A DNA stretch of 64,000 nucleotides from Candidatus Ligilactobacillus excrementigallinarum (lineage in GTDB: Bacteria; Bacillota; Bacilli; Lactobacillales; Lactobacillaceae). Positions 1 to 64,000 of this stretch are shown here, one piece after another. Made by a program: the position numbers and the translations under genes. Numbering within the stretch: the stretch's first letter is position 1; each line of letters starts with the position of its first letter. The stretch lies in contig DXFP01000007.1 of NCBI GenBank assembly GCA_019114385.1, positions 2,354-66,353 of the forward strand, written 5' to 3'. The notes under the pieces are model-generated. The model saw nothing but the letters and a program-made list of their open reading frames with translations. It ran no database searches and was not told where the DNA came from.

Positions 1-1
1 T

Positions 2-994
2 AATGGAGTTGATTTTGATTTAACCACTTGCTCAGCGGGCAATCTCGACAAAGAGCTGGAACGTTTTTTCCGTCAACCAGATGTTCAAAGTTATACTGAC
101 ATCTACATCATGGACATGACTCCTGATAGTCAATATTCTTTTCAACAATTAGAAAATCACTTTGCTAATCACTGGTTGATCTTTGATCACCATGAAAGCG
201 AAGAAGATTTGCGCAAACAACACGCAACTAACTGCATTAGTCCTGCACATCCCGAAGTCAATCCAAGTGCCACTAGTTTGGTTTGGGATTGGGTCAAACA
301 AAACGTCAACTTCGCCAACGTCCCTACCCAGCGCCAACAACAATTAGGTGAATTAGTCGAATTAATCCGAGCATATGATACTTGGGATTGGCAAAATGAT
401 CCTGATATGAGCGCTCAAGAACGTCGCAGTGCTGATGAACTTAACCAATTGTTCTGGTTTTATCCACTTTCACAATCTCAAAAGTTTGTTGAAAGTGTTT
501 ATCAAACTGGTTGGGAAAAATACCGTGCACAAAACGCATTGTTAATTAATACATTAAATGGTCGGCGTCAACGTTACTTAGACAGACATCTGAAAAACGT
601 AACCGAATTTACTGTTGACGGTCATTCTTTCGGAGTAGTTTACGCTAGCGACTTTAAATCTGAAATCGCCCATGCCTTACTACAACGACATGATGTAGAA
701 GCTGCATTAGTAATTGATGCCCATAGTGTTTCTTTGCGCAGTAACGGTAAATTAGATGTTGCTCAATTTGCAAGCGAATATTTCAACGGCGGCGGCCATG
801 CTGATTCGGCCGGTGGAATTTTACCAATCAATCCTATTAAAGAAGCTGAAGAAGCCATTGTTCAAGCAGTTAAGCAACAGGCTCAAGTCAACGCCGAGAC
901 TGCAAAAGAAGAACAAAACAACTCTAATTCACTTGCTGATTCATTGGATCCCGAAATGGCCGACAAATTAGCTGCTTTATTCAAGAAGGAGTAA
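2..994 (+). CDS. DHH-family phosphoesterase (NrnB/oligoribonuclease-like); 5' end lies outside the window
   Basis: The frame is open from the window edge, with no stop before the ORF-track Met at 110. DHH motif in FDHHES and DHHA1-type GGGHADSAGG near the C-terminus. Confidence 0.75.
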   Translation, partial: NGVDFDLTTCSAGNLDKELERFFRQPDVQSYTDIYIMDMTPDSQYSFQQLENHFANHWLIFDHHESEEDLRKQHATNCISPAHPEVNPSATSLVWDWVKQNVNFANVPTQRQQQLGELVELIRAYDTWDWQNDPDMSAQERRSADELNQLFWFYPLSQSQKFVESVYQTGWEKYRAQNALLINTLNGRRQRYLDRHLKNVTEFTVDGHSFGVVYASDFKSEIAHALLQRHDVEAALVIDAHSVSLRSNGKLDVAQFASEYFNGGGHADSAGGILPINPIKEAEEAIVQAVKQQAQVNAETAKEEQNNSNSLADSLDPEMADKLAALFKKE

Positions 995-996
995 CC

Positions 997-1407
997 ATGG
1001 AAAGAAGTATCATTCAAGGAACACAAATTTTTGCCAACAAAGCTGTACCCGCAACTAAGAAAGATCAACAAGATATAATTGATTTACGTGATACATTTAT
1101 TCATAACGCTAATCGCGCAGCAGGACTAGCTGCAAACATGATTGGCAGTAACAAAAGAATTATTGTTTTCGGCATCAATCAAATTCCTGTAATCATGGTT
1201 AATCCGAAAATCACTAGTCATTCTGGCAGTTATCAAGCAACTGAAGGCTGCCTTTCTTTGCAAGGTGAACGCAGTGTGACACGCTATCAGGAAATCACCG
1301 TCAACTATTTGGATGAAAATTTCAAACAACAAACTGGTAAGTTTCATGGATTTGTGGCAGAAGTGATTCAACATGAAATTGACCATTGCGAGGGAAAGGA
1401 AATCTAA
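997..1407 (+). CDS. def: Short peptide deformylase paralogue (136 aa)
   Basis: EGCLS and QHEIDH metal-binding motifs. Motif 1 reads GLAANM, with Met where Gln is expected. ATG lies 2 nt after the upstream stop, with RBS AAGGAG inside the upstream gene. Confidence 0.8.
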   Translation: MERSIIQGTQIFANKAVPATKKDQQDIIDLRDTFIHNANRAAGLAANMIGSNKRIIVFGINQIPVIMVNPKITSHSGSYQATEGCLSLQGERSVTRYQEITVNYLDENFKQQTGKFHGFVAEVIQHEIDHCEGKEI

Positions 1408-1545
1408 CTAGGATGTGAAGACCGTCTCGAACTTGCGTGGCATAAGTTTTGTGGTGCGCCCGAATAGCGCAGCGTATTCGAAGTATCGCATACTTATGCA
1501 TAGCAAGCAACTTTTAAGCAGTAATGCAATCGAATAGTTTTTCAC
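1408..1545 (+). repeat. Family-2 nested-hairpin repeat, copy a (sense to def); fused tail-to-tail with the family-1 copy at 1551-1655
   Basis: AGGATGTGAAG starts 2 nt after the def stop. Stem GGCATAAGT / ACTTATGC, core CCGAATAGCGCAGCGTATTCGAAG. The tail AACTTTTAAGCAGTAATGCAATCGAATAGTTTTTC is nearly identical to the reverse complement of 14268-14300. Confidence 0.85.
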
Positions 1546-1550
1546 AAATT

Positions 1551-1655
1551 AAAAGAGGTTGTGACATAAGTCCAACCTCATTTTCTATATCTGCATAATC
1601 GGCATGTCTGTATGTTCAAAGGTCTCCGATCAATACCACGTAATTCGCCATTTAC
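1551..1655 (-). repeat. Family-1 nested-hairpin repeat, copy A (sense to hdeD); left hairpin and part of the long stem missing
   Basis: Terminator-type hairpin GAGGTTGTGACATAAGTCCAACCTC, then TATCTGCATAATCGG and the core CCGATCAATACCACGTAATTCG. Alignable with the full copies at 14092 and 56619. Confidence 0.85.
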
Positions 1656-1661
1656 ATCTTT

Positions 1662-2183
1662 TTAAAACGCTTGAATAATCTTAACGACACCTATAAAGAA
1701 TAGGTAAAAAGCAACTAAGCCAACCAGTGTGTAAACAGAAAGCATTGGATTAAATAATAAGATAATCCCTAAAATTAACGTAATGATGTTTAATACAATC
1801 AATACATCAAAATAAGAACGGCTCATTGCCTTAAAAAAGTGATCTGCAAATAATTGCATAATGGAATCAAAAATAAACCAGAAAGCAAATAAATATGCTA
1901 AAACACCGATTCCAAAATTAATTTTCAATAAAAATAATAAACCCAAAATAATATCAACGACTGCAGAAATTAACAAAAAAGTATGTTTCATTCCTGTAAA
2001 ATCCTGCATTGTTTTTCGGAACCAAATTGTATAAATTCCCTTAGCTAATGCTCCGATTCCTACAAAAATAGAAATTAACGTCAACGTTTTTTCTGGAGCA
2101 TTGATGGCGGCAGCTCCCAAAACCACTAATAAGATTCCGATAATTAAGCTAAACCAATCAAATTTTCTCCTTGCATCTATCAT
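1662..2183 (-). CDS. HdeD/DUF308 family membrane protein
   Basis: 173 aa with six hydrophobic segments and a DUF308-like repeated GxxxG/ILLV pattern. RBS GAGAGG lies 9 nt upstream of the ATG. Confidence 0.7.
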   Translation of the reverse strand: MIDARRKFDWFSLIIGILLVVLGAAAINAPEKTLTLISIFVGIGALAKGIYTIWFRKTMQDFTGMKHTFLLISAVVDIILGLLFLLKINFGIGVLAYLFAFWFIFDSIMQLFADHFFKAMSRSYFDVLIVLNIITLILGIILLFNPMLSVYTLVGLVAFYLFFIGVVKIIQAF

Positions 2184-2240
2184 GATTTATAACCTCTCTT
2201 ATTTGAATATTCAACCAATCATATTTTAGCATGAATGACA

Positions 2241-2340
2241 AGGATGCGCAGAGCGTTATGCTAAGCGTGATGTAAGCTGCGGAATACGATCATTATGACT
2301 GCATACTTATTTATGCTTAGTTAGGGTTTCCAAAACAAAA
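2241..2340 (+). repeat. Family-2 repeat, copy b, followed by a short family-1 fragment (GGTTTCCAAAACAAAA)
   Basis: AGGATGCGCAGAGCGTTATGCTAAGCGTGATGTAAGCTGCGGAA matches the reverse complement of 14374-14417 and of 37690-37732. Confidence 0.8.
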
Positions 2341-2363
2341 AAGCCGCAGCGACATACTGCGAC
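2336..2363 (-). terminator. Probable intrinsic terminator of gpmA
   Basis: On the minus strand, a short GC stem CGCAG/CTGCG is followed by CTTTTTTG, 25 nt after the gpmA stop. Confidence 0.45.
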
Positions 2364-2387
2364 TTTCAATTAATGAATTATCTAATC

Positions 2388-3074
2388 TTAAAGTTCTTTC
2401 TTGTCTACAATGTTCAACTTTTTATCCAAGTCGTAAACGATTGGTTGACCAGTTGGGATTTCTAAGTTGATGATATCATCATCTGAGATACCTTCAATGT
2501 ACTTAGTTAAAGCACGTAATGAGTTACCATGTGCAGCAACGATTACGTTCTTACCAGCAATCAAATCTGGAGCAATGTGATCTTCCCAGAATGGCATTAC
2601 ACGTTCAAGTGTAACTTTTAAGTTTTCACCGCCTGGAATTACGTGTGGATCTAAGTCAGCATAACGACGATCCTTCGCAGCTGAACGAGGATCATCTTCG
2701 CTCAACATTGGAGGTAAAACATCATATGAACGACGCCAAATGTGAACTTTTTCTTCACCAAATTTTTCAGCAGCTTCTGCCTTGTTTTGGCCTTGTAAAT
2801 CACCATAGTGACGTTCGTTTAAGCGCCATGACTTCATTTCTGGAATCCATAATTGGTCTGATTCTTCCAAAGCGTAGTGTAAAGTCATGATAGCACGCTT
2901 CAATACTGAAGTGTAAGCTTGGTCTAATTCAATGTTAGCTTCTTTAAGCTTACGACCTGCTTCTTTAGCTTCTGCAACACCATTTTCACTTAAGTTAACG
3001 TCTGTCCAACCAGTGAAAAGGTTCTTTAAATTCCATTCACTTTGTCCGTGACGGATGAATACTAATTTTGACAT
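2388..3074 (-). CDS. gpmA: 2,3-bisphosphoglycerate-dependent phosphoglycerate mutase
   Basis: N-terminal RHGQSEWN catalytic His motif. Length (228 aa) and full-length similarity are typical of dPGM. Confidence 0.95.
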
Positions 3075-3159
3075 ATTCGTGTAAACCTCTTTCTTAGTTA
3101 AGATATTACAAAATTCATTTTACACTGAATTCGCAAAAAATCATAGTTATTTATTAAAA

Positions 3160-4350
3160 TTATTCTTGATAATTTTTTACTGCGGCAATCAAATTTTGCA
3201 CTGCTTGCTGTACATTTTCTGGTGTAGTAGCCAAGTTTAATCGAATATGACCGGCTCCGCTTTCACCAAACCAGCTTCCAAAATCAACCGCAAGTTTGGC
3301 TTTATCTTGCACAACTTCTTCTAAATCCTCTTCAGGAACAAGAGCTGAAAAATCGATCCATGCCAAATATGTTCCTTCAAGCGGTGAAACGATAACTTCA
3401 GGTAACTCACATTTGAATGTATCCTTTAAATAGTGATAGTTAGCAGAAACTGTAGCCAATAAACCTTCAAGCCAATCTGCTCCGTCTTGATAAGCCGCTT
3501 GAGCTGCTGTCCGTCCCATTACACTGCCTGCCGGTGCTTTCGTTATTGCTGCATATTCATCATATCGTTTCATCAATTGCGGATTAGGAATAATCACATG
3601 ACTATTCAATAAACCAGCCATATTAAATGTTTTAGATGGAGCATCGAATACTACCAGATTGTCTCGATAATAGCCATCACGTACGCTTAAAGCTGAAGTA
3701 AATTTGCTTCCATCAATCATTAAATCATGATGAATTTCATCAGAAAAGACAATTACTTGCTCTTCACGGCAAAGTTCCAAAACAGCATTTAATTCTTCTT
3801 CACTCCATACTCTGCCGATTGGATTGTGCGGATTACAGAAAATTAAAACTTTAACTTGATTTGCTTCCATTTTTTGTCGCATATCATCCAAGTCAAGTTT
3901 GTAATGACCTTGCTTATTAATTAGATTTGAAACTACTAGTTTGCGTTTATTTTGCTCAATCACATCCATAAATGGTGAATAAACTGGTTGTAAAACCATT
4001 ACCGCATCATCTTTTTGAGTTAAGATTTGAATCATTGTACTTAGTGATTGAACAACTCCTGTTCCAAACCGCATCCATTCTTCGTGTAATTCAATTCCGT
4101 AGCGTTCTTTTTGCCAAGTAAAGTATGCTTGATAATATTCTTGATCTGGGAATGAATAACCAAATGCCCCATGCTTTACCCGTTTATTTAATGCATCTTG
4201 TGCAGCTTGCGGAATTTTAAATTCAGTGTCTGCAATCCACATTGGCAGCAAATCTGTGCGTCCATATTTAGCTTGCATCCCATCCCATTTTACAGAATCA
4301 GTATTTTCGCGATTAACTGCATATTTTGCTAAAAATTCATCTTTATTCAT
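3160..4350 (-). CDS. patB: PLP-dependent C-S lyase / aminotransferase (MalY/PatB family)
   Basis: Class I/II aminotransferase fold with an N-terminal DSVKWD motif and SKTFNMAG (PLP lysine). Start set to ATG 4350 (MNKDEF...), 6 nt after AAGGTG; the ORF-track GTG at 4359 lies inside that RBS. Confidence 0.8.
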   Translation of the reverse strand: MNKDEFLAKYAVNRENTDSVKWDGMQAKYGRTDLLPMWIADTEFKIPQAAQDALNKRVKHGAFGYSFPDQEYYQAYFTWQKERYGIELHEEWMRFGTGVVQSLSTMIQILTQKDDAVMVLQPVYSPFMDVIEQNKRKLVVSNLINKQGHYKLDLDDMRQKMEANQVKVLIFCNPHNPIGRVWSEEELNAVLELCREEQVIVFSDEIHHDLMIDGSKFTSALSVRDGYYRDNLVVFDAPSKTFNMAGLLNSHVIIPNPQLMKRYDEYAAITKAPAGSVMGRTAAQAAYQDGADWLEGLLATVSANYHYLKDTFKCELPEVIVSPLEGTYLAWIDFSALVPEEDLEEVVQDKAKLAVDFGSWFGESGAGHIRLNLATTPENVQQAVQNLIAAVKNYQE

Positions 4351-5410
4351 TGCTTTCACCTTTCTTGCTTCGCTGTGCCCGTTGATGCAGCTTCTGGTGT
4401 CTTCCGGGCAGCGGCTTAACTCCTAATACATCTAGGAAGAAAGTAAATATTGGAATTCCAACAATTAATCCCCATGTTCCAAAAAGACTTTCTGATACAA
4501 ATAATACTACAAAAGTGTAGAAAATTGGGAGCTCTGTTCGACTTGACATGAATTTAGGATTTAAAATATATGCCTCAATTGCATGAATAATCAATAACAT
4601 AATTAACACATAAATTACATCACGCAAACCGCCATCAGTATATGCTACAAATGACATTGGCACCGCTGAAATAATTACTCCAGCTACTGGAACTAAACTC
4701 AATACAAAAATCATTACTGCAAGACTAGCAATTTGAGGTACTCCGATAATCCCTAATCCAATGCATGTTAAAATCGTGTTCACAATTGCAATTAAGAATT
4801 GAGCTTCTAAGACAACCCCAAATGTATTGATAAAAATTTTTGCAAAGTAATAAATATCCTTAAAGAACCAAGAATAAGGGCCTTTCAGAAAGCTGCGCGA
4901 AAATTTAAATGTTGTTTCTTTTTCCACTGTAAAGAAGAAACTCAACAACAGTGACATTACAAAAGTAAAGCCCATTCTGCCAGCTTTTGAAACATATCCT
5001 AAAACAATTGTCATTCCACCTTGCAGTTGATGCAAAATATTTGAGTGTTTGACATAGTTATTAATATAATATGCCACCGTTCCCTTATCATTAGGTAAAT
5101 TATTGTAAAAATGAATCATTGATTTTACAAGACTTTCTGACTGAACCATTAACTTTGGTACATAAGTTGTTGCCGCCGCAATCATCAGAACAATCAATAT
5201 CAAATAAACTGCAACCACAATCACCGGTGACGGAATTTTGATTCGTTTTTGCACCCAATTAATTAGCCGAATAATCAGAAACGAAAAAATAAAAGTCAGT
5301 AAAATTATACTGATCATATCTTTAAATAAAAACAACGTGGCAATAATAATCATCAACACCACAAAGCGTCTCAAGCGTGTGTTTTCAAGAAATTTCTTCC
5401 ATAAATGCAT
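4343..5410 (-). CDS. AI-2E family transporter (PerM-like)
   Basis: 355 aa polytopic membrane protein with the AI-2E/PerM pattern. RBS AAAGGGA. Its 3' end overlaps the patB start by 8 nt. Confidence 0.8.
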   Translation of the reverse strand: MHLWKKFLENTRLRRFVVLMIIIATLFLFKDMISIILLTFIFSFLIIRLINWVQKRIKIPSPVIVVAVYLILIVLMIAAATTYVPKLMVQSESLVKSMIHFYNNLPNDKGTVAYYINNYVKHSNILHQLQGGMTIVLGYVSKAGRMGFTFVMSLLLSFFFTVEKETTFKFSRSFLKGPYSWFFKDIYYFAKIFINTFGVVLEAQFLIAIVNTILTCIGLGIIGVPQIASLAVMIFVLSLVPVAGVIISAVPMSFVAYTDGGLRDVIYVLIMLLIIHAIEAYILNPKFMSSRTELPIFYTFVVLFVSESLFGTWGLIVGIPIFTFFLDVLGVKPLPGRHQKLHQRAQRSKKGESNE

Positions 5411-5451
5411 AGCTTTCCCTTTCTACATTGTAAAGTTACTTTAATTATACA

Positions 5452-5504
5452 CAAAAAAGAGGTTGTGACATACGTCCAGCCTCTATTTCTATATTCGCAT
5501 AATC
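5452..5504 (-). repeat. Family-1 repeat, copy J (right-end module only)
   Basis: GAGGTTGTGACATACGTCCAGCCTC hairpin plus ATTTCTATATTCGCATAATC. On the minus strand it lies head-to-tail after family-2 copy j. Confidence 0.8.
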
Positions 5505-5649
5505 AAACTTCAGCTTAACCAGTTAAGTGTTGCTTCGTTGCTGTATAGTCAAGTTTCGTCCTAATTTGCTATGCATAAGCATGCATATCGCTATTCGGAA
5601 CGCACTGCAAAACTTACGCCACCAAGCTCGAAGTGGTCTTTACATCCTT
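5505..5649 (-). repeat. Family-2 repeat, copy j (sense to the HAD gene)
   Basis: On the minus strand, TAG A AGGATGTAAAGACCACTTCGAGCTTGGTGGCGTAAGTTTTGCAG... aligns with copy a. Confidence 0.8.
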
Positions 5650-6297
5650 CTACATATTCTTTAATTTTTCCGGTACATCAATCAAATAATCTGGATGTTC
5701 TTTTTTCAACATCTCAGCATCAAACGTGTCCCACAAACAACCGCACGTCTTTACATATGCTGCCTTTCCCATTTGGATATCATACTTCGCATCACCAATC
5801 ATTACTGTTTCATCCGGATCAAGTTGATAATGTTCTAATAGCATCAAAATTCCATCTGGAGCCGGTTTATAATTTTTCACTTGATCTGATCCAATACAAT
5901 CATCAAATAAATCTAAGATATTCAATTGTTTCAAATTTCTTTCTAAGGAAGTAGTATGCTTACTTGAAACCACAAAGAGATGCTTACCCTGCTTCTTCAA
6001 AGTTTGTAATGCATTCTCAATGCCATCATATAATTTAGTTGTTTGCATTTCGATTTCTGTATAATGTTTTCTAAAATTATCATACATCTCATTAAACTGT
6101 TTATCTGTGAAATGCTTTCCCTGTTTTTCAACTAATTCTGGAATATAGGTTTCAATTGGCACTCCCATATAATAGCGAACTGTCTTGGCTGAAGGTACCT
6201 CTAAATCAAAATCTCTGAAACAATCTTGGGTTGCTACTACTGCAGCATCTCCTGAATCAGCAAGTGTCCCATCAAAATCAAACAAATAATTTCTCAT
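5650..6297 (-). CDS. HAD-superfamily hydrolase (phosphoglycolate phosphatase-like)
   Basis: N-terminal DFDGTLADS (DxDxT nucleophile motif), a later SSK, and GDAKYDIQ (motif IV). Confidence 0.85.
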   Translation of the reverse strand: MRNYLFDFDGTLADSGDAAVVATQDCFRDFDLEVPSAKTVRYYMGVPIETYIPELVEKQGKHFTDKQFNEMYDNFRKHYTEIEMQTTKLYDGIENALQTLKKQGKHLFVVSSKHTTSLERNLKQLNILDLFDDCIGSDQVKNYKPAPDGILMLLEHYQLDPDETVMIGDAKYDIQMGKAAYVKTCGCLWDTFDAEMLKKEHPDYLIDVPEKLKNM

Positions 6298-6314
6298 CTC
6301 TCTTAAAATCCTTC

Positions 6315-7370
6315 CTAAAATTCATCATTTGGCAATTGTTTAAATGTAAATGACATTCGGTATGTCCGTTTGCTGTATCGCGGCAATACAATATCACCAA
6401 AATTATCTTGATGAATTGCATCTGGCAACATTTGAGCTTCAAGGGCAATTCCTTCATTTTTGTTAGCTGGTTTGCCTTTATCTCGACTAAATGACAAATT
6501 TTCTCCTTCAATATGTTCTGGAGTATAGACGACTAACCCATTCCGATCTGAGTTAATTGTAATTTGACGTTTGCTTTCAATATCGCGCAAAATTGCAATT
6601 GGTTTAACTCCTTGTCCAGGTTCATTTACAACATAAGCTGTATCTAACCCGTGGACCTTACCGACAGTTAAAGCTACATTACTGAAATTTCGAAAATCAT
6701 ATGGGGTATCCTTCACTGGGATTAATTTACCAGTTGGAATTAATTCATTATCTGTATCTAAAATATTACTACTATTAATCTGCAATTCATGAGTTGTTAA
6801 ATCACGCCGATCACTTAAGTTAAAGTAAACATGGCAAGTTGGGTTAAATAGGGTTTCCGTCTTACCATCCATTGCACTATAAGCAATTGTTACTTTATTA
6901 TTGTTATTCAATGTGTAAATGATTGTTGCCAAAATATTACCAGGAAAACCATCCATTGATTCATCAATTTTCTTTTGAAAAATCACACTGACACTGTTTT
7001 TATTACTTGAAGTTGAATAATTCCAATTCCAGGTACTAAAGCCGTGAGGACCGCCATGTAAAGTATTGCCATGATCATTCGCAGGTAATGAGTAATGCTT
7101 GCCATCTAAATCATATGAAGCATTTTTAATTCTCCCAGCCACACGGCCAACTGACTTGCAAATATTTTGAGAATTTGAATAATAACCATCAATGCCGTCA
7201 AAACTGAGCAGCAAATTTTTCTGTCCGCCGTCTGCAGTTGGGACCAAGAATTGATGCCAAATTGCTCCCATTGTCAAACATGAAATTGCCACATTATTAT
7301 CATTGATTAATTTAATTTCTGTGACCTTTTCATTCTCGTAGCGTCCAAACGTTTTTTGTAAAATATCCAT
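6315..7370 (-). CDS. galM: Aldose 1-epimerase (mutarotase)
   Basis: 351 aa with the GalM family pattern (NTLHGGPHGF, catalytic His region). RBS GGGAGGA. Confidence 0.85.
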   Translation of the reverse strand: MDILQKTFGRYENEKVTEIKLINDNNVAISCLTMGAIWHQFLVPTADGGQKNLLLSFDGIDGYYSNSQNICKSVGRVAGRIKNASYDLDGKHYSLPANDHGNTLHGGPHGFSTWNWNYSTSSNKNSVSVIFQKKIDESMDGFPGNILATIIYTLNNNNKVTIAYSAMDGKTETLFNPTCHVYFNLSDRRDLTTHELQINSSNILDTDNELIPTGKLIPVKDTPYDFRNFSNVALTVGKVHGLDTAYVVNEPGQGVKPIAILRDIESKRQITINSDRNGLVVYTPEHIEGENLSFSRDKGKPANKNEGIALEAQMLPDAIHQDNFGDIVLPRYSKRTYRMSFTFKQLPNDEF

Positions 7371-7477
7371 TTTTCAAATCCTCCCTGAATGGTTTTCATC
7401 AAATTACATCCTTACTCTTTTATTTTAGCCTACTGCATCCATTTATGTAAAGCGGTTCCATATTAATTTTTTTCGAT

Positions 7478-8815
7478 TTATTTTTCTAGTTGTTCTACTT
7501 GTTCAGCAACTTCTCGTTCATTCTTCAATCCCTTAGTTAATTTTGGACGATTTAAAATCAAATTTAATAACACTGCACAGATGCTGGCAATCACAATTCC
7601 GTTGCCTAAGAAAAGTTGCGCTGCTTGGGGCAAAGCTTGGAAAATTTGCGGATAAACAGAAACGCCTAACCCTGCGCCAATTGAAATTGCCACAATCAAT
7701 GTATTATGTTCATTTGAAAAATCAACATTCAACAACATCCGGATTCCTTGAACACTAATCATTGAAAACATAACTAGCATTGCAGCCCCTAAAACTGAAG
7801 TAGGAATAATAGTTGCTAAGGCTCCTGCTTTTGGTAATAAGCCCATCAGCATTAATAAACAAGCTGCCCAGTAAATTGGTCGTTTAGTGCGAATTCCAGA
7901 CAACTCTAACAAACCAACATTTTGTGAAAAAGTTGTGTAAGGGAAAGTATTAAAAATTCCGCCTAAAATTACCGCTAAACCTTCGGCACGATATCCACGC
8001 TTCAAATCAGCGGCCGTTGTTTGCCGGTCAAGTAAATTTCCTAAAGCAAAGAATACCCCTGTTGATTCAACCATTGAAACTAAGGCAATGATAATCATCG
8101 TCAAAGATGGCGACAATGCAAACTTCGGTGTACCAAAGTAGAATGGTTGTGGTACATGAAACCATGGAGCTTGGCGGACTGGTGCTAATGATACCATTCC
8201 CATACAGCCTGCTACAATGGTTCCACCAATCAGACCAATCAACACTGCAATCGATTTTAAGAATCCTTTTGCCCAAAATTGAACTCCTAAAATAATTAAA
8301 ATTGTGACAATTCCAACAAATAAATTAGGTAAGGCACCAAAATTTTTCGCAGTTGCATCACCGCCGCCTAGATTTTGCAAAGCAATTGGAATCAAAGTTA
8401 AGCCAATTACAGTAATTAAACTTCCCGTAACTACTGGTGGGAATAGTTTTCGAATTTTAGCAAACTGACCAGCAATTAAAAAGACAAAAATTCCGGCGAC
8501 AATAATCGACCCGTACATCGTTCCAATCGAATACTCTCGTCCAATCATTTTTAACGGCTCTACTGCTTGAATAGCACAACCTAAGATTACTGGCAATCCA
8601 ATTCCAAAATAACGATTGCGTACAAGTTGGAAAAAGGTTGCCAAGCCGCACATGAAAATATCAATTGAAACTAAATACGTCATTTGTGTACTATTAAATT
8701 TCAACGCCGTTCCAATTAACAGTGGAACTGCTACCGCTCCGGAGTACATTGCTAATAAGTGTTGAATTCCTAAAATAAATGCTTTTTTGTGATTAACTTC
8801 CTTTGTCTGATTCAT
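7478..8815 (-). CDS. pbuX: Xanthine permease (NCS2 family)
   Basis: Polytopic NCS2 permease directly downstream of xpt, as in the xpt-pbuX operon. Start ATG 8815 lies 7 nt after GGAGGAG. Confidence 0.85.
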   Translation of the reverse strand: MNQTKEVNHKKAFILGIQHLLAMYSGAVAVPLLIGTALKFNSTQMTYLVSIDIFMCGLATFFQLVRNRYFGIGLPVILGCAIQAVEPLKMIGREYSIGTMYGSIIVAGIFVFLIAGQFAKIRKLFPPVVTGSLITVIGLTLIPIALQNLGGGDATAKNFGALPNLFVGIVTILIILGVQFWAKGFLKSIAVLIGLIGGTIVAGCMGMVSLAPVRQAPWFHVPQPFYFGTPKFALSPSLTMIIIALVSMVESTGVFFALGNLLDRQTTAADLKRGYRAEGLAVILGGIFNTFPYTTFSQNVGLLELSGIRTKRPIYWAACLLMLMGLLPKAGALATIIPTSVLGAAMLVMFSMISVQGIRMLLNVDFSNEHNTLIVAISIGAGLGVSVYPQIFQALPQAAQLFLGNGIVIASICAVLLNLILNRPKLTKGLKNEREVAEQVEQLEK

Positions 8816-8819
8816 CAAT

Positions 8820-9395
8820 TTACTCCTCCATAAACGTAACCTTACCGTCTGCTAATGATTTAATACGTACTAATGAATACAATGGATAGCCTTCTTGACG
8901 TAACTGTTGCCCACCCGGTTGAAATGCCTTTTCAATTACAATTCCAATTCCATCAAGTGTGCATTGGGCTTGCTTGCAAATTTCAATTAATCCATGAACT
9001 GCTTCACCATTTGCCAAAAAATCATCAATAATCAGAACATGGTCATTATCATTTAAAAATTTTTGATCAACTAAAATTTGATTCGTTGTATGTTTAGTAT
9101 ATGAAATCACTTCTGCATGATAATTCTCGCTATCTAAAGTTGAACTCTTAGACTTGCGAGCAAACACCACTGGCACTTGGAATGCTAATCCAGTCATTAA
9201 AGCAGGTGCAATTCCAGAAGCCTCAATTGTCAAAATTTTATTAATTGGCTGATCGTCAAAAATTTGCTTAAATTTCATTCCAATTTCCTGCATCAATATT
9301 GGATCAATTTGATGATTCAAAAATGAATTAACCTTTAAGATATTACCAGGCAAAACGATTCCGTCTGCCTGAATACGTTGTTTTAAACTCTCCAT
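8820..9395 (-). CDS. xpt: Xanthine phosphoribosyltransferase
   Basis: PRPP-binding loop VLIIDDFLANGEA. Start moved to ATG 9395 (MESLKQRI...) with RBS AGGAAG, because the longer ORF-track start would run through the riboswitch terminator. Confidence 0.9.
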   Translation of the reverse strand: MESLKQRIQADGIVLPGNILKVNSFLNHQIDPILMQEIGMKFKQIFDDQPINKILTIEASGIAPALMTGLAFQVPVVFARKSKSSTLDSENYHAEVISYTKHTTNQILVDQKFLNDNDHVLIIDDFLANGEAVHGLIEICKQAQCTLDGIGIVIEKAFQPGGQQLRQEGYPLYSLVRIKSLADGKVTFMEE

Positions 9396-9414
9396 GATTA
9401 ACATCTTCCTAACT

Positions 9415-9448
9415 AAAAAAGCCGCCATCTCATATATGAAATGGCAGC
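9415..9448 (-). terminator. Riboswitch expression-platform terminator upstream of xpt
   Basis: Minus strand: GCTGCCAT-ttcatatatgag-ATGGCGGC followed by TTTTTT. Confidence 0.75.
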
Positions 9449-9486
9449 AATTTTCAAAAAAGATAGTCTTTCCCTAATAAAAAAAT

Positions 9487-9554
9487 GCTCATAGTCCGAA
9501 AATTTACGGCATCGGGTAGAAACTTGCTAACCATATCATAGCGATTATATAAGC
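9487..9554 (-). promoter_or_regulatory. Purine riboswitch aptamer, guanine/xanthine type
   Basis: Minus strand GCUUAUAUAAUCGCUAUGAUAUGGUUAGCAAGUUUCUACCCGAUGCCGUAAAUUUUCGGACUAUGAGC matches the B. subtilis xpt aptamer almost position for position. The discriminator is C (GACUAUG), so it is guanine class. Confidence 0.92.
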
Positions 9555-9578
9555 TTTTATTTAATTAATATGTTAAGG

Positions 9579-9607
9579 ATTATATGCCTACTAACCAAGA
9601 TTGTCAA
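9579..9607 (-). promoter_or_regulatory. Sigma-A promoter of the xpt-pbuX leader
   Basis: Minus strand TTGACA-N17-TATAAT (consensus hexamers), about 25 nt upstream of the aptamer. Confidence 0.7.
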
Positions 9608-9658
9608 TGTGCGTTTGAATATTAACAAAATAATTCGTGTTTTAGTTTATAAATTTAA

Positions 9659-9687
9659 TTGATTTCGTTATTCGCTTTTAATATAAT
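9659..9687 (+). promoter_or_regulatory. Sigma-A promoter of guaC
   Basis: TTGATT-N17-TATAAT, about 40 nt upstream of the guaC ATG. Confidence 0.55.
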
Positions 9688-9728
9688 AAATACGTAAATT
9701 AGTTATTAATTATTAAGGAGAATTTGTA

Positions 9729-10682
9729 ATGAAAACTTTCGATTATCAAGATGTTCAGTTAATTCCGAACAAATGCATTTTAAAAAGTCGAAAAGAAGCT
9801 GATCCGCAAATTAAATTTGGACCGTTAACTTTTAAAATCCCCGTTGTTCCCGCTAACATGGCAAGTGTAATTGATGAAAATCTTGCCGCATGGTTAGCAG
9901 ACAACGGGTACTTTTATGTCATGCATCGTTTTAATCCTGAAGCTCGGTTTGATTTTGTGCGTAAAATGCATGAAAGTCATCGTTTCGCTTCAATTTCTAT
10001 CGGAATCAAAGATCAAGAATATCAATTAATCGATCAGTTAAAAGCAGCTGGACTTGAACCCGAATATATCACTGTTGACGTTGCTCATGGCCATTCAATT
10101 TATGCCATGAAGATGGTTGAATACCTTAAAAAACAATTACCAAATTCGTTTGTAATTGTCGGCAATATCGCTACTCCGCAAGCTGTCATTGATTTAGAAA
10201 ATGCTGGTGCAGATGCTACTAAAGTTGGGATTGGACCCGGTAAAGCCTGCATCACTAAATTGAAAACGGGATTTGGAACTGCTGGATGGCAGTTGTCAGC
10301 AATTCAGCAATGCAGTGCAGTAGCACGCAAACCAATCGTCGCTGATGGCGGTGTTCGTCATAATGGTGATATTGCTAAATCAATTCGATTTGGAGCTTCA
10401 ATGGTAATGATCGGCTCCTTATTCGCCGGACATCTGGAAAGTCCTGGAGAAATCGTTACCATTGATGACCAAAAATATAAAAAGTATTGGGGGTCAGCAT
10501 CCGCAATCCAAAAGCAAGATGTTCACAACGTTGAAGGTAAACAATTGCTCGTTCCGTATCGCGGTAAAATCGCTGATACGCTGCAAGAAATGGAAGAAGA
10601 TTTGCAGTCCGCTATTTCGTATGCTGGAGGCAAAGATTTGAGTGCGTTGCGTGGAGTAGAATATGTGATCACTAGAAGGTAA
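9729..10682 (+). CDS. guaC: GMP reductase
   Basis: IMPDH/GMPR TIM-barrel without a CBS insert, 317 aa, with the catalytic-loop region [20 protein letters not shown]. Confidence 0.85.
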
Positions 10683-10693
10683 AAAAGGTATAT

Positions 10694-10825
10694 TGTAAGG
10701 AAAGAACGCACGAATTACGCAAGATTGGTTCGGAGAATTTTGAACTTACAGACATGCCTGTTTGTTTTAAAACCCGATTATGTAGATATAAAAATTGAGG
10801 TTGGACTTATGTCACAACCTCTTTT
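10694..10825 (+). repeat. Family-1 repeat, copy B (sense to guaC; left hairpin missing)
   Basis: Core ACGCACGAATTACGCAAGATTGGTTCGGAG, then ACAGACATGCCTGTTTGTTTTAAAACCCGATTATGTAGATATAAAAAT, then hairpin GAGGTTGGACTTATGTCACAACCTC and a T-run. Confidence 0.9.
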
Positions 10826-10902
10826 TATTTATTATTTTTGTTGACAAGCAACAAAAATAATAATATGATATTCAGTGAAATTAATGAGAGAGGATTTTTT
10901 TA

Positions 10903-11526
10903 ATGGCAAAATTATTAGTAATTAAGGCTCACCCACATGTTGAAAAAAGTACATCAATTACAGTTGGAGATTACTTTATTGAACAATACAAAAAATTCCA
11001 CCCTGAAGATAAAATTATCGTACGTGATTTGTATGCCGCTCCTGTCCCTCCAATCAACAATACAACTGTCCAAGCTTGGAAACACCAACGGCAAAACCAA
11101 CCGCTTACTAATGAGGAGCAACAATTAATTTCAGAACATAATCAATGGTTACAAGAATTTATGGACGCAGATAAATTTGTTTTCGTAAATCCGATGTATA
11201 ACCTCTTTATTCCTGCAGAAATGAAACAATATATCGATGTCATTGCTGTTCCACGAAAAACATTCAAATACACAGAGCACGGTCCAGTCGGTTTGCTTCA
11301 TAATAAAAAAATCTTACACATTCAATCTGCTGGAAATGTATACCACGGCACTCCATTAGAAAAATATGATATTGGTAATCAATACTTGCGCGGAGTAGCC
11401 ATGCTTTGCGGAATTACTGATTTTACCAGCATTTATGTTGAAGGCGTAGATAAAAATCCTGCTGAACGTGATACAATTATTAAGGAGGCCGAAAAAGAGG
11501 CTCAATCAATCGCAAAGGATTTTTAA
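10903..11526 (+). CDS. azoR: FMN-dependent NADH-azoreductase
   Basis: 207 aa flavodoxin-like fold. The N-terminus MAKLLVIKAHP and overall AzoR/AcpD family pattern fit. Confidence 0.8.
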   Translation: MAKLLVIKAHPHVEKSTSITVGDYFIEQYKKFHPEDKIIVRDLYAAPVPPINNTTVQAWKHQRQNQPLTNEEQQLISEHNQWLQEFMDADKFVFVNPMYNLFIPAEMKQYIDVIAVPRKTFKYTEHGPVGLLHNKKILHIQSAGNVYHGTPLEKYDIGNQYLRGVAMLCGITDFTSIYVEGVDKNPAERDTIIKEAEKEAQSIAKDF

Positions 11527-11532
11527 AATAAA

Positions 11533-12012
11533 ATGAAGAAAAATCAAATTAACCAGATTTCAATTTTAATTTCACAAATTCAACATCAAAATAACGAAAG
11601 TGCCACAGTTGGCCAGCAATGGATGTTAAAGCATCTAACAGACACAAAATTCGAAAAAATTATCACTAAAATTTCAGTTGTCGCCTATCATATTTTAGAT
11701 GCGCTTAATCCGGATGCTGAACTGACGGGCTCACAACTAGCTGAACAACTAATGGTCACCCGCAGCGGTATTACTCGTGCAGCACGGACTCTACAAAAAT
11801 TCAGTTTAATTACTGCTGTTCGCCATCCAGATAACAAAAAAAATATTTATTATCATTTAACTGCTGATGGGCAAATATTAGCTCAATTGCACGGTGAAAT
11901 GCATGCTGAATTATATGCAGAAGTTCAAAATCAAATCAGTAACGATTTTTCAGAAGAAGAACTTGATTCGATTATCCGGTTCTTAACTTACATTCAAAAA
12001 AGCATTATTTAA
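11533..12012 (+). CDS. MarR-family transcriptional regulator
   Basis: 159 aa with a winged-helix region (LAEQLMVTRSGITRAARTLQKFSLI). Adjacent to azoR and probably co-transcribed with it. Confidence 0.7.
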   Translation: MKKNQINQISILISQIQHQNNESATVGQQWMLKHLTDTKFEKIITKISVVAYHILDALNPDAELTGSQLAEQLMVTRSGITRAARTLQKFSLITAVRHPDNKKNIYYHLTADGQILAQLHGEMHAELYAEVQNQISNDFSEEELDSIIRFLTYIQKSII

Positions 12013-12025
12013 TATGATAATATAC

Positions 12026-12069
12026 AAAAAAGTCGACTCTAGAAGTTCAGCTTTTGAGTCGACTTTTTG
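12026..12069. terminator. Bidirectional intrinsic terminator between the marR-like gene and a gntR-like gene
   Basis: AAAAA-AGTCGACTC-16 nt loop-GAGTCGACT-TTTTT. A perfect 9-bp stem flanked by an A-run and a T-run. Confidence 0.8.
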
Positions 12070-12795
12070 CTATTCTACACTCACAAATGAGTTATATTTC
12101 ATATATTTATAATGCAGCCGCATATTTGAAAATTCTAATGGGGTACCATTGTCTAAGAAAAAAATTCCCTCCATTACCCCTACTGGTTCATTAGGCTTTA
12201 ATTGTAACAATTCTTGATCCTTATCAGTTGATGGTTCAGCAAAAACTGACATAAATGATTTTGAAACAGATTGTTTTAATTCTGCTTGAACATAATCAAA
12301 AATTGATTTTTCCAATACATTGCTGCTTAATTTAGGCAATAACTTAATTGGAATATAGCCGGTTTCAATCATGAATGGCTGGTCATCAAAAAATCGCAAC
12401 CGTTCAATTTTATAAACAAAGTCCTCTTCATTTAAAAACAAATCACGCTGTAATTCTTTTGTAGGACGCATTACATCAAATCCTAAAACTTTAACAGTGG
12501 GTTTTTCTCCATTCAGCTGAAAGTTGTCTGAAACCCCTAAGTTTTTTCCAGAACCATAATTAAAAACTGATTCATTCTTTAAATACAAAGGATTGATAAA
12601 AGTTCCTGAACCACGCTTTTTAAAAATGATGCCGTCACTGGCCATCCTGCTCAATGCCCGCTTGATTGAACTTCGGCTTACGTCATATTGTTGGGCTAAG
12701 CTGCGTTCATCCGGTAATTTCATATCTGGAAATTGATTGGCAAAAATTTTCTGCTTTAAATCAGAAATAATATGTTGGTAAATTAATTCAACCAT
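12070..12795 (-). CDS. GntR-family regulator (HTH plus UTRA effector domain)
   Basis: N-terminal LPDERSLAQQYDVSRSSIKRAL wHTH and a C-terminal UTRA-type domain. 241 aa. Confidence 0.8.
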   Translation of the reverse strand: MVELIYQHIISDLKQKIFANQFPDMKLPDERSLAQQYDVSRSSIKRALSRMASDGIIFKKRGSGTFINPLYLKNESVFNYGSGKNLGVSDNFQLNGEKPTVKVLGFDVMRPTKELQRDLFLNEEDFVYKIERLRFFDDQPFMIETGYIPIKLLPKLSSNVLEKSIFDYVQAELKQSVSKSFMSVFAEPSTDKDQELLQLKPNEPVGVMEGIFFLDNGTPLEFSNMRLHYKYMKYNSFVSVE

Positions 12796-13073
12796 AAATG
12801 TAACTCCTTAAAACATTGCTATCTTAATTTAAGCATACGAAACAAATGTTGACAAATGAAATCTTAACTATCTTAATTAATGCAATTCAAAAATAAAAAG
12901 TATATAATCAAAGATGGTTAATTTGTTTCTATTTTGAGAAATAAATTTAAAATACATAAAGAATGCGAATTGGGAATTACAAGCAATCAAATTAATGCTT
13001 AATTGATTATCCCAACAATTTGCACAACAGAAGATTGTAATGTTCTACATTGCATCTTGATTAGGAGGATATT

Positions 13074-14075
13074 ATGGCATCAGTATTAGTTGTAGGTGGA
13101 GCCGGCTACATCGGTTCACACATGGTTGACCGTTTAATCGAAAACGGTGAAAACACTGTCGTTGTCGATAACTTATCTACAGGCCACCGTGCTGCAGTTA
13201 GCGACAAGGCAAAATTCTACGAAGGCGACGTTGCTGATAAAGATTTCATGCGGAACGTCTTCAAAGAAAATCCGGATATTGACACTGTAATTCATTTTGC
13301 TGCATATTCATTAGTTGGTGAATCAATGCACAAACCTTTGAAATACTTTGACAACAATGTTGCCGGATTAGTTAAATTACTTGAAGTGATGAAGGAAGTT
13401 GGCGTTAAGAACTTAGTATTCTCATCATCAGCTGCAACATATGGTATTCCAGATCACATGCCTATCAAGGAATCAGATCCACAAAATCCTATCAACCCTT
13501 ACGGTGAAAGTAAGTTAATGATGGAAAAGATTATGAAGTGGGCTGATGAAGCTTATGGTATCAAGTACGTTGCATTGCGGTACTTCAACGTTGCTGGTGC
13601 AAAGCCAGATGGATCAATTGGTGAAGACCATGGTCCAGAAACTCACTTAGTACCAATTATCTTACAAGTTGCTTTAGGCGAACGTGAAAAATTACAAATC
13701 TACGGTGACGACTACAATACTCCAGATGGTACAAACATTCGTGATTACGTTCACCCATACGATTTAGCAGACGCTCACATTTTAGCTATGAACTACTTGC
13801 GTGAAGGTAATCCTTCAGATGCCTTCAACTTAGGTTCATCAACCGGTTTCTCAAACTTGGAAATGTTGAAAGCAGCTCGTGAAGTTACAGGTAAAGAAAT
13901 CCCAGCTGAGATTGCCGGCCGGCGCGGCGGCGACCCTGATTCATTAGTTGCTGCTTCTGACAAAGCCCGCAAAGTCTTAGGTTGGGAACCAAAATACGAC
14001 GATGTTCACAGCTTAATCGAAACGGCATGGGCATGGCACTCAAAACATCCACATGGTTTTGAAGATCGTGACTAA
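13074..14075 (+). CDS. galE: UDP-glucose 4-epimerase
   Basis: GGAGYIGSH Rossmann motif and catalytic YGESK. RBS AGGAGG. Confidence 0.93.
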
Positions 14076-14091
14076 TTAATTAAAAATAAAA

Positions 14092-14257
14092 GAAGGTGTG
14101 ACAAAACACCTTAAACAGGCATGTTGCAAGGAAAAAACGAACGAATTACGTAGGATTGATTCGGAGTTTTTTTGAATTTACAAACATGCCTGTTTGTTTT
14201 GGAAACCGATTATGCGGATATAAAAATAGAGGTTGGACTTATATCACAACCTCTTTT
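14092..14257 (+). repeat. Family-1 repeat, copy C (full length, sense to galE)
   Basis: GAAGGTGTGACAAAACACCTT; long stem AAACAGGCATGTT...AACATGCCTGTTT; core ACGAACGAATTACGTAGGATTGATTCGGAG; right hairpin AGAGGTTGGACTTATATCACAACCTCT plus a T-run. Confidence 0.92.
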
Positions 14258-14261
14258 GATT

Positions 14262-14437
14262 TATGGAAAACTATTTGATTGCATTACTGCTTAAAAGTTG
14301 AGCTTCGAGCTACCAAGCTAAATGTAAGTCCGAAACACTCCGAATTTTGGCTCCGCCATTCGTTCGTGTTCCTCAGCTTACATCACGCTTGGCTTAACGC
14401 TCTTCACATCCTAGTAGTTGAGTTCCGGCCTAACTTG
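14262..14437 (-). repeat. Family-2 repeat, copy c (full length, sense to cls); fused tail-to-tail with copy C
   Basis: Minus strand AGGATGTGAAGAGCGTTAAGCCAAGCGTGATGTAAGCTGAGGAACACGAACGAATGGCGGAGCCAAAATTCGGAG...GGACTTACATTTAGCTTGG...AACTTTTAAGCAGTAATGCAATCAAATAGTTTTCC. Confidence 0.88.
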
Positions 14438-15895
14438 CTATAAAGTAGGTGACAACAATCTTGAGAAATATTGCTTAAACTTCCGCCAACGCGACTGCTT
14501 TTCAAAATATTCTGGCGTCAACAATGTACATTTTTCCAAATCCTTCTCATAGATTTCCTTCAACTGTTGCGTCAAATCAGCATCATAACAAAATGCATTA
14601 CATTCAAAGTTCAATTTGAAACTTCTAAAATCTAAGTTAGCTGAACCTACCGAAGAAATCGTATCATCCGTAATCATCGTCTTCGCATGCAAAAATCCAT
14701 TATCATACCGGTAAACCTTAACCCCATTGTTTACTAAGTACTTGGCATAATATTCCGTTGCTCGATAAACAAATGGATGATCAGGTTTGCATGGAATCAT
14801 AATACGTACATCTACTCCAGACAATGCCGCAATTACCAACGATTCAATGACCGAATCATCTGGAATCAAGTATGGCGTTTGAATGTATAAGTAATCTTGG
14901 GCTGTTGAAATAATTTTTTGATAGCCCCGCTTGATTGATTGCCGCTCGCTATCCGGACCAGATGAAACGATTTGCATCTTCGTCTTTCCATGTCCTTCAA
15001 AGACTGGAAAATATTTCTTTTCAAATTCAAAGCGTTTCTTCGTTGTCCGCCGACAAGTTGTATTCCAATCCATCATAAACCGCGCCTGCATTTGAATAAC
15101 TGCCATGCCGTATACCCGCATGTGTGTATCACGCCAGTAACCATATTTTTCAAGTCGACCCAAATATTGATCACCAATATTAAATCCGCCAATATATCCG
15201 GTCTTGCCATCAATAATTACTAACTTACGGTGATCATGATAGTTTAATCGCGGAGTTGTGATAATTTGTTTTTCAGAACTTGAAATGAAACCTTGTGCTT
15301 CGCCGCCAAGTTCTTCTAACTTCTTGAAAAATTTATAATTTGTTCCGCTTGATCCCCACATATCATAAAGTACCCGCACTTCTACGCCGCGCGCAGCCGC
15401 ATTTTCTAATGCATGTAATACTTCATGACCAATGTCATCTGCGTAGAATGTATAAAATTCCACATGAATACTTTCTTGTGCACTTTTAATGTCTGCTAAC
15501 AAAGAATCAAAGAAATCTTGCCCGTCAGTAAATAATTTCGTTTGATTATTTGTAGTTAAATATGCACCTTCAGATTCTAAAAATAGATGCTCCAGTTCGC
15601 GTTCCTGCTGCGTACTGTGCTTATCCAAATCCCTCTTTTGCCACATTTCTTTTTGACGTTTAGTTAATGAATTGATAACTTTTTCCTGTTCTTTCTGGAT
15701 GGTAAAAATTTTGTCGTGCGAAATTTTACGTCCAACAAACAAGTATAAAATGAAACCGAAAATTGGAATAAAGACCAATACCAGTAACCATGCCCAAGTA
15801 GTTGAAATGTCGCGTTTTTCATGAAATACCGTAATAATTGCGGCTAATAAGTTCAATAGCCAAACAATAAGTACAATAAACCCAAACGTTTGCAA
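14438..15895 (-). CDS. cls: Cardiolipin synthase
   Basis: Two HKD motifs (HDHRKLVIIDG and HAKTMITDD) and two N-terminal TM helices. TTG start lies 6 nt after AAAGGAGAGG. Confidence 0.92.
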   Translation of the reverse strand: MQTFGFIVLIVWLLNLLAAIITVFHEKRDISTTWAWLLVLVFIPIFGFILYLFVGRKISHDKIFTIQKEQEKVINSLTKRQKEMWQKRDLDKHSTQQERELEHLFLESEGAYLTTNNQTKLFTDGQDFFDSLLADIKSAQESIHVEFYTFYADDIGHEVLHALENAAARGVEVRVLYDMWGSSGTNYKFFKKLEELGGEAQGFISSSEKQIITTPRLNYHDHRKLVIIDGKTGYIGGFNIGDQYLGRLEKYGYWRDTHMRVYGMAVIQMQARFMMDWNTTCRRTTKKRFEFEKKYFPVFEGHGKTKMQIVSSGPDSERQSIKRGYQKIISTAQDYLYIQTPYLIPDDSVIESLVIAALSGVDVRIMIPCKPDHPFVYRATEYYAKYLVNNGVKVYRYDNGFLHAKTMITDDTISSVGSANLDFRSFKLNFECNAFCYDADLTQQLKEIYEKDLEKCTLLTPEYFEKQSRWRKFKQYFSRLLSPTL

Positions 15896-15986
15896 AAATT
15901 GCCTCTCCTTTACTGTAAAATCTGTATATTATTATTTTACCAAAAGGGAAACATTCCTGAAACCAAGTAACTGAGCATTTTAAAAA

Positions 15987-16871
15987 TTATTTGTTTTCTT
16001 TGTTATTTTTATCATCATTTTGTTGTGGAACTGGCCCGCCTTGTCCCGGATTGTCCAAAATATATTTTTGAATCAAATCTACAATTTGCTGATTTTGTGG
16101 TAAATCTGAATGTTCGGCATCCACTCCAGTAACCGTCACTTCAGTATAATGTTTGACCTGGCCTTGATAAACATATTTTTCGGCTTCCACACTATTTAAA
16201 GGTACTAAGCCGTCTGAATCATAATTTTCAGTTCCAGCAACTGAATAAACTGTAAGATTCTTAGGAATTTTCTTCTTCGCTTTGATAAAATCAGCTAACA
16301 TCTGAGTCTTATATTTCAAATTCGATTCACCAAAGTTAAATGGCGAACCGATTGTCATCAAGCTAGTCATTCGGACATCATAATTATCATAATATTTTTC
16401 CAAAAATGCAGTATAAACTAATCCGCCATTAGAATGTCCAATTGCTTTATAGTTATTAAAATAATATCGCTTTTGCAACGACTTGAATGCCGCATTAAAC
16501 ATCTTTGCCTGCTCTAAAATATTGCTGTAACCATCATGATTATTTTGAAAACCAACAACGATAATCGGCTCATTATCACCAGAGCGAATCTTACCGTAGT
16601 ATTTAATTTTGCCGTCATTAAATACTTTGACTTTTAACAAACTATGATTTTGATGATCCTTTTCATTCAATAATTTCACCATATCATCAAAGCGATTGAC
16701 CGTGGCTGAACTTCCTGGAATCATAATCACTGGTGACAGCCGTGAATTTTGCCATCGTCCTAAATCATGAATATTTTTCTTTGTCCAAAGATAAGATGGA
16801 ATCGCCAAAATTGTTAAAATCACAACGGCCACAATCAAAACTATTCGACTTCGTTTTCGATTAACTTTCAT
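15987..16871 (-). CDS. Membrane-anchored alpha/beta hydrolase (DUF915-type cell-surface hydrolase)
   Basis: N-terminal TM anchor, PVIMIPGSSAT and the GHSNGG nucleophile elbow. Confidence 0.7.
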   Translation of the reverse strand: MKVNRKRSRIVLIVAVVILTILAIPSYLWTKKNIHDLGRWQNSRLSPVIMIPGSSATVNRFDDMVKLLNEKDHQNHSLLKVKVFNDGKIKYYGKIRSGDNEPIIVVGFQNNHDGYSNILEQAKMFNAAFKSLQKRYYFNNYKAIGHSNGGLVYTAFLEKYYDNYDVRMTSLMTIGSPFNFGESNLKYKTQMLADFIKAKKKIPKNLTVYSVAGTENYDSDGLVPLNSVEAEKYVYQGQVKHYTEVTVTGVDAEHSDLPQNQQIVDLIQKYILDNPGQGGPVPQQNDDKNNKENK

Positions 16872-16883
16872 TTTTATTCCCCA

Positions 16884-18206
16884 CTATTTATCCAGATTGA
16901 TTCGTTGCTGTTCCATTTCAGTTTCAATTTTTTCTGATAATTTAACAAATGGAGTATAGATAATTACATCAATCATAATTACCAGTACTCCAACCAGCAA
17001 AGCAACAAAGTTTCCACCCGTTCCAATAAATGCATTCAATACACTTGGCGTTTCTAGCGGCGTAGGATATGTGACTGGTGGCATAATTTTCAGATAAATC
17101 GCCAACGCTGCAATCAACATGTTGACTACCGGCGTAAGCACAAATGGAATCAAATAAACCACATTAAACATTACTGGCGCACCTAATAAGATCGATTGAT
17201 TAGTGTTGAATAACACTGGAAAAATCGACCAGCGTGCAACTTTATGATACCGTGAAGTTCGCGCCACAATGATAATCGCAATTACCAATGCTAAAGTCGA
17301 ACCTACTCCGCCAAAAGTCCCAAAACTGTGATACAACGTGGTTTGAGTATATTTGTATGGAACATTCCACGCACTATTATGTTTTAACGCATAAGTTGAA
17401 TCCGCAATCGCAGCCGGATCCGAATTATAGATCTGCTGTGCCTTATATGGACCACTAAGCCCCATCCATGCTAAAAAGCTTGACCATGCACCTAACAAAA
17501 CTGTCGATAGTAAACCATGCTTCTTAGACGACAAGTTTTGATAGTAAGCTGAGATTGCTGTTGGAACTTGATACCGGTACAATTGCAAAATCAGTTGGTT
17601 AATTAAAATTGCCAGCGTTAACGTAATCAATATTGGTAAAATCGTATGATATGCGCGATCAAAGCCTTGCATTTCAACTTGAGTTTCGTCTTTGTGCTCT
17701 GCATAGCGTTGCACTAAATGAAAAATTTGACCCGTAGCATACCCGACAACAATGCCGATAAAGAGTCCTTGAATACCCATCAATCGCGTATTCACAGCAA
17801 ATTTCAAAAATGTTTGGGTATCATATTGCTGCTGAATTGGCTGCAAAGCAATCAATAGAAAGGCAATCATGCCTGTCATGCCTGACATTTCAATATTCTT
17901 TCGATAAATACGTGCAGTATGAACTGCTGCTTGATAAGCTGCCAAGACCGCAATAATTTTGACAGTTAACATGCTGAACGCTGAAAACATCGACCGAATC
18001 CGTGCCACATGCGGCAGCCATTTTGTAATATAAAAAATATTTCCAATAAAACCAGCACTCGACAAAATCGACACATTAATAACTGAAGCAATGCTGCCCA
18101 ATGCAGCAAATGGGAACAGCATAATCATCGTTTGCCGAACTACCCTTACAAATGAGTTTTGGGAAGTTTTAATCCCGAAACGAACTAATTTTTGGGGAAA
18201 TTCCAT
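16884..18206 (-). CDS. PTS EIIC component (lactose/cellobiose family), orphan
   Basis: 440 aa polytopic protein. The N-terminus (GIKTSQNSFVRVVRQTMIMLFP) resembles the EIIC-lac/cel family. No EIIA or EIIB gene is nearby. Confidence 0.75.
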   Translation of the reverse strand: MEFPQKLVRFGIKTSQNSFVRVVRQTMIMLFPFAALGSIASVINVSILSSAGFIGNIFYITKWLPHVARIRSMFSAFSMLTVKIIAVLAAYQAAVHTARIYRKNIEMSGMTGMIAFLLIALQPIQQQYDTQTFLKFAVNTRLMGIQGLFIGIVVGYATGQIFHLVQRYAEHKDETQVEMQGFDRAYHTILPILITLTLAILINQLILQLYRYQVPTAISAYYQNLSSKKHGLLSTVLLGAWSSFLAWMGLSGPYKAQQIYNSDPAAIADSTYALKHNSAWNVPYKYTQTTLYHSFGTFGGVGSTLALVIAIIIVARTSRYHKVARWSIFPVLFNTNQSILLGAPVMFNVVYLIPFVLTPVVNMLIAALAIYLKIMPPVTYPTPLETPSVLNAFIGTGGNFVALLVGVLVIMIDVIIYTPFVKLSEKIETEMEQQRINLDK

Positions 18207-18320
18207 CTATAAATACCTGATTTCTTATTTATTAACTTAATTATACAATTAAAAATACCTTGAACCTACTATCTGCATAAAAAATTCAGTAAATTCAAGG
18301 TATATTCAAATATTATTTTT

Positions 18321-20525
18321 TTAATGACGATTTAAAGCCTTAAAATGATATTTCTTTGAAGCGTAATCATGGTGATAAAGCGGATTGAAGAACCCCATAT
18401 ACATCAATTCATCACCGCCGTAAATTTTTTTCGTTTCTAAATCTTGATACTGTTTATTCGGATCCAAGTTCACCAGTTTAGTAATTGTGGATAATGGTTG
18501 TGCACTGCTCATAGTTTGGAAAGTATCCACAACCACTTCATTTTGGTCCGGTGAAACAAACATCCAAGCACAGCCGTTATCCTCAAATGGACTAGTCAAT
18601 CGGTAAAAGTCACCAAATTGAATTAAATGCCGCACACTTTTGTACCATTCAACTTGCTTTTTGACTTCAGCCTGTTCTTCTGCACTCATTTGAGTCAAAT
18701 CTAATTCATACCCAAAAATCGCACTCATTGCACAAGTTGCTCGTGTTTCCAGTGAAGTAATTCGACCAGTTTGTTGATTAGGTGCCACTGATACATGGGC
18801 AGTCATTACTGATGGCGGATATACCAATGAGGTTGCGTATTGAATCCGTTGACGTGCAACTGCATCCGTATTATCACTAGTCCATGTTTGTGGCATGTAG
18901 TACGTAATTCCCATATCGAAGCGACCGCCGCCGCCTGAACAACCTTCAAAAAGAATATCTGGGAAATCAGCAGTTAATTTTTCTAACATTGCATATAAGC
19001 CTAATACATAGCGGTGATATACTTCACCTTGTTGATCAGCCGGCAGGGCTTGTGAATAAATATCTGACAAATGCCGATTCATATCCCATTTGACATAATC
19101 AACCGCATTTTCACGCAAAACCTTTTCAACTTGATTAATGATATTTTCGCGGACATCTTCACGAGTCAAATCTAACAAATATTCATTTCGTGATGGCGAT
19201 GGTGCTCGATTAGGAACTTGCATCAAATAGTCTGGATGTTCCCGATATAAATCAGAATCAAAGGAAATCATTTCAGGTTCAAACCATAAACCGAATTTCA
19301 ATCCTTGATCATGCACATAATCTACGAAGTGTCGTAATCCATCTGGAAACTTCCGCTTATCAACATACCAATCACCCAAGGATGAATTATCATCATCACG
19401 GTGACCAAACCAGCCGTCATCCAAAACAAACATTTCAATGCCTAATTTTTTCGCGTCATCCACAATTGGCTTCAACTGATCTTCAGTAAAGTCCATGAAA
19501 GTTGCTTCCCAGTTGTTAACTAAAATTGGCCGGTCCATGTTTTGGAAACGACTGCGGACAATTCGCTCTTTAATTAAGTGATGGAATGTTTGACTCATGC
19601 CATTTAATCCAGTTGGTGAATATACCATAACTGCTTCTGGAGTTTGAAATGTTTCATGTGCCTTTAATTTCCAACTGAAATTGTAATCATTAATTCCTGC
19701 AACGACTCTGGTTTGTTGAATTGGATCGCGTTCAACTTCAAATTTGAAATTGCCAGAATAGATCAAACTAAACCCATATACATCGCCTTGGTCTTCAGTG
19801 GCATCGGGAGACGTTAAAGCGATAAAGTTGTTCATTTGGTGACTAGTTGATCCCCGCCGGCTTTCAAAACTGCGTAAACCGCGATTCAACCGTGAACGTT
19901 CCATTTGTCGTTCAGAAGCATGTGCTCCAGGTAAATTAATTACATCGAATTTTTGATTTGGAAAATCAATTTGCATTGAAGCAATCTTTTTCAAAAAGAC
20001 TTCATTATCACTTTGATTTTCAACTTTGACTGAACGGGTAACTAATGCTCGATCTTCGTAGATAGTGTACAGCAAGTCTAATTTCATTTGAGTAACTTCA
20101 TCTCTCAAAGTTACAATCAATGTTTGGGCTTCACTGTCATTTTCAGTAAATGCACTTGGAAGTCCGTCTAACATTGGTTTTCCAGCTTGAATTTCATATG
20201 AATCAAACTGGAAGCGACTGCTATATGAACCATCTGCCTGACGTACAATCACTGCAGGTGTCCGATAGTCATCAATTCCGCTTGAGCTATATTCCTGCAA
20301 CAATGTGTCAGGTGAAAATGTCCGATCTAACGAACCAGGTAAGTTACCAGAAAAGCCGCGATCCGCACGTTGATATTTCATTAAGCCGTGATATTGCTTT
20401 ACTCGTTTACCAAAGTACAAGTGGCTTAATAATCCGCCTTCTTCTACTTGGAAAATATACGAAATCAAGTCATTATGCAAATGGAATGTCTTTGTGTTCT
20501 CGTCAAATTCAACTAAATTAGTCAT
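18321..20525 (-). CDS. melA: Alpha-galactosidase (GH36)
   Basis: 734 aa with DYVKWDMNR and FEGCSGGGGRFD GH36 catalytic motifs. RBS GAAAGGGGA. Confidence 0.92.
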   Translation of the reverse strand: MTNLVEFDENTKTFHLHNDLISYIFQVEEGGLLSHLYFGKRVKQYHGLMKYQRADRGFSGNLPGSLDRTFSPDTLLQEYSSSGIDDYRTPAVIVRQADGSYSSRFQFDSYEIQAGKPMLDGLPSAFTENDSEAQTLIVTLRDEVTQMKLDLLYTIYEDRALVTRSVKVENQSDNEVFLKKIASMQIDFPNQKFDVINLPGAHASERQMERSRLNRGLRSFESRRGSTSHQMNNFIALTSPDATEDQGDVYGFSLIYSGNFKFEVERDPIQQTRVVAGINDYNFSWKLKAHETFQTPEAVMVYSPTGLNGMSQTFHHLIKERIVRSRFQNMDRPILVNNWEATFMDFTEDQLKPIVDDAKKLGIEMFVLDDGWFGHRDDDNSSLGDWYVDKRKFPDGLRHFVDYVHDQGLKFGLWFEPEMISFDSDLYREHPDYLMQVPNRAPSPSRNEYLLDLTREDVRENIINQVEKVLRENAVDYVKWDMNRHLSDIYSQALPADQQGEVYHRYVLGLYAMLEKLTADFPDILFEGCSGGGGRFDMGITYYMPQTWTSDNTDAVARQRIQYATSLVYPPSVMTAHVSVAPNQQTGRITSLETRATCAMSAIFGYELDLTQMSAEEQAEVKKQVEWYKSVRHLIQFGDFYRLTSPFEDNGCAWMFVSPDQNEVVVDTFQTMSSAQPLSTITKLVNLDPNKQYQDLETKKIYGGDELMYMGFFNPLYHHDYASKKYHFKALNRH

Positions 20526-20547
20526 TTATGTTTCCCCTTTCGCACAA

Positions 20548-20561
20548 AGTAAGCGCTTTCT
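20548..20561. promoter_or_regulatory. cre (CcpA) operator in the alpha-galactosidase leader
   Basis: AGTAAGCGCTTTCT (reverse complement AGAAAGCGCTTACT) is a near-perfect match to the palindromic cre consensus TGWAANCGNTNWCA. It lies 23 nt upstream of the start codon. Confidence 0.65.
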
Positions 20562-20747
20562 GATTACATGATTTATGATAACAAAATAGCAAGGTCAAAT
20601 GCAACCTTGCCGTGAATATTGGAAAAGGAGAAATTAAACACTTTCTAATTTTATCAAGAAAATTTTTCTCTTTTTTACAAATTGAAAATTAGTAATTTTA
20701 ATATTGCAACTTTCTGCTTTGCATATGCACGATCGTCCTTAACTTTA

Positions 20748-21932
20748 TTAGCTATTGTTTGAATCGGCTCTTTCATCCTGCCTTTTAATCGCTGCCTTCA
20801 ACATAAATGGTGCGGCCAGCGTCGTCAAAATTATCACGAAAATCACACCAGAGTAGAATTCTGACGATAACAAATGTGCTTGAAAGCCAATCTGTGCAAT
20901 AATCAATGCCATTTCACCACGTGATACCATTCCTGAACCAATAATATTCATTGAATCAAAGTTCATCCCTAGCATCTTGGCACCTAAACCGCATCCAAGC
21001 CATTTAGTTAACAATGCTAATAACGTCAATGGGATGATGAACAATAAATCATCAATAAAACCTTTAAATGTCATGTTTAATCCAATGCTGACAAAGAACA
21101 TTGGAATGAACACTGCATACCCAATCGGTTCGATATTGGAATCAACTTCTTTTTTATATGGAGTTTGTGCAATTGCGACTCCTGCGAAAAATGATCCCAC
21201 AACATCGCTTAAGCCGACTTGTTCTGCCAACCATGCCATACTCAAGCATAAAACCAATGACATCAAAACTACTGAAGATGAAATTGACAACATTTCGCCA
21301 ATTTTCATCATCTTTGGAGCAATCCATTTGAATAAAAAATAAATCACTACAAAGTAAGCTGCATCCAATAAGAAACTCATTCCAAGGCTGCCCGATTGAT
21401 GTCCGCCTTGTGCACTGGCAACATTACTAAACATGCTGACTAACACACTTAAGATAATCACCGAAATAATATCATCAATAACGGCCGCCCCTAAAATCGT
21501 AGTCCCTTCCTTGGTATTTAATTTTTTCAATTCTTTCAACACTTCAACCGAAATTGAAACCGAAGTAGCTGAGAATGTTACCCCTAAAAAAATTGCCTGT
21601 TCATTATTAAAATGGAATAATTTACCAAAGAAATAGACAAGAACAATTGGAAAAATCACACCGCTAATCGCGACTGCAGTTGCCGGTTTTAGATATTTTT
21701 TAAGCATTCCTAAGTCACTTTCTAACCCAGCAATAAACATCAAAATAATTACACCAATTTCAGAAAAGAAGTGCATGAAGGCATTTTGATGAATCCAGCC
21801 TAACACTGCTGGGCCAAGCAAAATGCCGACTAATAACTGGCCAATTACTGCTGGAATCCCTATTCGCCGACTAAAATGCCCTGCAAATGCCGTGGTGATC
21901 AAAACTAAACTTAATGTGCCTAAGAATTCCAA
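20748..21932 (-). CDS. Cation:proton antiporter (CPA2, NapA/KefB-like membrane domain only)
   Basis: 394 aa with 11-12 TM segments and the Na+/H+ exchanger family pattern. TTG start lies 7 nt after AAAGGAAGG. Confidence 0.8.
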   Translation of the reverse strand: MEFLGTLSLVLITTAFAGHFSRRIGIPAVIGQLLVGILLGPAVLGWIHQNAFMHFFSEIGVIILMFIAGLESDLGMLKKYLKPATAVAISGVIFPIVLVYFFGKLFHFNNEQAIFLGVTFSATSVSISVEVLKELKKLNTKEGTTILGAAVIDDIISVIILSVLVSMFSNVASAQGGHQSGSLGMSFLLDAAYFVVIYFLFKWIAPKMMKIGEMLSISSSVVLMSLVLCLSMAWLAEQVGLSDVVGSFFAGVAIAQTPYKKEVDSNIEPIGYAVFIPMFFVSIGLNMTFKGFIDDLLFIIPLTLLALLTKWLGCGLGAKMLGMNFDSMNIIGSGMVSRGEMALIIAQIGFQAHLLSSEFYSGVIFVIILTTLAAPFMLKAAIKRQDERADSNNS

Positions 21933-22148
21933 AATGGAACCTTCCTTTCTTTCTCATCTCATAAAAAAAGAGAGTTTGCCTCAGGGTGACAAACTCCGCT
22001 CCGAACAAATATTACGCTTTTTATTGTACCATGTTGCCATTATTTTGTCATGTCAGGATATCATATTTCCGCAAAGAATATGCTTTCAAATGCCGTCATC
22101 ATCCGTCTATGTTATACTAAGACTAATCCGAAATGGGAGGAAAATAAT

Positions 22149-24566
22149 ATGAAAATTAACCAATTTGCTAGGGTCGATGCGCCCTTAGATGTTAAGATTC
22201 AAGAATTAAAAAAGATTAACTTTTATCCTGAACAAGCCGAAAGTTTGAGCTTAAATCAACTTTACTTATATTTTTTAGAAAAAGCATTGATTGAGGCTGA
22301 CAGTCAAGCTGTATTAACGCAAAAATTGCATGGTTTATTAGCAACTTCAACTCGTGATTTATATGATTACTTAGCTGAAAATGAAATTAACACAACTGTC
22401 TTTTATGCGGTTGCAATGCAATTACTAGAATTCGAAGTTGGTGTTGATTTCGATATCGATCAACCATTAAAGAAAATGGATGAATATCATTTATACCATC
22501 ATTCGGTCATTAGTACCAACCAAGATTTGATTAATGCTTGGTACTATTTACTTTGTACTCACACTAAAAATGGGCGAACATATCTGGATACCTTGGCTGC
22601 TAAAGGCTACTTTGTGCCATTCTGGGGAATGAACATCTCAGACAAACCATTAATTTTTAATGGCAAGGCTCAACCGGTTTTTGATACTTCAAAATTAATC
22701 CGGGAGGTCGTTTACGTCGAATCATCCCTTGATACCGATCATGATGGCAAGCGGGACTTATTAAAAGCAGAAATCATTCGGCCTGTCGATACTGAATTGG
22801 GTTTAAAAGTGCCGGCCTTATACACTGCGAGTCCATATAATCAAGGGACAAACGACCACGCAGCAGATCAAATGATGCACAATGTCAACGTTCCTTTGAA
22901 ACATAAAGAACCTAATAATTTAAGTTACTCAGATATTGAATATCATGCAGAAGAACCTGATTTACCTCCTGCACGCAAAGTTAATGGTGAATCTAAAGCA
23001 GCCGAAGAAACATTTGGTCATGCTAAATCCGTTACACTGAATGATTATTTTCTTGCACGGGGCTTTGCCGTTGTATATGCTGCGGGAATCGGCACAATGG
23101 ATTCCGATGGTGAACGGACTTGCGGTTCAAAGGAAGAAACATTGTCCACTACCGCAATCATTGAATGGTTAGCTGGAAAACGCAAAGCCTTCACAAATAA
23201 AACCGATAACATCGAAATCAAAGCTTGGTGGTGTAATGGTTCAGTTGCCATGACTGGTAAATCATACTTAGGAACTTTAGCAACTGCTGCCGCAACTACT
23301 GGAGTAGAAGGATTAAAGACAATTATTTCTGAAGCCGCAATTTCAAGCTGGTATGACTATTATCGCGATGGCGGTTTAGTTATCGCTCCCGGCGGCTTTC
23401 CTGGCGAAGATGCTGATATCTTGGCTGAAGAATGTTTTAGTCGGCAAAAACAAGCCGGTGATTATCTCAAGTGCAAAGCACAATTTAACAAAGATTTAGC
23501 ACAAATTAAGCATGATCAAGATCGTAACACTGGTGATTACAATCAATTCTGGGATGCTCGCAATTATTTGAAAGACATTGGCAACATTAAGTGCGACGTT
23601 ATCATGGTTCACGGGTTAAATGACTGGAATGTCAAACCGCGCAACGTCTACAACTTATACCGTGAATTAGATAAGCTGCCTGTCCACAAGAAGCTTTTCT
23701 TGCACCAAGGACAGCACATCTATATCAACAATTTCCAATCATTGGATTTCACCGACATGATGAACTTATGGTTAACTAACAAATTGTATGGTGTTGAAAA
23801 TCACGCCAACGAATTATTACCTGATGTTTGCGTTCAAGATAATAGCACTGAAGAAACTTGGCATACCTTCTCTGGTTGGCACACAGAAATGCCGATTAAA
23901 CACAAATACCATTTTGCAGTTGACCAATTAACTGAAGAAGCGGGTCAAGAAATAAGTGAAAGTTTCTCCGATCAATTACCTGATAAAGATTTTCAATTTT
24001 ATCAAAAGAACTGGAATCAATGGCGAGCTGATTTATTAAGTAGTGATAATCAAAAGTTGCAAGCCAATCGATTAATTTATAAAACTGATAAATTGGCAAA
24101 CGATATCTACTTGCAAGGCTGCCCGCATGTTAAATTACGCGTAGCAAGCAACCAAGATAAAGGAATGTTAAGCTTCATGCTCGTTGATTTTGGAAAAGCC
24201 AAACGCTTAGGCGAAGTTCCTGCAACTTTAGGAATCAAAGCATTGGATGCCGGCTATCACTGGCAAGAAGATGATTTGAAAGAATTCAAATTAACTAAAG
24301 AAACTCCATGGAAAATGATCACTAAAGGTCACATTAACCTGCAAAATCGCGAGCATCCATGGAAAACAGATGACTTGAAACCAAATGAATTCTATGATGT
24401 TGAACTTGATTTACAGCCAATGTTCTACCACCTGCTTAAAGGTCACCAGTTAGGTTTAGTAATCTATTCAACTGACATGGAAATGACCGTTCGTGGCAAC
24501 GAAGACTTGCAATACACTTTGCAATTGAATAATTGCCAATTAGATGTTACTTATGAAGAATTATAA
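22149..24566 (+). CDS. pepX: Xaa-Pro dipeptidyl-peptidase (S15)
   Basis: DTDHDGK, PALYTASPY and the nucleophile motif GKSYLG. Start set to ATG 22149 (MKINQFARV...) after RBS GGGAGG; the ORF-track start at 22050 has no RBS. Confidence 0.93.
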   Translation: MKINQFARVDAPLDVKIQELKKINFYPEQAESLSLNQLYLYFLEKALIEADSQAVLTQKLHGLLATSTRDLYDYLAENEINTTVFYAVAMQLLEFEVGVDFDIDQPLKKMDEYHLYHHSVISTNQDLINAWYYLLCTHTKNGRTYLDTLAAKGYFVPFWGMNISDKPLIFNGKAQPVFDTSKLIREVVYVESSLDTDHDGKRDLLKAEIIRPVDTELGLKVPALYTASPYNQGTNDHAADQMMHNVNVPLKHKEPNNLSYSDIEYHAEEPDLPPARKVNGESKAAEETFGHAKSVTLNDYFLARGFAVVYAAGIGTMDSDGERTCGSKEETLSTTAIIEWLAGKRKAFTNKTDNIEIKAWWCNGSVAMTGKSYLGTLATAAATTGVEGLKTIISEAAISSWYDYYRDGGLVIAPGGFPGEDADILAEECFSRQKQAGDYLKCKAQFNKDLAQIKHDQDRNTGDYNQFWDARNYLKDIGNIKCDVIMVHGLNDWNVKPRNVYNLYRELDKLPVHKKLFLHQGQHIYINNFQSLDFTDMMNLWLTNKLYGVENHANELLPDVCVQDNSTEETWHTFSGWHTEMPIKHKYHFAVDQLTEEAGQEISESFSDQLPDKDFQFYQKNWNQWRADLLSSDNQKLQANRLIYKTDKLANDIYLQGCPHVKLRVASNQDKGMLSFMLVDFGKAKRLGEVPATLGIKALDAGYHWQEDDLKEFKLTKETPWKMITKGHINLQNREHPWKTDDLKPNEFYDVELDLQPMFYHLLKGHQLGLVIYSTDMEMTVRGNEDLQYTLQLNNCQLDVTYEEL

Positions 24567-24581
24567 TTAATTTAGATATAA

Positions 24582-24724
24582 AAACAGGCATGTCGTAAAA
24601 AAAAGCTGAACGAATTACGTAGGATTAATTCGGAGGTTTTTAAATTTACAGACATGTCTGTTTGTTTTGGAACCCGATTATGCAGATACAAAAATAGAGG
24701 TTGGACTTATGTCACAACCTCTTT
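24582..24724 (+). repeat. Family-1 repeat, copy D (sense to pepX; left hairpin missing)
   Basis: AAACAGGCATGTCG...GAACGAATTACGTAGGATTAATTCGGAG...ACAGACATGTCTGTTTGTTTTGGAACCCGATTATGCAGATACAAAAATAGAGGTTGGACTTATGTCACAACCTCT. Confidence 0.9.
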
Positions 24725-24758
24725 GTTATAATCAAATCACAAATGATGTTCCTATTTT

Positions 24759-27005
24759 TTAGTTTCTCTTCCGCTTGTATCCTAAGCCAAAACTTGCAAG
24801 TACTGCTGAGATACCTAATGCAATTTCGCCGAATAAGCTTGTGTTTTCAGTTTGTTCACCAGTTTGTGGCATTGAACTTGCCATCTTCTTATCAGCAGTC
24901 TTTGTTTCTGCTGCTTGTAATTCTGGAGTAACAACATCAGCTTTAACTACATTTGAATTATGTTTTCTAAGTGTATAATTATTGCCAATTTCTGCTGTAT
25001 TCATTGGATGACTTACATTAGTTGTTTCCATCTCAGTAGTTGCTGAACTTGCTTGATTGTAAGCTTGTTCTGCACGTGCTAATTGACTATTGGCATTTGC
25101 AAGTGCTTGCTTAGCTGATGCTAAGTTCTTTTTAGCAGTTTCAAGAGTTTTCTTAGCTTGTTCTAATTTAGCAGGTGCATTCTTATAGTCATTCATTGTA
25201 TTTTCAAGATTACTCAATTTCTTCTCATCATTAGCGAGTTGAGCTTCATCTTTAGCTAACTTGTCCTTTAAGCTGTTAAGTTTGTCGTTTGCTTGGTCAT
25301 AAGCCGTTTGAGCAGTCTTAACATCTTGTTGAGCATTTGCTAAATCTTTTTCATCATTAGCAAGTTTCTTTTGTGCTTCTGGTAATAACTTAGCAGCATT
25401 TGCTTGTTCTGCTTCGTCATTTTGAAGTTGCTTTTGATCATTAGCCAATGAAGCTTGATCATCTGATAATTTCTTTTGAGCATTTGCTAAAGTCGTATTA
25501 GCATTATTTAATGCTTGGTTAGCACTATCAGCAGAACTCTTAGCTTGATTATAAGCATTTTGAGCTTGATTTACTTGGTTTTGATCTTGTTCAACAACAC
25601 TATTAGCCTTGTTTAATTCACTTTGAAGTTTGCTTTGTTGTTCTTCAAGCTTCTTTAAATCTGATGATTGCGAGTCTGCAATATTATATTGTGAGATTGA
25701 ACCTGTACCAAAATCAAAGTGAATATTACCAAATTTATCAATAGCAACACCCAAGCCTTCATCTTTCCGACCTGAAGTATTTGCTGTTTCTTGAGCATGA
25801 CCCCAATTCTCTGTAGCATCGTTAAACAAGAAACTCTTTACAGCATCATATACGTCTTCTTTAACTGTGTTCATCGTATATTTCTTTGAAAGATTAAAGG
25901 ATTCTGTAGGCCACCAAGGTCCTAAGTTTTCTCCAAACCACATTAAACTACTATCATTATTGAATGTATTGCTCAATGCAGAAGCATCATGACCTGAACT
26001 TACACCATCTTTATATGCATCAGCAGCGATTTGATTAGCAAAATCAATCATATGCGTATTTGCACTTACAGTTGGTTCACCCATTTGTTGGCGAACCTGA
26101 TTTATTAAATCAGCTGCATATTCAGTGATTTCTTCTTGTTGTTCTTTTGTTAAGTTAGTAGGATCAACATTGTAATTATCTTTATCATTAGGAACAAAAT
26201 CATTAATATTCATTCCTGTATTGGCAACCGTATCAGAAATATTGCCATTTGATAATGCTTGCGAAGTATAACCTGTTGGAACCTTGATTCCATTTGTTAA
26301 CGATTGAATTTGACTATTTACGTTATTCAAATCATTTTGAATTGAATTAGCTTTATTTTTATCGTTATTTAATTTATTTTGGGCGTTGTCTAATGAACTT
26401 TGAGCACTTTGTTCTTTTGAGTTAGCATCATTAGCATTCTTTTGTGCTGTCTGTTGTGCTTGCTTATCTGAATTTACTTGTGATTGGTCATTAGCAACAT
26501 TTTGTTTATCTTGTGCGACCTTATTCTTATCGTTATTTACAACTGAACCAATGTTTTGTAATTTACTTACTTGATCCTTATCAGCATTAACTTGACTTTG
26601 TGCTTGGCTTTCTTTGCTTTGAGCATTTATTAAGTCTTGTTTCTTTTGATCTGTAACTGATTGTTGTGAACTTACAGCTGATTTATCTGAAGCAACTGTT
26701 TGTTTGTCTTGATTTACTTTGCTTTGTTGTGAAGCGATTTGACTTTGAACAGTATCAGTGTTCTTGTTAGCTTCATTAACTGTGTTTTGAGCTGAGTTCA
26801 CATCAGCTTGTGCTTGATTTACTTGATTTTGTGACTTGTTAACGTTTACTTGAGCAGCAACCGTTTTTGAAGAATTTGCCTTTTGTACTTCCTGTGTTGT
26901 ATTAGTTTTCACAGTATCAGCATTTGCTGTAGTATTTACCGCCATCCCTGTGGCAGCTACAGCAGTTCCTAATGCAATTGATGTGAGTACCTTTTTATTT
27001 TTCAT
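24759..27005 (-). CDS. Cell-wall-anchored SEC10/PgrA surface-exclusion-domain protein with coiled-coil stalks
   Basis: Signal peptide MKNKKVLTSIALGTAVAATGMAVNTTANA. Long Q/N/K-rich heptad regions flank a central globular domain. C-terminal sorting signal MPQTGE plus a hydrophobic stretch plus KRKRN. Confidence 0.8.
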   Translation of the reverse strand: MKNKKVLTSIALGTAVAATGMAVNTTANADTVKTNTTQEVQKANSSKTVAAQVNVNKSQNQVNQAQADVNSAQNTVNEANKNTDTVQSQIASQQSKVNQDKQTVASDKSAVSSQQSVTDQKKQDLINAQSKESQAQSQVNADKDQVSKLQNIGSVVNNDKNKVAQDKQNVANDQSQVNSDKQAQQTAQKNANDANSKEQSAQSSLDNAQNKLNNDKNKANSIQNDLNNVNSQIQSLTNGIKVPTGYTSQALSNGNISDTVANTGMNINDFVPNDKDNYNVDPTNLTKEQQEEITEYAADLINQVRQQMGEPTVSANTHMIDFANQIAADAYKDGVSSGHDASALSNTFNNDSSLMWFGENLGPWWPTESFNLSKKYTMNTVKEDVYDAVKSFLFNDATENWGHAQETANTSGRKDEGLGVAIDKFGNIHFDFGTGSISQYNIADSQSSDLKKLEEQQSKLQSELNKANSVVEQDQNQVNQAQNAYNQAKSSADSANQALNNANTTLANAQKKLSDDQASLANDQKQLQNDEAEQANAAKLLPEAQKKLANDEKDLANAQQDVKTAQTAYDQANDKLNSLKDKLAKDEAQLANDEKKLSNLENTMNDYKNAPAKLEQAKKTLETAKKNLASAKQALANANSQLARAEQAYNQASSATTEMETTNVSHPMNTAEIGNNYTLRKHNSNVVKADVVTPELQAAETKTADKKMASSMPQTGEQTENTSLFGEIALGISAVLASFGLGYKRKRN

Positions 27006-27045
27006 TATATAAACCCTCTTTTTTATTTTTTGTTTTCAAGAAGGA

Positions 27046-27075
27046 ATTTTACCCCCCCATTTTCGAAAAAGTCAA
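27046..27075 (-). promoter_or_regulatory. Predicted promoter of the SEC10/PgrA gene with a G7 tract in the spacer
   Basis: Minus strand TTGACT-ttttcgaaaatGGGGGGG-TAAAAT. The spacer is 18 nt and its last 7 nt are the G-run (C7 at 27052-27058 on the plus strand). Confidence 0.55.
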
Positions 27076-27282
27076 TCTGCATTTACGAACATTTCTTACT
27101 TATTATCGCACTATTTGTTATCTATTTTTGTTAATTATTCATAAATGTTGAAAAAATAAGTAAACATTAACCTAAAACACCAACTTAAATATTCCATTTA
27201 TTTCGAATATCAGTTAAAATATTTTAACATTATCTAAGTTATCAATTTCTTAACTATTTAAAAACTAAATTAAAAAGACTGC

Positions 27283-27310
27283 GACATTTGCCACAGTCTT
27301 GTTGCTATCT
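27283..27310 (-). terminator. Intrinsic terminator downstream of the DUF4097 gene
   Basis: Minus strand AAGACTG-tggcaaatgtcg-CAGTCTT followed by TTTAATTT. Confidence 0.65.
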
Positions 27311-27359
27311 CAATATAAAACCAACTTATTATATTAAACAAACACATTATTTTTATTAA

Positions 27360-28211
27360 TTAATCTTCATTTCTTGATATCTCAATATCCTTATAAACGT
27401 CCAGATGACCGGCTGTTGTTAAGAATGTAGCGCCTGCCATGCCTTGTTCATGCATTGGTAAACCTTTTACCACGGCAGGATTTTCCAAATCATTGCCGCG
27501 CACTGCTGCAATCGTAATCGTTGGTGCCGTAATTGCCTTCAACGACAGGTCACCGACATCCGTGGTCAATTTAAAGTCTCCAGTAACTTTAAAATTACGA
27601 ACGCGGACATCGCCACTTCCTAGGGTGATCAAACCATCGTGCATTTCCATATTAATCATCTTCAAGTCGCCTTCGTTAATTGAAGCCGTGATATTATCCA
27701 ACAAATTGACTTGATCAATCATTACAGATCCTGTTATATCATCTAAGATCATTTTTTGAATATCAGTCATTTTCATCACTAAATTGCTATCCTTGGAAGC
27801 CATCTTGAATTGTTCAATCTTTGAATATGCAATTGTAACTGCACCCGAACCAGTTGTTAAACTCAATTCTGGCAAGGTAACATTGCTAACTGCCACATCG
27901 CCTGAATTTACTTTAGCCGTTAATTTTTCAAAATTTTTCTTTGGCAATGATACTTCCAAGCGGCGTTTCCCAATCATAAACTTGAATGCCATAGAATGCT
28001 TCCAACCCTTTAAGCCGCGTTTTTCTTTAATTTTCAATGTCGTTCCGTCTTGCTTTAATTCCAAACGTGCATGGTCATTCTTTTCATCATAATAAATGAT
28101 TCCGGGATGCTCATCTTGTCGGATTACCAAGTCTGTTCCTGTTAAATCAATCACTAACTTCTTAAATTGATCAACATCAAATACATGTGCGAATTGCTTT
28201 TTATCAAACAC
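27360..28211 (-). CDS. DUF4097-domain protein (beta-helix 'putative adhesin' family)
   Basis: Repetitive beta-strand pattern (GDV/GDL...V repeats). Start is uncertain: GTG 28211 lies 7 nt after GAGGG and is preferred over the ORF-track TTG 28235, which lacks an RBS. Confidence 0.6.
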   Translation of the reverse strand: MFDKKQFAHVFDVDQFKKLVIDLTGTDLVIRQDEHPGIIYYDEKNDHARLELKQDGTTLKIKEKRGLKGWKHSMAFKFMIGKRRLEVSLPKKNFEKLTAKVNSGDVAVSNVTLPELSLTTGSGAVTIAYSKIEQFKMASKDSNLVMKMTDIQKMILDDITGSVMIDQVNLLDNITASINEGDLKMINMEMHDGLITLGSGDVRVRNFKVTGDFKLTTDVGDLSLKAITAPTITIAAVRGNDLENPAVVKGLPMHEQGMAGATFLTTAGHLDVYKDIEISRNED

Positions 28212-28325
28212 ACTATCACCCTCTCGTAAATTCAATTTTCTGCTTCAATTCCATTATAACATTAAGCACAGATTAAAAATTAGTGCTACAATTAAATTAA
28301 TTTAATATGAAATTAGGTGAATTTA

Positions 28326-29231
28326 ATGCGTGAAGGAACAAAAATCATTACATTAGATAATGGTTACCACATTTGGACACATACAACAGGTCAAGGCGAC
28401 ATCAAGTTACTTTGCTTGCACGGTGGACCTGGCGGCAACCATGAATATTGGGAAAACTTTGGGGAAGAATTATCTGATTTGGGCGTTCAAGTTACAATGT
28501 ACGACCAATTAGGTTCATGGTACTCAGACCAACCAGATTATTCAGATCCTGAAATTGCTGAAAAATATCTTACATATGATTACTACCTTGAAGAATTAGA
28601 AGAATTACGCCAAAAATTAGGATTAGACAACTTCTACTTGATTGGTCAATCATGGGGCGGTGCCTTAGCCATGATGTACGCTTTGAAGTATGGCCAACAC
28701 TTGAAAGGGTTAATTATTTCATCAATGGTTGATAACATCGATGAATACTTGGAACGCATCAACTACTTGCGTGAAAAGACATTAACACCCGAAGCAGTTG
28801 CATACATGAAAGAATGCGAAGCTAAGAACGACTTAGACAATGCTCGTTACCAAGGCTATGTTGATGTCTTAAACCGTGAATACGTTGATCGCCGTCAACC
28901 AGAAGCTATTCGCCACTTAGTAGCCACAATGGCAACTCCTGTATACAATGCTTTCCAAGGTAATAACGAATTCGTTGTTACAGGCAAGTTAAAAGAATGG
29001 GATATTCGCGATCGGATGAAAGACATTAAAGTTCCTACATTGTTAACTTTTGGTGAACACGAAACTATGCCGCTTAAGTCAGCACGTCGGATGGCTGCAG
29101 ATATTCCACACGCTCGGTTGGAAACAACTCCTGGCGGCGGCCATCACCACATGATGGATAATCCTCCTGTATACTTCGCTCACTTGAAGAAGTTCTTGCA
29201 TGACGTTGAGACAGATAATTTTAACGATTAA
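28326..29231 (+). CDS. Proline iminopeptidase-family serine peptidase (PepR/PepI-like, S33)
   Basis: HGGPGG oxyanion motif and GQSWGG nucleophile elbow. ATG 28326 (MREGTKI...) follows TAGGTG; the ORF-track GTG 28317 overlaps that RBS. Confidence 0.85.
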   Translation: MREGTKIITLDNGYHIWTHTTGQGDIKLLCLHGGPGGNHEYWENFGEELSDLGVQVTMYDQLGSWYSDQPDYSDPEIAEKYLTYDYYLEELEELRQKLGLDNFYLIGQSWGGALAMMYALKYGQHLKGLIISSMVDNIDEYLERINYLREKTLTPEAVAYMKECEAKNDLDNARYQGYVDVLNREYVDRRQPEAIRHLVATMATPVYNAFQGNNEFVVTGKLKEWDIRDRMKDIKVPTLLTFGEHETMPLKSARRMAADIPHARLETTPGGGHHHMMDNPPVYFAHLKKFLHDVETDNFND

Positions 29232-29282
29232 AATACGTAAAGCTTAAATCAATCGTGATGTAAACGACTAATATGTCAACTA

Positions 29283-29326
29283 ATCTCCCTAACTATCACC
29301 TTTATGATAGCTAGGGAGATTTTTTC
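29283..29326 (+). terminator. Intrinsic terminator of the peptidase gene
   Basis: ATCTCCCTAACTATCA-ccttta-TGATAGCTAGGGAGAT followed by TTTTTT. Confidence 0.85.
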
Positions 29327-29443
29327 AACTCTTCTTTGCTTTGCACTTTTATTAACGAATTATTTCGCTTTAATGAAAACTATTCACATTACTTTCAAAA
29401 GTGGTAAAATATTTTTGTTTATATAGTATTGGAGAGTTTTATA

Positions 29444-31237
29444 ATGAAGAAAAAATTATTATCAGGAAGTTTTTGGATGATGATGGGCAGTATCCTATCT
29501 CGGATACTTGGAATCATCTATTTAATTCCTTGGTTAATGATGATGGGGAGTCTGGAACAGCGAAATGCGGCTCAAGCCATTTTTAACTCGGCTTACACGC
29601 CATATGCATTGTTCTTGGTTTTAAGCCAATCAGGATTTCCGTCGTCCATTGCGCGTCAGATTGCGGAATATAATAGTGAAAATAAATTTCGCAACAGTTT
29701 ACGTGTCTTTAAGTACGGTATGATGGTTATGCTGGGAATGGGAATCATTTCCGGGGTTATTTTCTGGGTAACTGCCCCATGGATTGCCGCTACTAGTCCG
29801 GTTGTCTCAGTTAAGGCCACTACCATTACTATTCGGTGCTGTGTGCCAGCATTGGTTATCTTACCGCCAATGAGTCTGATTCGAGGATTTTTCCAAGGTA
29901 ACTCTGATATGCAGCCATACGGAATTTCACAATTATGGGAACAATTGATGCGGGTAATCTTCATCATTGCAACCACATTTGTAATTATGGAAGTCTTTCA
30001 CGGCAGTTACTTGAAAGCTGTTAACTATAGTACATTTGCTGCTTTTGTGGGTGCGGTATTTAGTTTACTTTACTTGGTATACCACGGATTTAAGAAACGC
30101 AATGAATATCGTGAAATGTATGATGCCAGTTTACCGGCAGATAACAATCACATTCCAACGATTTTCAAAAATATCATTCATGATGCGATTCCGTTCGTTG
30201 TCATTGGTTCTGCAATTACGATTTTCCAATTTGTCGATCAAATGACCTTTAAGACTATTTCCGTCAACTTGATGGGAATGCCACTGAAAACCGCACGTGA
30301 CTTATTCACATACTTCTCAGCTAATCCAAACAAGATTACTGCGGTAGTAATTTCACTGACAACAGCAATCTCAGAAACTTCTTTGCCACTGCTTGCCCAA
30401 AAGCAAAGCCGCAAAGAAACAGGAAGTGTATTATCGCAAAACATCGAATTAAACTTAGCCTGCTTGATTCCAGCATCGATTTTACTGGCAATCTTGTCAT
30501 GGGAAGTCAATGGCATCTTCTTTGATTTCCAAAAACTTGGTTCTCAATTAATGTCATTCGCCCTGATCAACAGTATTATCTTGGCATTATTCATGAACTT
30601 CTTTACTGCAGTTCAATCAATGGGCTTTCAACGTTACGCGGTTAAGAAATTCGGTGTCGGTATCCTATTAAAGATTGCATTGCAAACTCCTGCAATCTAC
30701 TTCTTCGGTGCATTCGGTCCTACATTAGCAACTTCCGTAGCCTTCGGATTGGTTACATTAGATGTTTACTTAATGTTACGCCGGAATTATATTCAAAAAG
30801 GCCAACTTAAATACGCTTCTAAGATTTTGAAGATTAATATTGTTTTACTCGCAATTACCTTCATTATCAATAAATTGATTAAAATCTTCTTTATACCAGA
30901 ATCAAAAATCAGTGCCTTTATCTACTGTGTAGTAATTGCTGGAGCATTTGGTATCGCCTACCTAGCAGCTTTAAAGAAGACCAATTTATTAGGCGTCATC
31001 TTTGGTACAACTGAAGATGATAGTGCTCAAACTGATGAAGATATTATCTTAGAACCAGCTGCTGATTTTGAGTTGCAAAATGATGAACAAGCAGCCGGTG
31101 AACACTTTGCACCAGAAGATTTAAATGCTCCGCTTAAAAATGATAATCAAACAGAAGAAACATCCGTTTCAACACGGAAAGAAGATTATAAGAAGAAACG
31201 CAAATCTAGAAAGCCAAAAGGCAAACACTTTGCATAA
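29444..31237 (+). CDS. MOP-superfamily flippase (polysaccharide biosynthesis protein / YtgP-MurJ-like) with a charged C-terminal tail
   Basis: About 14 TM segments and an N-terminus (MKKKLLSGSFWMMMGSILSRILG) typical of the family. Start ATG 29444 follows GGAGAG. The last ~90 aa are acidic and then Lys/Arg-rich. Confidence 0.75.
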   Translation: MKKKLLSGSFWMMMGSILSRILGIIYLIPWLMMMGSLEQRNAAQAIFNSAYTPYALFLVLSQSGFPSSIARQIAEYNSENKFRNSLRVFKYGMMVMLGMGIISGVIFWVTAPWIAATSPVVSVKATTITIRCCVPALVILPPMSLIRGFFQGNSDMQPYGISQLWEQLMRVIFIIATTFVIMEVFHGSYLKAVNYSTFAAFVGAVFSLLYLVYHGFKKRNEYREMYDASLPADNNHIPTIFKNIIHDAIPFVVIGSAITIFQFVDQMTFKTISVNLMGMPLKTARDLFTYFSANPNKITAVVISLTTAISETSLPLLAQKQSRKETGSVLSQNIELNLACLIPASILLAILSWEVNGIFFDFQKLGSQLMSFALINSIILALFMNFFTAVQSMGFQRYAVKKFGVGILLKIALQTPAIYFFGAFGPTLATSVAFGLVTLDVYLMLRRNYIQKGQLKYASKILKINIVLLAITFIINKLIKIFFIPESKISAFIYCVVIAGAFGIAYLAALKKTNLLGVIFGTTEDDSAQTDEDIILEPAADFELQNDEQAAGEHFAPEDLNAPLKNDNQTEETSVSTRKEDYKKKRKSRKPKGKHFA

Positions 31238-31248
31238 TAAGTAATTTA

Positions 31249-31375
31249 GAAGATGTAACAAAACACCAAAAACGGGCATACTGTAAGAAAAAATGAACAT
31301 GTCTGTTTTGGAATCTGATTATGCAAAGATAAAAATAGAGATTGGACTTATGTCGCAATCTCTATTTTTTTACAA
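31249..31375 (+). repeat. Family-1 repeat, copy E (sense to the flippase gene; core deleted)
   Basis: AGAAGATGTAACAAAACACC...AACGGGCATACTG...GAACATGTCTGTTTTGGAATCTGATTATGCAAAGATAAAAATAGAGATTGGACTTATGTCGCAATCTCT plus a T-run. Confidence 0.8.
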
Positions 31376-31554
31376 AAAAATCCCCCACGAAGATAACTTC
31401 ATGGAGGAATTAAAGGTTTGTATCTGTTTATAGTGAACTTCTATAAACACTCATCATTATAACGCCTGAATGTTCAATTTCCAATAATAAAAAGCAACAT
31501 AATATGTATTTTCGTTAAACAAAATATGTTTCAATCAGCGTTTTATCAAACCTT

Positions 31555-32271
31555 CTATTTTTTCATGTCCAAAATCGTATATGCATGCTTTCCATTATAT
31601 GGATGGCGGTTGGTCGAAAATTCAAGCGGCTCCCCATTTTCCAAATAAACGGTTTGCTGAATCTGTAAAATGGGATCGTTTTTCTTTGATTTTAAATATT
31701 TTAAATCATCTTCATTAGTTTTTTCCGCTGAAATCCTTCGAAAAGCACTGCCGATTTTCAATTTCAAATCTTTTTGAATGTATTCATAAAGTGAGTGATG
31801 CAGAATATTTTCATTTAATCCAGGAACTAATCTTGCAGAAAGAAAAGTATGTTCGAAAACATACGGTTCACCTTCAACGATTCGCAATCGTTTGATTTCA
31901 TAAATCGGGTCTGTACTTTTGACCTTTAATTGATCTTGCAAAGTTTTGGTCGGGAAAACCACATCAAACTTGACGACCTGACTTTCAATCTTTTCGCCTA
32001 ACTCCTTTGTTAATCCTGCATATTCATTAAATGGCAAAGTATCCCGCTGATCAGCTGCGTTTTGCCGCACATACGTCCCTGATCCACGCTTTGAGTATAA
32101 AAATCCTTCATATGACAACATATCTAAAGCCTTTTTAACTGTCATCCGACTAGCATTAAATTCATTTGCTAATGCATTTTGATCAGGAATCGCCTTGCCA
32201 TTTTGATATGTTCCATCTTTGATACGTTTTTTAATAATATTAAAAATTTGCTTATACTTTGCTTCTGCCAT
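31555..32271 (-). CDS. GntR-family regulator (HTH plus UTRA)
   Basis: IPDQNALANEFNASRMTVKKAL wHTH and a UTRA C-terminal domain. Start ATG 32271 follows GGGGAAG. It lies downstream of the fructokinase gene on the same strand. Confidence 0.8.
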   Translation of the reverse strand: MAEAKYKQIFNIIKKRIKDGTYQNGKAIPDQNALANEFNASRMTVKKALDMLSYEGFLYSKRGSGTYVRQNAADQRDTLPFNEYAGLTKELGEKIESQVVKFDVVFPTKTLQDQLKVKSTDPIYEIKRLRIVEGEPYVFEHTFLSARLVPGLNENILHHSLYEYIQKDLKLKIGSAFRRISAEKTNEDDLKYLKSKKNDPILQIQQTVYLENGEPLEFSTNRHPYNGKHAYTILDMKK

Positions 32272-32332
32272 TATTCTCACTTCCCCAGAGTATCTTTAAT
32301 TTACAAAAAAGAGGCACAATGCCCCTTTCAAG

Positions 32333-33214
32333 TTACTTGTTTGCTTTCTTAGCTTCTTCCATTGCTAACAACAAGCAGCCTGTAATTCCTGCATCATCGC
32401 CTAATGCGCAGTGAACGATGTATTCATCTAAATCAGGTGTCTTGATGTAGCCGTTCATTAATTTCTTAAATTCTTCACGAATCATTGGGAAGAGTTGTTC
32501 TTGTTTTGAAACTCCACCACCAAAAATAATTTTTTCAGGTGACAAAATTAAAGTGTAGTCCATGCAAGCTTGAGCTAAGTAATAAGCCACAATTTGCCAG
32601 TCTTTGTCATCTTTAGGAATATCATATGCTTTAACACCGTGGTGCCGTGCTTCGATTGCAGGACCAGCTGTCATTCCTTCCAAGCAGTCGTGATGATATG
32701 GGCATAAGCCTTCAAAAGTATCTTCTGGGTGGCGCCGTAACAAGATGTGGCCCATTTCTGGATGACCGTAACCTTCAAGCAGCTTGCCATTGACAACACC
32801 ACCACCGCCAACGCCAGTTCCTACTGTTAAATAAACACAACTTTCTTTACCTTGAGCTGCGCCACGTTTTAATTCGCCGTATGCAGCAACATTAACGTCC
32901 GTTGTCCACACATATGATACGTCGAAGCGTTTCTTCATTTCACCTAAGAAGTCATAATTTGCCCAGCCTTTCTTAGGCGTGGTTGTAATGTAACCGTATG
33001 TATCAGAATTTCTATTAACATCGATGGGACCAAATGAGCCGATTCCAATTGCTTCCACTGGATTTTCTTCAAAGAACTTGAAAACTTCCGCCATTGTTTC
33101 TGCAGGAACAGTTGTTGGAATCTTAACTCTCTTCAAAATATTTAAATCTTCATCGCAAACTGCACAAACAAATTTTGTACCGCCTGCTTCAATCGCACCA
33201 TATAATTTACTCAT
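32333..33214 (-). CDS. scrK: ROK-family fructokinase
   Basis: N-terminal GAIEAGGTKFVCAV, an ROK signature region and a Cys/His zinc motif (CPYHHDCLEG). Start ATG 33214 follows GGAG. Confidence 0.85.
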   Translation of the reverse strand: MSKLYGAIEAGGTKFVCAVCDEDLNILKRVKIPTTVPAETMAEVFKFFEENPVEAIGIGSFGPIDVNRNSDTYGYITTTPKKGWANYDFLGEMKKRFDVSYVWTTDVNVAAYGELKRGAAQGKESCVYLTVGTGVGGGGVVNGKLLEGYGHPEMGHILLRRHPEDTFEGLCPYHHDCLEGMTAGPAIEARHHGVKAYDIPKDDKDWQIVAYYLAQACMDYTLILSPEKIIFGGGVSKQEQLFPMIREEFKKLMNGYIKTPDLDEYIVHCALGDDAGITGCLLLAMEEAKKANK

Positions 33215-33238
33215 TGCAATAATCTCCAATTCTTATAA

Positions 33239-33253
33239 AAGTAATCGCTTTCT
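33239..33253. promoter_or_regulatory. Candidate cre site upstream of the fructokinase gene
   Basis: AAGTAATCGCTTTCT has one mismatch to WTGNAANCGNWNNCW. It lies 25 nt upstream of the start codon. Confidence 0.45.
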
Positions 33254-33362
33254 TTATTTTACTGCAAATCCCTTGCAAATAAAAGTGGATTTATCTTTTA
33301 TTTTAAATCATTCAAAAAATCAGTATAATAAATATTAGAAAATCACAGAAAGAAGGATTACT

Positions 33363-33752
33363 ATGCGGGTAAGACGCATTGATCATATTGTTTTAACCGT
33401 CAGCAACATCGAAAAAGCCACACGATTCTACCACGAAGTTTTCGATATGCCAGTCATTGAAGACCAAACTGACGAAAATGTAACGACTTTACGCTGCGGA
33501 CATCAATTGATTCGCTTACAAAAAGCCGACCGCCCAACTGATTTAAAAGCTAAGAATCCAACCATTGGGGCAGCCGACTTATGCATTGTCGTTGGCGATG
33601 ATATTGAAGATGTTGAAAATCACTTGAAAAGTTACTTTGTAAATATTGTTGAAGGACCTGAAAAGAAATTGGGTTCTGAAGGTGAAATGACATCGATTTA
33701 CATTACCGATGATGATCAAAACTTGATTGAAATTTCATCATATAAAAAGTAA
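33363..33752 (+). CDS. VOC/glyoxalase-family protein
   Basis: 129 aa. IDHIVLTV followed by a beta-alpha-beta-beta-beta pattern typical of the glyoxalase/bleomycin-resistance fold. Confidence 0.75.
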   Translation: MRVRRIDHIVLTVSNIEKATRFYHEVFDMPVIEDQTDENVTTLRCGHQLIRLQKADRPTDLKAKNPTIGAADLCIVVGDDIEDVENHLKSYFVNIVEGPEKKLGSEGEMTSIYITDDDQNLIEISSYKK

Positions 33753-33754
33753 AA

Positions 33755-33906
33755 AATAGAGGCTGTGACATAAGTCCAGCCTCTATTTTTATCTCTGCAT
33801 AATCAGAAAGAACATGTTCACAAGTTTTAAAACTTCTGAACCAATCCTACATAATTTATACATTCTTTTCTTACAATTTATCCGCTCTTTAAGTTTTGTC
33901 ACACTC
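33755..33906 (-). repeat. Family-1 repeat, copy F (degenerate full length, sense to the SDR gene)
   Basis: AGAGGCTGTGACATAAGTCCAGCCTCT...CTGCATAATCAG...CCAATCCTACATAATT...TTAAGTTTTGTCACACTCTC. The left-hairpin remnant abuts the SDR stop codon. Confidence 0.8.
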
Positions 33907-34659
33907 TCATTTTTCTAACCAGCCACCATCAATCGGCACAGCTGTTCCATGAATGTAATCTGCTCGCGGACTAGCTAAAAACATAGTTAATTGTGCTACT
34001 TCAGCGGGTTGAGCCCATCTTTTAGCAGGAGTTTCACTTGCGACCCATTTAGCCATATGGGCATCGCCAGCAAAATCTGCAGCATTCATTGGTGTATCGA
34101 TTGCCCCTGGTGCAATGCAATTAGCACGAATCCCTTGAGCCGCATAATCATAATCAAGTTGTTTAGTATAGCCGATAATTCCGGCTTTAGCTGCAGTATA
34201 AGCTGCTCCACCGCCACCAGCAACCAAGCCAGCAATCGAAGCCATATTAACAATTGTTCCATGCTTCTGAGCTAACATTGTTGGCAACACTAAATTAGTG
34301 ATTAAAAACATACTTTTCAAGTTAGTGTTAAAAATATTGTCCCATTGTTCTTCTGTTGTTTCTAATGTGGGGGCAAAACCATCTAAAATCCCAGCAGTAT
34401 TCAATAAAATATCAATTGAATTTTCAGCTAAAATCGGTTTTAGCCATCTGTTAACTGATTCACGTTTACGAACATCACACTGAGTAAAATAAAAATTATC
34501 AAATTGTTTCAATTCCGTTATTTGCTCATTGAGATTAATGTCTGCTCCGAAAACAATTGCTCCAGCTTCAAGCATTGCTTTAGCTTGTTCAAAGCCAATC
34601 CCAGAAGCAATCCCAGTAATAACAACCTTTTGTCCCTCAAACTCTGGATATAAATTCAT
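33907..34659 (-). CDS. Classical short-chain dehydrogenase/reductase
   Basis: TGIASGIG cofactor motif, NTAG, and a catalytic Ser...YTAAK. The ATG at 34659 overlaps the stop of the upstream DUF2829 gene (TAATG). Confidence 0.85.
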   Translation of the reverse strand: MNLYPEFEGQKVVITGIASGIGFEQAKAMLEAGAIVFGADINLNEQITELKQFDNFYFTQCDVRKRESVNRWLKPILAENSIDILLNTAGILDGFAPTLETTEEQWDNIFNTNLKSMFLITNLVLPTMLAQKHGTIVNMASIAGLVAGGGGAAYTAAKAGIIGYTKQLDYDYAAQGIRANCIAPGAIDTPMNAADFAGDAHMAKWVASETPAKRWAQPAEVAQLTMFLASPRADYIHGTAVPIDGGWLEK

Positions 34660-34886
34660 TAATCTACTAACTTCCAATCATCTGCTAATACATCGCATGA
34701 AGTTGGCATAAATTGTGATAATGAAGGTTGTTCTTTAGTTTTAATCATCAAATATGGATTAACGGCTTCACCATTGTAAGTATCATTATTTACTACAAAA
34801 ATATATTCTTCAGAGCCGCCCCAACCTTCAGTTCGAACTGCTTTCTTACCTTTTTTCAATTCTGGTAAAACTTCTTCAAATGTCAT
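34659..34886 (-). CDS. DUF2829 (Tad2-like) small protein
   Basis: 75 aa. The N-terminus MTFEEVLPELKKGKKAVRTEGW and the C-terminal DVLADDWKLV match my recollection of the DUF2829 family pattern. RBS GGAGGA lies 14 nt after the queT stop. Confidence 0.7.
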   Translation of the reverse strand: MTFEEVLPELKKGKKAVRTEGWGGSEEYIFVVNNDTYNGEAVNPYLMIKTKEQPSLSQFMPTSCDVLADDWKLVD

Positions 34887-34900
34887 CTGTTTTCCTCCAA

Positions 34901-35401
34901 CTATTTTGTTAAATCAATTCTTTTACTAATAATTCCAATCACAAATGCTCCAATTACCATTGAAACAAATTCACCAATTGCAACTGTTAAGTATGTAGGC
35001 CAAAATGGCAAATGACTGACATAGTGCAACTCTAATGCAACTGTCCATGTCATCAATGTACATACAACTACTGCAATAGTTAATTTTCCAGTCGTTGACT
35101 TAACCTTCCGGCTTAATAAATAACTTAAACCTGTCATTAGCAGTGTTCCTAATGAGCCAAAAATTACATCTACAATTCCTAGTGGAGAAAAGCAATTAGC
35201 AATTGCACAGCCAATTGTTAATGCCCAAATGTAACGCTTATTAAACACTGCTAAATTATTAAAGATTTCTGAAATTCTGAATTGAATACTGCCATAGCTA
35301 ATCGGTGCCAACAGTAATGTCACCGCAGCATATAATGCAGCCACGATTCCAGCTTTAGTTAATCCTAATAACTTTTGATTTTTGGTTCTCACAGGTACCA
35401 T
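34901..35401 (-). CDS. queT: Queuosine-precursor transporter QueT (ECF S-component-like)
   Basis: 166 aa with 5-6 TM segments and the QueT/COG4708 pattern (SIQFRISE, NKRYIWALTIG). A preQ1 aptamer lies immediately upstream. Confidence 0.8.
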   Translation of the reverse strand: MVPVRTKNQKLLGLTKAGIVAALYAAVTLLLAPISYGSIQFRISEIFNNLAVFNKRYIWALTIGCAIANCFSPLGIVDVIFGSLGTLLMTGLSYLLSRKVKSTTGKLTIAVVVCTLMTWTVALELHYVSHLPFWPTYLTVAIGEFVSMVIGAFVIGIISKRIDLTK

Positions 35402-35404
35402 ACC

Positions 35405-35447
35405 TCTCTCTAGTTTTTTTAAGTGGGATTTTCGCGAACCACTCGCC
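35405..35447 (-). promoter_or_regulatory. preQ1 riboswitch (class I-like aptamer) overlapping the queT RBS
   Basis: Minus strand GAGUGGUUCGCGAAAAUCCCACUUAAAAAAACUAGAGAGAGG-N4-AUG. It has a 5-bp stem, a loop starting UUC, CCC on the 3' side, and an A-rich tail ending ACUAG that runs into the Shine-Dalgarno sequence. The P2 pseudoknot pairing was not verified by eye. Confidence 0.7.
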
Positions 35448-35499
35448 TTTAAGTATATAACAAAACGATTCTCGAATTCAAAGTGCTATATTTGCAAAT

Positions 35500-35526
35500 A
35501 AAAAAACGAGATTCAAAAAAATCCCG
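35500..35526 (-). terminator. Weak intrinsic terminator after degV
   Basis: Minus strand CGGGATT-tttt-GAATCTCG (one G-U pair) followed by TTTTTTT. Confidence 0.4.
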
Positions 35527-35535
35527 TTTCGATTT

Positions 35536-36396
35536 CTAATGCCAACTGATCACCATGCTGTCAGCTCCTGTATAGGCCATCATTGACAGCGGCAAGTCAT
35601 GCAAACTAATTTTAGCTACTGGAAAGACCCGCTTCAATAACGCAATCAAGCGTGAAATTATCTGATCATTTTTCTTTGACCGAATCGCTGTGATTGAAAT
35701 TTGCAGTTCACCCGTCATTTCCTGATAAGCCGGAGCAATTCGCCATCGAATTTCCCTAAATAAGCGACTGTATTGCGAATAAGTATTTATTACTTCAAGC
35801 TGGCCCTTATCTTGGAAACTCATCAACGTTTTCGGTTTAAAGAATGTCTTTTCAACCGGCGAAACTCCATTCTTGATGTATCCGTTAGTTGAAATATGAC
35901 GCAAACTTTTCATTACTATCAATGTCTGCATCTCATCTCTAATTTGCAAAATAACCGACTTAATTTCATTCCAAGTCTGTCCTTCACTGACCATCTCACC
36001 GACAAGCTCAGTCAAGCGTCCTTCAGCAATTCCAAATGAATATGAATCAACCAAGTGAATTTTAAGTTCACTATGTTTAATTGCATACGAACGCAAATTG
36101 TCGCCTAAACCGCTGATACTATTATCAATGTGCACGCAAATTACATCCGTATAATCTTTTTCCACCAATCCATCGATTACTTCTTGGATTGCATCTACCG
36201 ACACTTGTCCCGGAGTTAAGAAATTTTTTTTGCTTTGCCGCAACTCATTTCTTAATTCCATGCGATCATGGTTATACTTCTCATAATATGTTTTGCCTTC
36301 AATCAATAACGGCAATGGCAGCGTTTTAATATTAAATTTTCGTTTTACTTGTGGATCAATAATCGATGCACTGTCCGTAAGCACTGCAGTTTTCAT
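35536..36396 (-). CDS. DegV-family fatty-acid-binding protein
   Basis: MKTAVLTDSAS N-terminus typical of DegV. About 286 aa. The start could instead be ATG 36405. Confidence 0.85.
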   Translation of the reverse strand: MKTAVLTDSASIIDPQVKRKFNIKTLPLPLLIEGKTYYEKYNHDRMELRNELRQSKKNFLTPGQVSVDAIQEVIDGLVEKDYTDVICVHIDNSISGLGDNLRSYAIKHSELKIHLVDSYSFGIAEGRLTELVGEMVSEGQTWNEIKSVILQIRDEMQTLIVMKSLRHISTNGYIKNGVSPVEKTFFKPKTLMSFQDKGQLEVINTYSQYSRLFREIRWRIAPAYQEMTGELQISITAIRSKKNDQIISRLIALLKRVFPVAKISLHDLPLSMMAYTGADSMVISWH

Positions 36397-36459
36397 ATAA
36401 ACCATCCAATTTATTTTATAATTCCGTTTTCAAATTTCACTTACTATCTTAACATATTA

Positions 36460-36816
36460 TCAAATGCAATGTGCGCCCAGAGCAAATCCTAAGAATGCAC
36501 AGCAAATACCGCCAAGATAACTGATAAGTCCGTACAAAATTGCTCCACGATAGTTTTTGTCATTAATTAAGCTGAACAATTCAGTGTTAAACGTTGAAAA
36601 AGTCGTATAGCCGCCTAGAAATCCAGTTCCTAAAACTGCATATTGAAATTGATCAGCCTGCACTCCAACTAATAATCCAAGCAGCAATGCTCCTGATAAA
36701 TTTAACAGCATTGTCGCAAATGGAAAATCAAGATGCTGATGTTTTTTAATTAAATTTGTTAAAAAGTAACGGACACATGCGCCGCAACTTGCACCTAAGC
36801 CAAGCATTACAATCAT
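36460..36816 (-). CDS. crcB: Fluoride channel subunit CrcB (second paralogue)
   Basis: 118 aa with 4 TM segments and a GGYTTFSTF motif. Its ATG overlaps the upstream crcB stop (TAATG). Confidence 0.9.
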   Translation of the reverse strand: MIVMLGLGASCGACVRYFLTNLIKKHQHLDFPFATMLLNLSGALLLGLLVGVQADQFQYAVLGTGFLGGYTTFSTFNTELFSLINDKNYRGAILYGLISYLGGICCAFLGFALGAHCI

Positions 36817-37205
36817 TAGAATTCACCTTTCTGCCGTTTAACCAATTTCGTTGCTAACCAATATGCAAGCAATACACATAAAAAGCCGCCAAGCATACTA
36901 ATGCTCAAATATAGGAAAGCATGCAATAATTGATGCGCATTAATCAATTTCATAAAGTCTACCGTGAAAGATGAAAAGGTAGTAAATGAACCGATAAAAC
37001 CTGTTCCTAGGCCGACATTCAACCAGTTTGCCAATAAATCACGTTCAATCACATAGTATATTAAAAATGCCAGCAAGAAACAGCCTACTAAATTAGCAAC
37101 AATTGTGCCGTTACTTTGCCATAATTTACCTAAATAATACCGGCTAATCCCGCCAAAAAAGGCAAAGAAAGCCACACTCAAATAATTCTTCAATTTATCA
37201 CTCAT
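36816..37205 (-). CDS. crcB: Fluoride channel subunit CrcB (first paralogue)
   Basis: 129 aa with 4 TM segments and a GSFTTFSSF motif. It is paired with the second CrcB, as is typical of heterodimeric Fluc in Firmicutes. Confidence 0.9.
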   Translation of the reverse strand: MSDKLKNYLSVAFFAFFGGISRYYLGKLWQSNGTIVANLVGCFLLAFLIYYVIERDLLANWLNVGLGTGFIGSFTTFSSFTVDFMKLINAHQLLHAFLYLSISMLGGFLCVLLAYWLATKLVKRQKGEF

Positions 37206-37207
37206 GC

Positions 37208-37540
37208 TTAATCCTCTGCTTGATAATCTGCAATTTTCTTTGTTAAATATTTTTCAAATTGGGCTTTAGGCTTATAACCTGTCACCTTTTCTTTTGCCTG
37301 TCCATCAATGAATAAGATTTGAGCAGGAATATTCTGAATACCAAATTTTTCAGCTAATTCCATTTGCTTTTCAACGTCAACCTTTGCAAACTTTATTTGA
37401 TTGCCGAATTCATCTTCCAACTGTTCTAATATTGGATTCAACATCTTGCATGGCTGACACCAATCTGCCCAGAAATCAACCATTACCAAGCCATCTTGCG
37501 TTTCAGTTTCAAAATTTTTCGCAGTTAAATTGACCGCCAT
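37208..37540 (-). CDS. Thioredoxin-family protein with a CQPC active site
   Basis: 110 aa with DFWADWCQPCK (CxxC) and a thioredoxin fold pattern. Its stop lies 2 nt before the crcB start. Confidence 0.85.
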   Translation of the reverse strand: MAVNLTAKNFETETQDGLVMVDFWADWCQPCKMLNPILEQLEDEFGNQIKFAKVDVEKQMELAEKFGIQNIPAQILFIDGQAKEKVTGYKPKAQFEKYLTKKIADYQAED

Positions 37541-37633
37541 CGTTCCACTTCCTTAGTTAGTTTCGTATCTTTCTATTTTACTCTTGAGCTTTCAATCCGG
37601 CAAGCATATCAGATAGAAGCTGTTTTTTATCTG

Positions 37634-37681
37634 AAAAACAAAGAATGCACAATCATCAGCATGAGTTGTGATGATTGTGCA
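37634..37681 (-). terminator. Intrinsic terminator of the MFS transporter gene
   Basis: Minus strand TGCACAATCATCA-caactcatgc-TGATGATTGTGCA followed by TTCTTTGTTTTT. Confidence 0.75.
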
Positions 37682-37689
37682 TATTGAGC

Positions 37690-37732
37690 ATCGTAAGTTT
37701 ATACCACGCTTAGCTTAGCACTCTGCGTATCC
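37690..37732 (-). repeat. Family-2 repeat fragment x, abutting the MFS stop codon
   Basis: Minus strand TAAGGATACGCAGAGTGCTAAGCTAAGCGTGGTATAAACTTACG matches the 5' part of copies b and c. Confidence 0.7.
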
Positions 37733-39085
37733 TTACTTTTTCGTCATTACCCGATTGTATTTCTTGGTGAAGAAAATCAACAGCAATACTGAAGCCAAGA
37801 AATAGAAGACACTGGTAATGTAGTAGGCTGTCGCATATCCCGCACTTGTCTTTAACAAAACATTTTGTGTAAAGAGGCCAACCAAAATTCCAATCACAGC
37901 ATTCACAATCGTCATTAGTGAACTGAAAGCTGGCCGCATATCTTTAGAAACCAAAATCATCTGCAATGACTGTTGAATTGGCATTGCAGCATTGGCCAAT
38001 CCAGAACGAATGAACAAAATAACACCGATTACAATTACAATGGCTCCACCAAAGATATTTCCTTTAGCAATCATCAACATCATTGGAATACATAAAATTG
38101 TAGTAACTGCATTTGAAACTACTGATCCCATCTTCTTTTCCAACCATGGAGCGAACATGTAACCAATGACCATCGCAATTGTTTGCAATGAAATAATTGT
38201 AGAAACCGTTCCACGTTGAATGTGCAAGAATTCATTCAAGTAAATTGGGAAATATGGTACTACTAACAAAATTCCAATTTGAGTTAATCCTAAGAAGACT
38301 AACCATAAAATGACATCTTTTTTAGCCAAAACTTTGAAATCCAATGCATTCTTGGCACTGTTTTCTTCTTTTTCAGCTTTTGTCTCAATATAGTCAGTCC
38401 GCTTTTCTTTCAATAAGAAGGCACTGAAGAATGCCAAAACCATCAAAACAACTGCAATCGTAATCACTGTTTTATATCCGATAATATAGTTGTGCAGCTG
38501 CGTATGGTTCATTTTACTGTAATCTGCGGACAAAGCTGAAGCAGCAGTATATGAAATTTTTTGCTTAATACTAAAAATCCAAACAACAATTTTGCCGCCG
38601 AAAAATGAAACCACCGCCTGCATAATCAAGTTCACACACATTACCACTGACATCATAAATGTCCGCTTTTTCCGCGGAACATATGATGTGTACATTAATG
38701 GGTACATAAAATCATACAAACTGACACCGGCTGTAATCAAAATATAGGCAACCGCAACAATTGCCGTATTATCTGACATAATCGTCACAACCATGGACAG
38801 CACTGTGATGATTGGCGTGAATAGCAAAATTTTTTTGTAGCCAACCTTATGAACATACAATAGTAAAATCGCAACGATTAATTGACCAATTGCTGAATAC
38901 ATGTTTAAACCAGTTACAACCTTCGGGGCAATAATATCTAAATATGAAACTAATGTATATAAAGTAACCCCTGCAACTCCCCCAAGCAAACCATAGATCA
39001 AAACATATACCCAAACATTGCGTTTGTAACGCGTATCCCATTGTAAAGAATCGTCATCGTCTAAGTAAACATCGGTGTTTGACAT
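37733..39085 (-). CDS. MFS transporter
   Basis: About 12 TM segments in 450 aa. Start ATG 39085 lies 9 nt after AGGGGAG; the ORF-track TTG 39094 abuts the RBS. Confidence 0.75.
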   Translation of the reverse strand: MSNTDVYLDDDDSLQWDTRYKRNVWVYVLIYGLLGGVAGVTLYTLVSYLDIIAPKVVTGLNMYSAIGQLIVAILLLYVHKVGYKKILLFTPIITVLSMVVTIMSDNTAIVAVAYILITAGVSLYDFMYPLMYTSYVPRKKRTFMMSVVMCVNLIMQAVVSFFGGKIVVWIFSIKQKISYTAASALSADYSKMNHTQLHNYIIGYKTVITIAVVLMVLAFFSAFLLKEKRTDYIETKAEKEENSAKNALDFKVLAKKDVILWLVFLGLTQIGILLVVPYFPIYLNEFLHIQRGTVSTIISLQTIAMVIGYMFAPWLEKKMGSVVSNAVTTILCIPMMLMIAKGNIFGGAIVIVIGVILFIRSGLANAAMPIQQSLQMILVSKDMRPAFSSLMTIVNAVIGILVGLFTQNVLLKTSAGYATAYYITSVFYFLASVLLLIFFTKKYNRVMTKK

Positions 39086-39185
39086 GTTGATCAACTCCCC
39101 TAATTAATGAATTGTAAAGATATATACTACCTAATTTAATTTTATAATAATTTTTTAATGTAATGAGTTTAGGCAAAGAAAATGG

Positions 39186-39290
39186 GCAAGTGCGAAAGTC
39201 GTCTTGAGTCAGAATAGTATAAGCTGTCCATTGCGCCTGAATAAGTTAGCCATTCAAAGTACTTGCGTACTTATCTTAGAACGACACAAA
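39186..39290 (+). repeat. Family-2 repeat, copy g (degenerate); fused tail-to-tail with copy G
   Basis: GAAAGTCGTCTTGA...GTATAAGCTGTCCATTGCGCCTGAATAAGTTAGCCATTCAAAGTACTTGCGTACTTATCTTAGA aligns with copy a. Confidence 0.65.
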
Positions 39291-39453
39291 TAGGAATTGT
39301 GACATAAGTCCAGCCTCTATTCTTATATCCGCACAATCAGGTTCCAAAACAAACAGGCATGTCTGTAAATTCAAAAGCCTCCGAATTAATCCTACGTAAT
39401 TCGTTCGTTTTTTCCTTACAACATGCCTGTTTAGGGTGTTTTGTCACACCTTC
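39291..39453 (-). repeat. Family-1 repeat, copy G (full length, sense to pduO)
   Basis: The reverse complement carries GAAGGTGTGACAAAACACCCTAAACAGGCATGTTG...ACGAACGAATTACGTAGGATTAATTCGGAGG...ACAGACATGCCTGTTTGTTTTGGAACCTGATTGTGCGGATATAAGAATAGAGGCTGGACTTATGTCACAATTCC. Confidence 0.9.
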
Positions 39454-39462
39454 TTATACTTA

Positions 39463-39996
39463 TTATATTTTGCTTGTTGGAATATCTTGGTAGCCATCTA
39501 ATTTGTTAGCATAACGAGCAAGTACAAACAAATAATCAGATAGTCGATTCATAAACATTAAGATTTCATCATTGACTGTTGCTTGCTGTGCATATGCTGC
39601 CAGCATCCGTTCAGCTCGTCGTGCAATCGTACGAGCATATTGCAAATTTGCCCCTGTTGTTTTTCCTCCAGGTAAAATAAACTCCTTAATCTCCGTTACC
39701 TGTGCACGCAAGTCATCAATATGTTGTTCAAGTTTTATGGTATCTTGAGCAGTTACTGTATGATGATTACAAACCGCAATATCTGCTTGCAATTCATACA
39801 GAAACTTTTGTACACATTGAATTTCATACTTAATTTGCTGGCACTCATTAGACAAGCCGGCAACAGTCACTCCTAGCCAAGATTCCAGTTCATCAATTGC
39901 ACCTAATGTCTGAATTTGCAAGTCATTTTTAGCAACCATTTTCCCCGAAGCCTGTTTGGTCATTCCATGGTCGCCAACGCGTGTGTATATTTTCAA
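39463..39996 (-). CDS. pduO: PduO-type ATP:cob(I)alamin adenosyltransferase
   Basis: N-terminal KIYTRVGDHGMT (T(K/R)xGDxGxT motif) in a 177 aa four-helix-bundle family. TTG start follows AAGGA. Confidence 0.88.
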   Translation of the reverse strand: MKIYTRVGDHGMTKQASGKMVAKNDLQIQTLGAIDELESWLGVTVAGLSNECQQIKYEIQCVQKFLYELQADIAVCNHHTVTAQDTIKLEQHIDDLRAQVTEIKEFILPGGKTTGANLQYARTIARRAERMLAAYAQQATVNDEILMFMNRLSDYLFVLARYANKLDGYQDIPTSKI

Positions 39997-40001
39997 TTTT
40001 C

Positions 40002-40532
40002 TCAGTCCTTGATTGTATTTAATGCGGCATTCACTGGGCGATATAGCAAGGGATAGAATCCCAGATTTCCCAAGGCATGATAGGCATCAAACAGAACACC
40101 ATTCAGATAATAAATCCAAAATCCATGAACACTGCCAACTGCAAACATCCCCCAGCTGACAATCAAGCCATACTCAAAACCTAAAAATACCGCTAGTCCT
40201 AATTGCATCCTAAATGAATTTTTTAAGTTCAAAAACTTTTTACAAAAAGCCACCGTTAAGATAACTGCAATATATGCCATAATCTGCGGAACAGTCCAAA
40301 TTCCAAACCCTAAAATTACGTTTGAAAGAATCATTGTAATCACTGCTACCGGCATACTAATCGCCATTCCCAAATTTAAAGTTAACAGCATTAAAATATC
40401 GGTGTCAGGCTGTACGTTGGGAATTGGCAAATGGATAATCCGAAAAGTAATGCAAAATGCACTAAATAATCCAATTAAAGTAATTTTTTTAATTCTTTGG
40501 CGAATTTCCGTATGTTTAAGTCGTGAATGCAT
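40002..40532 (-). CDS. cbrT: ECF-transporter S component, CbrT-like (cobalamin-specific by context)
   Basis: 176 aa with 6 TM segments. It sits between a DUF4430 lipoprotein and pduO, downstream of the B12-dependent RNR. Its ATG overlaps the upstream stop (TAATG). Confidence 0.6.
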   Translation of the reverse strand: MHSRLKHTEIRQRIKKITLIGLFSAFCITFRIIHLPIPNVQPDTDILMLLTLNLGMAISMPVAVITMILSNVILGFGIWTVPQIMAYIAVILTVAFCKKFLNLKNSFRMQLGLAVFLGFEYGLIVSWGMFAVGSVHGFWIYYLNGVLFDAYHALGNLGFYPLLYRPVNAALNTIKD

Positions 40533-40924
40533 TATTGATTTACCGTCTGCAAATCAAAATCAATTTTGTCATTACGATGGACTTTTTGCTTAGCAACCCC
40601 ATTTTGAGCTTCCTGACCGTTAATTTTATACATCCAGTAAACTTTTTGTTTCTCATTTTGTGTATTATTATCAATAGAAGTTACCATGCCTTTGTTCAGT
40701 TTTACTTTCCAACCAGTCTTTTGCAGACCTTTCAACACAGTTGCCCCATTTTTAACTTTCACCTTTTTAGATGCAAATTCATGATGTTGGCGTTTCAAAT
40801 TATATGTAATCGTAATTTGGTTGTCGTTGGCCGCTGATTTTGAATGGGTCGTTTGATTGCCGCATCCAGCCAATCCGAATACTAAAGCAAATACTAATGT
40901 TAATTGGGTAAATAATTTCTTCAT
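40532..40924 (-). CDS. DUF4430 lipoprotein (transcobalamin-like domain)
   Basis: Lipobox LAGC in MKKLFTQLTLVFALVFGLAGCGN. A 130 aa beta-rich domain. RBS AAGGAG. Confidence 0.65.
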   Translation of the reverse strand: MKKLFTQLTLVFALVFGLAGCGNQTTHSKSAANDNQITITYNLKRQHHEFASKKVKVKNGATVLKGLQKTGWKVKLNKGMVTSIDNNTQNEKQKVYWMYKINGQEAQNGVAKQKVHRNDKIDFDLQTVNQ

Positions 40925-40942
40925 TTCAATTCTCCTTAAATC

Positions 40943-43177
40943 TTATTTAATTGGGCAAGCTCCGCCTTCACAATCACTTTGACCAATCAGTTCTAAGCCT
41001 TTGACATCTGTTTGATTTAATTGAGCAAAGACTTGTTCTGGATTACCAGCAATTTCTGCTTTGCGTTCTTTAAATTCTGTCTTAGAAATTGGTTGTTTAG
41101 GCGCTTGCTGTAATTCACCGCCAAAATATGGCAATAGCGATGTTGATTTTGTGATAAAGCGGTACTGTTGGAATAAGCTAGCAATTTTATCAGCTTCATC
41201 ATCCTTAAACGTAATCGTGCAGCTAACCGCATTATCAGACCAATATGTTTGTAAAAATGCCTGTGTTGCAAATTGCTCTTCAATTGAAACATCACCGGCA
41301 GACACAAATTGATCATTATCTGCATAGGCGGCCCGCAATGGAAATTCCACACACATTGTATGTGGTGTATAAATGTCGGGTTCCATATGATATCCGCATT
41401 TTTTCAAAGCTGGCAGCAATGGATCTGTATCTTGGAAACGAATTCGTTGAATCAGATAGCCTGCATAGTGAAAATGCATTCCTTCTGAAACTCCTGCCAA
41501 TTTAGCCACTGTACCAGAAGGCTTAACTGTTGTATGTTTAATTGACATTGCACATTCCAGTTCAGCTGAATATTCCAAATCTGCAGCAACTACTGTTTGA
41601 TAAAGCTCATCAAATTTTTGACAGATTTCTTCATCATAAATCGGCTTTTTAATTGTTTGTTGTAATTGCTCATCATATACTTCTTCAAAGCCTTTAACTG
41701 CTCGCCGATGGAATGAATTCAATAACCAATCTTGAATTCCTGACATTGAAACCCCAATTCGCCGATTCTTGTGAATTATTTCTCGGGAAATTTCCCAGTC
41801 ATATTTGCTGAAAGTTACACGTTTGGTATAGCGAGCAGCTAACTTGAAGGCTTGCTTTAAATCCCAACCCTGCTGTTCAACAATATATGGAAAAACATCA
41901 AATAGATTGCATGGTTCGCCATTTGCTAATGAAATTTCTCCGCATGGATTAGTTCCTTCAATTGCGGCATCGATTCCCGGTTGGCGTCCATCAATTATTC
42001 GTCCATAATTTTGTGATAATTCCAAATTCAAAATTCCAGGTTCGCCATTATGTTGAATAGAATCTGCAATCGGCTGATAATTTGTAAATTGACTATCAAC
42101 TGCCACACTGTTATTTGAGGCCCAACGATGATGATTTAATTTTTCTTGATCCTGCTTCATCGTAATGAAAGCTTGATCATCATTTGAACCTAATGCTAAT
42201 TCAGCTGAGCGCCGTACATTTCCTGCAACAACCGTCTTCCCGATTAAATTTCCAATATCTGTACAATCTACAGAACTTAAATGTGCACCAACTCGGTTAT
42301 TCAATAAATTATTTACATCATTCAACAATTCAACCAATGGCATTGGACCGGATGAAGTACCGCCAAAACCGTGAATCTTAGTTCCTTTTGCTCGAATTTT
42401 ACTAATATCCAATACCAAATGCTGCTTCATGAATTTATTCGTAGAATTAAAATGCATATCTATCATCATTGCATTAGCTAATACCCAGCCTTCGCGTGTA
42501 TCAGGAATCTCATAGTATACAACATCTTTTAAATTATTTTTAGCTTTCCATTCATCAAAATCAAGGGCTCCAACCATCAAAGCGTCTTCATATGATTGAC
42601 TCTGCCGGTCAATGACCACTTCTAATTTAATTTTTTGATCAACTGCTGGAATTTGTGCAATATTTTCTTTGACCACTGAAAAACCAACTCCGCCGCCCTT
42701 CATTGATTCATCAAACATGAATGAATATGGCATTGAAACAGCCTTTTCATCTGGTTTTAAATAACTAGGAATAATATGACTATTGCCGTAAGCTTGCGGC
42801 CGAATTGCAATAAACCAACAGTTATTTAATGAATCTCCCGTTCGTTTCTGATAATTTGTTCCCGAAATCCATAAATTTCTACCGGATGGAACAATAGCTA
42901 AACCATAAACCATTTTAAATAATGCTTCAGCTTCTGCAGTTAATTCTTTAATTACGGCAGGAGCAACTTCTTCTTGATGCAAGCGCGGATCTAAATTAAT
43001 ATTTCCTTCGATTACCCGCTTAACAGTTTCATCCCAATTTTCAGTGCGTTGCTGATCTTCCAACCATCGTGCATACGTCCTTTTATATGTTACCCAGCCT
43101 AATTCTCCCCAATGAGGCGTTACAGTTTGTTTTACTTTTTCAATATATTGTGGTGATAATTCAATTTCATTCGACAT
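40943..43177 (-). CDS. rtpR: Adenosylcobalamin-dependent ribonucleoside-triphosphate reductase (class II, monomeric)
   Basis: Collinear with the Lactobacillus leichmannii RTPR as I recall it (HWGELGWVTYKRTYARW, TNPCGEISLANGEPCNL, C-terminal CEGGACPIK). Start ATG 43177 (MSNEIELS...) lies 8 nt after AAAGGAG. Confidence 0.95.
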   Translation of the reverse strand: MSNEIELSPQYIEKVKQTVTPHWGELGWVTYKRTYARWLEDQQRTENWDETVKRVIEGNINLDPRLHQEEVAPAVIKELTAEAEALFKMVYGLAIVPSGRNLWISGTNYQKRTGDSLNNCWFIAIRPQAYGNSHIIPSYLKPDEKAVSMPYSFMFDESMKGGGVGFSVVKENIAQIPAVDQKIKLEVVIDRQSQSYEDALMVGALDFDEWKAKNNLKDVVYYEIPDTREGWVLANAMMIDMHFNSTNKFMKQHLVLDISKIRAKGTKIHGFGGTSSGPMPLVELLNDVNNLLNNRVGAHLSSVDCTDIGNLIGKTVVAGNVRRSAELALGSNDDQAFITMKQDQEKLNHHRWASNNSVAVDSQFTNYQPIADSIQHNGEPGILNLELSQNYGRIIDGRQPGIDAAIEGTNPCGEISLANGEPCNLFDVFPYIVEQQGWDLKQAFKLAARYTKRVTFSKYDWEISREIIHKNRRIGVSMSGIQDWLLNSFHRRAVKGFEEVYDEQLQQTIKKPIYDEEICQKFDELYQTVVAADLEYSAELECAMSIKHTTVKPSGTVAKLAGVSEGMHFHYAGYLIQRIRFQDTDPLLPALKKCGYHMEPDIYTPHTMCVEFPLRAAYADNDQFVSAGDVSIEEQFATQAFLQTYWSDNAVSCTITFKDDEADKIASLFQQYRFITKSTSLLPYFGGELQQAPKQPISKTEFKERKAEIAGNPEQVFAQLNQTDVKGLELIGQSDCEGGACPIK

Positions 43178-43193
43178 CTTGTGGTCTCCTTTC

Positions 43194-43241
43194 ACTCAAC
43201 ATATAGTATCATCATCTTTTTGCAGATACAACATGTTGTTA
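43194..43241 (-). promoter_or_regulatory. Tandem NrdR boxes overlapping the predicted rtpR promoter
   Basis: ACTCAACATATAGTAT (43194-43209) and ATACAACATGTTGTTA (43226-43241) both satisfy the core CwAnATnTwG of the NrdR box. Centres are 32 bp apart. Minus-strand TTGTAT-N17-TACTAT hexamers lie inside the boxes. Confidence 0.6.
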
Positions 43242-43388
43242 AAAACATAACTGTGGAAAACCTTTTTTAAACCCGCCAGCACTTGGTCAAAAAAATTTAT
43301 TAAAAATTATGTTTTAAACCACCCATTTAACTCCGTAAATAATTTACAAAACATTTACATGGAACTATATATTTTCAATAATCAATAT

Positions 43389-43413
43389 GTTATCTTTAAG
43401 ATGTAAAGATAAC
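43389..43413 (+). promoter_or_regulatory. Perfect 10-bp inverted repeat in the P-type ATPase leader (operator or 5' stem-loop)
   Basis: GTTATCTTTA-agatg-TAAAGATAAC, about 20 nt upstream of the RBS and just downstream of a possible TTTACA-N17-AATAAT promoter. Confidence 0.4.
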
Positions 43414-43451
43414 TACTACTTAATTAATTTCAAGGAGGATTTCGATATAGA

Positions 43452-46100
43452 TTGAAAACAAGATTTTATCAGATGACTGATCAAGCGGTCCTGAAGCAAC
43501 TAGATTCTTCTGCTGATGGACTTACTTCTTCACAAGTACAAGAGCGCCAACAAAAATTCGCCAAAAATGTACTTGCTGCCAAAAAGCACACAACATTGCT
43601 TCAAAAATTCGTCGCGCAATTCAAAGACATGATGATTATTATTTTGATTGCTGCAGCTCTAGTTGCGATGCTTGCTGGTGAAGTTTCCGATGCACTAATC
43701 ATTTTCTTAGTAGTCTTGCTGAACGCCATTTTTGGAGTTTTCCAAGAAGCCAAAGCAGAAAATGCAATCGATGCCTTACAAGAAATGACCACTCCAACTA
43801 CACGAGTTCGTCGAAACGGAGTTGTTACTCAAATCAAGAGCGAAGAACTCGTACCTGGAGACATTGTGTTATTAGAAGCCGGAGACATTGTGCCAGCTGA
43901 TGTTCGTTTACTTTCTGCAAATAACCTTAAAATTGAAGAAGCAGCATTAACCGGCGAGTCTGTTCCAGTTGAAAAGAATACTGCAGTGATGACGAAAGAG
44001 CAGCCGCCATTAGGTGAGCAACATAACTTAGGTTTCATGAATACTAATGTAACTTATGGAACTGCTGAAGCTGTAGTTATCCGCACTGGAATGCAGACCG
44101 AAGTGGGCCACATTGCTTCAATGCTTAATGATGTTGAAAAAGCAATGACTCCACTGCAAAAGAACATTACTCATTTAAGTAAAGTTTTAAGTATTTTAAT
44201 TTTGTTAATTGCCATTGTAATTTTTATTTTTGGAACAGTGACTGGACGTGAATCAGTGCTAGACATGCTATTAACTGCGATTTCACTTGCTGTTGCGGCT
44301 ATTCCGGAAGGATTGCCAGCAATTGTAACCATTACTTTAGCATTAGGAACACAGTCAATGGCTAAACGCCAGGCATTGGTACGCAAATTACCTGCTGTTG
44401 AAACTTTAGGCTCAACCGAAATTATTGCTTCTGATAAAACCGGAACATTAACTCAAAATAAGATGACAGTGGAACAGTTTTATGAAAATGGAAAATTAAC
44501 GAATGCTGACAACTACCAAACAACCATTAACGATCACTTACCACAAATTATGATTCTGGCAAACGATAGCCAAAAAACACCAGATGGTCTTGTAGGTGAT
44601 CCAACTGAAACTGCCTTGATTCAATACTATTTAGATCATAATTTCCCGGTAAATAAAATCGAAAATGAGTTTATTCGAGTAGGTTCAATTCCATTTGAAT
44701 CAGAAAGAAAATTAATGTCTGTGATTGTTCGTGATCAAAATCAACAATTATCAGTCATGACAAAAGGTGCCGTTGATGAACTTTTACGCCGAACAACTCA
44801 AATTTTAGATAATGGCAAAGTTCGCAAAATTAATGAAAATGACCGGAAACAAATTCTTAAAATCAATCATGATTTAGCGCAAGATGCCTTACGGGTTTTA
44901 GGATACGCATATCGGCCATTGACAAATCCAGATGCGGAATTTACTTCTGAAAATTATGAACATGACTTGATTTTTGTCGGGTTAACCGGAATGATTGATC
45001 CGCAACGACCAGAAGTAAAAAATGCGGTAAAAGAAGCCAAGGAAGCTGGTATTCGTCCATTAATGATTACTGGAGATCATAAAGATACTGCCCGTGCAAT
45101 CGCTATTCGTTTGGGAATTATTAGTCCAGACAATTATAATGGAGTAATTACCGGACATGAACTTGATCAAATGTCAGATAAAGAGTTACGCAAAAAGATT
45201 ACTCAATATTCTGTCTTCGCCCGCGTTGCGCCTGAACATAAAGTGCGCATCGTGAAAGCTTGGCAATCACATGGCAAAGTCGTAGCGATGACTGGTGACG
45301 GTGTCAATGATGCTCCAGCATTAAAAACCGCCGATATTGGAGTTGGAATGGGCATTACCGGGACAGAAGTTTCTAAAAATGCCTCCGATATTGTTTTAGC
45401 CGACGATAACTTTGCAACCATCATTGTCGCAGTTAAAGAAGGCCGGAAAGTCTTTGCTAACATTCAAAAAGCAATTCAATATCTGCTTTCTGCAAACTTA
45501 GGCGAAGTCTTAACTTTATCAATGATGACGTTCCTAAACTGGACAATTTTTGCCCCCGTTCAGATTTTATGGATCAACTTAGTAACTGATACTTTTCCAG
45601 CAATTGCATTGGGAATTGAAAAAAGTGAAAAAGGCATCATGAAGCAAAAGCCGCGCGGAAATCGTTCTAATTTTCTTTCAAACGGTGTAGGTGCAAGTAT
45701 TATCTATCAAGGATTGCTTGAAGGTTTAATTACCTTAGGTGTTTACTGGTATGCATTACATTTTCCATTCCACCATAACAGCGCTGCAATCCACGCCGAC
45801 GCCTTAACGATGGCATATGCAACTTTAGGCTTATTGCAGCTATTCCATGCTTTTAACTGTAAATCATTGCATGGTTCGATTTTTAACAAACAGATTTTCA
45901 ATAACAAATTTTTTAATTTATCAATCTTAGCTTCTGCCCTCTTGCTAGGTGCCACAATCTTTATTCCTGGATTTAACAAAACATTCCACGTTACTCAATT
46001 AGCATTTCAACAATGGTTAATCGTTATTCTAGCAGGCGTGCTATTGATTTCAATCGTTGAAATTGTAAAATTTGTGATTCGCAAAAAAAATCAAGCTTAG
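43452..46100 (+). CDS. P-type Ca2+-transporting ATPase (PMCA/SERCA-like, P2A)
   Basis: DKTGTLT phosphorylation site, [17 protein letters not shown], and 10 TM segments. TTG start lies 12 nt after AAGGAGG; an ATG at 43473 is the alternative. Confidence 0.9.
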
Positions 46101-46111
46101 ATGAACTAAAA

Positions 46112-46281
46112 AGGAAAGTGTGACACAACACCAACAAACAGGCATGTTGTAAGGAAAAGCTGAACGAATTATGTAGTATTGATTCGGAGTTTTTCAACTT
46201 ACAGTCATGCCTGTTTGTTTTTGAACATGATTATACAGATATAAAAATAGAGGCTGGACTTATGTCACAGCCTCATTTTTT
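46112..46281 (+). repeat. Family-1 repeat, copy H (full length, sense to the ATPase gene)
   Basis: GGAAAGTGTGACACAACACC...AAACAGGCATGTTG...GAACGAATTATGTAGTATTGATTCGGAG...ACAGTCATGCCTGTTTG...GATTATACAGATATAAAAATAGAGGCTGGACTTATGTCACAGCCTC plus a T-run. Confidence 0.9.
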
Positions 46282-46289
46282 CTATTTTA

Positions 46290-46400
46290 AAAAGCCTTTG
46301 TTCTTCTTAGTTGTGCATATCTTGCCTAGCAAGACTAAATATAAGTACGTAGTTCACAGACGCGACCTGCGACCTGTATACGCAAATCATTCTGTCTGTT
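46290..46400 (-). repeat. Family-2 repeat, copy h (degenerate, sense to dtpT)
   Basis: On the minus strand after the dtpT stop: ...GCGTATACAGGTCGCAGGTCGCG...ACGTACTTATATTTAGTCTTGCTAGG, alignable with the copy c stem region. Confidence 0.55.
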
Positions 46401-47888
46401 CTAATCTACTCCATCCATCAAACTGTGAATCTTCTTTACAAAGAAGCACAAAATCAAACCGAATACTACGCTGACTGCTCCAATAATTAAGAAGTATGGG
46501 ACTTCAGTTGCTGATGAGTAGAAGCGTACAATTTGCGAATTAATTGCTTGTCCAGCGGCATCTGCTAAGAACCACATACTCATCATTTGTGAACGGAAAG
46601 CTTTTGGAGCCAATTTAGTTGTTACTGACAAACCAATTGGAGAAATCAACATTTCACCAATTTCAACGATAAACCATGAACCAACTAACCAGAATGGACT
46701 TACTCGACCATGTGTACCGTAAAGCATTCCTGGAATTGCCATCCATGCATATGATAATCCGGCAAAAATCAAGCCTGCTGCAAACTTACCTGGTGCACTA
46801 GGTTGTTTCTTCCAGTGATTCCAAAGCCAAACAAATAACGGCGTCAAAATCATAATGAATAATGGGTTCAATGTTTGGAAGTTTGACGCAGCAAAGTGCC
46901 ATGAACCAATATGTAAAACTGTCCGATTTTCAGCAAATAATGCCAACACAACTGAACCTGATTCTTCAATTGCCCAGAAAATAGCTGCTGCGATGAACAA
47001 TGGAATGTATGCACATACTCGTGAACGTTCCACTTTTGTAACTTTAGTACTCTTCAACATCATTACAAAGTAGATAATTGGTAATGCCACTGCAACAATT
47101 GTGATTAACATAATTACATTATCAATGTTTAAGTTACCTGTAATTCCCATAATTGCCAAAACAACAACTAAAGCAGCCACACCTAAAGTAATCCGCTTTG
47201 TTAATGGCTTCATTTCTTCTTTGCTGATTGGGTCTTTGGGTAACAAACTGCTCTTTGATAAATATTTCTTACCGTCAAAGTAGTATTGAATTAAACCAAC
47301 AAACATTCCAATTGCAGCCAATGCAAAACCAGCGTGGAAGTCCATGTTGCCATGATGACCAAATAAGTTAGCTACAAATGGCACAGCCCATGGTGCAATC
47401 GCAGCACCCAAATTAATTCCGAAAACAAAAATGTTGAAGCCGGCATCCCGTCTGCGATCTGTTTCGCTATACAAGTCACCAACCATATCTGATACATTTG
47501 GTTTTAATAAACCAGTACCAACAACAATCAAACCAATTGAAACATATAATGCAGTTGCTCCAAATGGTAATGATAAGGCAATGTGCCCTAACATAATAAA
47601 TACACCGCCAATGAAGACCGTCTTGCGACTTCCCCAGACACGGTCACTTAACCAACCACCAACAACTCCGGCCATATAAACTAGTGAACCGTAAATTGAC
47701 ATGATTGAGGCAGCAGTTCCTTCACTAAATCCTAATCCACCCTTGCTAATTGCAAAGTACATGTAGAATAACAGGATGGCCCGCATCCCATAATAACTGA
47801 ACCGTTCCCACATTTCAGTTGAGAATAATGTGAGCAAGCCCCGCGGCTGACCAAAGAACGCTTGATCTTGTTTCTGCTGTGTATCCAT
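46401..47888 (-). CDS. dtpT: Di-/tripeptide:proton symporter (POT family)
   Basis: [12 protein letters not shown] (ExxERFxYYG) motif in 495 aa. RBS GAGAGGAAGAG. Confidence 0.92.
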
Positions 47889-47986
47889 AAATCTCTTCCT
47901 CTCAAAAAACTATAATTTTTTAACTATCAATAAATTTATCTAATAATATTAAAGAAAATTATTCATTAATTTTATCGATATTTTCA

Positions 47987-48015
47987 ATTATAATAATAAA
48001 ATTAAATTTTGACAA
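47987..48015 (-). promoter_or_regulatory. Sigma-A promoter of dtpT
   Basis: Minus strand TTGTCA-N17-TATAAT, about 100 nt upstream of the start codon. Confidence 0.55.
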
Positions 48016-48111
48016 GTACAAAATGAGATTTTTATTAGAAAAGTGTGAAATTCTTAAACAAAAAAGACGACAACGTCTTATTACGTCATCGTCTTTCTTT
48101 TAATCAAAATT

Positions 48112-51100
48112 TTATTGTTGCTTGCGATAAACAATCATTCCGACTATTCCCACTAAAACAATTCCAGCAATTACTGCTAAAACTCCTTCAGCTTGGTCGC
48201 CAGTTTGCGGTAAGACACCTTGGCTCTTACCTTTTCCAGTTCCATTTTCACTGTTACCATTTTGCTTTCCTATACTTGTATCAGCATTGCTACTTGCACC
48301 TTGAGCAGAACTGCTGCTTGATTGTACCGGTGTTGCAACTGGAGCAAGCGGAGCAGTTGATGTTTCATTACTACTTGAAATTACATTCACACTTGAACTT
48401 GATGATTCAACTGGTGCAGGTACAAGTAATTGACTTGAAGTACTTGAACTCATTACTGGCGTAGGAATTGAAGCAGCTGTACTTGAGCTTGAATTCATTA
48501 CTGGTGTTGAAATTAAAGCGGCTGTACTTGAGCTTGAATTCATTACTGGTACTGACGTCTTTGAACTTGAGCTTGATACTGGAGTCAAAGTTTGTGAACT
48601 TGAACTGCTTTGCACTACCGGAACAATTATACTGTTGCTTGAAGATGCAGTAATACTACTTGAACTACTATTAATCAAACTTGATGAGCTTGATTTGCTG
48701 CTCGAACTGCTGCTTACCAAACTTGATGAGCTTGATTTACTGCTCGAACTGCTGCTTACCAAACTTGATAAGCTTGATTTGCTGTTTGAACTGCTGCTTA
48801 CCAAACTTGATAAGCTTGATTTGCTGCTTGAGCTACTAATTACCAAACTTGATGAGCTTGATTTACTGCTTGACAAACTTGATGAACTTGATTTACTGCT
48901 TGAACTTGATGATTGATTCTTTTCATCAACTAACTCATTATTGCTTGGTAAGTTTGAAGTTGCTTTACCATTCTTCAATGTTACTTGGTAAGTCTTAGTT
49001 AATTTTTCATAACCGCTTGGCGCATTCGTTTCGGTTAATGTGTAAGTTCCATCTGGAATATTTGTAAATGAAACTTTACCAGTGCTATCTGAAGTTGCTT
49101 TTTGTTCAAAACCATTGCCGCTCAAATTAAAGGTTGCACCTGCAAGCCCCTTCTTGGTATCACTTGCAATCTTAGTAAAACTGAAGTTACCTTTATATGC
49201 TTCATCTGTCCAAACTTTGGCATAAGTACTATTGTTCATTCCTAACATCGTTACTTTGCCGTTTTGGACATCCACTGATCCGGCACCTAAAGTATCAACC
49301 TTGTATCCATCTGGTGCCATGATTTCAACTAAAATGTATTGACCATTTGGCACGTTATTAAAGGTTACTGTTCCATCTGCATTTGAAGTTGCAGTTGCTA
49401 CAACTGTTCCTTCACTTGTCTGTGGATCATAAATTAAACTTTGTAATTGGAAAACGGCTCCTTGCAAACCTTTAGTATTATTAGCATTTGCTTTCTTAAA
49501 ACTGAAACTAGCTTCTGTTTGGTCAACCACAGTATAGTTGCCATTGCTGCCTTTTAAATCAGAGCTTGAAACTGTTCCGTCATTATTTACAGTTAAGTTA
49601 TATACCGTACCATCTGTTTGGTATCCAGTTGGTGCTTGGGTTTCTTGAACTGTATAGTTTCCAGGCTCCAAATTATCAAATACGGCATCACCATTTGTAT
49701 CTGTTGTCACATTACTTTGCAATCCGGTTTTACTGTTTGTCAAAGTAAATGTTGCTCCAGATAACGCTTTGCCGCTTGAGTTCGTCTTTTTAATCGTTGC
49801 CTTACCAACCGTCTTTTTATCTGTAATTTGCATAATCTTATTAGTTACAGTTTGGCCATCGTAAGTAATCTTTGGTTCGCCATTTTGAATCGTCACTGAA
49901 ATTGTTCCGTTGATCTTTTCATAACCAGTTGGTGCTTGAGTTTCACTAATTGTATAGGTTTTACCATTTGTTAATCCTGTGAAGGTAATCTTTCCATCTG
50001 CATCTGAAGTTGCATTTTCAGTCTTACCATTTCCTGTTAATTCAAATGTTGCACCTTGCAAATTATTACCTTGATCATCGACCTTTTGCAAAACAACCCC
50101 ATTCTTTGGAATTATTCCACTGATTCCGCCTGAAATTGACGTATTTGACACTGTCTTTGAAGTTTGGACAGACTTCTTTGAACCATCCGTTGTATTATAT
50201 GTCATTTTCGCACTATTTGATAATGATGGAATTGAGTGATCAGAAACCATTCCACGATAATCAATTTCCCATGCTGAACCATCTAACAAATCAGCATCAA
50301 ACGTAAATGTTACGGTTTGCGGAGTTGAAGAACTGACATCAATTGAGCCATTCAATTCGCTTTGGAATTGTTTATAGTTCAATACGGTTACGTTGCCGTA
50401 TTGGTCCTTAATTCGAAAAGCAAAAGTATTTTGATTAAATGTTTGGCCTTTACTTAAGTTATCTACGATTGAAATTTCACCAGTCCCATTGGGTGTAACT
50501 CCTGAAATTTGCCAGTTAACATTTCCACCAGTTCCCATGTAGCCGCTCTTTGTAAATTTCTGATTATTTACATCTACAGATGGCTTTACGGGAGCTCCGC
50601 CTGTTCCTTGACCTGTACCATGGTTAGAATTAATCGAAACCTTTGGCGGAGTAATGTTTGGTACACCCCAGTGTGTATTCACTGTGTGCGTAATTGTATT
50701 TCCATTCGTTGTCGATGTAGTTCCATTAGTTGTGGCATGTGCTTGGACAGTAAATGTAAACCATCCTTTAACGTCTTGCAAAGTTTGACCATCGATTCCG
50801 TTATTAAATATAATCTTTGCTTCGCCATTTGAAACATACACCGTTCCTAATGCTTGACCTTCATTGTTCATCAGTGTTTTCGTTGCAGTATAACCGACCA
50901 AAGCAGGCGGAAGCTTAATTTCAATATAATCTCCCGGTTGAATTTGATCTTCCTTCTTTTCGCTGAATGTTACTGTAATCTGTAAATTTTGCCCATTTGA
51001 TACTGTATTTTTATTTACAGAAATATTATCAATAATTGCAGGGTTTGCATCCGTCAGATTTTGGCCACCAGCCGCTTTGGCCATTTCAGGTCTCAAAATC

Positions 51101-51180
51101 AATAAGCTGAACCCCCCCACAATTAACAGCAGCATCCCTATAAACACTTTTTTAAATTTTGATGCTTGTTTATCTGTCAT
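48112..51180 (-). CDS. LPXTG-anchored adhesin: MSCRAMM-like N-terminal region, four Cna-B/SpaA-type repeats, ~270-aa serine-rich stalk
   Basis: Start ATG 51180 (MTDKQASKFKK...) lies 8 nt after GAGGAG; the ORF-track start at 51249 has no RBS. Signal peptide present. Repeats of the form GATFxL...DGKxTF...GxYxxxETxAPxGY. C-terminal LPQTGD plus a hydrophobic helix plus YRKQQ. Confidence 0.9.
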   Translation of the reverse strand: MTDKQASKFKKVFIGMLLLIVGGFSLLILRPEMAKAAGGQNLTDANPAIIDNISVNKNTVSNGQNLQITVTFSEKKEDQIQPGDYIEIKLPPALVGYTATKTLMNNEGQALGTVYVSNGEAKIIFNNGIDGQTLQDVKGWFTFTVQAHATTNGTTSTTNGNTITHTVNTHWGVPNITPPKVSINSNHGTGQGTGGAPVKPSVDVNNQKFTKSGYMGTGGNVNWQISGVTPNGTGEISIVDNLSKGQTFNQNTFAFRIKDQYGNVTVLNYKQFQSELNGSIDVSSSTPQTVTFTFDADLLDGSAWEIDYRGMVSDHSIPSLSNSAKMTYNTTDGSKKSVQTSKTVSNTSISGGISGIIPKNGVVLQKVDDQGNNLQGATFELTGNGKTENATSDADGKITFTGLTNGKTYTISETQAPTGYEKINGTISVTIQNGEPKITYDGQTVTNKIMQITDKKTVGKATIKKTNSSGKALSGATFTLTNSKTGLQSNVTTDTNGDAVFDNLEPGNYTVQETQAPTGYQTDGTVYNLTVNNDGTVSSSDLKGSNGNYTVVDQTEASFSFKKANANNTKGLQGAVFQLQSLIYDPQTSEGTVVATATSNADGTVTFNNVPNGQYILVEIMAPDGYKVDTLGAGSVDVQNGKVTMLGMNNSTYAKVWTDEAYKGNFSFTKIASDTKKGLAGATFNLSGNGFEQKATSDSTGKVSFTNIPDGTYTLTETNAPSGYEKLTKTYQVTLKNGKATSNLPSNNELVDEKNQSSSSSSKSSSSSLSSSKSSSSSLVISSSSSKSSLSSLVSSSSNSKSSLSSLVSSSSSSKSSSSSLVSSSSSSKSSSSSLINSSSSSITASSSNSIIVPVVQSSSSSQTLTPVSSSSSKTSVPVMNSSSSTAALISTPVMNSSSSTAASIPTPVMSSSTSSQLLVPAPVESSSSSVNVISSSNETSTAPLAPVATPVQSSSSSAQGASSNADTSIGKQNGNSENGTGKGKSQGVLPQTGDQAEGVLAVIAGIVLVGIVGMIVYRKQQ
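48677..48915. repeat. 42-bp tandem repeat (about 5.5 units) inside the adhesin gene
   Basis: The unit AAACTTGATGAGCTTGATTTGCTGCTCGAACTGCTGCTTACC repeats at 48677, 48719, 48761 and 48803, then partially at 48845 and 48875. It encodes LVSSSSSSKSSSSS-type units. Confidence 0.9.
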
Positions 51181-51352
51181 TTGTATTTCACTCCTCAGTA
51201 ACGCTTTTGAAAGCAAGCTTAAAATATCACTATCTGAGTATATCATCATTCGTTATTTATCGGATAATAATTACGACACATTTCTTAATTTTCAACATAT
51301 TCGCTAATTATTCTTAACCATTTTAAAAAAGTGAATAGACTTTTTAGAATAT

Positions 51353-51390
51353 AAAAAAACAGGAAACTGCAACAAATTGCAATTTCCTGT
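51353..51390 (-). terminator. Intrinsic terminator after srtA
   Basis: Minus strand ACAGGAAATTGCA-atttg-TTGCAGTTTCCTGT followed by TTTTTTT. Confidence 0.8.
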
Positions 51391-51504
51391 TTGATTGATT
51401 TACTTTGTAGTTGAATTCCAGACCAATCTGCCAACCATAAATACACAGCATTTCGAATATGCTACTAGCGTATGGTTAGTAAATTTATTAGTCTTTCATA
51501 TCCC

Positions 51505-52197
51505 TTATTTTTCAAATACCTTCAACGTTGACTTATTTGCATCTTGCACATCAGCCAATTCACCGCGTACAATAATCCGCGTCTTAACCCCTTCTTGACC
51601 TGATGAGCAAGTTACCAACGTAATCAACTTCTTGCCTGGAACATCATCGATCCATTGTACTTGGCTTTCGTTAACCGTAACTTTCCTTGTAACCTTGTAA
51701 GTATAAACCTTCTTACCATCCGTTACGTAAATTTTGGCCCCCACACCAATATTTTCCAATGGTCCAAACAAGATATTATTGTCTTCCATGTGGTGTCCAG
51801 CCAGTGCATAGTTGCCGATTTCACCCATTTGTTCATTAGGCTTCATCGTACCTGCACCCCGCATCAAATTGTTTTGAGCTAAACCGTAGAAGATTGGTAA
51901 GTGGATTCCCACCTCCGGAATCGCAATTTTACCAATTGAACCTTCTGTATTTGTTGCTGCAGCCTTTGCCACATCCTTTGTATCGATTGGTTTTACTGAT
52001 TCATAGTTAAAGTTTCCTTTCTTAGGGTGCTTCTTTTGAATCGGCTTATCTAATGCTGCGGTTGAAATATGATTAACCACAAATGATTTAATTTGTTCAT
52101 TGAAAATCAAAGCCAAACCAGCAACTGTTAATACTACAATTAAGATACTAAATAAGACTTTCTTTAATCTACCCGTTTTCTTTTTTTCTCTTTTCAT
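51505..52197 (-). CDS. srtA: Class A sortase
   Basis: N-terminal TM anchor, catalytic TLVTC motif, conserved His (AGHH) and a distal Arg (IVRGE). Start ATG 52197 lies 7 nt after TAGGAG. Confidence 0.9.
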   Translation of the reverse strand: MKREKKKTGRLKKVLFSILIVVLTVAGLALIFNEQIKSFVVNHISTAALDKPIQKKHPKKGNFNYESVKPIDTKDVAKAAATNTEGSIGKIAIPEVGIHLPIFYGLAQNNLMRGAGTMKPNEQMGEIGNYALAGHHMEDNNILFGPLENIGVGAKIYVTDGKKVYTYKVTRKVTVNESQVQWIDDVPGKKLITLVTCSSGQEGVKTRIIVRGELADVQDANKSTLKVFEK

Positions 52198-52224
52198 TTT
52201 TTTACTCCTATTAGTTAACTCCAA

Positions 52225-54873
52225 TTATTTACTGCTTTTTGCATCCTTTTTCGTCTTTTGTTTATCTTTTTTATTCAAGACAACCAAAATGCCAATACTT
52301 CCAATTGTAATGATAGTTCCTAAAATCAAGTATGGTGGGCAATAAGTAAAGGTTACTTTGTGCTTGCCGGCACTTAATGGAACTGCCAAGAATTCATTCA
52401 AAGCGGTCTTAGTCTTCACTGTCTTACCGTCTACCTTGACATGCCATCCCTTTTGAGCAGGAATTGTTGTCATCAAGACCTGTTTCTTAGGTGTATCAAT
52501 TGTTCCGCTAATTTTTGTATTGCTGAAGTGGGTAATCTTAAATGGATGATCATTCAATTTATTGATTACTGAGTCATACTTCTTCATATTCAAGTAATAT
52601 AATGCAAAACTGTCTAATTGCAAACTGTTGTTACCTAAAGTAATTGTTAAGGTTTGTTTCTTACCTTTTTGGTTACCTGGACTGACATTTAAGACCATTG
52701 GTGAATTAAAGTCAGAAGTTTGAGTAATTGATTGATTATTGATTGCAAATGAAGCTGCATTATTACTAAATGCTGGTCCAATTGTTAAGTAATATGGATT
52801 ATTAGTCTTTGGTGTAAATGGCATTTCAATTGTTGCAACTTGATTTTGATTCAACTTCGTATAGTTGTTATTACCTTCATCTTTCAAGTTGCTGTAAACT
52901 ACGCTCAAATTCTTATATGTGCCAAAAATCTTCAAGTTTTTATCGCCAGTTAATCCAGCCGCAATTGCATTTTGATTTTGAATAGGTGCTGCCGTTTGCA
53001 ACTTCACATCCAAAATATCTGGACTAGCAGCGAAACCTAATGGCAAGACCTTCAAATTTTGGAAGATGCTTACTTTTTCAGTTCCGTTAACTTGCGGATC
53101 ATTTGCCAAATCCATTCGGGTTGAATATGGTGTCAATACTGATGAAGAAGCATCGGTTTGATTCATCATATACTTGATTCCTAAGAATGAATCTGTAAAC
53201 AAGGTTCCGTTACTGTATGCCGTGTAGTTATCACCTGATGAATTTCCAATCTTATTCATGAATTCAGAAGTCTTTGGATAAAGCATTGAGTTAAATTCAT
53301 CTGTTCCGTAATAATTACATTGCATTGGATCGTCTTTTGAACGTTCAAACGTCTTGCTGATCCGATAAAATTCATTCTTACCTGGACGAATATCCTTTAA
53401 TGCATCGTTAACTGCAGAAATATAACCGGCAAAGTCGCTTTGTTTTACGTAATCAATCGGATTCAAACTCAAGGCGGCATTTGCTCCAATTTCTACAGTT
53501 GTTAAAGCTAATAATGATAATTTCAACCATTTCTTGATTGGATATGAAAGTAAAATCAAGAAACCCAGAATAATTACACTGCTGATTACAATATTTGTAC
53601 TCCTCAAGAAACCGAATTTCTTAATATTGAAGAAACTATATTCAACAATTCCGCCCAGCATGATAATACATAAAATCAGTTGTAATCTTGAGAGGCGTTC
53701 AAGTTTCAACAACCCGCGCGCTGCGATCAATATCAACCAGAAACATACAATGTATGAGAACCGGTATGGATACCATACTGGGAATTGCATTGCATGCCAG
53801 AATAAATCAAGCGGTTGATAGCAAAGCGAAAGAACAAAGAAGGCACTAACACCAAATGTTGCAACCTTTTCCTTAGTCTTAATTTGCTTGCTAGTGAAGT
53901 AACAAACAATTCCGATCAATACCAAAGTTCCAACAAAAATGTTTGGAGTTCCCTTTGGCATTTGATCAAAGTTAAAACCACCAACTAAGAACTTAGGCAA
54001 CATCTTCCAAGGTGAATAATCAAACTTCCATTGGAAAGATTTAGTATTATATTGGGCCTTAGTTCCTAAGATTTCAAAGAAGGTTGGCAATAACACAATG
54101 GCAGCCATTCCAGCACTCAACAATGAGCGTCCAATAAAACTGCGAATTACTTTCCACTTGCTTTGAATTTGATCACTGTGACGGACAAATGCCCAAATGA
54201 AATACAATACGGCAAAAATACATACCATGTATCCCATATAGTAGTTAGTTACCAATACAATTGCCAAAAATACTGGATAAACCCACTTACTGTGATTATC
54301 AAATAAGTTTTCAATTCCTAAAACAACCAGTGGTAAGAATACAACGGCATCCAACCACATAATGTTTAACATATTCGCAACCACAAAGCCGTTCAATGCA
54401 TATGTAATTGACAATGCAGGAACTAAATAACCTTTTTGCCATTTTTCCTTTAATAATAATTTACTAAAGGTCCAGCCGCTGCATCCGATTTTCAATAAAG
54501 TAACCAGCATTACCCCGAAAGTCAGCCATTTGCCTGGTGTGAACAGCAAAATTAAATTAAACGGGCTGAATAAGTAGTACGCCCATGTGCCCCACATACC
54601 TCCCCCTAAGGTATTTTGGAACGAATAGAATAATTCACTGAAATGATGCAGCAGTGTATTTCTAAAATATGAATAGAAATCGATGTACTGCTGTCCCATA
54701 TCAACTGTTAAAATTGAAGAATTCCCAAATGGAAACATTTTGCGGTACATAAAATAACCCAACATAATGATAACTGGAACTGTAAATGAAATCAGTTGCA
54801 GCATCCGTGAGTTATCTTTTTCTTGAATTGCACGCGAGTTTTTTGTTTTCCTATTTCTCACGTTGATACTCAC
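52225..54873 (-). CDS. yfhO: YfhO-family polytopic membrane protein (GT-C-like glycosyltransferase family)
   Basis: 882 aa: about 13 N-terminal TM segments, a large extracytoplasmic C-terminal domain and a final TM. Start is uncertain (GTG 54873 has a weak RBS; ATG 54804 is the alternative). Confidence 0.75.
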   Translation of the reverse strand: MSINVRNRKTKNSRAIQEKDNSRMLQLISFTVPVIIMLGYFMYRKMFPFGNSSILTVDMGQQYIDFYSYFRNTLLHHFSELFYSFQNTLGGGMWGTWAYYLFSPFNLILLFTPGKWLTFGVMLVTLLKIGCSGWTFSKLLLKEKWQKGYLVPALSITYALNGFVVANMLNIMWLDAVVFLPLVVLGIENLFDNHSKWVYPVFLAIVLVTNYYMGYMVCIFAVLYFIWAFVRHSDQIQSKWKVIRSFIGRSLLSAGMAAIVLLPTFFEILGTKAQYNTKSFQWKFDYSPWKMLPKFLVGGFNFDQMPKGTPNIFVGTLVLIGIVCYFTSKQIKTKEKVATFGVSAFFVLSLCYQPLDLFWHAMQFPVWYPYRFSYIVCFWLILIAARGLLKLERLSRLQLILCIIMLGGIVEYSFFNIKKFGFLRSTNIVISSVIILGFLILLSYPIKKWLKLSLLALTTVEIGANAALSLNPIDYVKQSDFAGYISAVNDALKDIRPGKNEFYRISKTFERSKDDPMQCNYYGTDEFNSMLYPKTSEFMNKIGNSSGDNYTAYSNGTLFTDSFLGIKYMMNQTDASSSVLTPYSTRMDLANDPQVNGTEKVSIFQNLKVLPLGFAASPDILDVKLQTAAPIQNQNAIAAGLTGDKNLKIFGTYKNLSVVYSNLKDEGNNNYTKLNQNQVATIEMPFTPKTNNPYYLTIGPAFSNNAASFAINNQSITQTSDFNSPMVLNVSPGNQKGKKQTLTITLGNNSLQLDSFALYYLNMKKYDSVINKLNDHPFKITHFSNTKISGTIDTPKKQVLMTTIPAQKGWHVKVDGKTVKTKTALNEFLAVPLSAGKHKVTFTYCPPYLILGTIITIGSIGILVVLNKKDKQKTKKDAKSSK

Positions 54874-55100
54874 CCCAATAACGTTTAATTTAAAAGAGAT
54901 TCATCGCATTGTCATAATTTATTAACTGCGAGAATCCCACTTTGTTTTTATTTTCTTATTGTAACATATATTGAGAGGTAACTCTGCATTTAACTAAGAG
55001 CTAATAAAAATTTTAACTAAAAAATTGCTGGAAATCATTGAACGTTATGTTAAAATTTAATTAGATAAGGATTAAATCCTAATGAAAGAAGGAATTATAC

Positions 55101-56420
55101 ATGACAGATAAGGATATTACTTTTAAAGATTTAACAGCCTTTGACGAAGATTTACAAAACACACCAGCATCAGCTGCATTAGGCCGTGCCGTTCAAGCTA
55201 ACGGGGTTATCAAAACTAGCCACAACTATGCTGCCAAGCGTGATTTAAGCCGTGTCTTTTCCATTGAATTAGAAACTGGCAGTGTTACGGCCCAAAAGAA
55301 AAGCGGTCGTTGCTGGTTATTCGCAACTTTAAATACTTTACGGCATGAATTTGCTGATAAATACCATGTTAAAGATTTTCAATTTTCACAAAACTACAAT
55401 TCATTCTTTGACCGTTTAGAAAAAGCAAACCACTACTTAGAAGAAATCATCCGCTTAGCTGATCGTCCTGCTGATGATCGTGAATTGCTCGAAGTCTTGA
55501 ACTGGAATGATAACGATGGCGGTCAATGGGCTAACGCCGCTGCATTAATTAACAAATATGGTGTAGTTCCTCAAAGTGTCATGCCTGAAACTTTCACTAG
55601 TGATCAAACTGATGACTTGAACTCATCACTGAATCTGAAGTTAAGCAAAGCAGCTATGACTTTGCGTGAAATGAAAGTCAACGGTGAAGATGACAGTGAG
55701 TTGCGCGATTACAAGAAACATGTTTTAAGCGATATTTACCGCATGCTAGTTTATGCATTTGGTCAACCACCAGTAAAATTTGATTTTGAATATCGCGACG
55801 ATGATCACAACTACCACATCGACAAAGATTTAACTCCAAAAACATTCTATGAAAAGTATGTTGTGCGCGACTTCAATGATTATGTTTGTTTATTAGATGC
55901 CCCAGATCACGAAATGGGTAAGAAATTTGGTTTACCAAGTCAAGACTATATTTATGATGAAAAGCACATTGAATTTTTAAATGTTGGTACGCAAGCATTG
56001 AAGGATGCGGTCATCGCTTCATTAAAAGCTGGTGAAACAGTTTGGTTTGGCTGTGATGTATTGCAAGATATGGATCGTCAAAAAGGCTACTTAGCACCTG
56101 AATTCTTCAAACAAGGCGAATTATTCAACACTGATTTGCAACTCAGCAAAAAAGAACGTTTGGCTTCTCGCAATGGTGAAGTTTCACATGCCATGACTTT
56201 CACTGGGGTTGACTTAGTTGATGGCAAACCAACTAAATGGAAAGTTGAAAACTCATGGGGCGATAAAGTTGGTGACAAAGGCTATTTCATTATGACTGAT
56301 GAATGGTTCGATAAGTATGTTTATGAAGTAATTGTTAATAAAAAGTATATTGACGAAACAGCTCGTAAAATCGATCAACAAACTAAGACTGATTTGCCTG
56401 CATGGGATAGTTTAAGATAG
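55101..56420 (+). CDS. pepC: Aminopeptidase C (bleomycin-hydrolase-type C1 cysteine peptidase)
   Basis: Active-site QKKSGRCWLFA, a later SHAMTFTG (His) and ENSWG (Asn). 439 aa. Confidence 0.93.
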   Translation: MTDKDITFKDLTAFDEDLQNTPASAALGRAVQANGVIKTSHNYAAKRDLSRVFSIELETGSVTAQKKSGRCWLFATLNTLRHEFADKYHVKDFQFSQNYNSFFDRLEKANHYLEEIIRLADRPADDRELLEVLNWNDNDGGQWANAAALINKYGVVPQSVMPETFTSDQTDDLNSSLNLKLSKAAMTLREMKVNGEDDSELRDYKKHVLSDIYRMLVYAFGQPPVKFDFEYRDDDHNYHIDKDLTPKTFYEKYVVRDFNDYVCLLDAPDHEMGKKFGLPSQDYIYDEKHIEFLNVGTQALKDAVIASLKAGETVWFGCDVLQDMDRQKGYLAPEFFKQGELFNTDLQLSKKERLASRNGEVSHAMTFTGVDLVDGKPTKWKVENSWGDKVGDKGYFIMTDEWFDKYVYEVIVNKKYIDETARKIDQQTKTDLPAWDSLR

Positions 56421-56461
56421 AAAATTAGAAGATGTTTTCCTGATACTGATAGAGAGATATA

Positions 56462-56506
56462 CACCCCAAATCTTGAACAAAAAATCTAAGATTTGAGGTG
56501 TTTTTT
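56462..56506 (+). terminator. Intrinsic terminator of pepC
   Basis: CACCCCAAATCTT-gaacaaaaaatct-AAGATTTGAGGTG followed by TTTTTT. Confidence 0.85.
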
Positions 56507-56618
56507 AATATCCAAGAATCTTAATAGGCGTAATGCACTATTAAGTTTCACGTGTTTTTGACTTGAAATTTTTCCGTCTCTATCACGCATAATTAATAAT
56601 ATCTGGTTCTCGGTGATA

Positions 56619-56784
56619 AAGGGTGTGACAAAACACCTTAAACAGGCATGTTGCAAGGAAAAAACCAAACGAATTACATAGTATTGATTCGAAGGTTTTT
56701 GAATTTACAGACATGCCTGTTTGTTTCGGAACCCGATTATACGGATATAGAAATAGAGGCTGTACTTATGTCACAACCTCTTTG
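56619..56784 (+). repeat. Family-1 repeat, copy I (full length; lies after pepC's own terminator)
   Basis: AAGGGTGTGACAAAACACCTTAAACAGGCATGTTG...AACGAATTACATAGTATTGATTCGAAGG...ACAGACATGCCTGTTTGTTTCGGAACCCGATTATACGGATATAGAAATAGAGGCTGTACTTATGTCACAACCTCT. Confidence 0.92.
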
Positions 56785-56835
56785 ATATATATAATGAATT
56801 TTACTCCATATTTGACCTCTTTAGGCTTGGGGCTT

Positions 56836-56861
56836 GAAAAACTAGCGAACCATGCTAGTTT
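56836..56861 (-). terminator. Intrinsic terminator downstream of the 136-aa membrane protein gene
   Basis: Minus strand AAACTAGC-atggttc-GCTAGTTT followed by TTC. Confidence 0.55.
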
Positions 56862-56945
56862 CATAATACTCATAATCAACCTCATTCAATAATTTAAGTT
56901 TTTCCATTCTATCACCTTCAATCTGTAACAAAATGAACTCAAATT

Positions 56946-57356
56946 TTACTTATCAAAACTCCAACCTACAATTCCAATTTTAATCAGCATTAACATTTCT
57001 ATTAATGCAATCAGACGAATAAAAATTTTAACTGTTTTATCCGTCACGATTGGATGATCACTATCTAAATATTCATATGTATTATCAATAATTGTCCCTA
57101 CAAATTCTAAAATCATTAATCCAAAAGCCAACCGGAAACCACAAAAATGCTTATAATAAAAAAACAGACTAACAAGAAAAATCATATTAATCACGTTCAT
57201 GAGAATCATCATTCTTCGTGGGCCAATAATTTTCATTGCATCTTCATTTTGCTTTTTGGCATCATAGACCATTTGCATATATTTTCCAGAAAACATTGCT
57301 CCAATGTCAAAACACACTTGAATTATAACCGTAATTTCAAATAAGATTTTTCCCAC
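56946..57356 (-). CDS. Hypothetical small membrane protein (4 predicted TM segments)
   Basis: 136 aa ORF with four hydrophobic stretches. I recognise no family. It sits in a low-coding-density islet next to the decayed Fic locus. Confidence 0.5.
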   Translation of the reverse strand: MGKILFEITVIIQVCFDIGAMFSGKYMQMVYDAKKQNEDAMKIIGPRRMMILMNVINMIFLVSLFFYYKHFCGFRLAFGLMILEFVGTIIDNTYEYLDSDHPIVTDKTVKIFIRLIALIEMLMLIKIGIVGWSFDK

Positions 57357-57471
57357 TTATTATCATTCCTCTTGTCTCTTACTTTATACTAATTATTATT
57401 TCCCAACCACGTGTCTTAATATAGCGGCTTAAAGACTTATTAAAATCCTCCAGTTATAGTTAAATGTTAAT

Positions 57472-58024
57472 TTAATTTACTCTTTTTAAACTTAACTGTT
57501 GTGAAATTTCTTTCATATCTGCCTTATTTAAAGCATCAATCATCTTATCACTATTAGGCGGAAAATCGAGTTTTTGGTGATGATTTAATGCAAGTTTAGT
57601 AATAAAAATTTTTGCTGATCGCCCGTTTCCTTCACGAAAAGGATGAAGAAAGTTCAATCTATCGAGTAAGACAGCATAATCATGGACAGTTGGTTCTTTT
57701 TTTGATTTATTGCATTAATTATTTTATTAACTTCATTGATACCTTCTTTAAGAAAGTTTACTGATAAAAAATCAGTACTTCCTTTAGTTAGGTTACAATC
57801 TCGAATCTCGCCTGCCCATTCATACAACAATGAAAAATCAAATAATGAATTTTTTGTAAGTCTTTGAAGCTTTCAATTTTAATTTCAGAATTCTTTAAAA
57901 TTTTCGCCCCAACGTATGTTGCTCTTCGATATTCAGTCTCAGCCAATTCATCTGAATTAAACTCGTGTAATTTATTCTTTAAGGTACCATCACTATATTC
58001 AAAACGCTGTGTTATTTCGTTCAT
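57472..58024 (-). pseudogene. fic: Fic-domain (AMPylase-type toxin) gene disrupted by two frameshifts
   Basis: The N-terminal frame (MNEITQRFEY...KIHYLIF) shifts at a T5 run near 57835 into ...LYEWAGEIRDCNLTKGSTDF...NAINQK. It shifts again at an A7 run (57677-57683) into ...EPTVHDYAVLLDRLNFLHPFREGNGRSAKIF (Fic motif HPFxEGNGR). Confidence 0.8.
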
Positions 58025-58170
58025 AGCTTATTAATTTCCTCATCTAAAATAACGTCTGATTGTTGCATTTGTTTAATCAAATTTTTTATGTCATTGGCAC
58101 TAGGCCGCCAGTAAGCCAGTTAACTGATGAATTATTTACAATGTTCCCCATGCTTTTCCCAAATCAACAT
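58021..58170 (-). pseudogene. Remnant of a small upstream partner (antitoxin-like) gene with two in-frame stops
   Basis: A 50-codon frame MLIWEKHGEHCK*FIS*LAYWRPSANDIKNLIKQMQQSDVILDEEINKL* whose TGA overlaps the fic ATG (ATGA). The function assignment rests on position only. Confidence 0.4.
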
Positions 58171-58219
58171 GGCATGTGTGCTTGTTAATAAATAACCCCC
58201 AAATCTGAAATTAAGGCAT

Positions 58220-58250
58220 AAAAAAACTAACTGGTAAGGCAGCCAGTTAG
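58220..58250 (-). terminator. Strong intrinsic terminator about 240 nt downstream of the L,D-transpeptidase gene
   Basis: Minus strand CTAACTGG-ctgcctta-CCAGTTAG followed by TTTTTTT. Confidence 0.8.
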
Positions 58251-58491
58251 AAAGTTCGAATGCTTTTTTCTACTTATATTTCCAGAATATTGTTACACCT
58301 TTGCTTGTTGAGTGTGGCATAACTCTTTTTACTTGGTGATTAAATAAGCGCTAATGTAAAAGTTAGTAAACAGTTGCTAATCATTAAGCATATAAAGAGA
58401 AGTCGTAATCCTTAAGCAAGATTGCGCAAGGCTCCATAAAGAAATCTTTTTTATTTCAAAAACTCTCTTTTCGTTTATAGAAGTTTATTTT

Positions 58492-59208
58492 TTAATTTTC
58501 TATTACAACCTTCGTACCTTCCTTAAGATGCTCCATCATCCACTTAGCATCTGGTACTGAAAGGCGGATACAACCATGAGATGCTGGTTCCTTACCCAAT
58601 TTTTCTGCTTCCGGAATATTAAATTTTCCGTCTTCCAAGGTTGGAACCGAATGGAACAAGTATACACCATGGTCTTTCCAAGAAACCCAATACTTAGCTC
58701 CTTCATTTAATGACTGGTTAAAGAACTCATCACCGCGTTCCTTTTGAATATGGAACGTTCCGGTTGGAGTATCACTAACTTTCTTGCCATTTTGATCATG
58801 GTACATTCCACCACTAGAATACATAGTATAAATTACTTTATTTCCAGACATCAGGTATGTACGATTTTTTTTCAGCTTAACCTTTACCCAGAAATCACTT
58901 ACCTTATTCAAATCTGGATAAGGCTTAACTTCTGATGGTTCTTTCCAATTAATTGGTGTCCGCATTATCTGATTCTTTTTAGCACTTGCAGCCTTCTTTG
59001 CAGCTGCTTTTTCAGCGGCCGCATGCTTCTTAGCAACTTCTGCTGCCTGTTTTTGTGCCGCATAAACCTGTGCCGTATGTCCTAATTGATGATAGCCGAA
59101 CAAACCTAAAAGCACAAGCGGCAACAAAATAAAGTCAAACTTTCTAATATGCAATTTTTCCCACTTTAGTTTACGCTGTCTTTCGATTCGCTCACTTCGT
59201 TTTTCCAT
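58492..59208 (-). CDS. L,D-transpeptidase (YkuD domain) with an N-terminal TM anchor and Ala/Lys-rich linker
   Basis: Catalytic SHGCIRL motif near the C-terminus. AAQKQAAEVAKKHAAAEKAAAKKAASAKK linker. Confidence 0.88.
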   Translation of the reverse strand: MEKRSERIERQRKLKWEKLHIRKFDFILLPLVLLGLFGYHQLGHTAQVYAAQKQAAEVAKKHAAAEKAAAKKAASAKKNQIMRTPINWKEPSEVKPYPDLNKVSDFWVKVKLKKNRTYLMSGNKVIYTMYSSGGMYHDQNGKKVSDTPTGTFHIQKERGDEFFNQSLNEGAKYWVSWKDHGVYLFHSVPTLEDGKFNIPEAEKLGKEPASHGCIRLSVPDAKWMMEHLKEGTKVVIEN

Positions 59209-59237
59209 AATTCACCAACTTTGACACTTTAACCTTT

Positions 59238-60200
59238 TTAGATATTATCATTCTTGTTAAACAATGAGTCAACAGATTGGTTATGATAAATTAATGACAA
59301 TGCCTTTGAGAAAATTGGAGCTACAGATACAACACTCAATTTATCAAATTGCTTTTCAGCAGGAATTTGGATTGTATCAGTTACAATCACTTCTTTTAAT
59401 TCCGAATTCTTCAATTCTTCTACTGCATTTCCTGAGAAAATTGGATGAGTTGCCACGCCATAAACTTCAGTTGCACCTGCTTGTTTCAATACGGCAGCAG
59501 CATCCACCATCTTTGCACCCGTGTCAATTAAATCATCAAACACAATACACTTGTGACCTTCAACATCTCCAATTACGCTAGTAGTTTCAGGATCGATACG
59601 ATTTTTATCGCGTTTATCCACAATCGCGATTGGAGCCTTTAATAATTCTGCTAAATTCCGGACATTCTTAACTCCGCTATGATCAGGAGCAACTACTACG
59701 ACATTCTTATCTAAGTTCTTGCTCTTTAAGTAATCAGCTTGTTCATAGATTGCTAGCAAATGATCAACTGGAATATTAAAGAAGCCTTGCAATTGACCAG
59801 CGTGCAAATCAAGAGTAATTACCCGATTAGCACCTGCAAGTGTTAAAAAGTTTGCAATTAACTTTGCTGTAATTGGTTCCCGTGGCCGTGTCTTGTGATC
59901 AGCCCGTGCATAACCATAATATGGAATAACACAGTTAATTGTACCCGCACTGGCACGCCGTAAAGCATCAATCATAACCATTAATTCCATAAAGTTCTCA
60001 TTTACAGGATCAGAAATTGATTGAATTACATATACATCTTTTCCACGTACACTTTGGTCAATATTAATTTGAATTTCACCATCACTAAAATGGTGAACAG
60101 TTGTATCACTTAATTCAACACCTAATCCTTCAGCAATTTTATTTGCCAATTCTGGATTAGAATTCAAAGCAAATAGCTTCATTCCAGCATTGTCTTGCAT
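59238..60200 (-). CDS. prs: Ribose-phosphate pyrophosphokinase
   Basis: DLHAGQLQGFF, VAPDHSG and the PRPP loop CIVFDDLIDTGAKM. Start ATG 60200 follows GGAGGG (11-nt spacing); ATG 60182 is the alternative. Confidence 0.92.
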   Translation of the reverse strand: MQDNAGMKLFALNSNPELANKIAEGLGVELSDTTVHHFSDGEIQINIDQSVRGKDVYVIQSISDPVNENFMELMVMIDALRRASAGTINCVIPYYGYARADHKTRPREPITAKLIANFLTLAGANRVITLDLHAGQLQGFFNIPVDHLLAIYEQADYLKSKNLDKNVVVVAPDHSGVKNVRNLAELLKAPIAIVDKRDKNRIDPETTSVIGDVEGHKCIVFDDLIDTGAKMVDAAAVLKQAGATEVYGVATHPIFSGNAVEELKNSELKEVIVTDTIQIPAEKQFDKLSVVSVAPIFSKALSLIYHNQSVDSLFNKNDNI

Positions 60201-60259
60201 AATCTAAATGTCCCTCCAGCAAAATTTTGTGCAATTATCAAAGATAACATTCTTCTTTA

Positions 60260-60287
60260 ATTTTATGGGATTTTCACGGAATGTCAA
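60260..60287 (-). promoter_or_regulatory. Sigma-A promoter of prs
   Basis: Minus strand TTGACA-N16-TAAAAT, about 60 nt upstream of the start codon. Confidence 0.55.
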
Positions 60288-60316
60288 GGAAGGGAAGAAT
60301 CAATTCTGGCGATTTT

Positions 60317-61033
60317 TTAATATTTTTCAACTTGGGCAATTAAGTCTTGATTTTGATTTAATTGTTCTCTTGTTTTCTTTTCAACCTGATGTTCATCAAA
60401 AATCAAATAACTGCTGGCCAAATCTTTAATCTGTTGATAATAATGAGTTATTAAGATAATTGTCTTTCCGATTTGGTTTAGTTGGCGAAAGACCTTCAAC
60501 ATTTTTTGGCGATTTTCATTTGTAAGTCCAATTAATGGTTCATCAAGCAAAATCACACTAGGATTAAGTGCCAATACACTTGCTAGTGCAACCATTCTTT
60601 TTTCCCCACCAGATAAATGATATGGCACATTATCTTTCAAATCATTTAATCCAAAAATATCCAAGCAGTCATTTACACGTCGTTGAATTTCATTAGGCGG
60701 CAATTGCATTTGTTTCGGGCCAAAGGCAATTTCATCATATACGGTTGAATTAAACAGTTGAATATCAACATTTTGAAATAAAATTCCTACTTGTTGATGG
60801 TATTGTTTTTTTGTATATGATTCACCCAACCAATCATTTAAGTTTCTTCCTTGATAGGTTACCGATCCTTTTTTAGGAGTTAAAAAGCCTTCCAACACTT
60901 GAAGCAAAGTACTTTTTCCACTTCCGTTCGGTCCCATCAAACATAGAAATTCACCCTCTTCTACAGAAAATGAAATATCTTCAAAGACTTTTTTCTTTCC
61001 AAAAGAGAAACCCAAATTTTCGATCTCAAACAT
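60317..61033 (-). CDS. cbiO: ECF/CbiO-type ATPase of the Ni/Co transporter (UreO-like)
   Basis: Walker A GPNGSGKST, signature LSGGEKRM and Walker B ILLDEP. It is the last gene of the ure-linked transporter. Confidence 0.88.
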   Translation of the reverse strand: MFEIENLGFSFGKKKVFEDISFSVEEGEFLCLMGPNGSGKSTLLQVLEGFLTPKKGSVTYQGRNLNDWLGESYTKKQYHQQVGILFQNVDIQLFNSTVYDEIAFGPKQMQLPPNEIQRRVNDCLDIFGLNDLKDNVPYHLSGGEKRMVALASVLALNPSVILLDEPLIGLTNENRQKMLKVFRQLNQIGKTIILITHYYQQIKDLASSYLIFDEHQVEKKTREQLNQNQDLIAQVEKY

Positions 61034-61045
61034 TTTTTCAACTCC

Positions 61046-61822
61046 CTAAACTAAAATTACTGCAATTAATATTACACATTCAATTCCAATCAAGAGATAA
61101 TCTGTTTGATTTAACTTATGAATCATATACTCATATTTTCCGGAAAAAGCTCTTGCTTCTAACGCGTTATACAACTCTTTACCAAACTTAACCATTTCAA
61201 GATATAAATTGCCGAAAATCACACCAAACATTTTAAATTGTCCTTTATCCGGGCCAACTGAACGGGCTTCGATTGCCCTAATCATTTGTAACAACATATT
61301 ACCTAGAACATGCAAATGTTTGATAAAAATATCGACCTGAAAAATAATAAAATCAGGAACATGTAATTGCTTCATTGCAGTTAAAAAATCATATACCGAA
61401 GTCGTTGTTGCATAGGTTATCAACGCTGCAAATACAAACGCCATTTTTAATAGGAAATACCAATTACCATTTCCAAGCAAAATCGCTGGAAAATATAAAA
61501 TAAAATTAAGCCCCAGTAGTACTGAACAGCGTCTAATTATTTTTACAATTACCGGATTACTTTGTCTAATCAATAAAATTCCTTCATATAATCCTGTCAA
61601 CCAAATTACCCATTTGTTATAGCTGTAACATAAAATAAATGTCACTAAAATCACATTTGTTAAGTAGACAACCGGATGAAACCGATGAGCCGTTGAAACC
61701 TTGCTTTCAGTCTGCAGTTTGGCTAATAAATTAGTTAGTACCTGCTTATTTTTAAATAATCCGGCCTTTTTGACTTCTGGTTGATAATCATCCTTTACAT
61801 TCATCCAATCATTTAATTGCAT
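61046..61822 (-). CDS. cbiQ: CbiQ-type transmembrane (T) component (UreQ-like)
   Basis: 258 aa polytopic protein between the CbiM-like and CbiO-like genes, with Ala-Arg motifs in ARAF/ARS loop positions (IEARSVG, LEARAFSG). Confidence 0.75.
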   Translation of the reverse strand: MQLNDWMNVKDDYQPEVKKAGLFKNKQVLTNLLAKLQTESKVSTAHRFHPVVYLTNVILVTFILCYSYNKWVIWLTGLYEGILLIRQSNPVIVKIIRRCSVLLGLNFILYFPAILLGNGNWYFLLKMAFVFAALITYATTTSVYDFLTAMKQLHVPDFIIFQVDIFIKHLHVLGNMLLQMIRAIEARSVGPDKGQFKMFGVIFGNLYLEMVKFGKELYNALEARAFSGKYEYMIHKLNQTDYLLIGIECVILIAVILV

Positions 61823-61834
61823 AAATATTCACTT

Positions 61835-62869
61835 CTATTCTCCATCGATATTTTTACTTGTAAATGCTTCAATTATTTTAGCAATTAAAAGGAAAATTAC
61901 GATTGCACTGATTGCACATAATATATATCCCAAAGCCAGACTTATTCCATGCGACATTCCTGGAATCGTATATCCATCAAATAAAGCATGGTAATGCGAA
62001 CTGTCTTTTAATCCTTGCGGCATAATCGTTGGCAAATGATATTTCTTAAGTTGTGTCAAAATTTGTACTCCACTCCATTCACCCCATGCCGGTGATGAAG
62101 CAATTAGGCCTAATGGACATAAAATCAATGCAATCACAATAATTGGGACAATTGCTTTCGCCCATTTATGCTTAACTTTTGTAACTTGTGCGTAATCAAG
62201 CGAATTATAAATAGTTTGTGGAGCGACTTTTTTAATATAACTATAAACTCCTAAAGTAATGCCGCCTTCAACTAATCCAATTATTAGATGCACACCTACC
62301 ATCGCCGGAATTGTAACCTTTAATGGATATGGACAATACAACGGATTTCCCATTGCATTCTTAAATAGTATCGGTTGCAATCCTAATTCAACAGCACAAA
62401 CAAATGCTCCTGCAACAATGCCAATATAGCCGCCTGCAAATGCACCAATTTGATCTCCATGTTTCTTAAAGATTTTTTTACATAAAAGAAAAATCCCATA
62501 GCCAACAAATGGCATCACAAAAGCCATATTAAAAGCATTTGCACCAATACATAAAATTCCGCCGTCACCAAATAAGAATGCTTGCAAGACTAACGCAAGC
62601 GAAACCGAAAGGCACGCCGCCCACGGCCCGAGTAAAATCGCAAGTAATACTGAACCAACTGCATGAGCTGTAGTACCTCCAGGAACTGGAACATTGAACA
62701 TCATGATTAAAAATGCTAATGATGCCCCAATCCCTAGCTGAACTAAATTTTCTTTTTTCTTTTGAATTTGAACTTTAACCTTTTTAGCAGAAACATACCA
62801 AACGGGAGCCATCGCAGCAATCATTGTCGCACACGTGGCTGGACTCAGATAATTTTCTGGAATATGCAT
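61835..62869 (-). CDS. cbiM: CbiM/NikM-type metal-binding S component with a C-terminal extension (NikMN-like, UreM-like)
   Basis: The processed N-terminus MHIPENYLSP is the hallmark metal-ligating N-terminus of CbiM/NikM. Start ATG 62869 lies 7 nt after AAAGGAG. Confidence 0.85.
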   Translation of the reverse strand: MHIPENYLSPATCATMIAAMAPVWYVSAKKVKVQIQKKKENLVQLGIGASLAFLIMMFNVPVPGGTTAHAVGSVLLAILLGPWAACLSVSLALVLQAFLFGDGGILCIGANAFNMAFVMPFVGYGIFLLCKKIFKKHGDQIGAFAGGYIGIVAGAFVCAVELGLQPILFKNAMGNPLYCPYPLKVTIPAMVGVHLIIGLVEGGITLGVYSYIKKVAPQTIYNSLDYAQVTKVKHKWAKAIVPIIVIALILCPLGLIASSPAWGEWSGVQILTQLKKYHLPTIMPQGLKDSSHYHALFDGYTIPGMSHGISLALGYILCAISAIVIFLLIAKIIEAFTSKNIDGE

Positions 62870-62890
62870 AATCAAGCTCCTTTCTTTTAA

Positions 62891-63742
62891 TTACGCCCAA
62901 AGCGATGCATCTTTTCTTAAATCTAATGCAGGTGAATCAAATAGTTTTTGCCGTAAATAATTAGCAGCTTCATAAATTTTTTGTTGATTTGCACTGATAC
63001 TTTCACCAAGAACACGTAATACTAATCCTGGTCCTTCTAATTTTGAAATTCCCCAGTTGCAATGTTTATCTTTGCTTAATTGTTGTTGCATCGTATGAAC
63101 AAAATCTTCGTCAATTTTTTCATTTACCGCAATTAAGCTGCTATAATTACGATAATTTTCATACATCCCCAATTCATTTAAATCAAAGTTTTGAGGATCC
63201 AAAATCATATTGTCTGAATACATCAGCTTACCCTCATAGAGAAGTTTAGTATCCATATGCACATAGTCATATTTAAAATCAGAGCCATCCGGAGCCCAAC
63301 CTGCAGTGATTCCATCTGAATAAATTAAACTAGCACCTTTTCCTAATTTAATTTCACTAATTTGGTCATAATTAGCATTTTTATAAGGAATTACATTATC
63401 TGGCAAATACTCTAATATGCTATTTTCACCTAATGAAATTTCAAAAAACTGTTTGCTGATTTTCCCATCATCACACTTATATACATAAGTTGGAGCTTGA
63501 GTCGAAATGATTGCCCTGCTTTCTGGTGCAAGTTGAATTTTAGTTAAATATTCTTCTCCTTGAGTAATTCCACCGCCCATTGTAATTAGAAAATAGCAAA
63601 GTGTATCTTCATTGTTTAAATTCATTCTGGCCGAAATTCTTGATTGTCCGCTATATAATAACTTGTCTGCAATCGAACGCTGATTAAGCGGCTTAATCGC
63701 CAATTCAATATAGCCATCGTATTCATCTGCCGTTTTTTTCAT
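62891..63742 (-). CDS. ureD: Urease accessory protein UreD
   Basis: About 283 aa, immediately downstream of ureG and upstream of the Ni transporter, as in ureABCEFGD-MQO clusters. Start is ambiguous among ATG 63742, ATG 63748 and GTG 63751. Confidence 0.7.
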   Translation of the reverse strand: MKKTADEYDGYIELAIKPLNQRSIADKLLYSGQSRISARMNLNNEDTLCYFLITMGGGITQGEEYLTKIQLAPESRAIISTQAPTYVYKCDDGKISKQFFEISLGENSILEYLPDNVIPYKNANYDQISEIKLGKGASLIYSDGITAGWAPDGSDFKYDYVHMDTKLLYEGKLMYSDNMILDPQNFDLNELGMYENYRNYSSLIAVNEKIDEDFVHTMQQQLSKDKHCNWGISKLEGPGLVLRVLGESISANQQKIYEAANYLRQKLFDSPALDLRKDASLWA

Positions 63743-63751
63743 TATCATCAC

Positions 63752-64000
63752 CTATTTAACATCAACTAATAAACAGTTCTTTTTAATCCAATCTTCAACT
63801 TTTTTCACATGTTCGCCTTTACGCAAATCTGTAAAAATAAAGCTATCGTCATCTCTAAATTTTTCAGTATCAGATTTCATTCGATCAAGATCTGCACCTA
63901 CATATGGAGCAAGATCTGTTTTATTAATGATAAATAAGTCACTCTTGATCATTCCTTGTCCGGCTTTTCTTGGAATTTTTTCACCTTCTGGAACTCCAAT
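63752..64000 (-). CDS. ureG: Urease accessory GTPase UreG; 5' part lies outside the window
   Basis: The frame is open to the window edge: ...[38 protein letters not shown]... This contains the NKxD GTPase motif and the UreG C-terminal pattern. Confidence 0.85.

Follow-up and report, generated by a model that had tools for sequence, protein, structure and literature searches.

Copies of the repeat in the window

The window, a 64,000-nt stretch from a Ligilactobacillus species of the L. aviarius group, carries ten copies of a repeat that is 53-170 bp long, six on the plus strand and four on the minus strand with no evident bias. BLASTN of the 64-kb window with positions 14086-14265 as query recovered all ten, at the positions given in an earlier note on this DNA, and a 41-nt degenerate pattern for the 3′ module, GATTNTNNNNANANANNAANNGAGNNTGNACNTATNTCNCA, has exactly 10 matches in the window versus 0 in 100 shuffles. 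The five-part layout described there also holds: a left hairpin, a long outer stem, a CGAAT/ATTCG core, a linker, and a right hairpin with a T-run. Its partial and internally deleted copies are likewise as described. Internal ORFs span only 10-22 codons and are unconserved; the repeat is therefore non-coding. A small-ORF or toxin reading was dropped on the same grounds.

The full-length reference copy, 14092..14257 (+), lies 16 nt past the stop codon of a galE-like gene in a convergent spacer. It consists of the left end GAAGGTGTGACAAAACACCTT, the long hairpin (14113-14195), the linker and the right hairpin (14229-14255), and its 3′ module occupies 14208-14248. Three other copies are also full length. 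One, 39291..39453 (-) with 3′ module 39298-39338, has a degraded right hairpin (predicted dG -5.7 kcal/mol) and is found 9 nt past the stop of 39463-39996(-), co-directional with its neighbours and sense. Another, 46112..46281 (+) with 3′ module 46229-46269, follows the P-type ATPase gene 43452-46100(+) by 11 nt between convergent genes. The third, 56619..56784 (+) with 3′ module 56735-56775, is 198 nt past the stop of a pepC-like gene, 55101-56420(+), again in a convergent spacer. The most diverged among the full copies, 33755..33906 (-) with 3′ module 33764-33804, takes up the entire spacer, from the stop of 33907-34677(-) to that of 33363-33752(+).

The remaining copies are incomplete. The left terminal repeat and its hairpin are missing from 10694..10825 (+), 3′ module 10776-10816, and from 24582..24724 (+), 3′ module 24676-24716. 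The former lies 11 nt past the stop of an IMPDH/GMP-reductase family gene, 9729-10682(+), and is co-directional and sense; the latter lies 15 nt past the pepX stop in a convergent spacer whose orthologues in L. aviarius and L. cholophilus contain plain terminators. Both ends are kept and the internal core is deleted in 31249..31375 (+), 3′ module 31317-31357, which is 11 nt past the stop of 29429-31237(+), between convergent genes. Truncation or deletion has removed 5′ sequence from 1551..1655 (-), 3′ module 1560-1600, leaving a core remnant and the 3′ module 6 nt past the stop of 1662-2183(-) in a convergent spacer; a homologue of this gene is followed by a full copy in an L. aviarius-group contig (L049:13939-14114). 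Only spacer, right hairpin and T-run make up 5452..5504 (-), 3′ module 5464-5504, which is co-directional with its neighbours, 145 nt past the stop of 5650-6297(-) and 42 nt ahead of the start of 4343-5410(-). This short copy is also kept in other strains.

Position and orientation relative to genes

The earlier note placed nine of the ten copies within about 17 nt of a stop codon. The corrected count is eight, the exceptions being 5452 and 56619 (145 and 198 nt); no convincing small ORF was found in either of these two gaps. Occupancy follows gene arrangement: 7/8 convergent, 3/37 co-directional and 0/7 divergent spacers of the window are filled (Fisher p = 6.8e-6), and in L. aviarius-group contigs the figures are 29/67, 25/300 and 1/65 (p = 1.9e-12). 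The gap between stop codon and element is typically 2-10 nt and may be at either element end.

Every one of the ten copies in the window is sense to the gene that ends 5′ of it, as had been claimed. This would suit a structured 3′ UTR kept for the benefit of the upstream gene, in which the long hairpin is an RNA stabiliser, processing site or protein-binding site and the right hairpin is the gene terminator. Since seven of the ten copies lie in convergent spacers, in which a copy is sense to one of its neighbours whichever way it points, the orientation rule is tested by the three co-directional copies only; all three are sense, with a chance probability of 0.125. The rule fails for the family as a whole: among the 56 related sites in L. 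aviarius-group contigs, 9 co-directional copies are sense and 11 (of the 20) are antisense to the upstream gene. The genes upstream of copies are also functionally unrelated, a further point against the 3′ UTR. The robust regularity is one of position, with one end of the element at a stop codon and convergent spacers enriched, and not one of orientation.

Relation to an IS1182-family insertion sequence

The right end of the element, AAAAGAGGTTGTGACATAAGT, is identical at 21/21 nt to the terminal inverted repeats of an insertion sequence (IS) in L. aviarius contigs. In the alignment AAAAGAGGTTGTGACATAAGT is read by four IS left ends (L085, L081, L044 and L049) and by the intact IS right end L031; the other of the two right ends, L084, has a degraded version of this sequence. 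Right ends of the repeat read AAAAGAGG(T/C)TGTGA(C/T)ATAAGTC, and left ends read AAAAGAAGGTGTGACAAAAC, a diverged copy that matches the IS repeat at ~16/21 positions (~76%). The imperfect inverted repeats previously suspected at the two ends are thus confirmed.

Two protein fragments of the IS, P0177 and P0178, match the NCBIfam model NF033551, IS1182 family transposase (E = 4e-11 and 2.5e-22), with scores under its full-length cut-off because both are fragments; they also match Pfam PF05598. The nearest intact relative, of 563 aa, 51% identical and annotated as an IS1182 family transposase, is present on the L. murinus plasmid NZ_AP025729.1 together with the same repeat, its left end reading AAAAGAGGCTGTGACATAAGTC. 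The IS copies in L. aviarius contigs start 2-14 nt past stop codons, and every one found is truncated, frameshifted or interrupted by IS30. The window contains no transposase, in agreement with the earlier note. Among the examined contigs, neither those of L. aviarius nor those of the window species gave an intact cognate transposase, and all IS copies seen are fragments.

The earlier note had also considered a REP/REPIN- or PATE-type element, moved as single-stranded DNA via its terminal hairpins by an IS200/IS605- or RAYT-type Y1 (HUH) transposase. In the window species both ends do form same-strand hairpins with similar 5′ arms, AAGGTGTGAC and GAGGTTGGAC; the lack of target duplication is consistent with Y1 mobilisation, and extragenic location and compensatory stem changes are as in REPINs. 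The termini, however, are those of a DDE-type IS1182-family IS, and the left end in L. aviarius forms no local hairpin although its sequence is conserved. Nor does any gene annotated in the contigs that were fetched give a Y1_Tnp Pfam match, and strand use in the window shows no evident bias. We regard a Y1 mobiliser as highly improbable.

Predicted structure and the internal domain

The element is predicted to fold very stably (-55 kcal/mol, z = -6.8). Paired cells amount to 95% versus 34-49% in slid controls, and 13 pairs have changed on both sides; in the right hairpin pairing is retained through compensatory changes in 7 of 11 pairs. The 5′ part, an internal domain of ~125 nt, is far less variable among copies than the right hairpin. 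Each of these observations would be expected of a 3′ UTR under selection. The strand comparison is against it: the antisense strand folds equally well (z = -7.7), and stem mismatches of the G.T and A.C kinds number 39 versus 42, so that there is no sense-strand signature.

The right hairpin has a predicted dG of -9 to -20 kcal/mol in nine of the ten copies, 39291 being the exception, and 5-8 T among the 10 nt that follow it. By these measures the hairpin and its T-rich tail have the intrinsic-terminator form proposed earlier, and terminator activity of the hairpin is predicted from its sequence. A simple terminator scanner misses it, interpreting the hairpin as a short stem whose loop exceeds the 8-nt limit. 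On the reverse strand the right hairpin is followed by TATTTTTAT, and the left hairpin scored as terminator-like on the minus strand.

The element matches no Rfam family, in line with the earlier note, which matched it to no named family, and contrary to what a known 3′ UTR element might give. At the gathering threshold the window contains only purine and preQ1 riboswitches, and the best sub-threshold score on the element is <=25 bits versus thresholds of 40-229.

Nothing in the available IS sequence corresponds to the ~125-nt internal domain. Uniform among copies and absent from that IS sequence, the domain is left unexplained by a plain deletion-derivative model. Its long-hairpin stems are nearly invariant across two species-level lineages, with a few compensatory changes. 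The domain might be a domesticated module, either an RNA 3′-end element or a DNA- or protein-binding site, that the mobile element has spread to most operon ends; we consider this rather unlikely. If true, it would mean that the termination and finishing of transcripts had in effect been standardised across the lineage.

Distribution and turnover in related genomes

At least 56 distinct sites of the same family were found in L. aviarius-group metagenome contigs, using a pattern built on the core and linker; the copies there escape the exact 3′-module pattern because of a 1-nt indel. A 24-position degenerate 3′-module pattern has zero matches in JGI metagenomes and viral contigs, and zero matches were obtained with strict right-hairpin and 24-position 3′-module patterns in a collection of 185,579 species genomes that apparently lacks the window species. 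BLASTN gave no match to the element in plasmid and phage collections, and a search of the literature for repeats in L. aviarius gave no relevant result.

Where contigs of other strains cover the window copies, the copies are all at the same site (6/10 at full length, and 2 more at contig ends only), so that no ongoing transposition is seen. Short-read contigs break within the repeat. Presence and absence were seen at one L. aviarius-group site, where L039 is filled, and L003 and L049 are empty and have a terminator, CAAAAATGGAATCGGAAAAAATCCGATTCCATTTTTG, between the two stop codons. The flanks of the L039 element are identical to those of the empty alleles, with no duplication. This is the only clean filled/empty pair and has no outgroup polarity, such that it may record either gain of the element or its replacement by a terminator. 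It gives moderate support to insertion at a hairpin or terminator with loss of the target and without duplication. Over the whole family no consistent target-site duplication was found: flanking direct repeats occur at 12/61 copies and are not in excess of the 10.1 +/- 2.5 obtained when pairings were shuffled. One copy, L067, is flanked by a direct repeat of 15 nt.

At three orthologous sites, strains carry different length and sequence variants, with the element 69-86% identical and the flanks 91-97%. Orthologous copies are therefore more diverged than their surroundings, and sub-variants switch, which is the opposite of purifying selection in place. Taken with the symmetry of G.T and A.C mismatches and the canonical terminator at the empty site, this is easier to reconcile with a mobile element landing on terminators than with an RNA module under selection where it stands, and the element ends are IS inverted repeats. 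A 3′ UTR as the primary function, the first reading in the earlier note, is accordingly not upheld and seems improbable; the appearance of a 3′ UTR with terminator is a consequence of insertion and not its cause.

An old immobile repeat could also have been spread and homogenised by recombination alone, through gene conversion or allelic replacement via flanking homology, with the IS likeness as a relic. The fixation of copies among strains and the degeneracy of all IS copies are in keeping with this, gene conversion could yield different sub-variants at orthologous sites, and the filled and empty alleles have short A- and T-runs in common at their junctions. Against it, dozens of unrelated terminator positions are beyond the reach of recombination alone, the occupied sites mostly differ between the window species and L. 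aviarius, and the positional pattern equals the target choice that has been documented for a transposase of the IS1182 family (PMC4923244). Recombination as the sole cause is unlikely, and it supplements, for the present-day state, the explanation by a mobile element without replacing it.

Proposed origin

The repeat is most likely a non-autonomous MITE that has its termini from a Ligilactobacillus IS of the IS1182 family, with a DDE transposase, and that lands on terminators. The family is uncatalogued but of a known kind, and is not a new class of system. We infer mobilisation in trans and hairpin targeting by this particular transposase, as follows. The IS enzyme, supplied in trans, would recognise the left end AAAAGAAGGTGTGACAAAAC and the inward-read right end AAAAGAGGTTGTGACATAAGT. 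Insertion, as in IS1272, would be into hairpin-forming DNA, in practice the intrinsic terminator just past a stop codon, and the target hairpin would be wholly or partly deleted with no target duplication. The right end is a GC-rich palindrome flanked by a T-run and, on its other side, by T-rich sequence, and in the window species the left end likewise forms a hairpin with a T-run on the opposite strand. With such ends the element would bring a replacement terminator usable in both directions, so that insertions at terminators would be nearly harmless and accumulate there, while hairpin-free places and promoter regions would be neither targeted nor tolerated. A mechanism of this kind would account for the abutment on stop codons, the near-saturated convergent spacers, the empty divergent spacers, the use of both orientations and the absence of flanking duplications, and it would explain the positions of the copies with no appeal to a novel RNA function. 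The family is probably quiescent now, since the covered window copies are fixed among strains and all L. aviarius IS copies are degenerate.

Small repeats just past genes are often seen and rarely explained. The MITE offers a mechanistic reason for the pattern: terminator hairpins are the targets of the parent transposase family, and a spare terminator comes with the element. With 7/8 convergent terminators of the window taken over, transcript 3′ ends, 3′ UTR lengths and convergent read-through are probably set by a selfish element. The family also breaks the assemblies of these chicken-gut lactobacilli from short reads, and its dozens of natural target sites offer material for the study of hairpin choice by IS1182-type transposases.

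Comparison with known systems

REP, BIME and REPIN sequences resemble the element as extragenic palindromes past genes and between convergent genes, with compensatory stem changes and proposed roles in mRNA 3′-end stability. A REP unit, however, measures 20-40 nt, bears a conserved 5′ tetranucleotide and has a Y1 partner, whereas the ends here are DDE-type IS inverted repeats. RUP with IS630-Spn1, Correia elements and MIC231 with IS231 are, like the element, non-coding, <300 bp, and bounded by terminal inverted repeats that match an IS, with many intergenic copies, a tight predicted fold and effects on neighbouring transcripts. They differ in making fixed target duplications (e.g. TA) and in not being limited to terminators; the element described here makes no duplication and takes the terminator position.

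SPRITE is likewise a small, AT-rich, lineage-restricted interspersed repeat that has a terminator-like hairpin with a T-run, lies near gene 3′ ends with strong enrichment between convergent genes, has AAAA/TTTT termini, turns over slowly and shows no detectable target duplication. It has no known partner IS, ~30 copies per genome and one 18-bp duplex. The 125-nt upstream long hairpin, the IS1182-type ends and the terminator-replacement allele set the present element apart from SPRITE as described.

Among the closest parallels are IS1272 and TnSha1, IS1182-family elements of Staphylococcus that always insert into hairpins, including RNA-seq-confirmed terminators, in both orientations, with partial deletion of the target and no duplication (PMC4923244). 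TnSha1 moved via a diverged extra left inverted repeat of 69% identity (PMC4923244). Those elements are 1.9-3 kb, coding and few in copy number, while the repeat here is non-coding, 150-170 bp long, present at 10 per 64 kb and equipped with its own terminator-like hairpin. Their transposases are only distantly related to the partner IS (the best Staphylococcus and Mammaliicoccus matches of P0178 are 36-47% identical), and the targeting in Ligilactobacillus is a presumed one. The likeness nevertheless extends over several features: a partner IS in the same transposase family, judged by the NF033551 match, a diverged left end (~76% versus 69%), and positions at terminator hairpins past genes, with target loss, no duplication and both orientations.

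Copies and anatomy of the repeat

A BLASTN search of the window with reference copy 14086-14265 recovered all ten copies listed in the earlier note, and a degenerate pattern for the 3′ module (41 nt) has exactly 10 matches in the window against none in 100 shuffles. The five-part layout described there is borne out by the copy alignment, which reveals a modular make-up: copies 10694 and 24582 (named, like the others, by start coordinate) are without the left terminal repeat, 31249 is internally deleted, the 5′ part is gone from 1551, and 5452 consists of the 3′ module only. Both strands are predicted to fold very stably, one at -55.4 kcal/mol (z = -6.8), the other at -48.2 kcal/mol (z = -7.7). 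Following the suggestion of an Rfam check, we found no matching family; nothing on the repeat turned up in Rfam or the literature, and judged by these two sources the family appears to be uncatalogued. Just two Rfam families exceed their gathering score in the window, a purine riboswitch at 9472-9572(-), 73.5 bits, and a preQ1 riboswitch at 35404-35448(-), 43.6 bits. Several copies are followed directly, on their 3′ side, by members of a second, looser repeat family (1380-1550, 2238-2289, 5566-5648 and 14258-14440; also L006:11190-11484), and two of these members have GAAAAACTATTYGATTGCATTACTGCTTAAAAGTTG in common.

Host group and spread of the family

Judged by its pepX product, which shows 78% identity to the L. 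cholophilus protein and 75-77% to clusters named L. aviarius, the window comes from a member of the L. aviarius group within Ligilactobacillus. Assemblies disagree on the length of the gene itself, 22050-24566(+), some giving 838 aa and others 805 aa; the longest ORF probably starts 33 codons too early. In the window species a GH36 alpha-galactosidase gene, 18321-20525(-), stands between PTS EIIC and Na/H exchanger genes; L. aviarius (L003) and L. cholophilus (L002) lack it at the syntenic position.

Wherever same-species contigs from ENA and Logan cover a window copy, the copy is at the same site; coverage extends over the full length of six of the ten. The short-read contigs end within the repeat. 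Other strains carry in the galE-cls spacer an extra 119-nt tandem unit ending CACATCCTAGTAGTTGAGTTCCGGCCTAACTTGCTAT. ORF 48112-51249(-), a large gene for a surface protein carrying SpaA and SdrD_B domains, contains 42- and 45-nt tandem repeats at 48443-48903, and the length of its product varies between strains (994 to 1106 aa).

No copy of the repeat lies in the syntenic 22 kb of L. cholophilus, and none was found in plasmid, phage and viral collections. One diverged copy lies directly after the gntR stop on an L. aviarius contig. Positions common to this copy and the window copies defined a search pattern, which yielded 59 metagenome loci with 73 matches (mostly full length) at 56 distinct sites.

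Genomic position of the copies

The earlier note placed nine copies no more than about 17 nt past the upstream stop codon and had every copy in the sense of the gene ending beside it. We find eight of the ten so close, 5452 and 56619 lying at 145 and 198 nt. The orientation holds in the window but is not a rule of the family. Seven of the ten copies lie between convergent genes, where a copy is automatically sense to one neighbour, so that their orientation is uninformative. Among L. aviarius-group sites with both neighbours known, 20 are convergent and one is divergent, and in co-directional contexts the element is sense at nine and antisense at 11. In these loci a distance of 2-10 nt typically separates the flanking stop from one end of the element, and in many cases both ends are this near a stop; the element then fills the entire spacer between two convergent stops.

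Occupancy differs strongly by spacer type. Convergent spacers are occupied in 29 of 67 cases in the L. aviarius-group loci and seven of eight in the window, co-directional spacers in 25 of 300 and three of 37, and divergent spacers in one of 65 and none of seven (Fisher p = 1.9e-12 and 6.8e-6, respectively). Given this occupancy and the near-equal sense and antisense counts, the family rule is that a copy takes the terminator position adjoining a stop codon, and sense orientation to the upstream gene forms no part of it. The proposal that the repeat is a conserved 3′ UTR does predict an effect of sense copies on transcripts, but it gives no account of the family's distribution.

What the element replaces

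At one site the element is present in locus L039 and absent from L003 and L049. In the empty allele the two stop codons enclose a canonical bidirectional terminator, CAAAAATGGAATCGGAAAAAATCCGATTCCATTTTTG; the filled allele has the element at this place, with identical flanks and no duplication. Plain terminators lie 3′ of pepX in L. aviarius and L. cholophilus, where the window has its fifth copy, 24582. Flanking direct repeats are not in excess, being present at 12 of 61 copies versus 10.1 +/- 2.5 in shuffled pairings. A single copy of the 61, L067:10724-10898, has a long one (15 nt, ATTGATTAAAATAAA), which includes the upstream stop codon.

At three orthologous sites, strains differ in the length and sequence of the element, which is 69-86% identical versus 91-97% for its flanks; this lower identity indicates, at the level of sequence comparison, re-insertion or gene conversion and not conservation in place. 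In the pairs L035/L048, L033/L054 and L037/L052, one strain has a short variant (147-158 nt) and the other a long one (169-171 nt), with an extra ~12 nt in the long hairpin, e.g. AGCTTCGCGTCA.

Ends shared with an IS1182-family insertion sequence

A sequence that starts AAAAGAGGTTGTGACATAAGTCAC and runs into a transposase gene lies within, or at the end of, four L. aviarius-group loci. Its protein fragments contain PF05598 and are matched by NCBIfam NF033551 (IS1182 family transposase). The ends of this IS are AAAAGAGGYTGTGACATAAGT; of the right-end fragments in L031 and L084, the former, read inward, gives the same 21 nt as the left end and the latter a degraded version. In the end alignment, intact IS ends and the element right end have AAAAGAGGTTGTGACATAAGT in common, and the element left end, AAAAGAAGGTGTGACAAAAC, is a diverged version of this shared sequence. 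The right hairpin of the element corresponds to the IS right end, which has the same inverted arm slightly further in. This identity of the ends contradicts the earlier suggestion of a REP-type element mobilised by a Y1 (IS200/IS605 or RAYT) transposase, and we reject it.

The IS copies begin 2-14 nt past stop codons, and all those seen have a truncation, a frameshift or an interrupting IS30-type element. Two different IS copies contain such an IS30-family element (HTH_38 + rve; end GGTAGATTGCAATAAATAAC), at L084:5230-6366 and L085:4455-4592. An intact 563-aa relative (WP_286295545.1) on an L. murinus plasmid is 51% identical; it has the left end AAAAGAGGCTGTGACATAAGTC and sits about 40 nt away from the dltB 3′ end.

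At L066:13102-13296, an IS1182-family left end directly follows the first arm of an element right hairpin. This junction is either an IS insertion into the hairpin or a composite hinting at the origin of the element; the contig data stop there. It also hints that the ~125-nt 5′ domain of the element may stem from an IS variant with this domain upstream of its left repeat. Solo hairpins of the shared terminal repeat, either GAGGTTGTGAC-loop-GTCACAACCTC or two left-type arms, occupy terminator-like positions at L081:1828-1855, L065:10740-10775, L036:4180-4215 and L033:11226-11270, and may be minimal derivatives or footprints.

Structure

RNAalifold folds the 5′ ~125 nt into a single long irregular hairpin, GGTGTGACAAAAC paired with GTTTTGGAACCC. 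In the structure tested, 95% of cells pair versus 34-49% in slid controls; 13 pairs are changed on both sides. The right hairpin has compensatory changes in 7 of 11 pairs and the 5′ domain is mostly invariant; between the two species, the outer stem has compensatory changes, CAGGC/GCCTG versus CGAGC/GCTCG. Since G.T and A.C mismatches in stems are equally common (39 and 42), nothing singles out the sense RNA. In the end alignment, nothing in the available IS sequence corresponds to the 5′ domain, and a plain deletion derivative of the IS would account for neither this nor the uniformity of the domain.

Mechanism and comparison with known systems

In published work, IS1272 and TnSha1, of the IS1182 family, always integrate into hairpins, several of them RNA-seq-confirmed terminators, in both orientations, with partial deletion of the target and no target duplication, and a passenger is mobilised via a diverged extra inverted repeat (PMC4923244). 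All these features agree with those of the present element, so the best explanation is that the repeat is a MITE that an IS1182-family transposase would move in trans into terminator hairpins.

The element probably also brings a terminator of its own. Its right end is a GC-rich palindrome, with dG between -9 and -20 kcal/mol in all but one of the ten window copies. After it come 5-8 T within 10 nt on one strand, and TATTTTTAT on the other; in the window species, the left hairpin with CTTTTATTTT is terminator-like on the opposite strand. With such a substitute supplied, insertions would be nearly neutral. The main value of these results is a clear mechanism for the pattern of a repeat after the stop codon, in a lineage where the element is near saturation of convergent-gene terminators.

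By behaviour, the nearest named repeat is the pneumococcal SPRITE, which is likewise terminator-like, adjoins gene 3′ ends, is enriched between convergent genes, and has AAAA/TTTT ends and no visible target duplication (PMC3049150). SPRITE is not known to have a partner IS. By mechanism, the nearest system is IS1272/TnSha1.

Follow-up and report, generated by a model that had tools for sequence, protein, structure and literature searches.

The DUF2829 and SDR genes that follow the queuosine-precursor transporter gene queT in this DNA form an obligate, translationally coupled pair. It is a strong and as yet unpublished candidate for an enzyme still missing from queuosine-precursor salvage: judged by its gene neighbourhood, the logic of the riboswitches and the cofactor motif of the SDR, it probably acts on a 7-deazaguanine (Q-family) compound. 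The explanation that we favour, tentatively, is that the pair is a preQ1-supplying salvage enzyme module and that the operon serves salvage under preQ1 feedback. As the initial annotation had it, no published link between a DUF2829/SDR pair and queuosine metabolism was found in a literature search.

Host and microbiota compete for queuosine, a tRNA modification that resembles a micronutrient, and lactobacilli, enterococci and streptococci are major "users" of Q precursors. In these organisms, the import and hydrolysis of queuosine are known; the route from queuine to the preQ1 needed by TGT is a recognised hole. It has been stated that the gap may be closed by an as yet unknown enzyme and that a non-orthologous QueL replacement may exist (2025 preprint, PMC12632869). 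Ligilactobacillus salivarius possesses TGT, QueA, QueH, two copies of QueK, QueT and QrtT and lacks QueC, QueD, QueE, QueF and QueL, and QueL was detected in 0 of 2914 Lactobacillales genomes; QueK, QrtT, QueT, TGT and QueA are retained in the order. A conserved pair linked to queT offers a concrete and cheaply testable candidate for the gap, for which complementation and LC-MS assays are available.

Layout of the operon and its riboswitch

All elements of the operon were found on the minus strand of the window (the whole 64,000-nt stretch that was analysed), in the following order of transcription:

35503–35530, minus strand: terminator of the upstream degV gene (12-bp stem and T-run), the 5′ boundary of the unit
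35452–35481, minus strand: promoter-like site, TTGAAT-18 nt-TATACT (consensus scan, 9/12 matches)
35404–35448, minus strand: preQ1-I riboswitch aptamer (Rfam RF00522)
34901–35401, minus strand: queT, S component of the queuosine-precursor ECF transporter (PF06177)
34659–34886, minus strand: 75-aa Tad2-like (DUF2829) protein (PF11195)
33907–34659, minus strand: 250-aa classical SDR (adh_short_C2)
33750–33790, minus strand: intrinsic terminator, AUAGAGGCUGGACUUAUGUCACAGCCUCUAU followed by UUUUUU, inside a dispersed intergenic repeat

The -10 hexamer of the promoter-like site ends about 4–8 nt upstream of the aptamer P1 stem, a position that fits a predicted transcript starting at the aptamer. 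The aptamer, AGUGG-UUCGCGAAAAUC-CCACU-UAAAAAAACUAG, runs straight into the queT Shine-Dalgarno (SD) sequence (GAGAGAGG). It comprises a 5-bp P1 stem, the UUCG...UCCC loop and an A-rich tail whose final CUA lies against the SD, and it matches RF00522 over the full model (positions 1–45; 43.6 bits against a gathering score of 39, E = 1.5e-5), so that the class-I assignment made earlier holds. No hairpin is present between aptamer and SD in this locus, and the expression platform, with no terminator hairpin after the aptamer, is therefore translational. By analogy with the rest of its family, this aptamer would act as an OFF switch: in a transcript starting at the aptamer, plentiful preQ1 would make the class-I pseudoknot close on the A-rich tail and the first part of the SD, which would reduce queT translation. 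In general, preQ1 riboswitches turn off genes whose products increase the supply of preQ1.

The queT product matches PF06177 over its whole length (positions 1–141/141; 150.4 bits against 33.7, E = 5e-44), and orthologues with 39–80% identity occur in 55 of 80 related loci. Its true start is ambiguous, since ATG 35401 lies only 1 nt past the GAGAGG SD and GTG 35392 has canonical spacing. The layout downstream is as initially annotated. The queT stop and the DUF2829 start are separated by 14 nt (TTGGAGGAAAACAG), which contain the GGAGGA ribosome-binding site (RBS) of the 75-aa reading frame at a spacing of 6 nt, and the DUF2829 stop overlaps the SDR start codon in TAATG. A site scan detected no terminator-like site within the operon. 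The first strong terminator, a hairpin with a U-run that marks the end of the unit, lies about 120 nt past the SDR stop, within a repeat family (D4/D3) with at least 10 copies in the window; the RNA fold of this region (33740–33915, minus strand) reaches -48.9 kcal/mol (z = -5.7), and a convergent glyoxalase gene ends at 33752. That preQ1 acts on all three genes is less firmly supported than initially stated: the aptamer lies at the queT RBS, but since the switch works at the level of translation and DUF2829 has an RBS of its own, the two downstream genes may not be under its control even here.

Conservation of the pair and its linkage to queT

The SDR gene lies directly 3′ of DUF2829 in all 80 species-level genome loci, in 79 of 80 streptococcal metagenome loci and in all five provirus-edge loci that reach far enough, and the stop and start of the two genes overlap in 64 of 79 loci. 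With regard to queT, it adjoins the pair in 52 of the 80 genome loci and lies within 6 kb in three more; these loci come from the closest 80 among at least 528 relatives, and their proportions apply to the near clade alone. When reciprocal look-ups were begun from the SDR instead, queT was found in three of three cases (Sporosarcina, Bacillus and Carnobacterium). The queT-DUF2829-SDR linkage thus extends over more than 20 genera and two gene orders, which supports the earlier proposal that the pair is connected with queuosine-precursor salvage.

In the queT-DUF2829-SDR order, a preQ1-I aptamer, laid out as in this operon, precedes queT in 17 of 18 loci (calls were made by a sequence-pattern scan, and three loci were settled by eye). 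The DUF2829-SDR-queT order is commoner and carries a preQ1-II type element between SDR and queT in all 37 loci. This element shows covariation in 12 of 14 pairs and consists of a covarying P2 helix, a CCUUUG/AAAGGAG SD pseudoknot and an inserted hairpin, like the preQ1-II riboswitch upstream of queT in Streptococcaceae and other Lactobacillales. Because of loop insertions, most class-II copies, including those of Bacillales, score below the Rfam gathering threshold: at this threshold, a scan of 12 representative loci returned aptamers only in L001 and L067, and the enterococcal and Bacillales elements were detected by small-region E-value scans together with the covariation test. Lying downstream of the pair, the class-II element cannot control it, and co-regulation of the pair by preQ1 holds only for the queT-first (Ligilactobacillus-type) order. 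Since single-copy queT recurs next to the pair in two orders and with two riboswitch classes, the linkage appears to be under selection.

The remaining 25 of the 80 genome loci have the pair with neither queT nearby nor an aptamer. In streptococci, queT was near the pair in none of 80 metagenome loci; no aptamer was found in these loci, and the pair is placed in a PadR/membrane-protein context. Upstream of DUF2829 in loci that are not behind a preQ1-I aptamer, only genus-level promoters or palindromes were found, and neither an aptamer nor a conserved RNA or operator precedes DUF2829 in the DUF2829-SDR-queT and pair-only loci. No queK or QueK-like nucleoside hydrolase gene (DxDxxxDD motif) was detected near the loci, and a Rosetta-stone search returned no DUF2829-SDR fusion. 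These features, together with the distance of the streptococcal pair from queT, count against the salvage reading. The multidomain DUF2829 members are of phage type (a Tad3-Tad2 fusion, tandem Tad2 and crAss001_48).

Beyond lineage-level synteny, no other neighbour family recurs. The lineage-specific neighbours comprise BioY, HIT, NUDIX, DUF1054, O-methyltransferase, metallophosphoesterase, Mga, NTP_transf_6, PadR and SUKH proteins; in Lactiplantibacillus, a HIT protein gene starts 4 nt after the SDR and is followed by a NUDIX protein gene.

Features of the Tad2-like protein and the SDR

The 75-aa protein matches the Tad2-like family PF11195 over the whole model (positions 1–73/73; 76.6 bits against 25, E = 2e-21), which confirms its initial naming as DUF2829, and profile matches to Tad2 entries in the PDB range from E = 4e-12 to 1.5e-10. 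The AF2 model (pLDDT 96) is predicted to share the fold of SPO1 and Myroides Tad2 (TM 0.81–0.84). With the phage Tad2 sponges (SPO1 gp34.65, Myroides ModTad2 and HgmTad2/AcrIIA7; PF11195), it has in common the N-terminal helix, the GW loop, the beta4 Ile/Thr and the C-terminal D-x-L-A-x-D-W helix. Unlike them, it is chromosomal and housekeeping-like, always has an SDR as its next gene, is of minimal size (73–78 aa, with a short beta2-beta3 insertion), has altered phosphate- and water-contacting residues, and occurs outside any context of phage, Thoeris or CBASS; the phage Tad2 homologues come without an SDR. The absence of phage context noted initially was borne out: the gene has housekeeping neighbours, and neither phage nor defence context was found in the window, where PADLOC gave no matches. 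A phage-borne origin was considered for the IMG/VR matches and rejected, as they are chromosomal genes just outside an integrase at contig or provirus edges.

Residues invariant in 80 of 80 sequences are MTFE, L7, P8, R18, W22, E26, P44, Y45, I48, P61, C64, D65, L67, A68, D70 and W71. The gcADPR contacts of SPO1 Tad2 (W25, N26, I63, T65, D67, H71, W73, S76, T78 and D79) were compared with the small protein, which has only part of the set. W25, I63, T65 and D79 are kept as W22, I48, T50 and D65, and E/D52 and T62 are also kept, whereas N26 is replaced by G/S/E, H71 by S/T, W73 by F and T78 by an invariant Cys. On this comparison, the pocket is a mixed, retuned Tad2 pocket, in a fold known to take many nucleotide-like ligands. 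Cys64, which occupies the position of the adenine-contacting Thr78, was considered as a clade-specific catalytic residue and then given less weight, as some true phage Tad2 homologues share it.

The SDR matches adh_short_C2 (E = 4e-58) and NCBIfam NF005118/PRK06550 (345 bits against a cutoff of 270). Partner SDRs from seven other genera score 329–393 bits on NF005118; by these scores, all partner SDRs belong to one orthologous family, and the NF005118 model appears to describe exactly the family of DUF2829 partners. Invariant in 80 sequences are the TGxxxGxG cofactor motif (T15-G16..S19-G20-I21-G22), the NxAG motif (N87-T88-A89-G90) and the Ser-Tyr-Lys triad (S141/Y154/K158) of classical SDRs, and also Asp40 at the end of beta2, GGGG148-151 and DGGW244-247. 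In classical SDRs, an Asp at the end of beta2 marks the NAD(H) type. The Gly motif of this SDR contains no basic residue, which together with the invariant Asp40 constitutes an NAD(H) signature and therefore argues for oxidation rather than for reduction with NADPH.

As a classical SDR that carries the triad and scores above the NF005118 cutoff, it resembles FabG-like "3-oxoacyl-ACP reductase". Unlike genuine FabG, however, it has the NAD-type Asp ending beta2 rather than NADPH determinants and lies outside a fatty-acid synthesis cluster: in the loci inspected, its context was never a fab cluster and consisted of queT/DUF2829 instead, and it fell below the cutoffs of the FabG equivalogs (TIGR01830, 182 bits against 297.75; NF004198, 178.5 against 296). 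NF005118, a model with a generic name, is the only one of these whose cutoff it exceeds. The database name is probably a misnomer. Neither protein of the pair has a radical-SAM match in Pfam, as QueL would, or a match to the T-fold QueF family in Pfam or NCBIfam.

Proposed function and alternative explanations

If the pair supplies preQ1, QueT, with a shared ECF module encoded elsewhere, would import the precursor, and the DUF2829 protein and the SDR, made in a 1:1 ratio by coupling, would together form a two-subunit NAD-dependent enzyme. The Tad2-fold subunit would provide a small-molecule pocket that has lost the phosphate-binding Asn and kept the diol-binding Asp and the aromatic clamp, and the SDR would perform the redox chemistry. 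The most likely reaction would lead from salvaged queuine, or a queuosine-derived base, to preQ1: oxidation of the cyclopentenediol at its allylic C4-OH by NAD+ would give an enone, from which the C1 amine would be lost by beta-elimination (retro-aza-Michael), freeing preQ1 for the canonical TGT/QueA/QueH route. For this specific reaction, queuine to preQ1, the gene context and motifs make a possible case, which is best held with some doubt.

Such a pair would be a functional analogue of QueL, which is absent in Lactobacillales, that does not rely on radical SAM. The analogy covers the proposed net reaction and the physiological role and does not imply membership of the QueL family: the fold is unrelated, NAD would be used rather than SAM and an Fe-S cluster, and oxidation-elimination is proposed rather than radical chemistry. 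It is conceivable, though doubtful, that the pair is the non-orthologous QueL replacement of Bacilli, that is, a two-subunit, oxygen- and Fe-S-independent NAD+ "queuine lyase" by which preQ1 is regenerated from host- or diet-derived queuine or queuosine. The phyletic pattern of the pair is no clean complement of QueL, because Streptococcus pneumoniae lacks QueK and QrtT and Lysinibacillus has the de novo pathway including QueF; complementarity with QueK and QueL is thus only partly informative.

The closest described arrangement is found in Clostridioides difficile, where, by the account in PMC11477304, a preQ1-I riboswitch precedes queK-qrtT-queL (Yuan et al. 2019). In that operon, the salvage enzymes feed preQ1 to a canonical TGT in a host without de novo preQ1 synthesis. 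Both operons have a class-I preQ1 aptamer, three genes and an ECF S component of the QueT/QrtT family in combination with further genes. The present operon differs in that its switch is translational and acts directly on the SD of the transporter gene, and in that a Tad2-like protein and an SDR stand in place of the nucleoside hydrolase QueK and the radical-SAM lyase QueL, with which they share no homology.

A substrate outside the queuosine family is an alternative of limited but real weight. The pair would then be a housekeeping enzyme for another nucleoside-like or NAD/ADP-ribose-derived metabolite, and its adjacency to queT would stem from history, from a promoter region used in common or from a looser physiological tie. 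The 25 genome and 80 streptococcal loci with no queT nearby fit this view, as do the restriction of an upstream riboswitch to one gene order, the HIT and NUDIX genes of Lactiplantibacillus, which suggest nucleotide or ADP-ribose-type chemistry, and the known Tad2 ligands, which are ADP-ribose derivatives and cyclic nucleotides. It fits less well that queT is the only neighbour family recurring across two bacterial orders, on either side of the pair and with two riboswitch classes, and that the phosphate-contacting Asn of Tad2 is lost.

Close to the initial hypothesis is a rather unlikely alternative in which the Tad2-like protein would bind or buffer an imported 7-deazapurine (preQ1 or preQ0) in the cytoplasm, as a chaperone that perhaps passes it to TGT, and the SDR would modify the imported base or a by-product without generating preQ1. 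The Tad2 members characterised so far are indeed sponges that bind their ligands very tightly and are not enzymes; the scaffold of the pocket is conserved, and the queT linkage holds here as well. However, this explanation leaves an obligate, translationally coupled NAD-type dehydrogenase partner unaccounted for; preQ1 has no hydroxyl or carbonyl group on which an SDR could act; an OFF switch driven by the bound ligand suits supply genes better than a sink; and some genomes and loci have the pair but not queT. With the logic of an OFF switch and an SDR of NAD type, production of preQ1 by an enzyme is a better fit than modification of an imported base.

A two-component preQ0 reductase analogous to QueF is improbable. 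In this case, a thioimidate would arise between Cys64 and the preQ0 nitrile, as with the Cys of QueF, and hydride transfer by the SDR would yield preQ1. Its product would suit the riboswitch logic, L. salivarius and most carriers lack QueF, and the Cys, invariant in 80 of 80 sequences, lies where SPO1 Tad2 contacts adenine. On the other hand, the Asp40 signature indicates NAD(H) rather than NADPH and is a poor fit to a four-electron reduction, Cys64 is also found in genuine phage Tad2 homologues without an SDR, and Lysinibacillus carriers already have QueF. We know of no precedent for nitrile reduction catalysed by an SDR.

Finally, a domesticated anti-defence or immune-signal sponge beside an unrelated, true FabG-type ketoacyl-ACP reductase is favoured by the family names in Pfam and NCBIfam and by structural identity to Tad2 and is scarcely credible, given changed key gcADPR contacts, a window without phage or defence context, "viral" matches that are chromosomal genes at provirus edges, and an SDR with an NAD-type motif, failed FabG equivalogs and no fab context in the loci inspected.

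A chromosomal, non-defence Tad2/DUF2829 branch bears on the origin of the phage sponges and on the ligand range of the fold. If the salvage reading is true, phage Tad2 would be related to a subunit of a housekeeping salvage enzyme for tRNA modification, having either evolved from it or been domesticated into it. The names "Thoeris anti-defense 2-like" and "3-oxoacyl-ACP reductase" are probably misleading annotations in thousands of genomes.

Organisation of the transcription unit and of its obligate pair

The nearest relatives belong to Ligilactobacillus, at 89% identity for L. salivarius and L. aviarius. A preQ1-I aptamer, queT (the S component of an ECF transporter for queuosine precursors), a DUF2829 (Tad2-like) gene and a short-chain dehydrogenase (SDR) gene follow one another in the order proposed by the initial annotation, which Rfam and Pfam matches, the 14-nt gap and the stop/start overlap bear out in every detail.

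Elements of the queT unit, in window coordinates
Upstream of the unit, minus strand: degV (PF02645), with its own terminator at 35530..35503
35481..35452, minus strand: promoter-like TTGAAT-18-TATACT, after the degV terminator
35448..35404, minus strand: preQ1-I aptamer, full-length Rfam RF00522 (43.6 bits, gathering score (GA) 39, E 1.5e-5)
35401..34901, minus strand: queT (PF06177, E 5e-44)
34886..34659, minus strand: DUF2829/Tad2-like ORF, 75 aa (PF11195 end to end, E 2e-21, the family assumed at first sight)
34659..33907, minus strand: classical SDR, 250 aa (adh_short_C2, E 4e-58)
~33790..33750, minus strand: terminator, GC-rich hairpin and U-run (z = -5.7), within a dispersed intergenic repeat

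The A-rich tail of the aptamer (…UAAAAAAACUAG) directly abuts GAGAGAGG, followed by the queT ORF, and no hairpin was found in the window between the aptamer and the Shine-Dalgarno (SD) sequence, so a translational expression platform is predicted. The queT start is uncertain, since the ATG at 35401 lies too near the SD (1 nt past it, GAGAGG-U-AUG) and an in-frame GTG three codons later (35392) has the canonical spacing of 9-10 nt. The queT stop is separated from the DUF2829 ORF by 14 nt, TTGGAGGAAAACAG, and the DUF2829 TAA overlaps the SDR ATG. As had been claimed, a terminator scan of the window detected no site inside the three genes; the first strong terminator past the SDR is the hairpin in the repeat, which opposes a convergent glyoxalase-family gene.

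The DUF2829-SDR pair is obligate. A one-genome-per-species scan detected the small protein's relatives, at least 528 in number; the best 80 were fetched, so that the frequencies given here apply to the near clade alone. An SDR orthologue (44-77% identity) directly follows DUF2829 in all 80 genome loci; stop and start overlap in 64 of 79 (by 4 nt in 41 and 1 nt in 20), and the widest gap among these 79 is 60 nt. Partner SDRs from seven genera (Enterococcus, Pediococcus, Lactiplantibacillus, Lysinibacillus, Aerococcus, Lactococcus, and Streptococcus) all belong to a single NCBIfam equivalog, NF005118/PRK06550 (329-393 bits, cutoff 270), with the next-best family at 209 bits or less. Such coupling also characterises 79 of 80 metagenome loci from a streptococcal subclade that includes S. 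dysgalactiae, S. pneumoniae and S. oralis, among others. No SDR was found beside genuine phage Tad2 homologues on large viral contigs. Eleven "viral" hits (~50% identity) were rejected as phage genes, being chromosomal genes just outside an integrase at the edges of provirus calls. These streptococcal IMG/VR predictions (L081-L091, e.g., L087 2721-4928) overrun the integrase by one to two genes and include chromosomal DUF2829 (and the SDR); "phage Tad2" catalogues built from IMG/VR would be contaminated by such entries.

The clade profile matches solved structures of Tad2, the phage anti-Thoeris sponge (8v3e and 9eib, E 4e-12; SPO1 8sme, E 1.5e-10), and a confident AF2 model (pLDDT 96) superposes on SPO1 and Myroides Tad2 with TM 0.81-0.84. 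Published gcADPR contacts of SPO1 Tad2 were transferred by HMM alignment and compared with clade conservation. W25 and I63 correspond to invariant W22 and I48, T65 is kept as T50, D67 and S76 keep their character as E/D52 and T62, and D79, which binds the free ribose hydroxyls in Tad2, is invariant as D65. N26 is replaced by G/S, with loss of a phosphate contact, H71 by S/T, W73 by F, and T78, an adenine hydrogen-bonding residue in Tad2, by invariant C64. On this alignment, the predicted pocket scaffold is retained yet retuned, with the phosphate-binding residue gone. Known ligands of the Tad2 fold are gcADPR, His-ADPR, cGG, cCMP/cUMP and N7-cADPR. The clade is compact (~10 representatives at 50% identity above 89 bits, in a superfamily of 3,683; 632 clusters at 90% identity). 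Among longer, more distant members, nine of ten scanned consist of Tad2-like domains, either single, in tandem or combined with domains of phage type, and a weak DUF7823 match below threshold also occurs in one of the ten. One of the more distant relatives, P0307 (221 aa), joins two anti-Thoeris domains, Tad3 (PF25185) and Tad2 (PF11195), in a single polypeptide.

Invariant SDR features comprise TG..SGIG, NTAG, Ser141/Tyr154/Lys158, a GGGG stretch preceding the catalytic Tyr, and C-terminal DGGW. In classical SDRs, an acidic residue at the end of beta2 and no basic residue in the glycine motif specify NAD(H). Both features are present here: beta2 ends in an invariant Asp40, and no basic residue occurs in the glycine motif. 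NAD(H) is therefore the predicted cofactor, which would favour the dehydrogenase direction in vivo. The equivalog NF005118/PRK06550 coincides with this partner family, and its name, "3-oxoacyl-ACP reductase", is probably wrong because the SDR falls below genuine FabG equivalog cutoffs; together with Asp40 and the non-fab context, this suggests a propagated misannotation. Among solved structures, generic SDRs are the closest; they include BacC and other NAD-dependent alicyclic-alcohol dehydrogenases.

Linkage to queT and placement of preQ1 riboswitches

The suggested linkage holds across related genomes: queT and the pair adjoin in 52 of 80 loci, in two orders. The order queT-DUF-SDR occurs in 18 (Ligilactobacillus, Loigolactobacillus, Agrilactobacillus, Liquorilactobacillus, and Pediococcus) and DUF-SDR-queT in 34 (Enterococcus, Tetragenococcus, Companilactobacillus, Lacticaseibacillus, Lactococcus termiticola, Lysinibacillus, Solibacillus, Viridibacillus, Lentibacillus, and others). 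In three loci, queT is non-adjacent but within 6 kb (E. cecorum, L030; a Bacillota MAG, L032; Virgibacillus halophilus, L050), and 25 contain the pair only (Lactiplantibacillus, Aerococcus, several enterococci, and two Loigolactobacillus). Look-ups from the SDR in unsampled genera revealed Tad2-like, SDR and QueT genes in Sporosarcina ureae, a Bacillus species and Carnobacterium gallinarum. Linkage is variably retained inside Enterococcus and Loigolactobacillus, which points to several gain/loss events. When all flanking ORFs were clustered, no other neighbour family recurred beyond lineage-level synteny, and no QueK-like hydrolase was found among them.

Some neighbours are lineage-specific. 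In the L. plantarum group (L061 6972-8673; L046, L052, L057, L064, L068), a HIT-family protein begins 4 nt past the SDR, with a NUDIX hydrolase and then a hexapeptide acetyltransferase behind it; these partners may suggest a substrate of nucleotide type. A BioY-family ECF S-component gene is convergent to the pair in 12 enterococcal loci (L025 7038-7577, minus strand, and 11 others), whether or not queT is present; synteny is the probable explanation, although the arrangement places still another vitamin-type S component next to the pair. In some Enterococcaceae (L036 7004-7576, L038, L039, L042), a PF06042 nucleotidyltransferase gene overlaps the SDR stop and precedes preQ1-II/queT.

A preQ1-I aptamer lies immediately 5′ of queT in 17 of 18 queT-first loci. 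In the DUF-SDR-queT type, queT has its own promoter-like site and a conserved element in 37 of 37 cases (CACUGCGRC-ACUU…CCUUUGG-YCGCAGU-UAUUA-hairpin-AAAGGAG), in which RNAalifold shows 12 of the 14 pairs to covary. Its sole Rfam match is preQ1-II, above GA in L067 (69.9 bits) and below it (GA 47) in Enterococcus (28 bits) and Lysinibacillus (26 bits), the low scores of Enterococcus and Bacillales being due to long loop insertions. Such elements (L019 6991-7092, L071 7055-7188, and 35 more loci) include those of the Bacillales Lysinibacillus, Solibacillus, Viridibacillus, Virgibacillus and Lentibacillus. Reviews restrict this class to Lactobacillales/Streptococcaceae; its distribution seems broader than curated.

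No conserved element was found 5′ of DUF2829 outside the queT-first order among the fetched genome loci. From the placement of both riboswitch types, queT is under predicted preQ1 control everywhere among these loci, but only the Ligilactobacillus-type order places the pair behind a switch. The initial annotation expected all three genes to respond to preQ1. The switch does precede all three; however, it acts on the queT ribosome-binding site and DUF2829 has its own, so control of DUF2829 and the SDR would be indirect even here.

Possible role in queuosine salvage

It was reported that L. salivarius possesses TGT, QueA, QueH, two QueK, QueT and QrtT but lacks QueC/D/E/F, QueL (the radical-SAM queuine lyase yielding preQ1) and Qng1, and that 2,914 Lactobacillales genomes contain 821 QueK, 749 QueT, 309 QrtT and no QueL (PMC11130926, Dataset S2). 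L. plantarum has QrtT and four QueK without QueT, which matches its pair-only locus. Streptococci carry QueK beside QueT-family genes, canonical preQ1-type TGT and QueA without QueL, and a non-orthologous QueL replacement may exist (PMC12632869). In C. difficile, a preQ1-I switch is described as controlling queK-qrtT-queL (PMC11477304), the same operon logic as here with different enzymes.

Because preQ1 riboswitches act as OFF switches for genes raising preQ1 supply, and an obligate pair of a Tad2-fold protein and an NAD-type SDR repeatedly adjoins queT, the pair beside queT is best read, tentatively, as a preQ1-supplying salvage module. Its substrate is likely a Q-family compound. In the most economical chemistry, the NAD+-dependent SDR/Tad2-fold pair would oxidise the allylic hydroxyl of the queuine cyclopentenediol, after which the C1 amine would leave by beta-elimination and so free preQ1. 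This specific conversion is doubtful. Against a salvage role stand the lack of riboswitch control of the pair in most lineages, the streptococcal pair loci unlinked to queT, the absence of QueK/QrtT from S. pneumoniae, the de novo pathway of Lysinibacillus, and the lack of any fusion protein among 120 listed of the 632 clusters.

An unrelated nucleoside or ADP-ribose-like substrate, in keeping with the HIT and NUDIX genes of Lactiplantibacillus, is unlikely. It is less probable still that the Tad2-like protein is a binder or buffer. A Cys-dependent preQ0 reductase is very improbable; Cys64 is not clade-specific, as some phage homologues share the Cys. A residual anti-defence role is hardly credible, and PADLOC defence models matched none of the queT, DUF2829 and SDR proteins.

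Riboswitch and queT are textbook, whereas neither the conserved module of DUF2829 and SDR nor its link to queT appears to have been described: full-text searches found no paper linking DUF2829/Tad2-like proteins or an SDR to queuosine, preQ1 or queT, as had been presumed. Module and link together render an explicitly posed open question testable.

Repeats and other elements of the window

The copy that terminates the queT operon belongs to a dispersed intergenic repeat family (~80-144 nt per copy, both orientations), with copies at 1539-1602, 5443-5506, 10681-10838, 14113-14270, 24581-24738, 31300-31379, 33743-33806, 39277-39340, 46134-46291 and 56640-56797. Every copy bears the hairpin AGAGGYTGTGACATAAGTCCARCCTCT between A/T runs, an arrangement that would terminate transcription in both directions, and the family looks REP- or MITE-like. 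The neighbouring genes are housekeeping (ROK kinase, GntR, glyoxalase, DegV, two CrcB, thioredoxin, and an MFS transporter). In addition, a purine riboswitch aptamer occurs at 9472-9572 on the minus strand (RF00167, 73.5 bits, GA 37), and tandem repeats of 45-nt and 42-nt units (3 to 6 copies) in an apparent coding region at 48443-48903 possibly encode a repetitive surface protein.
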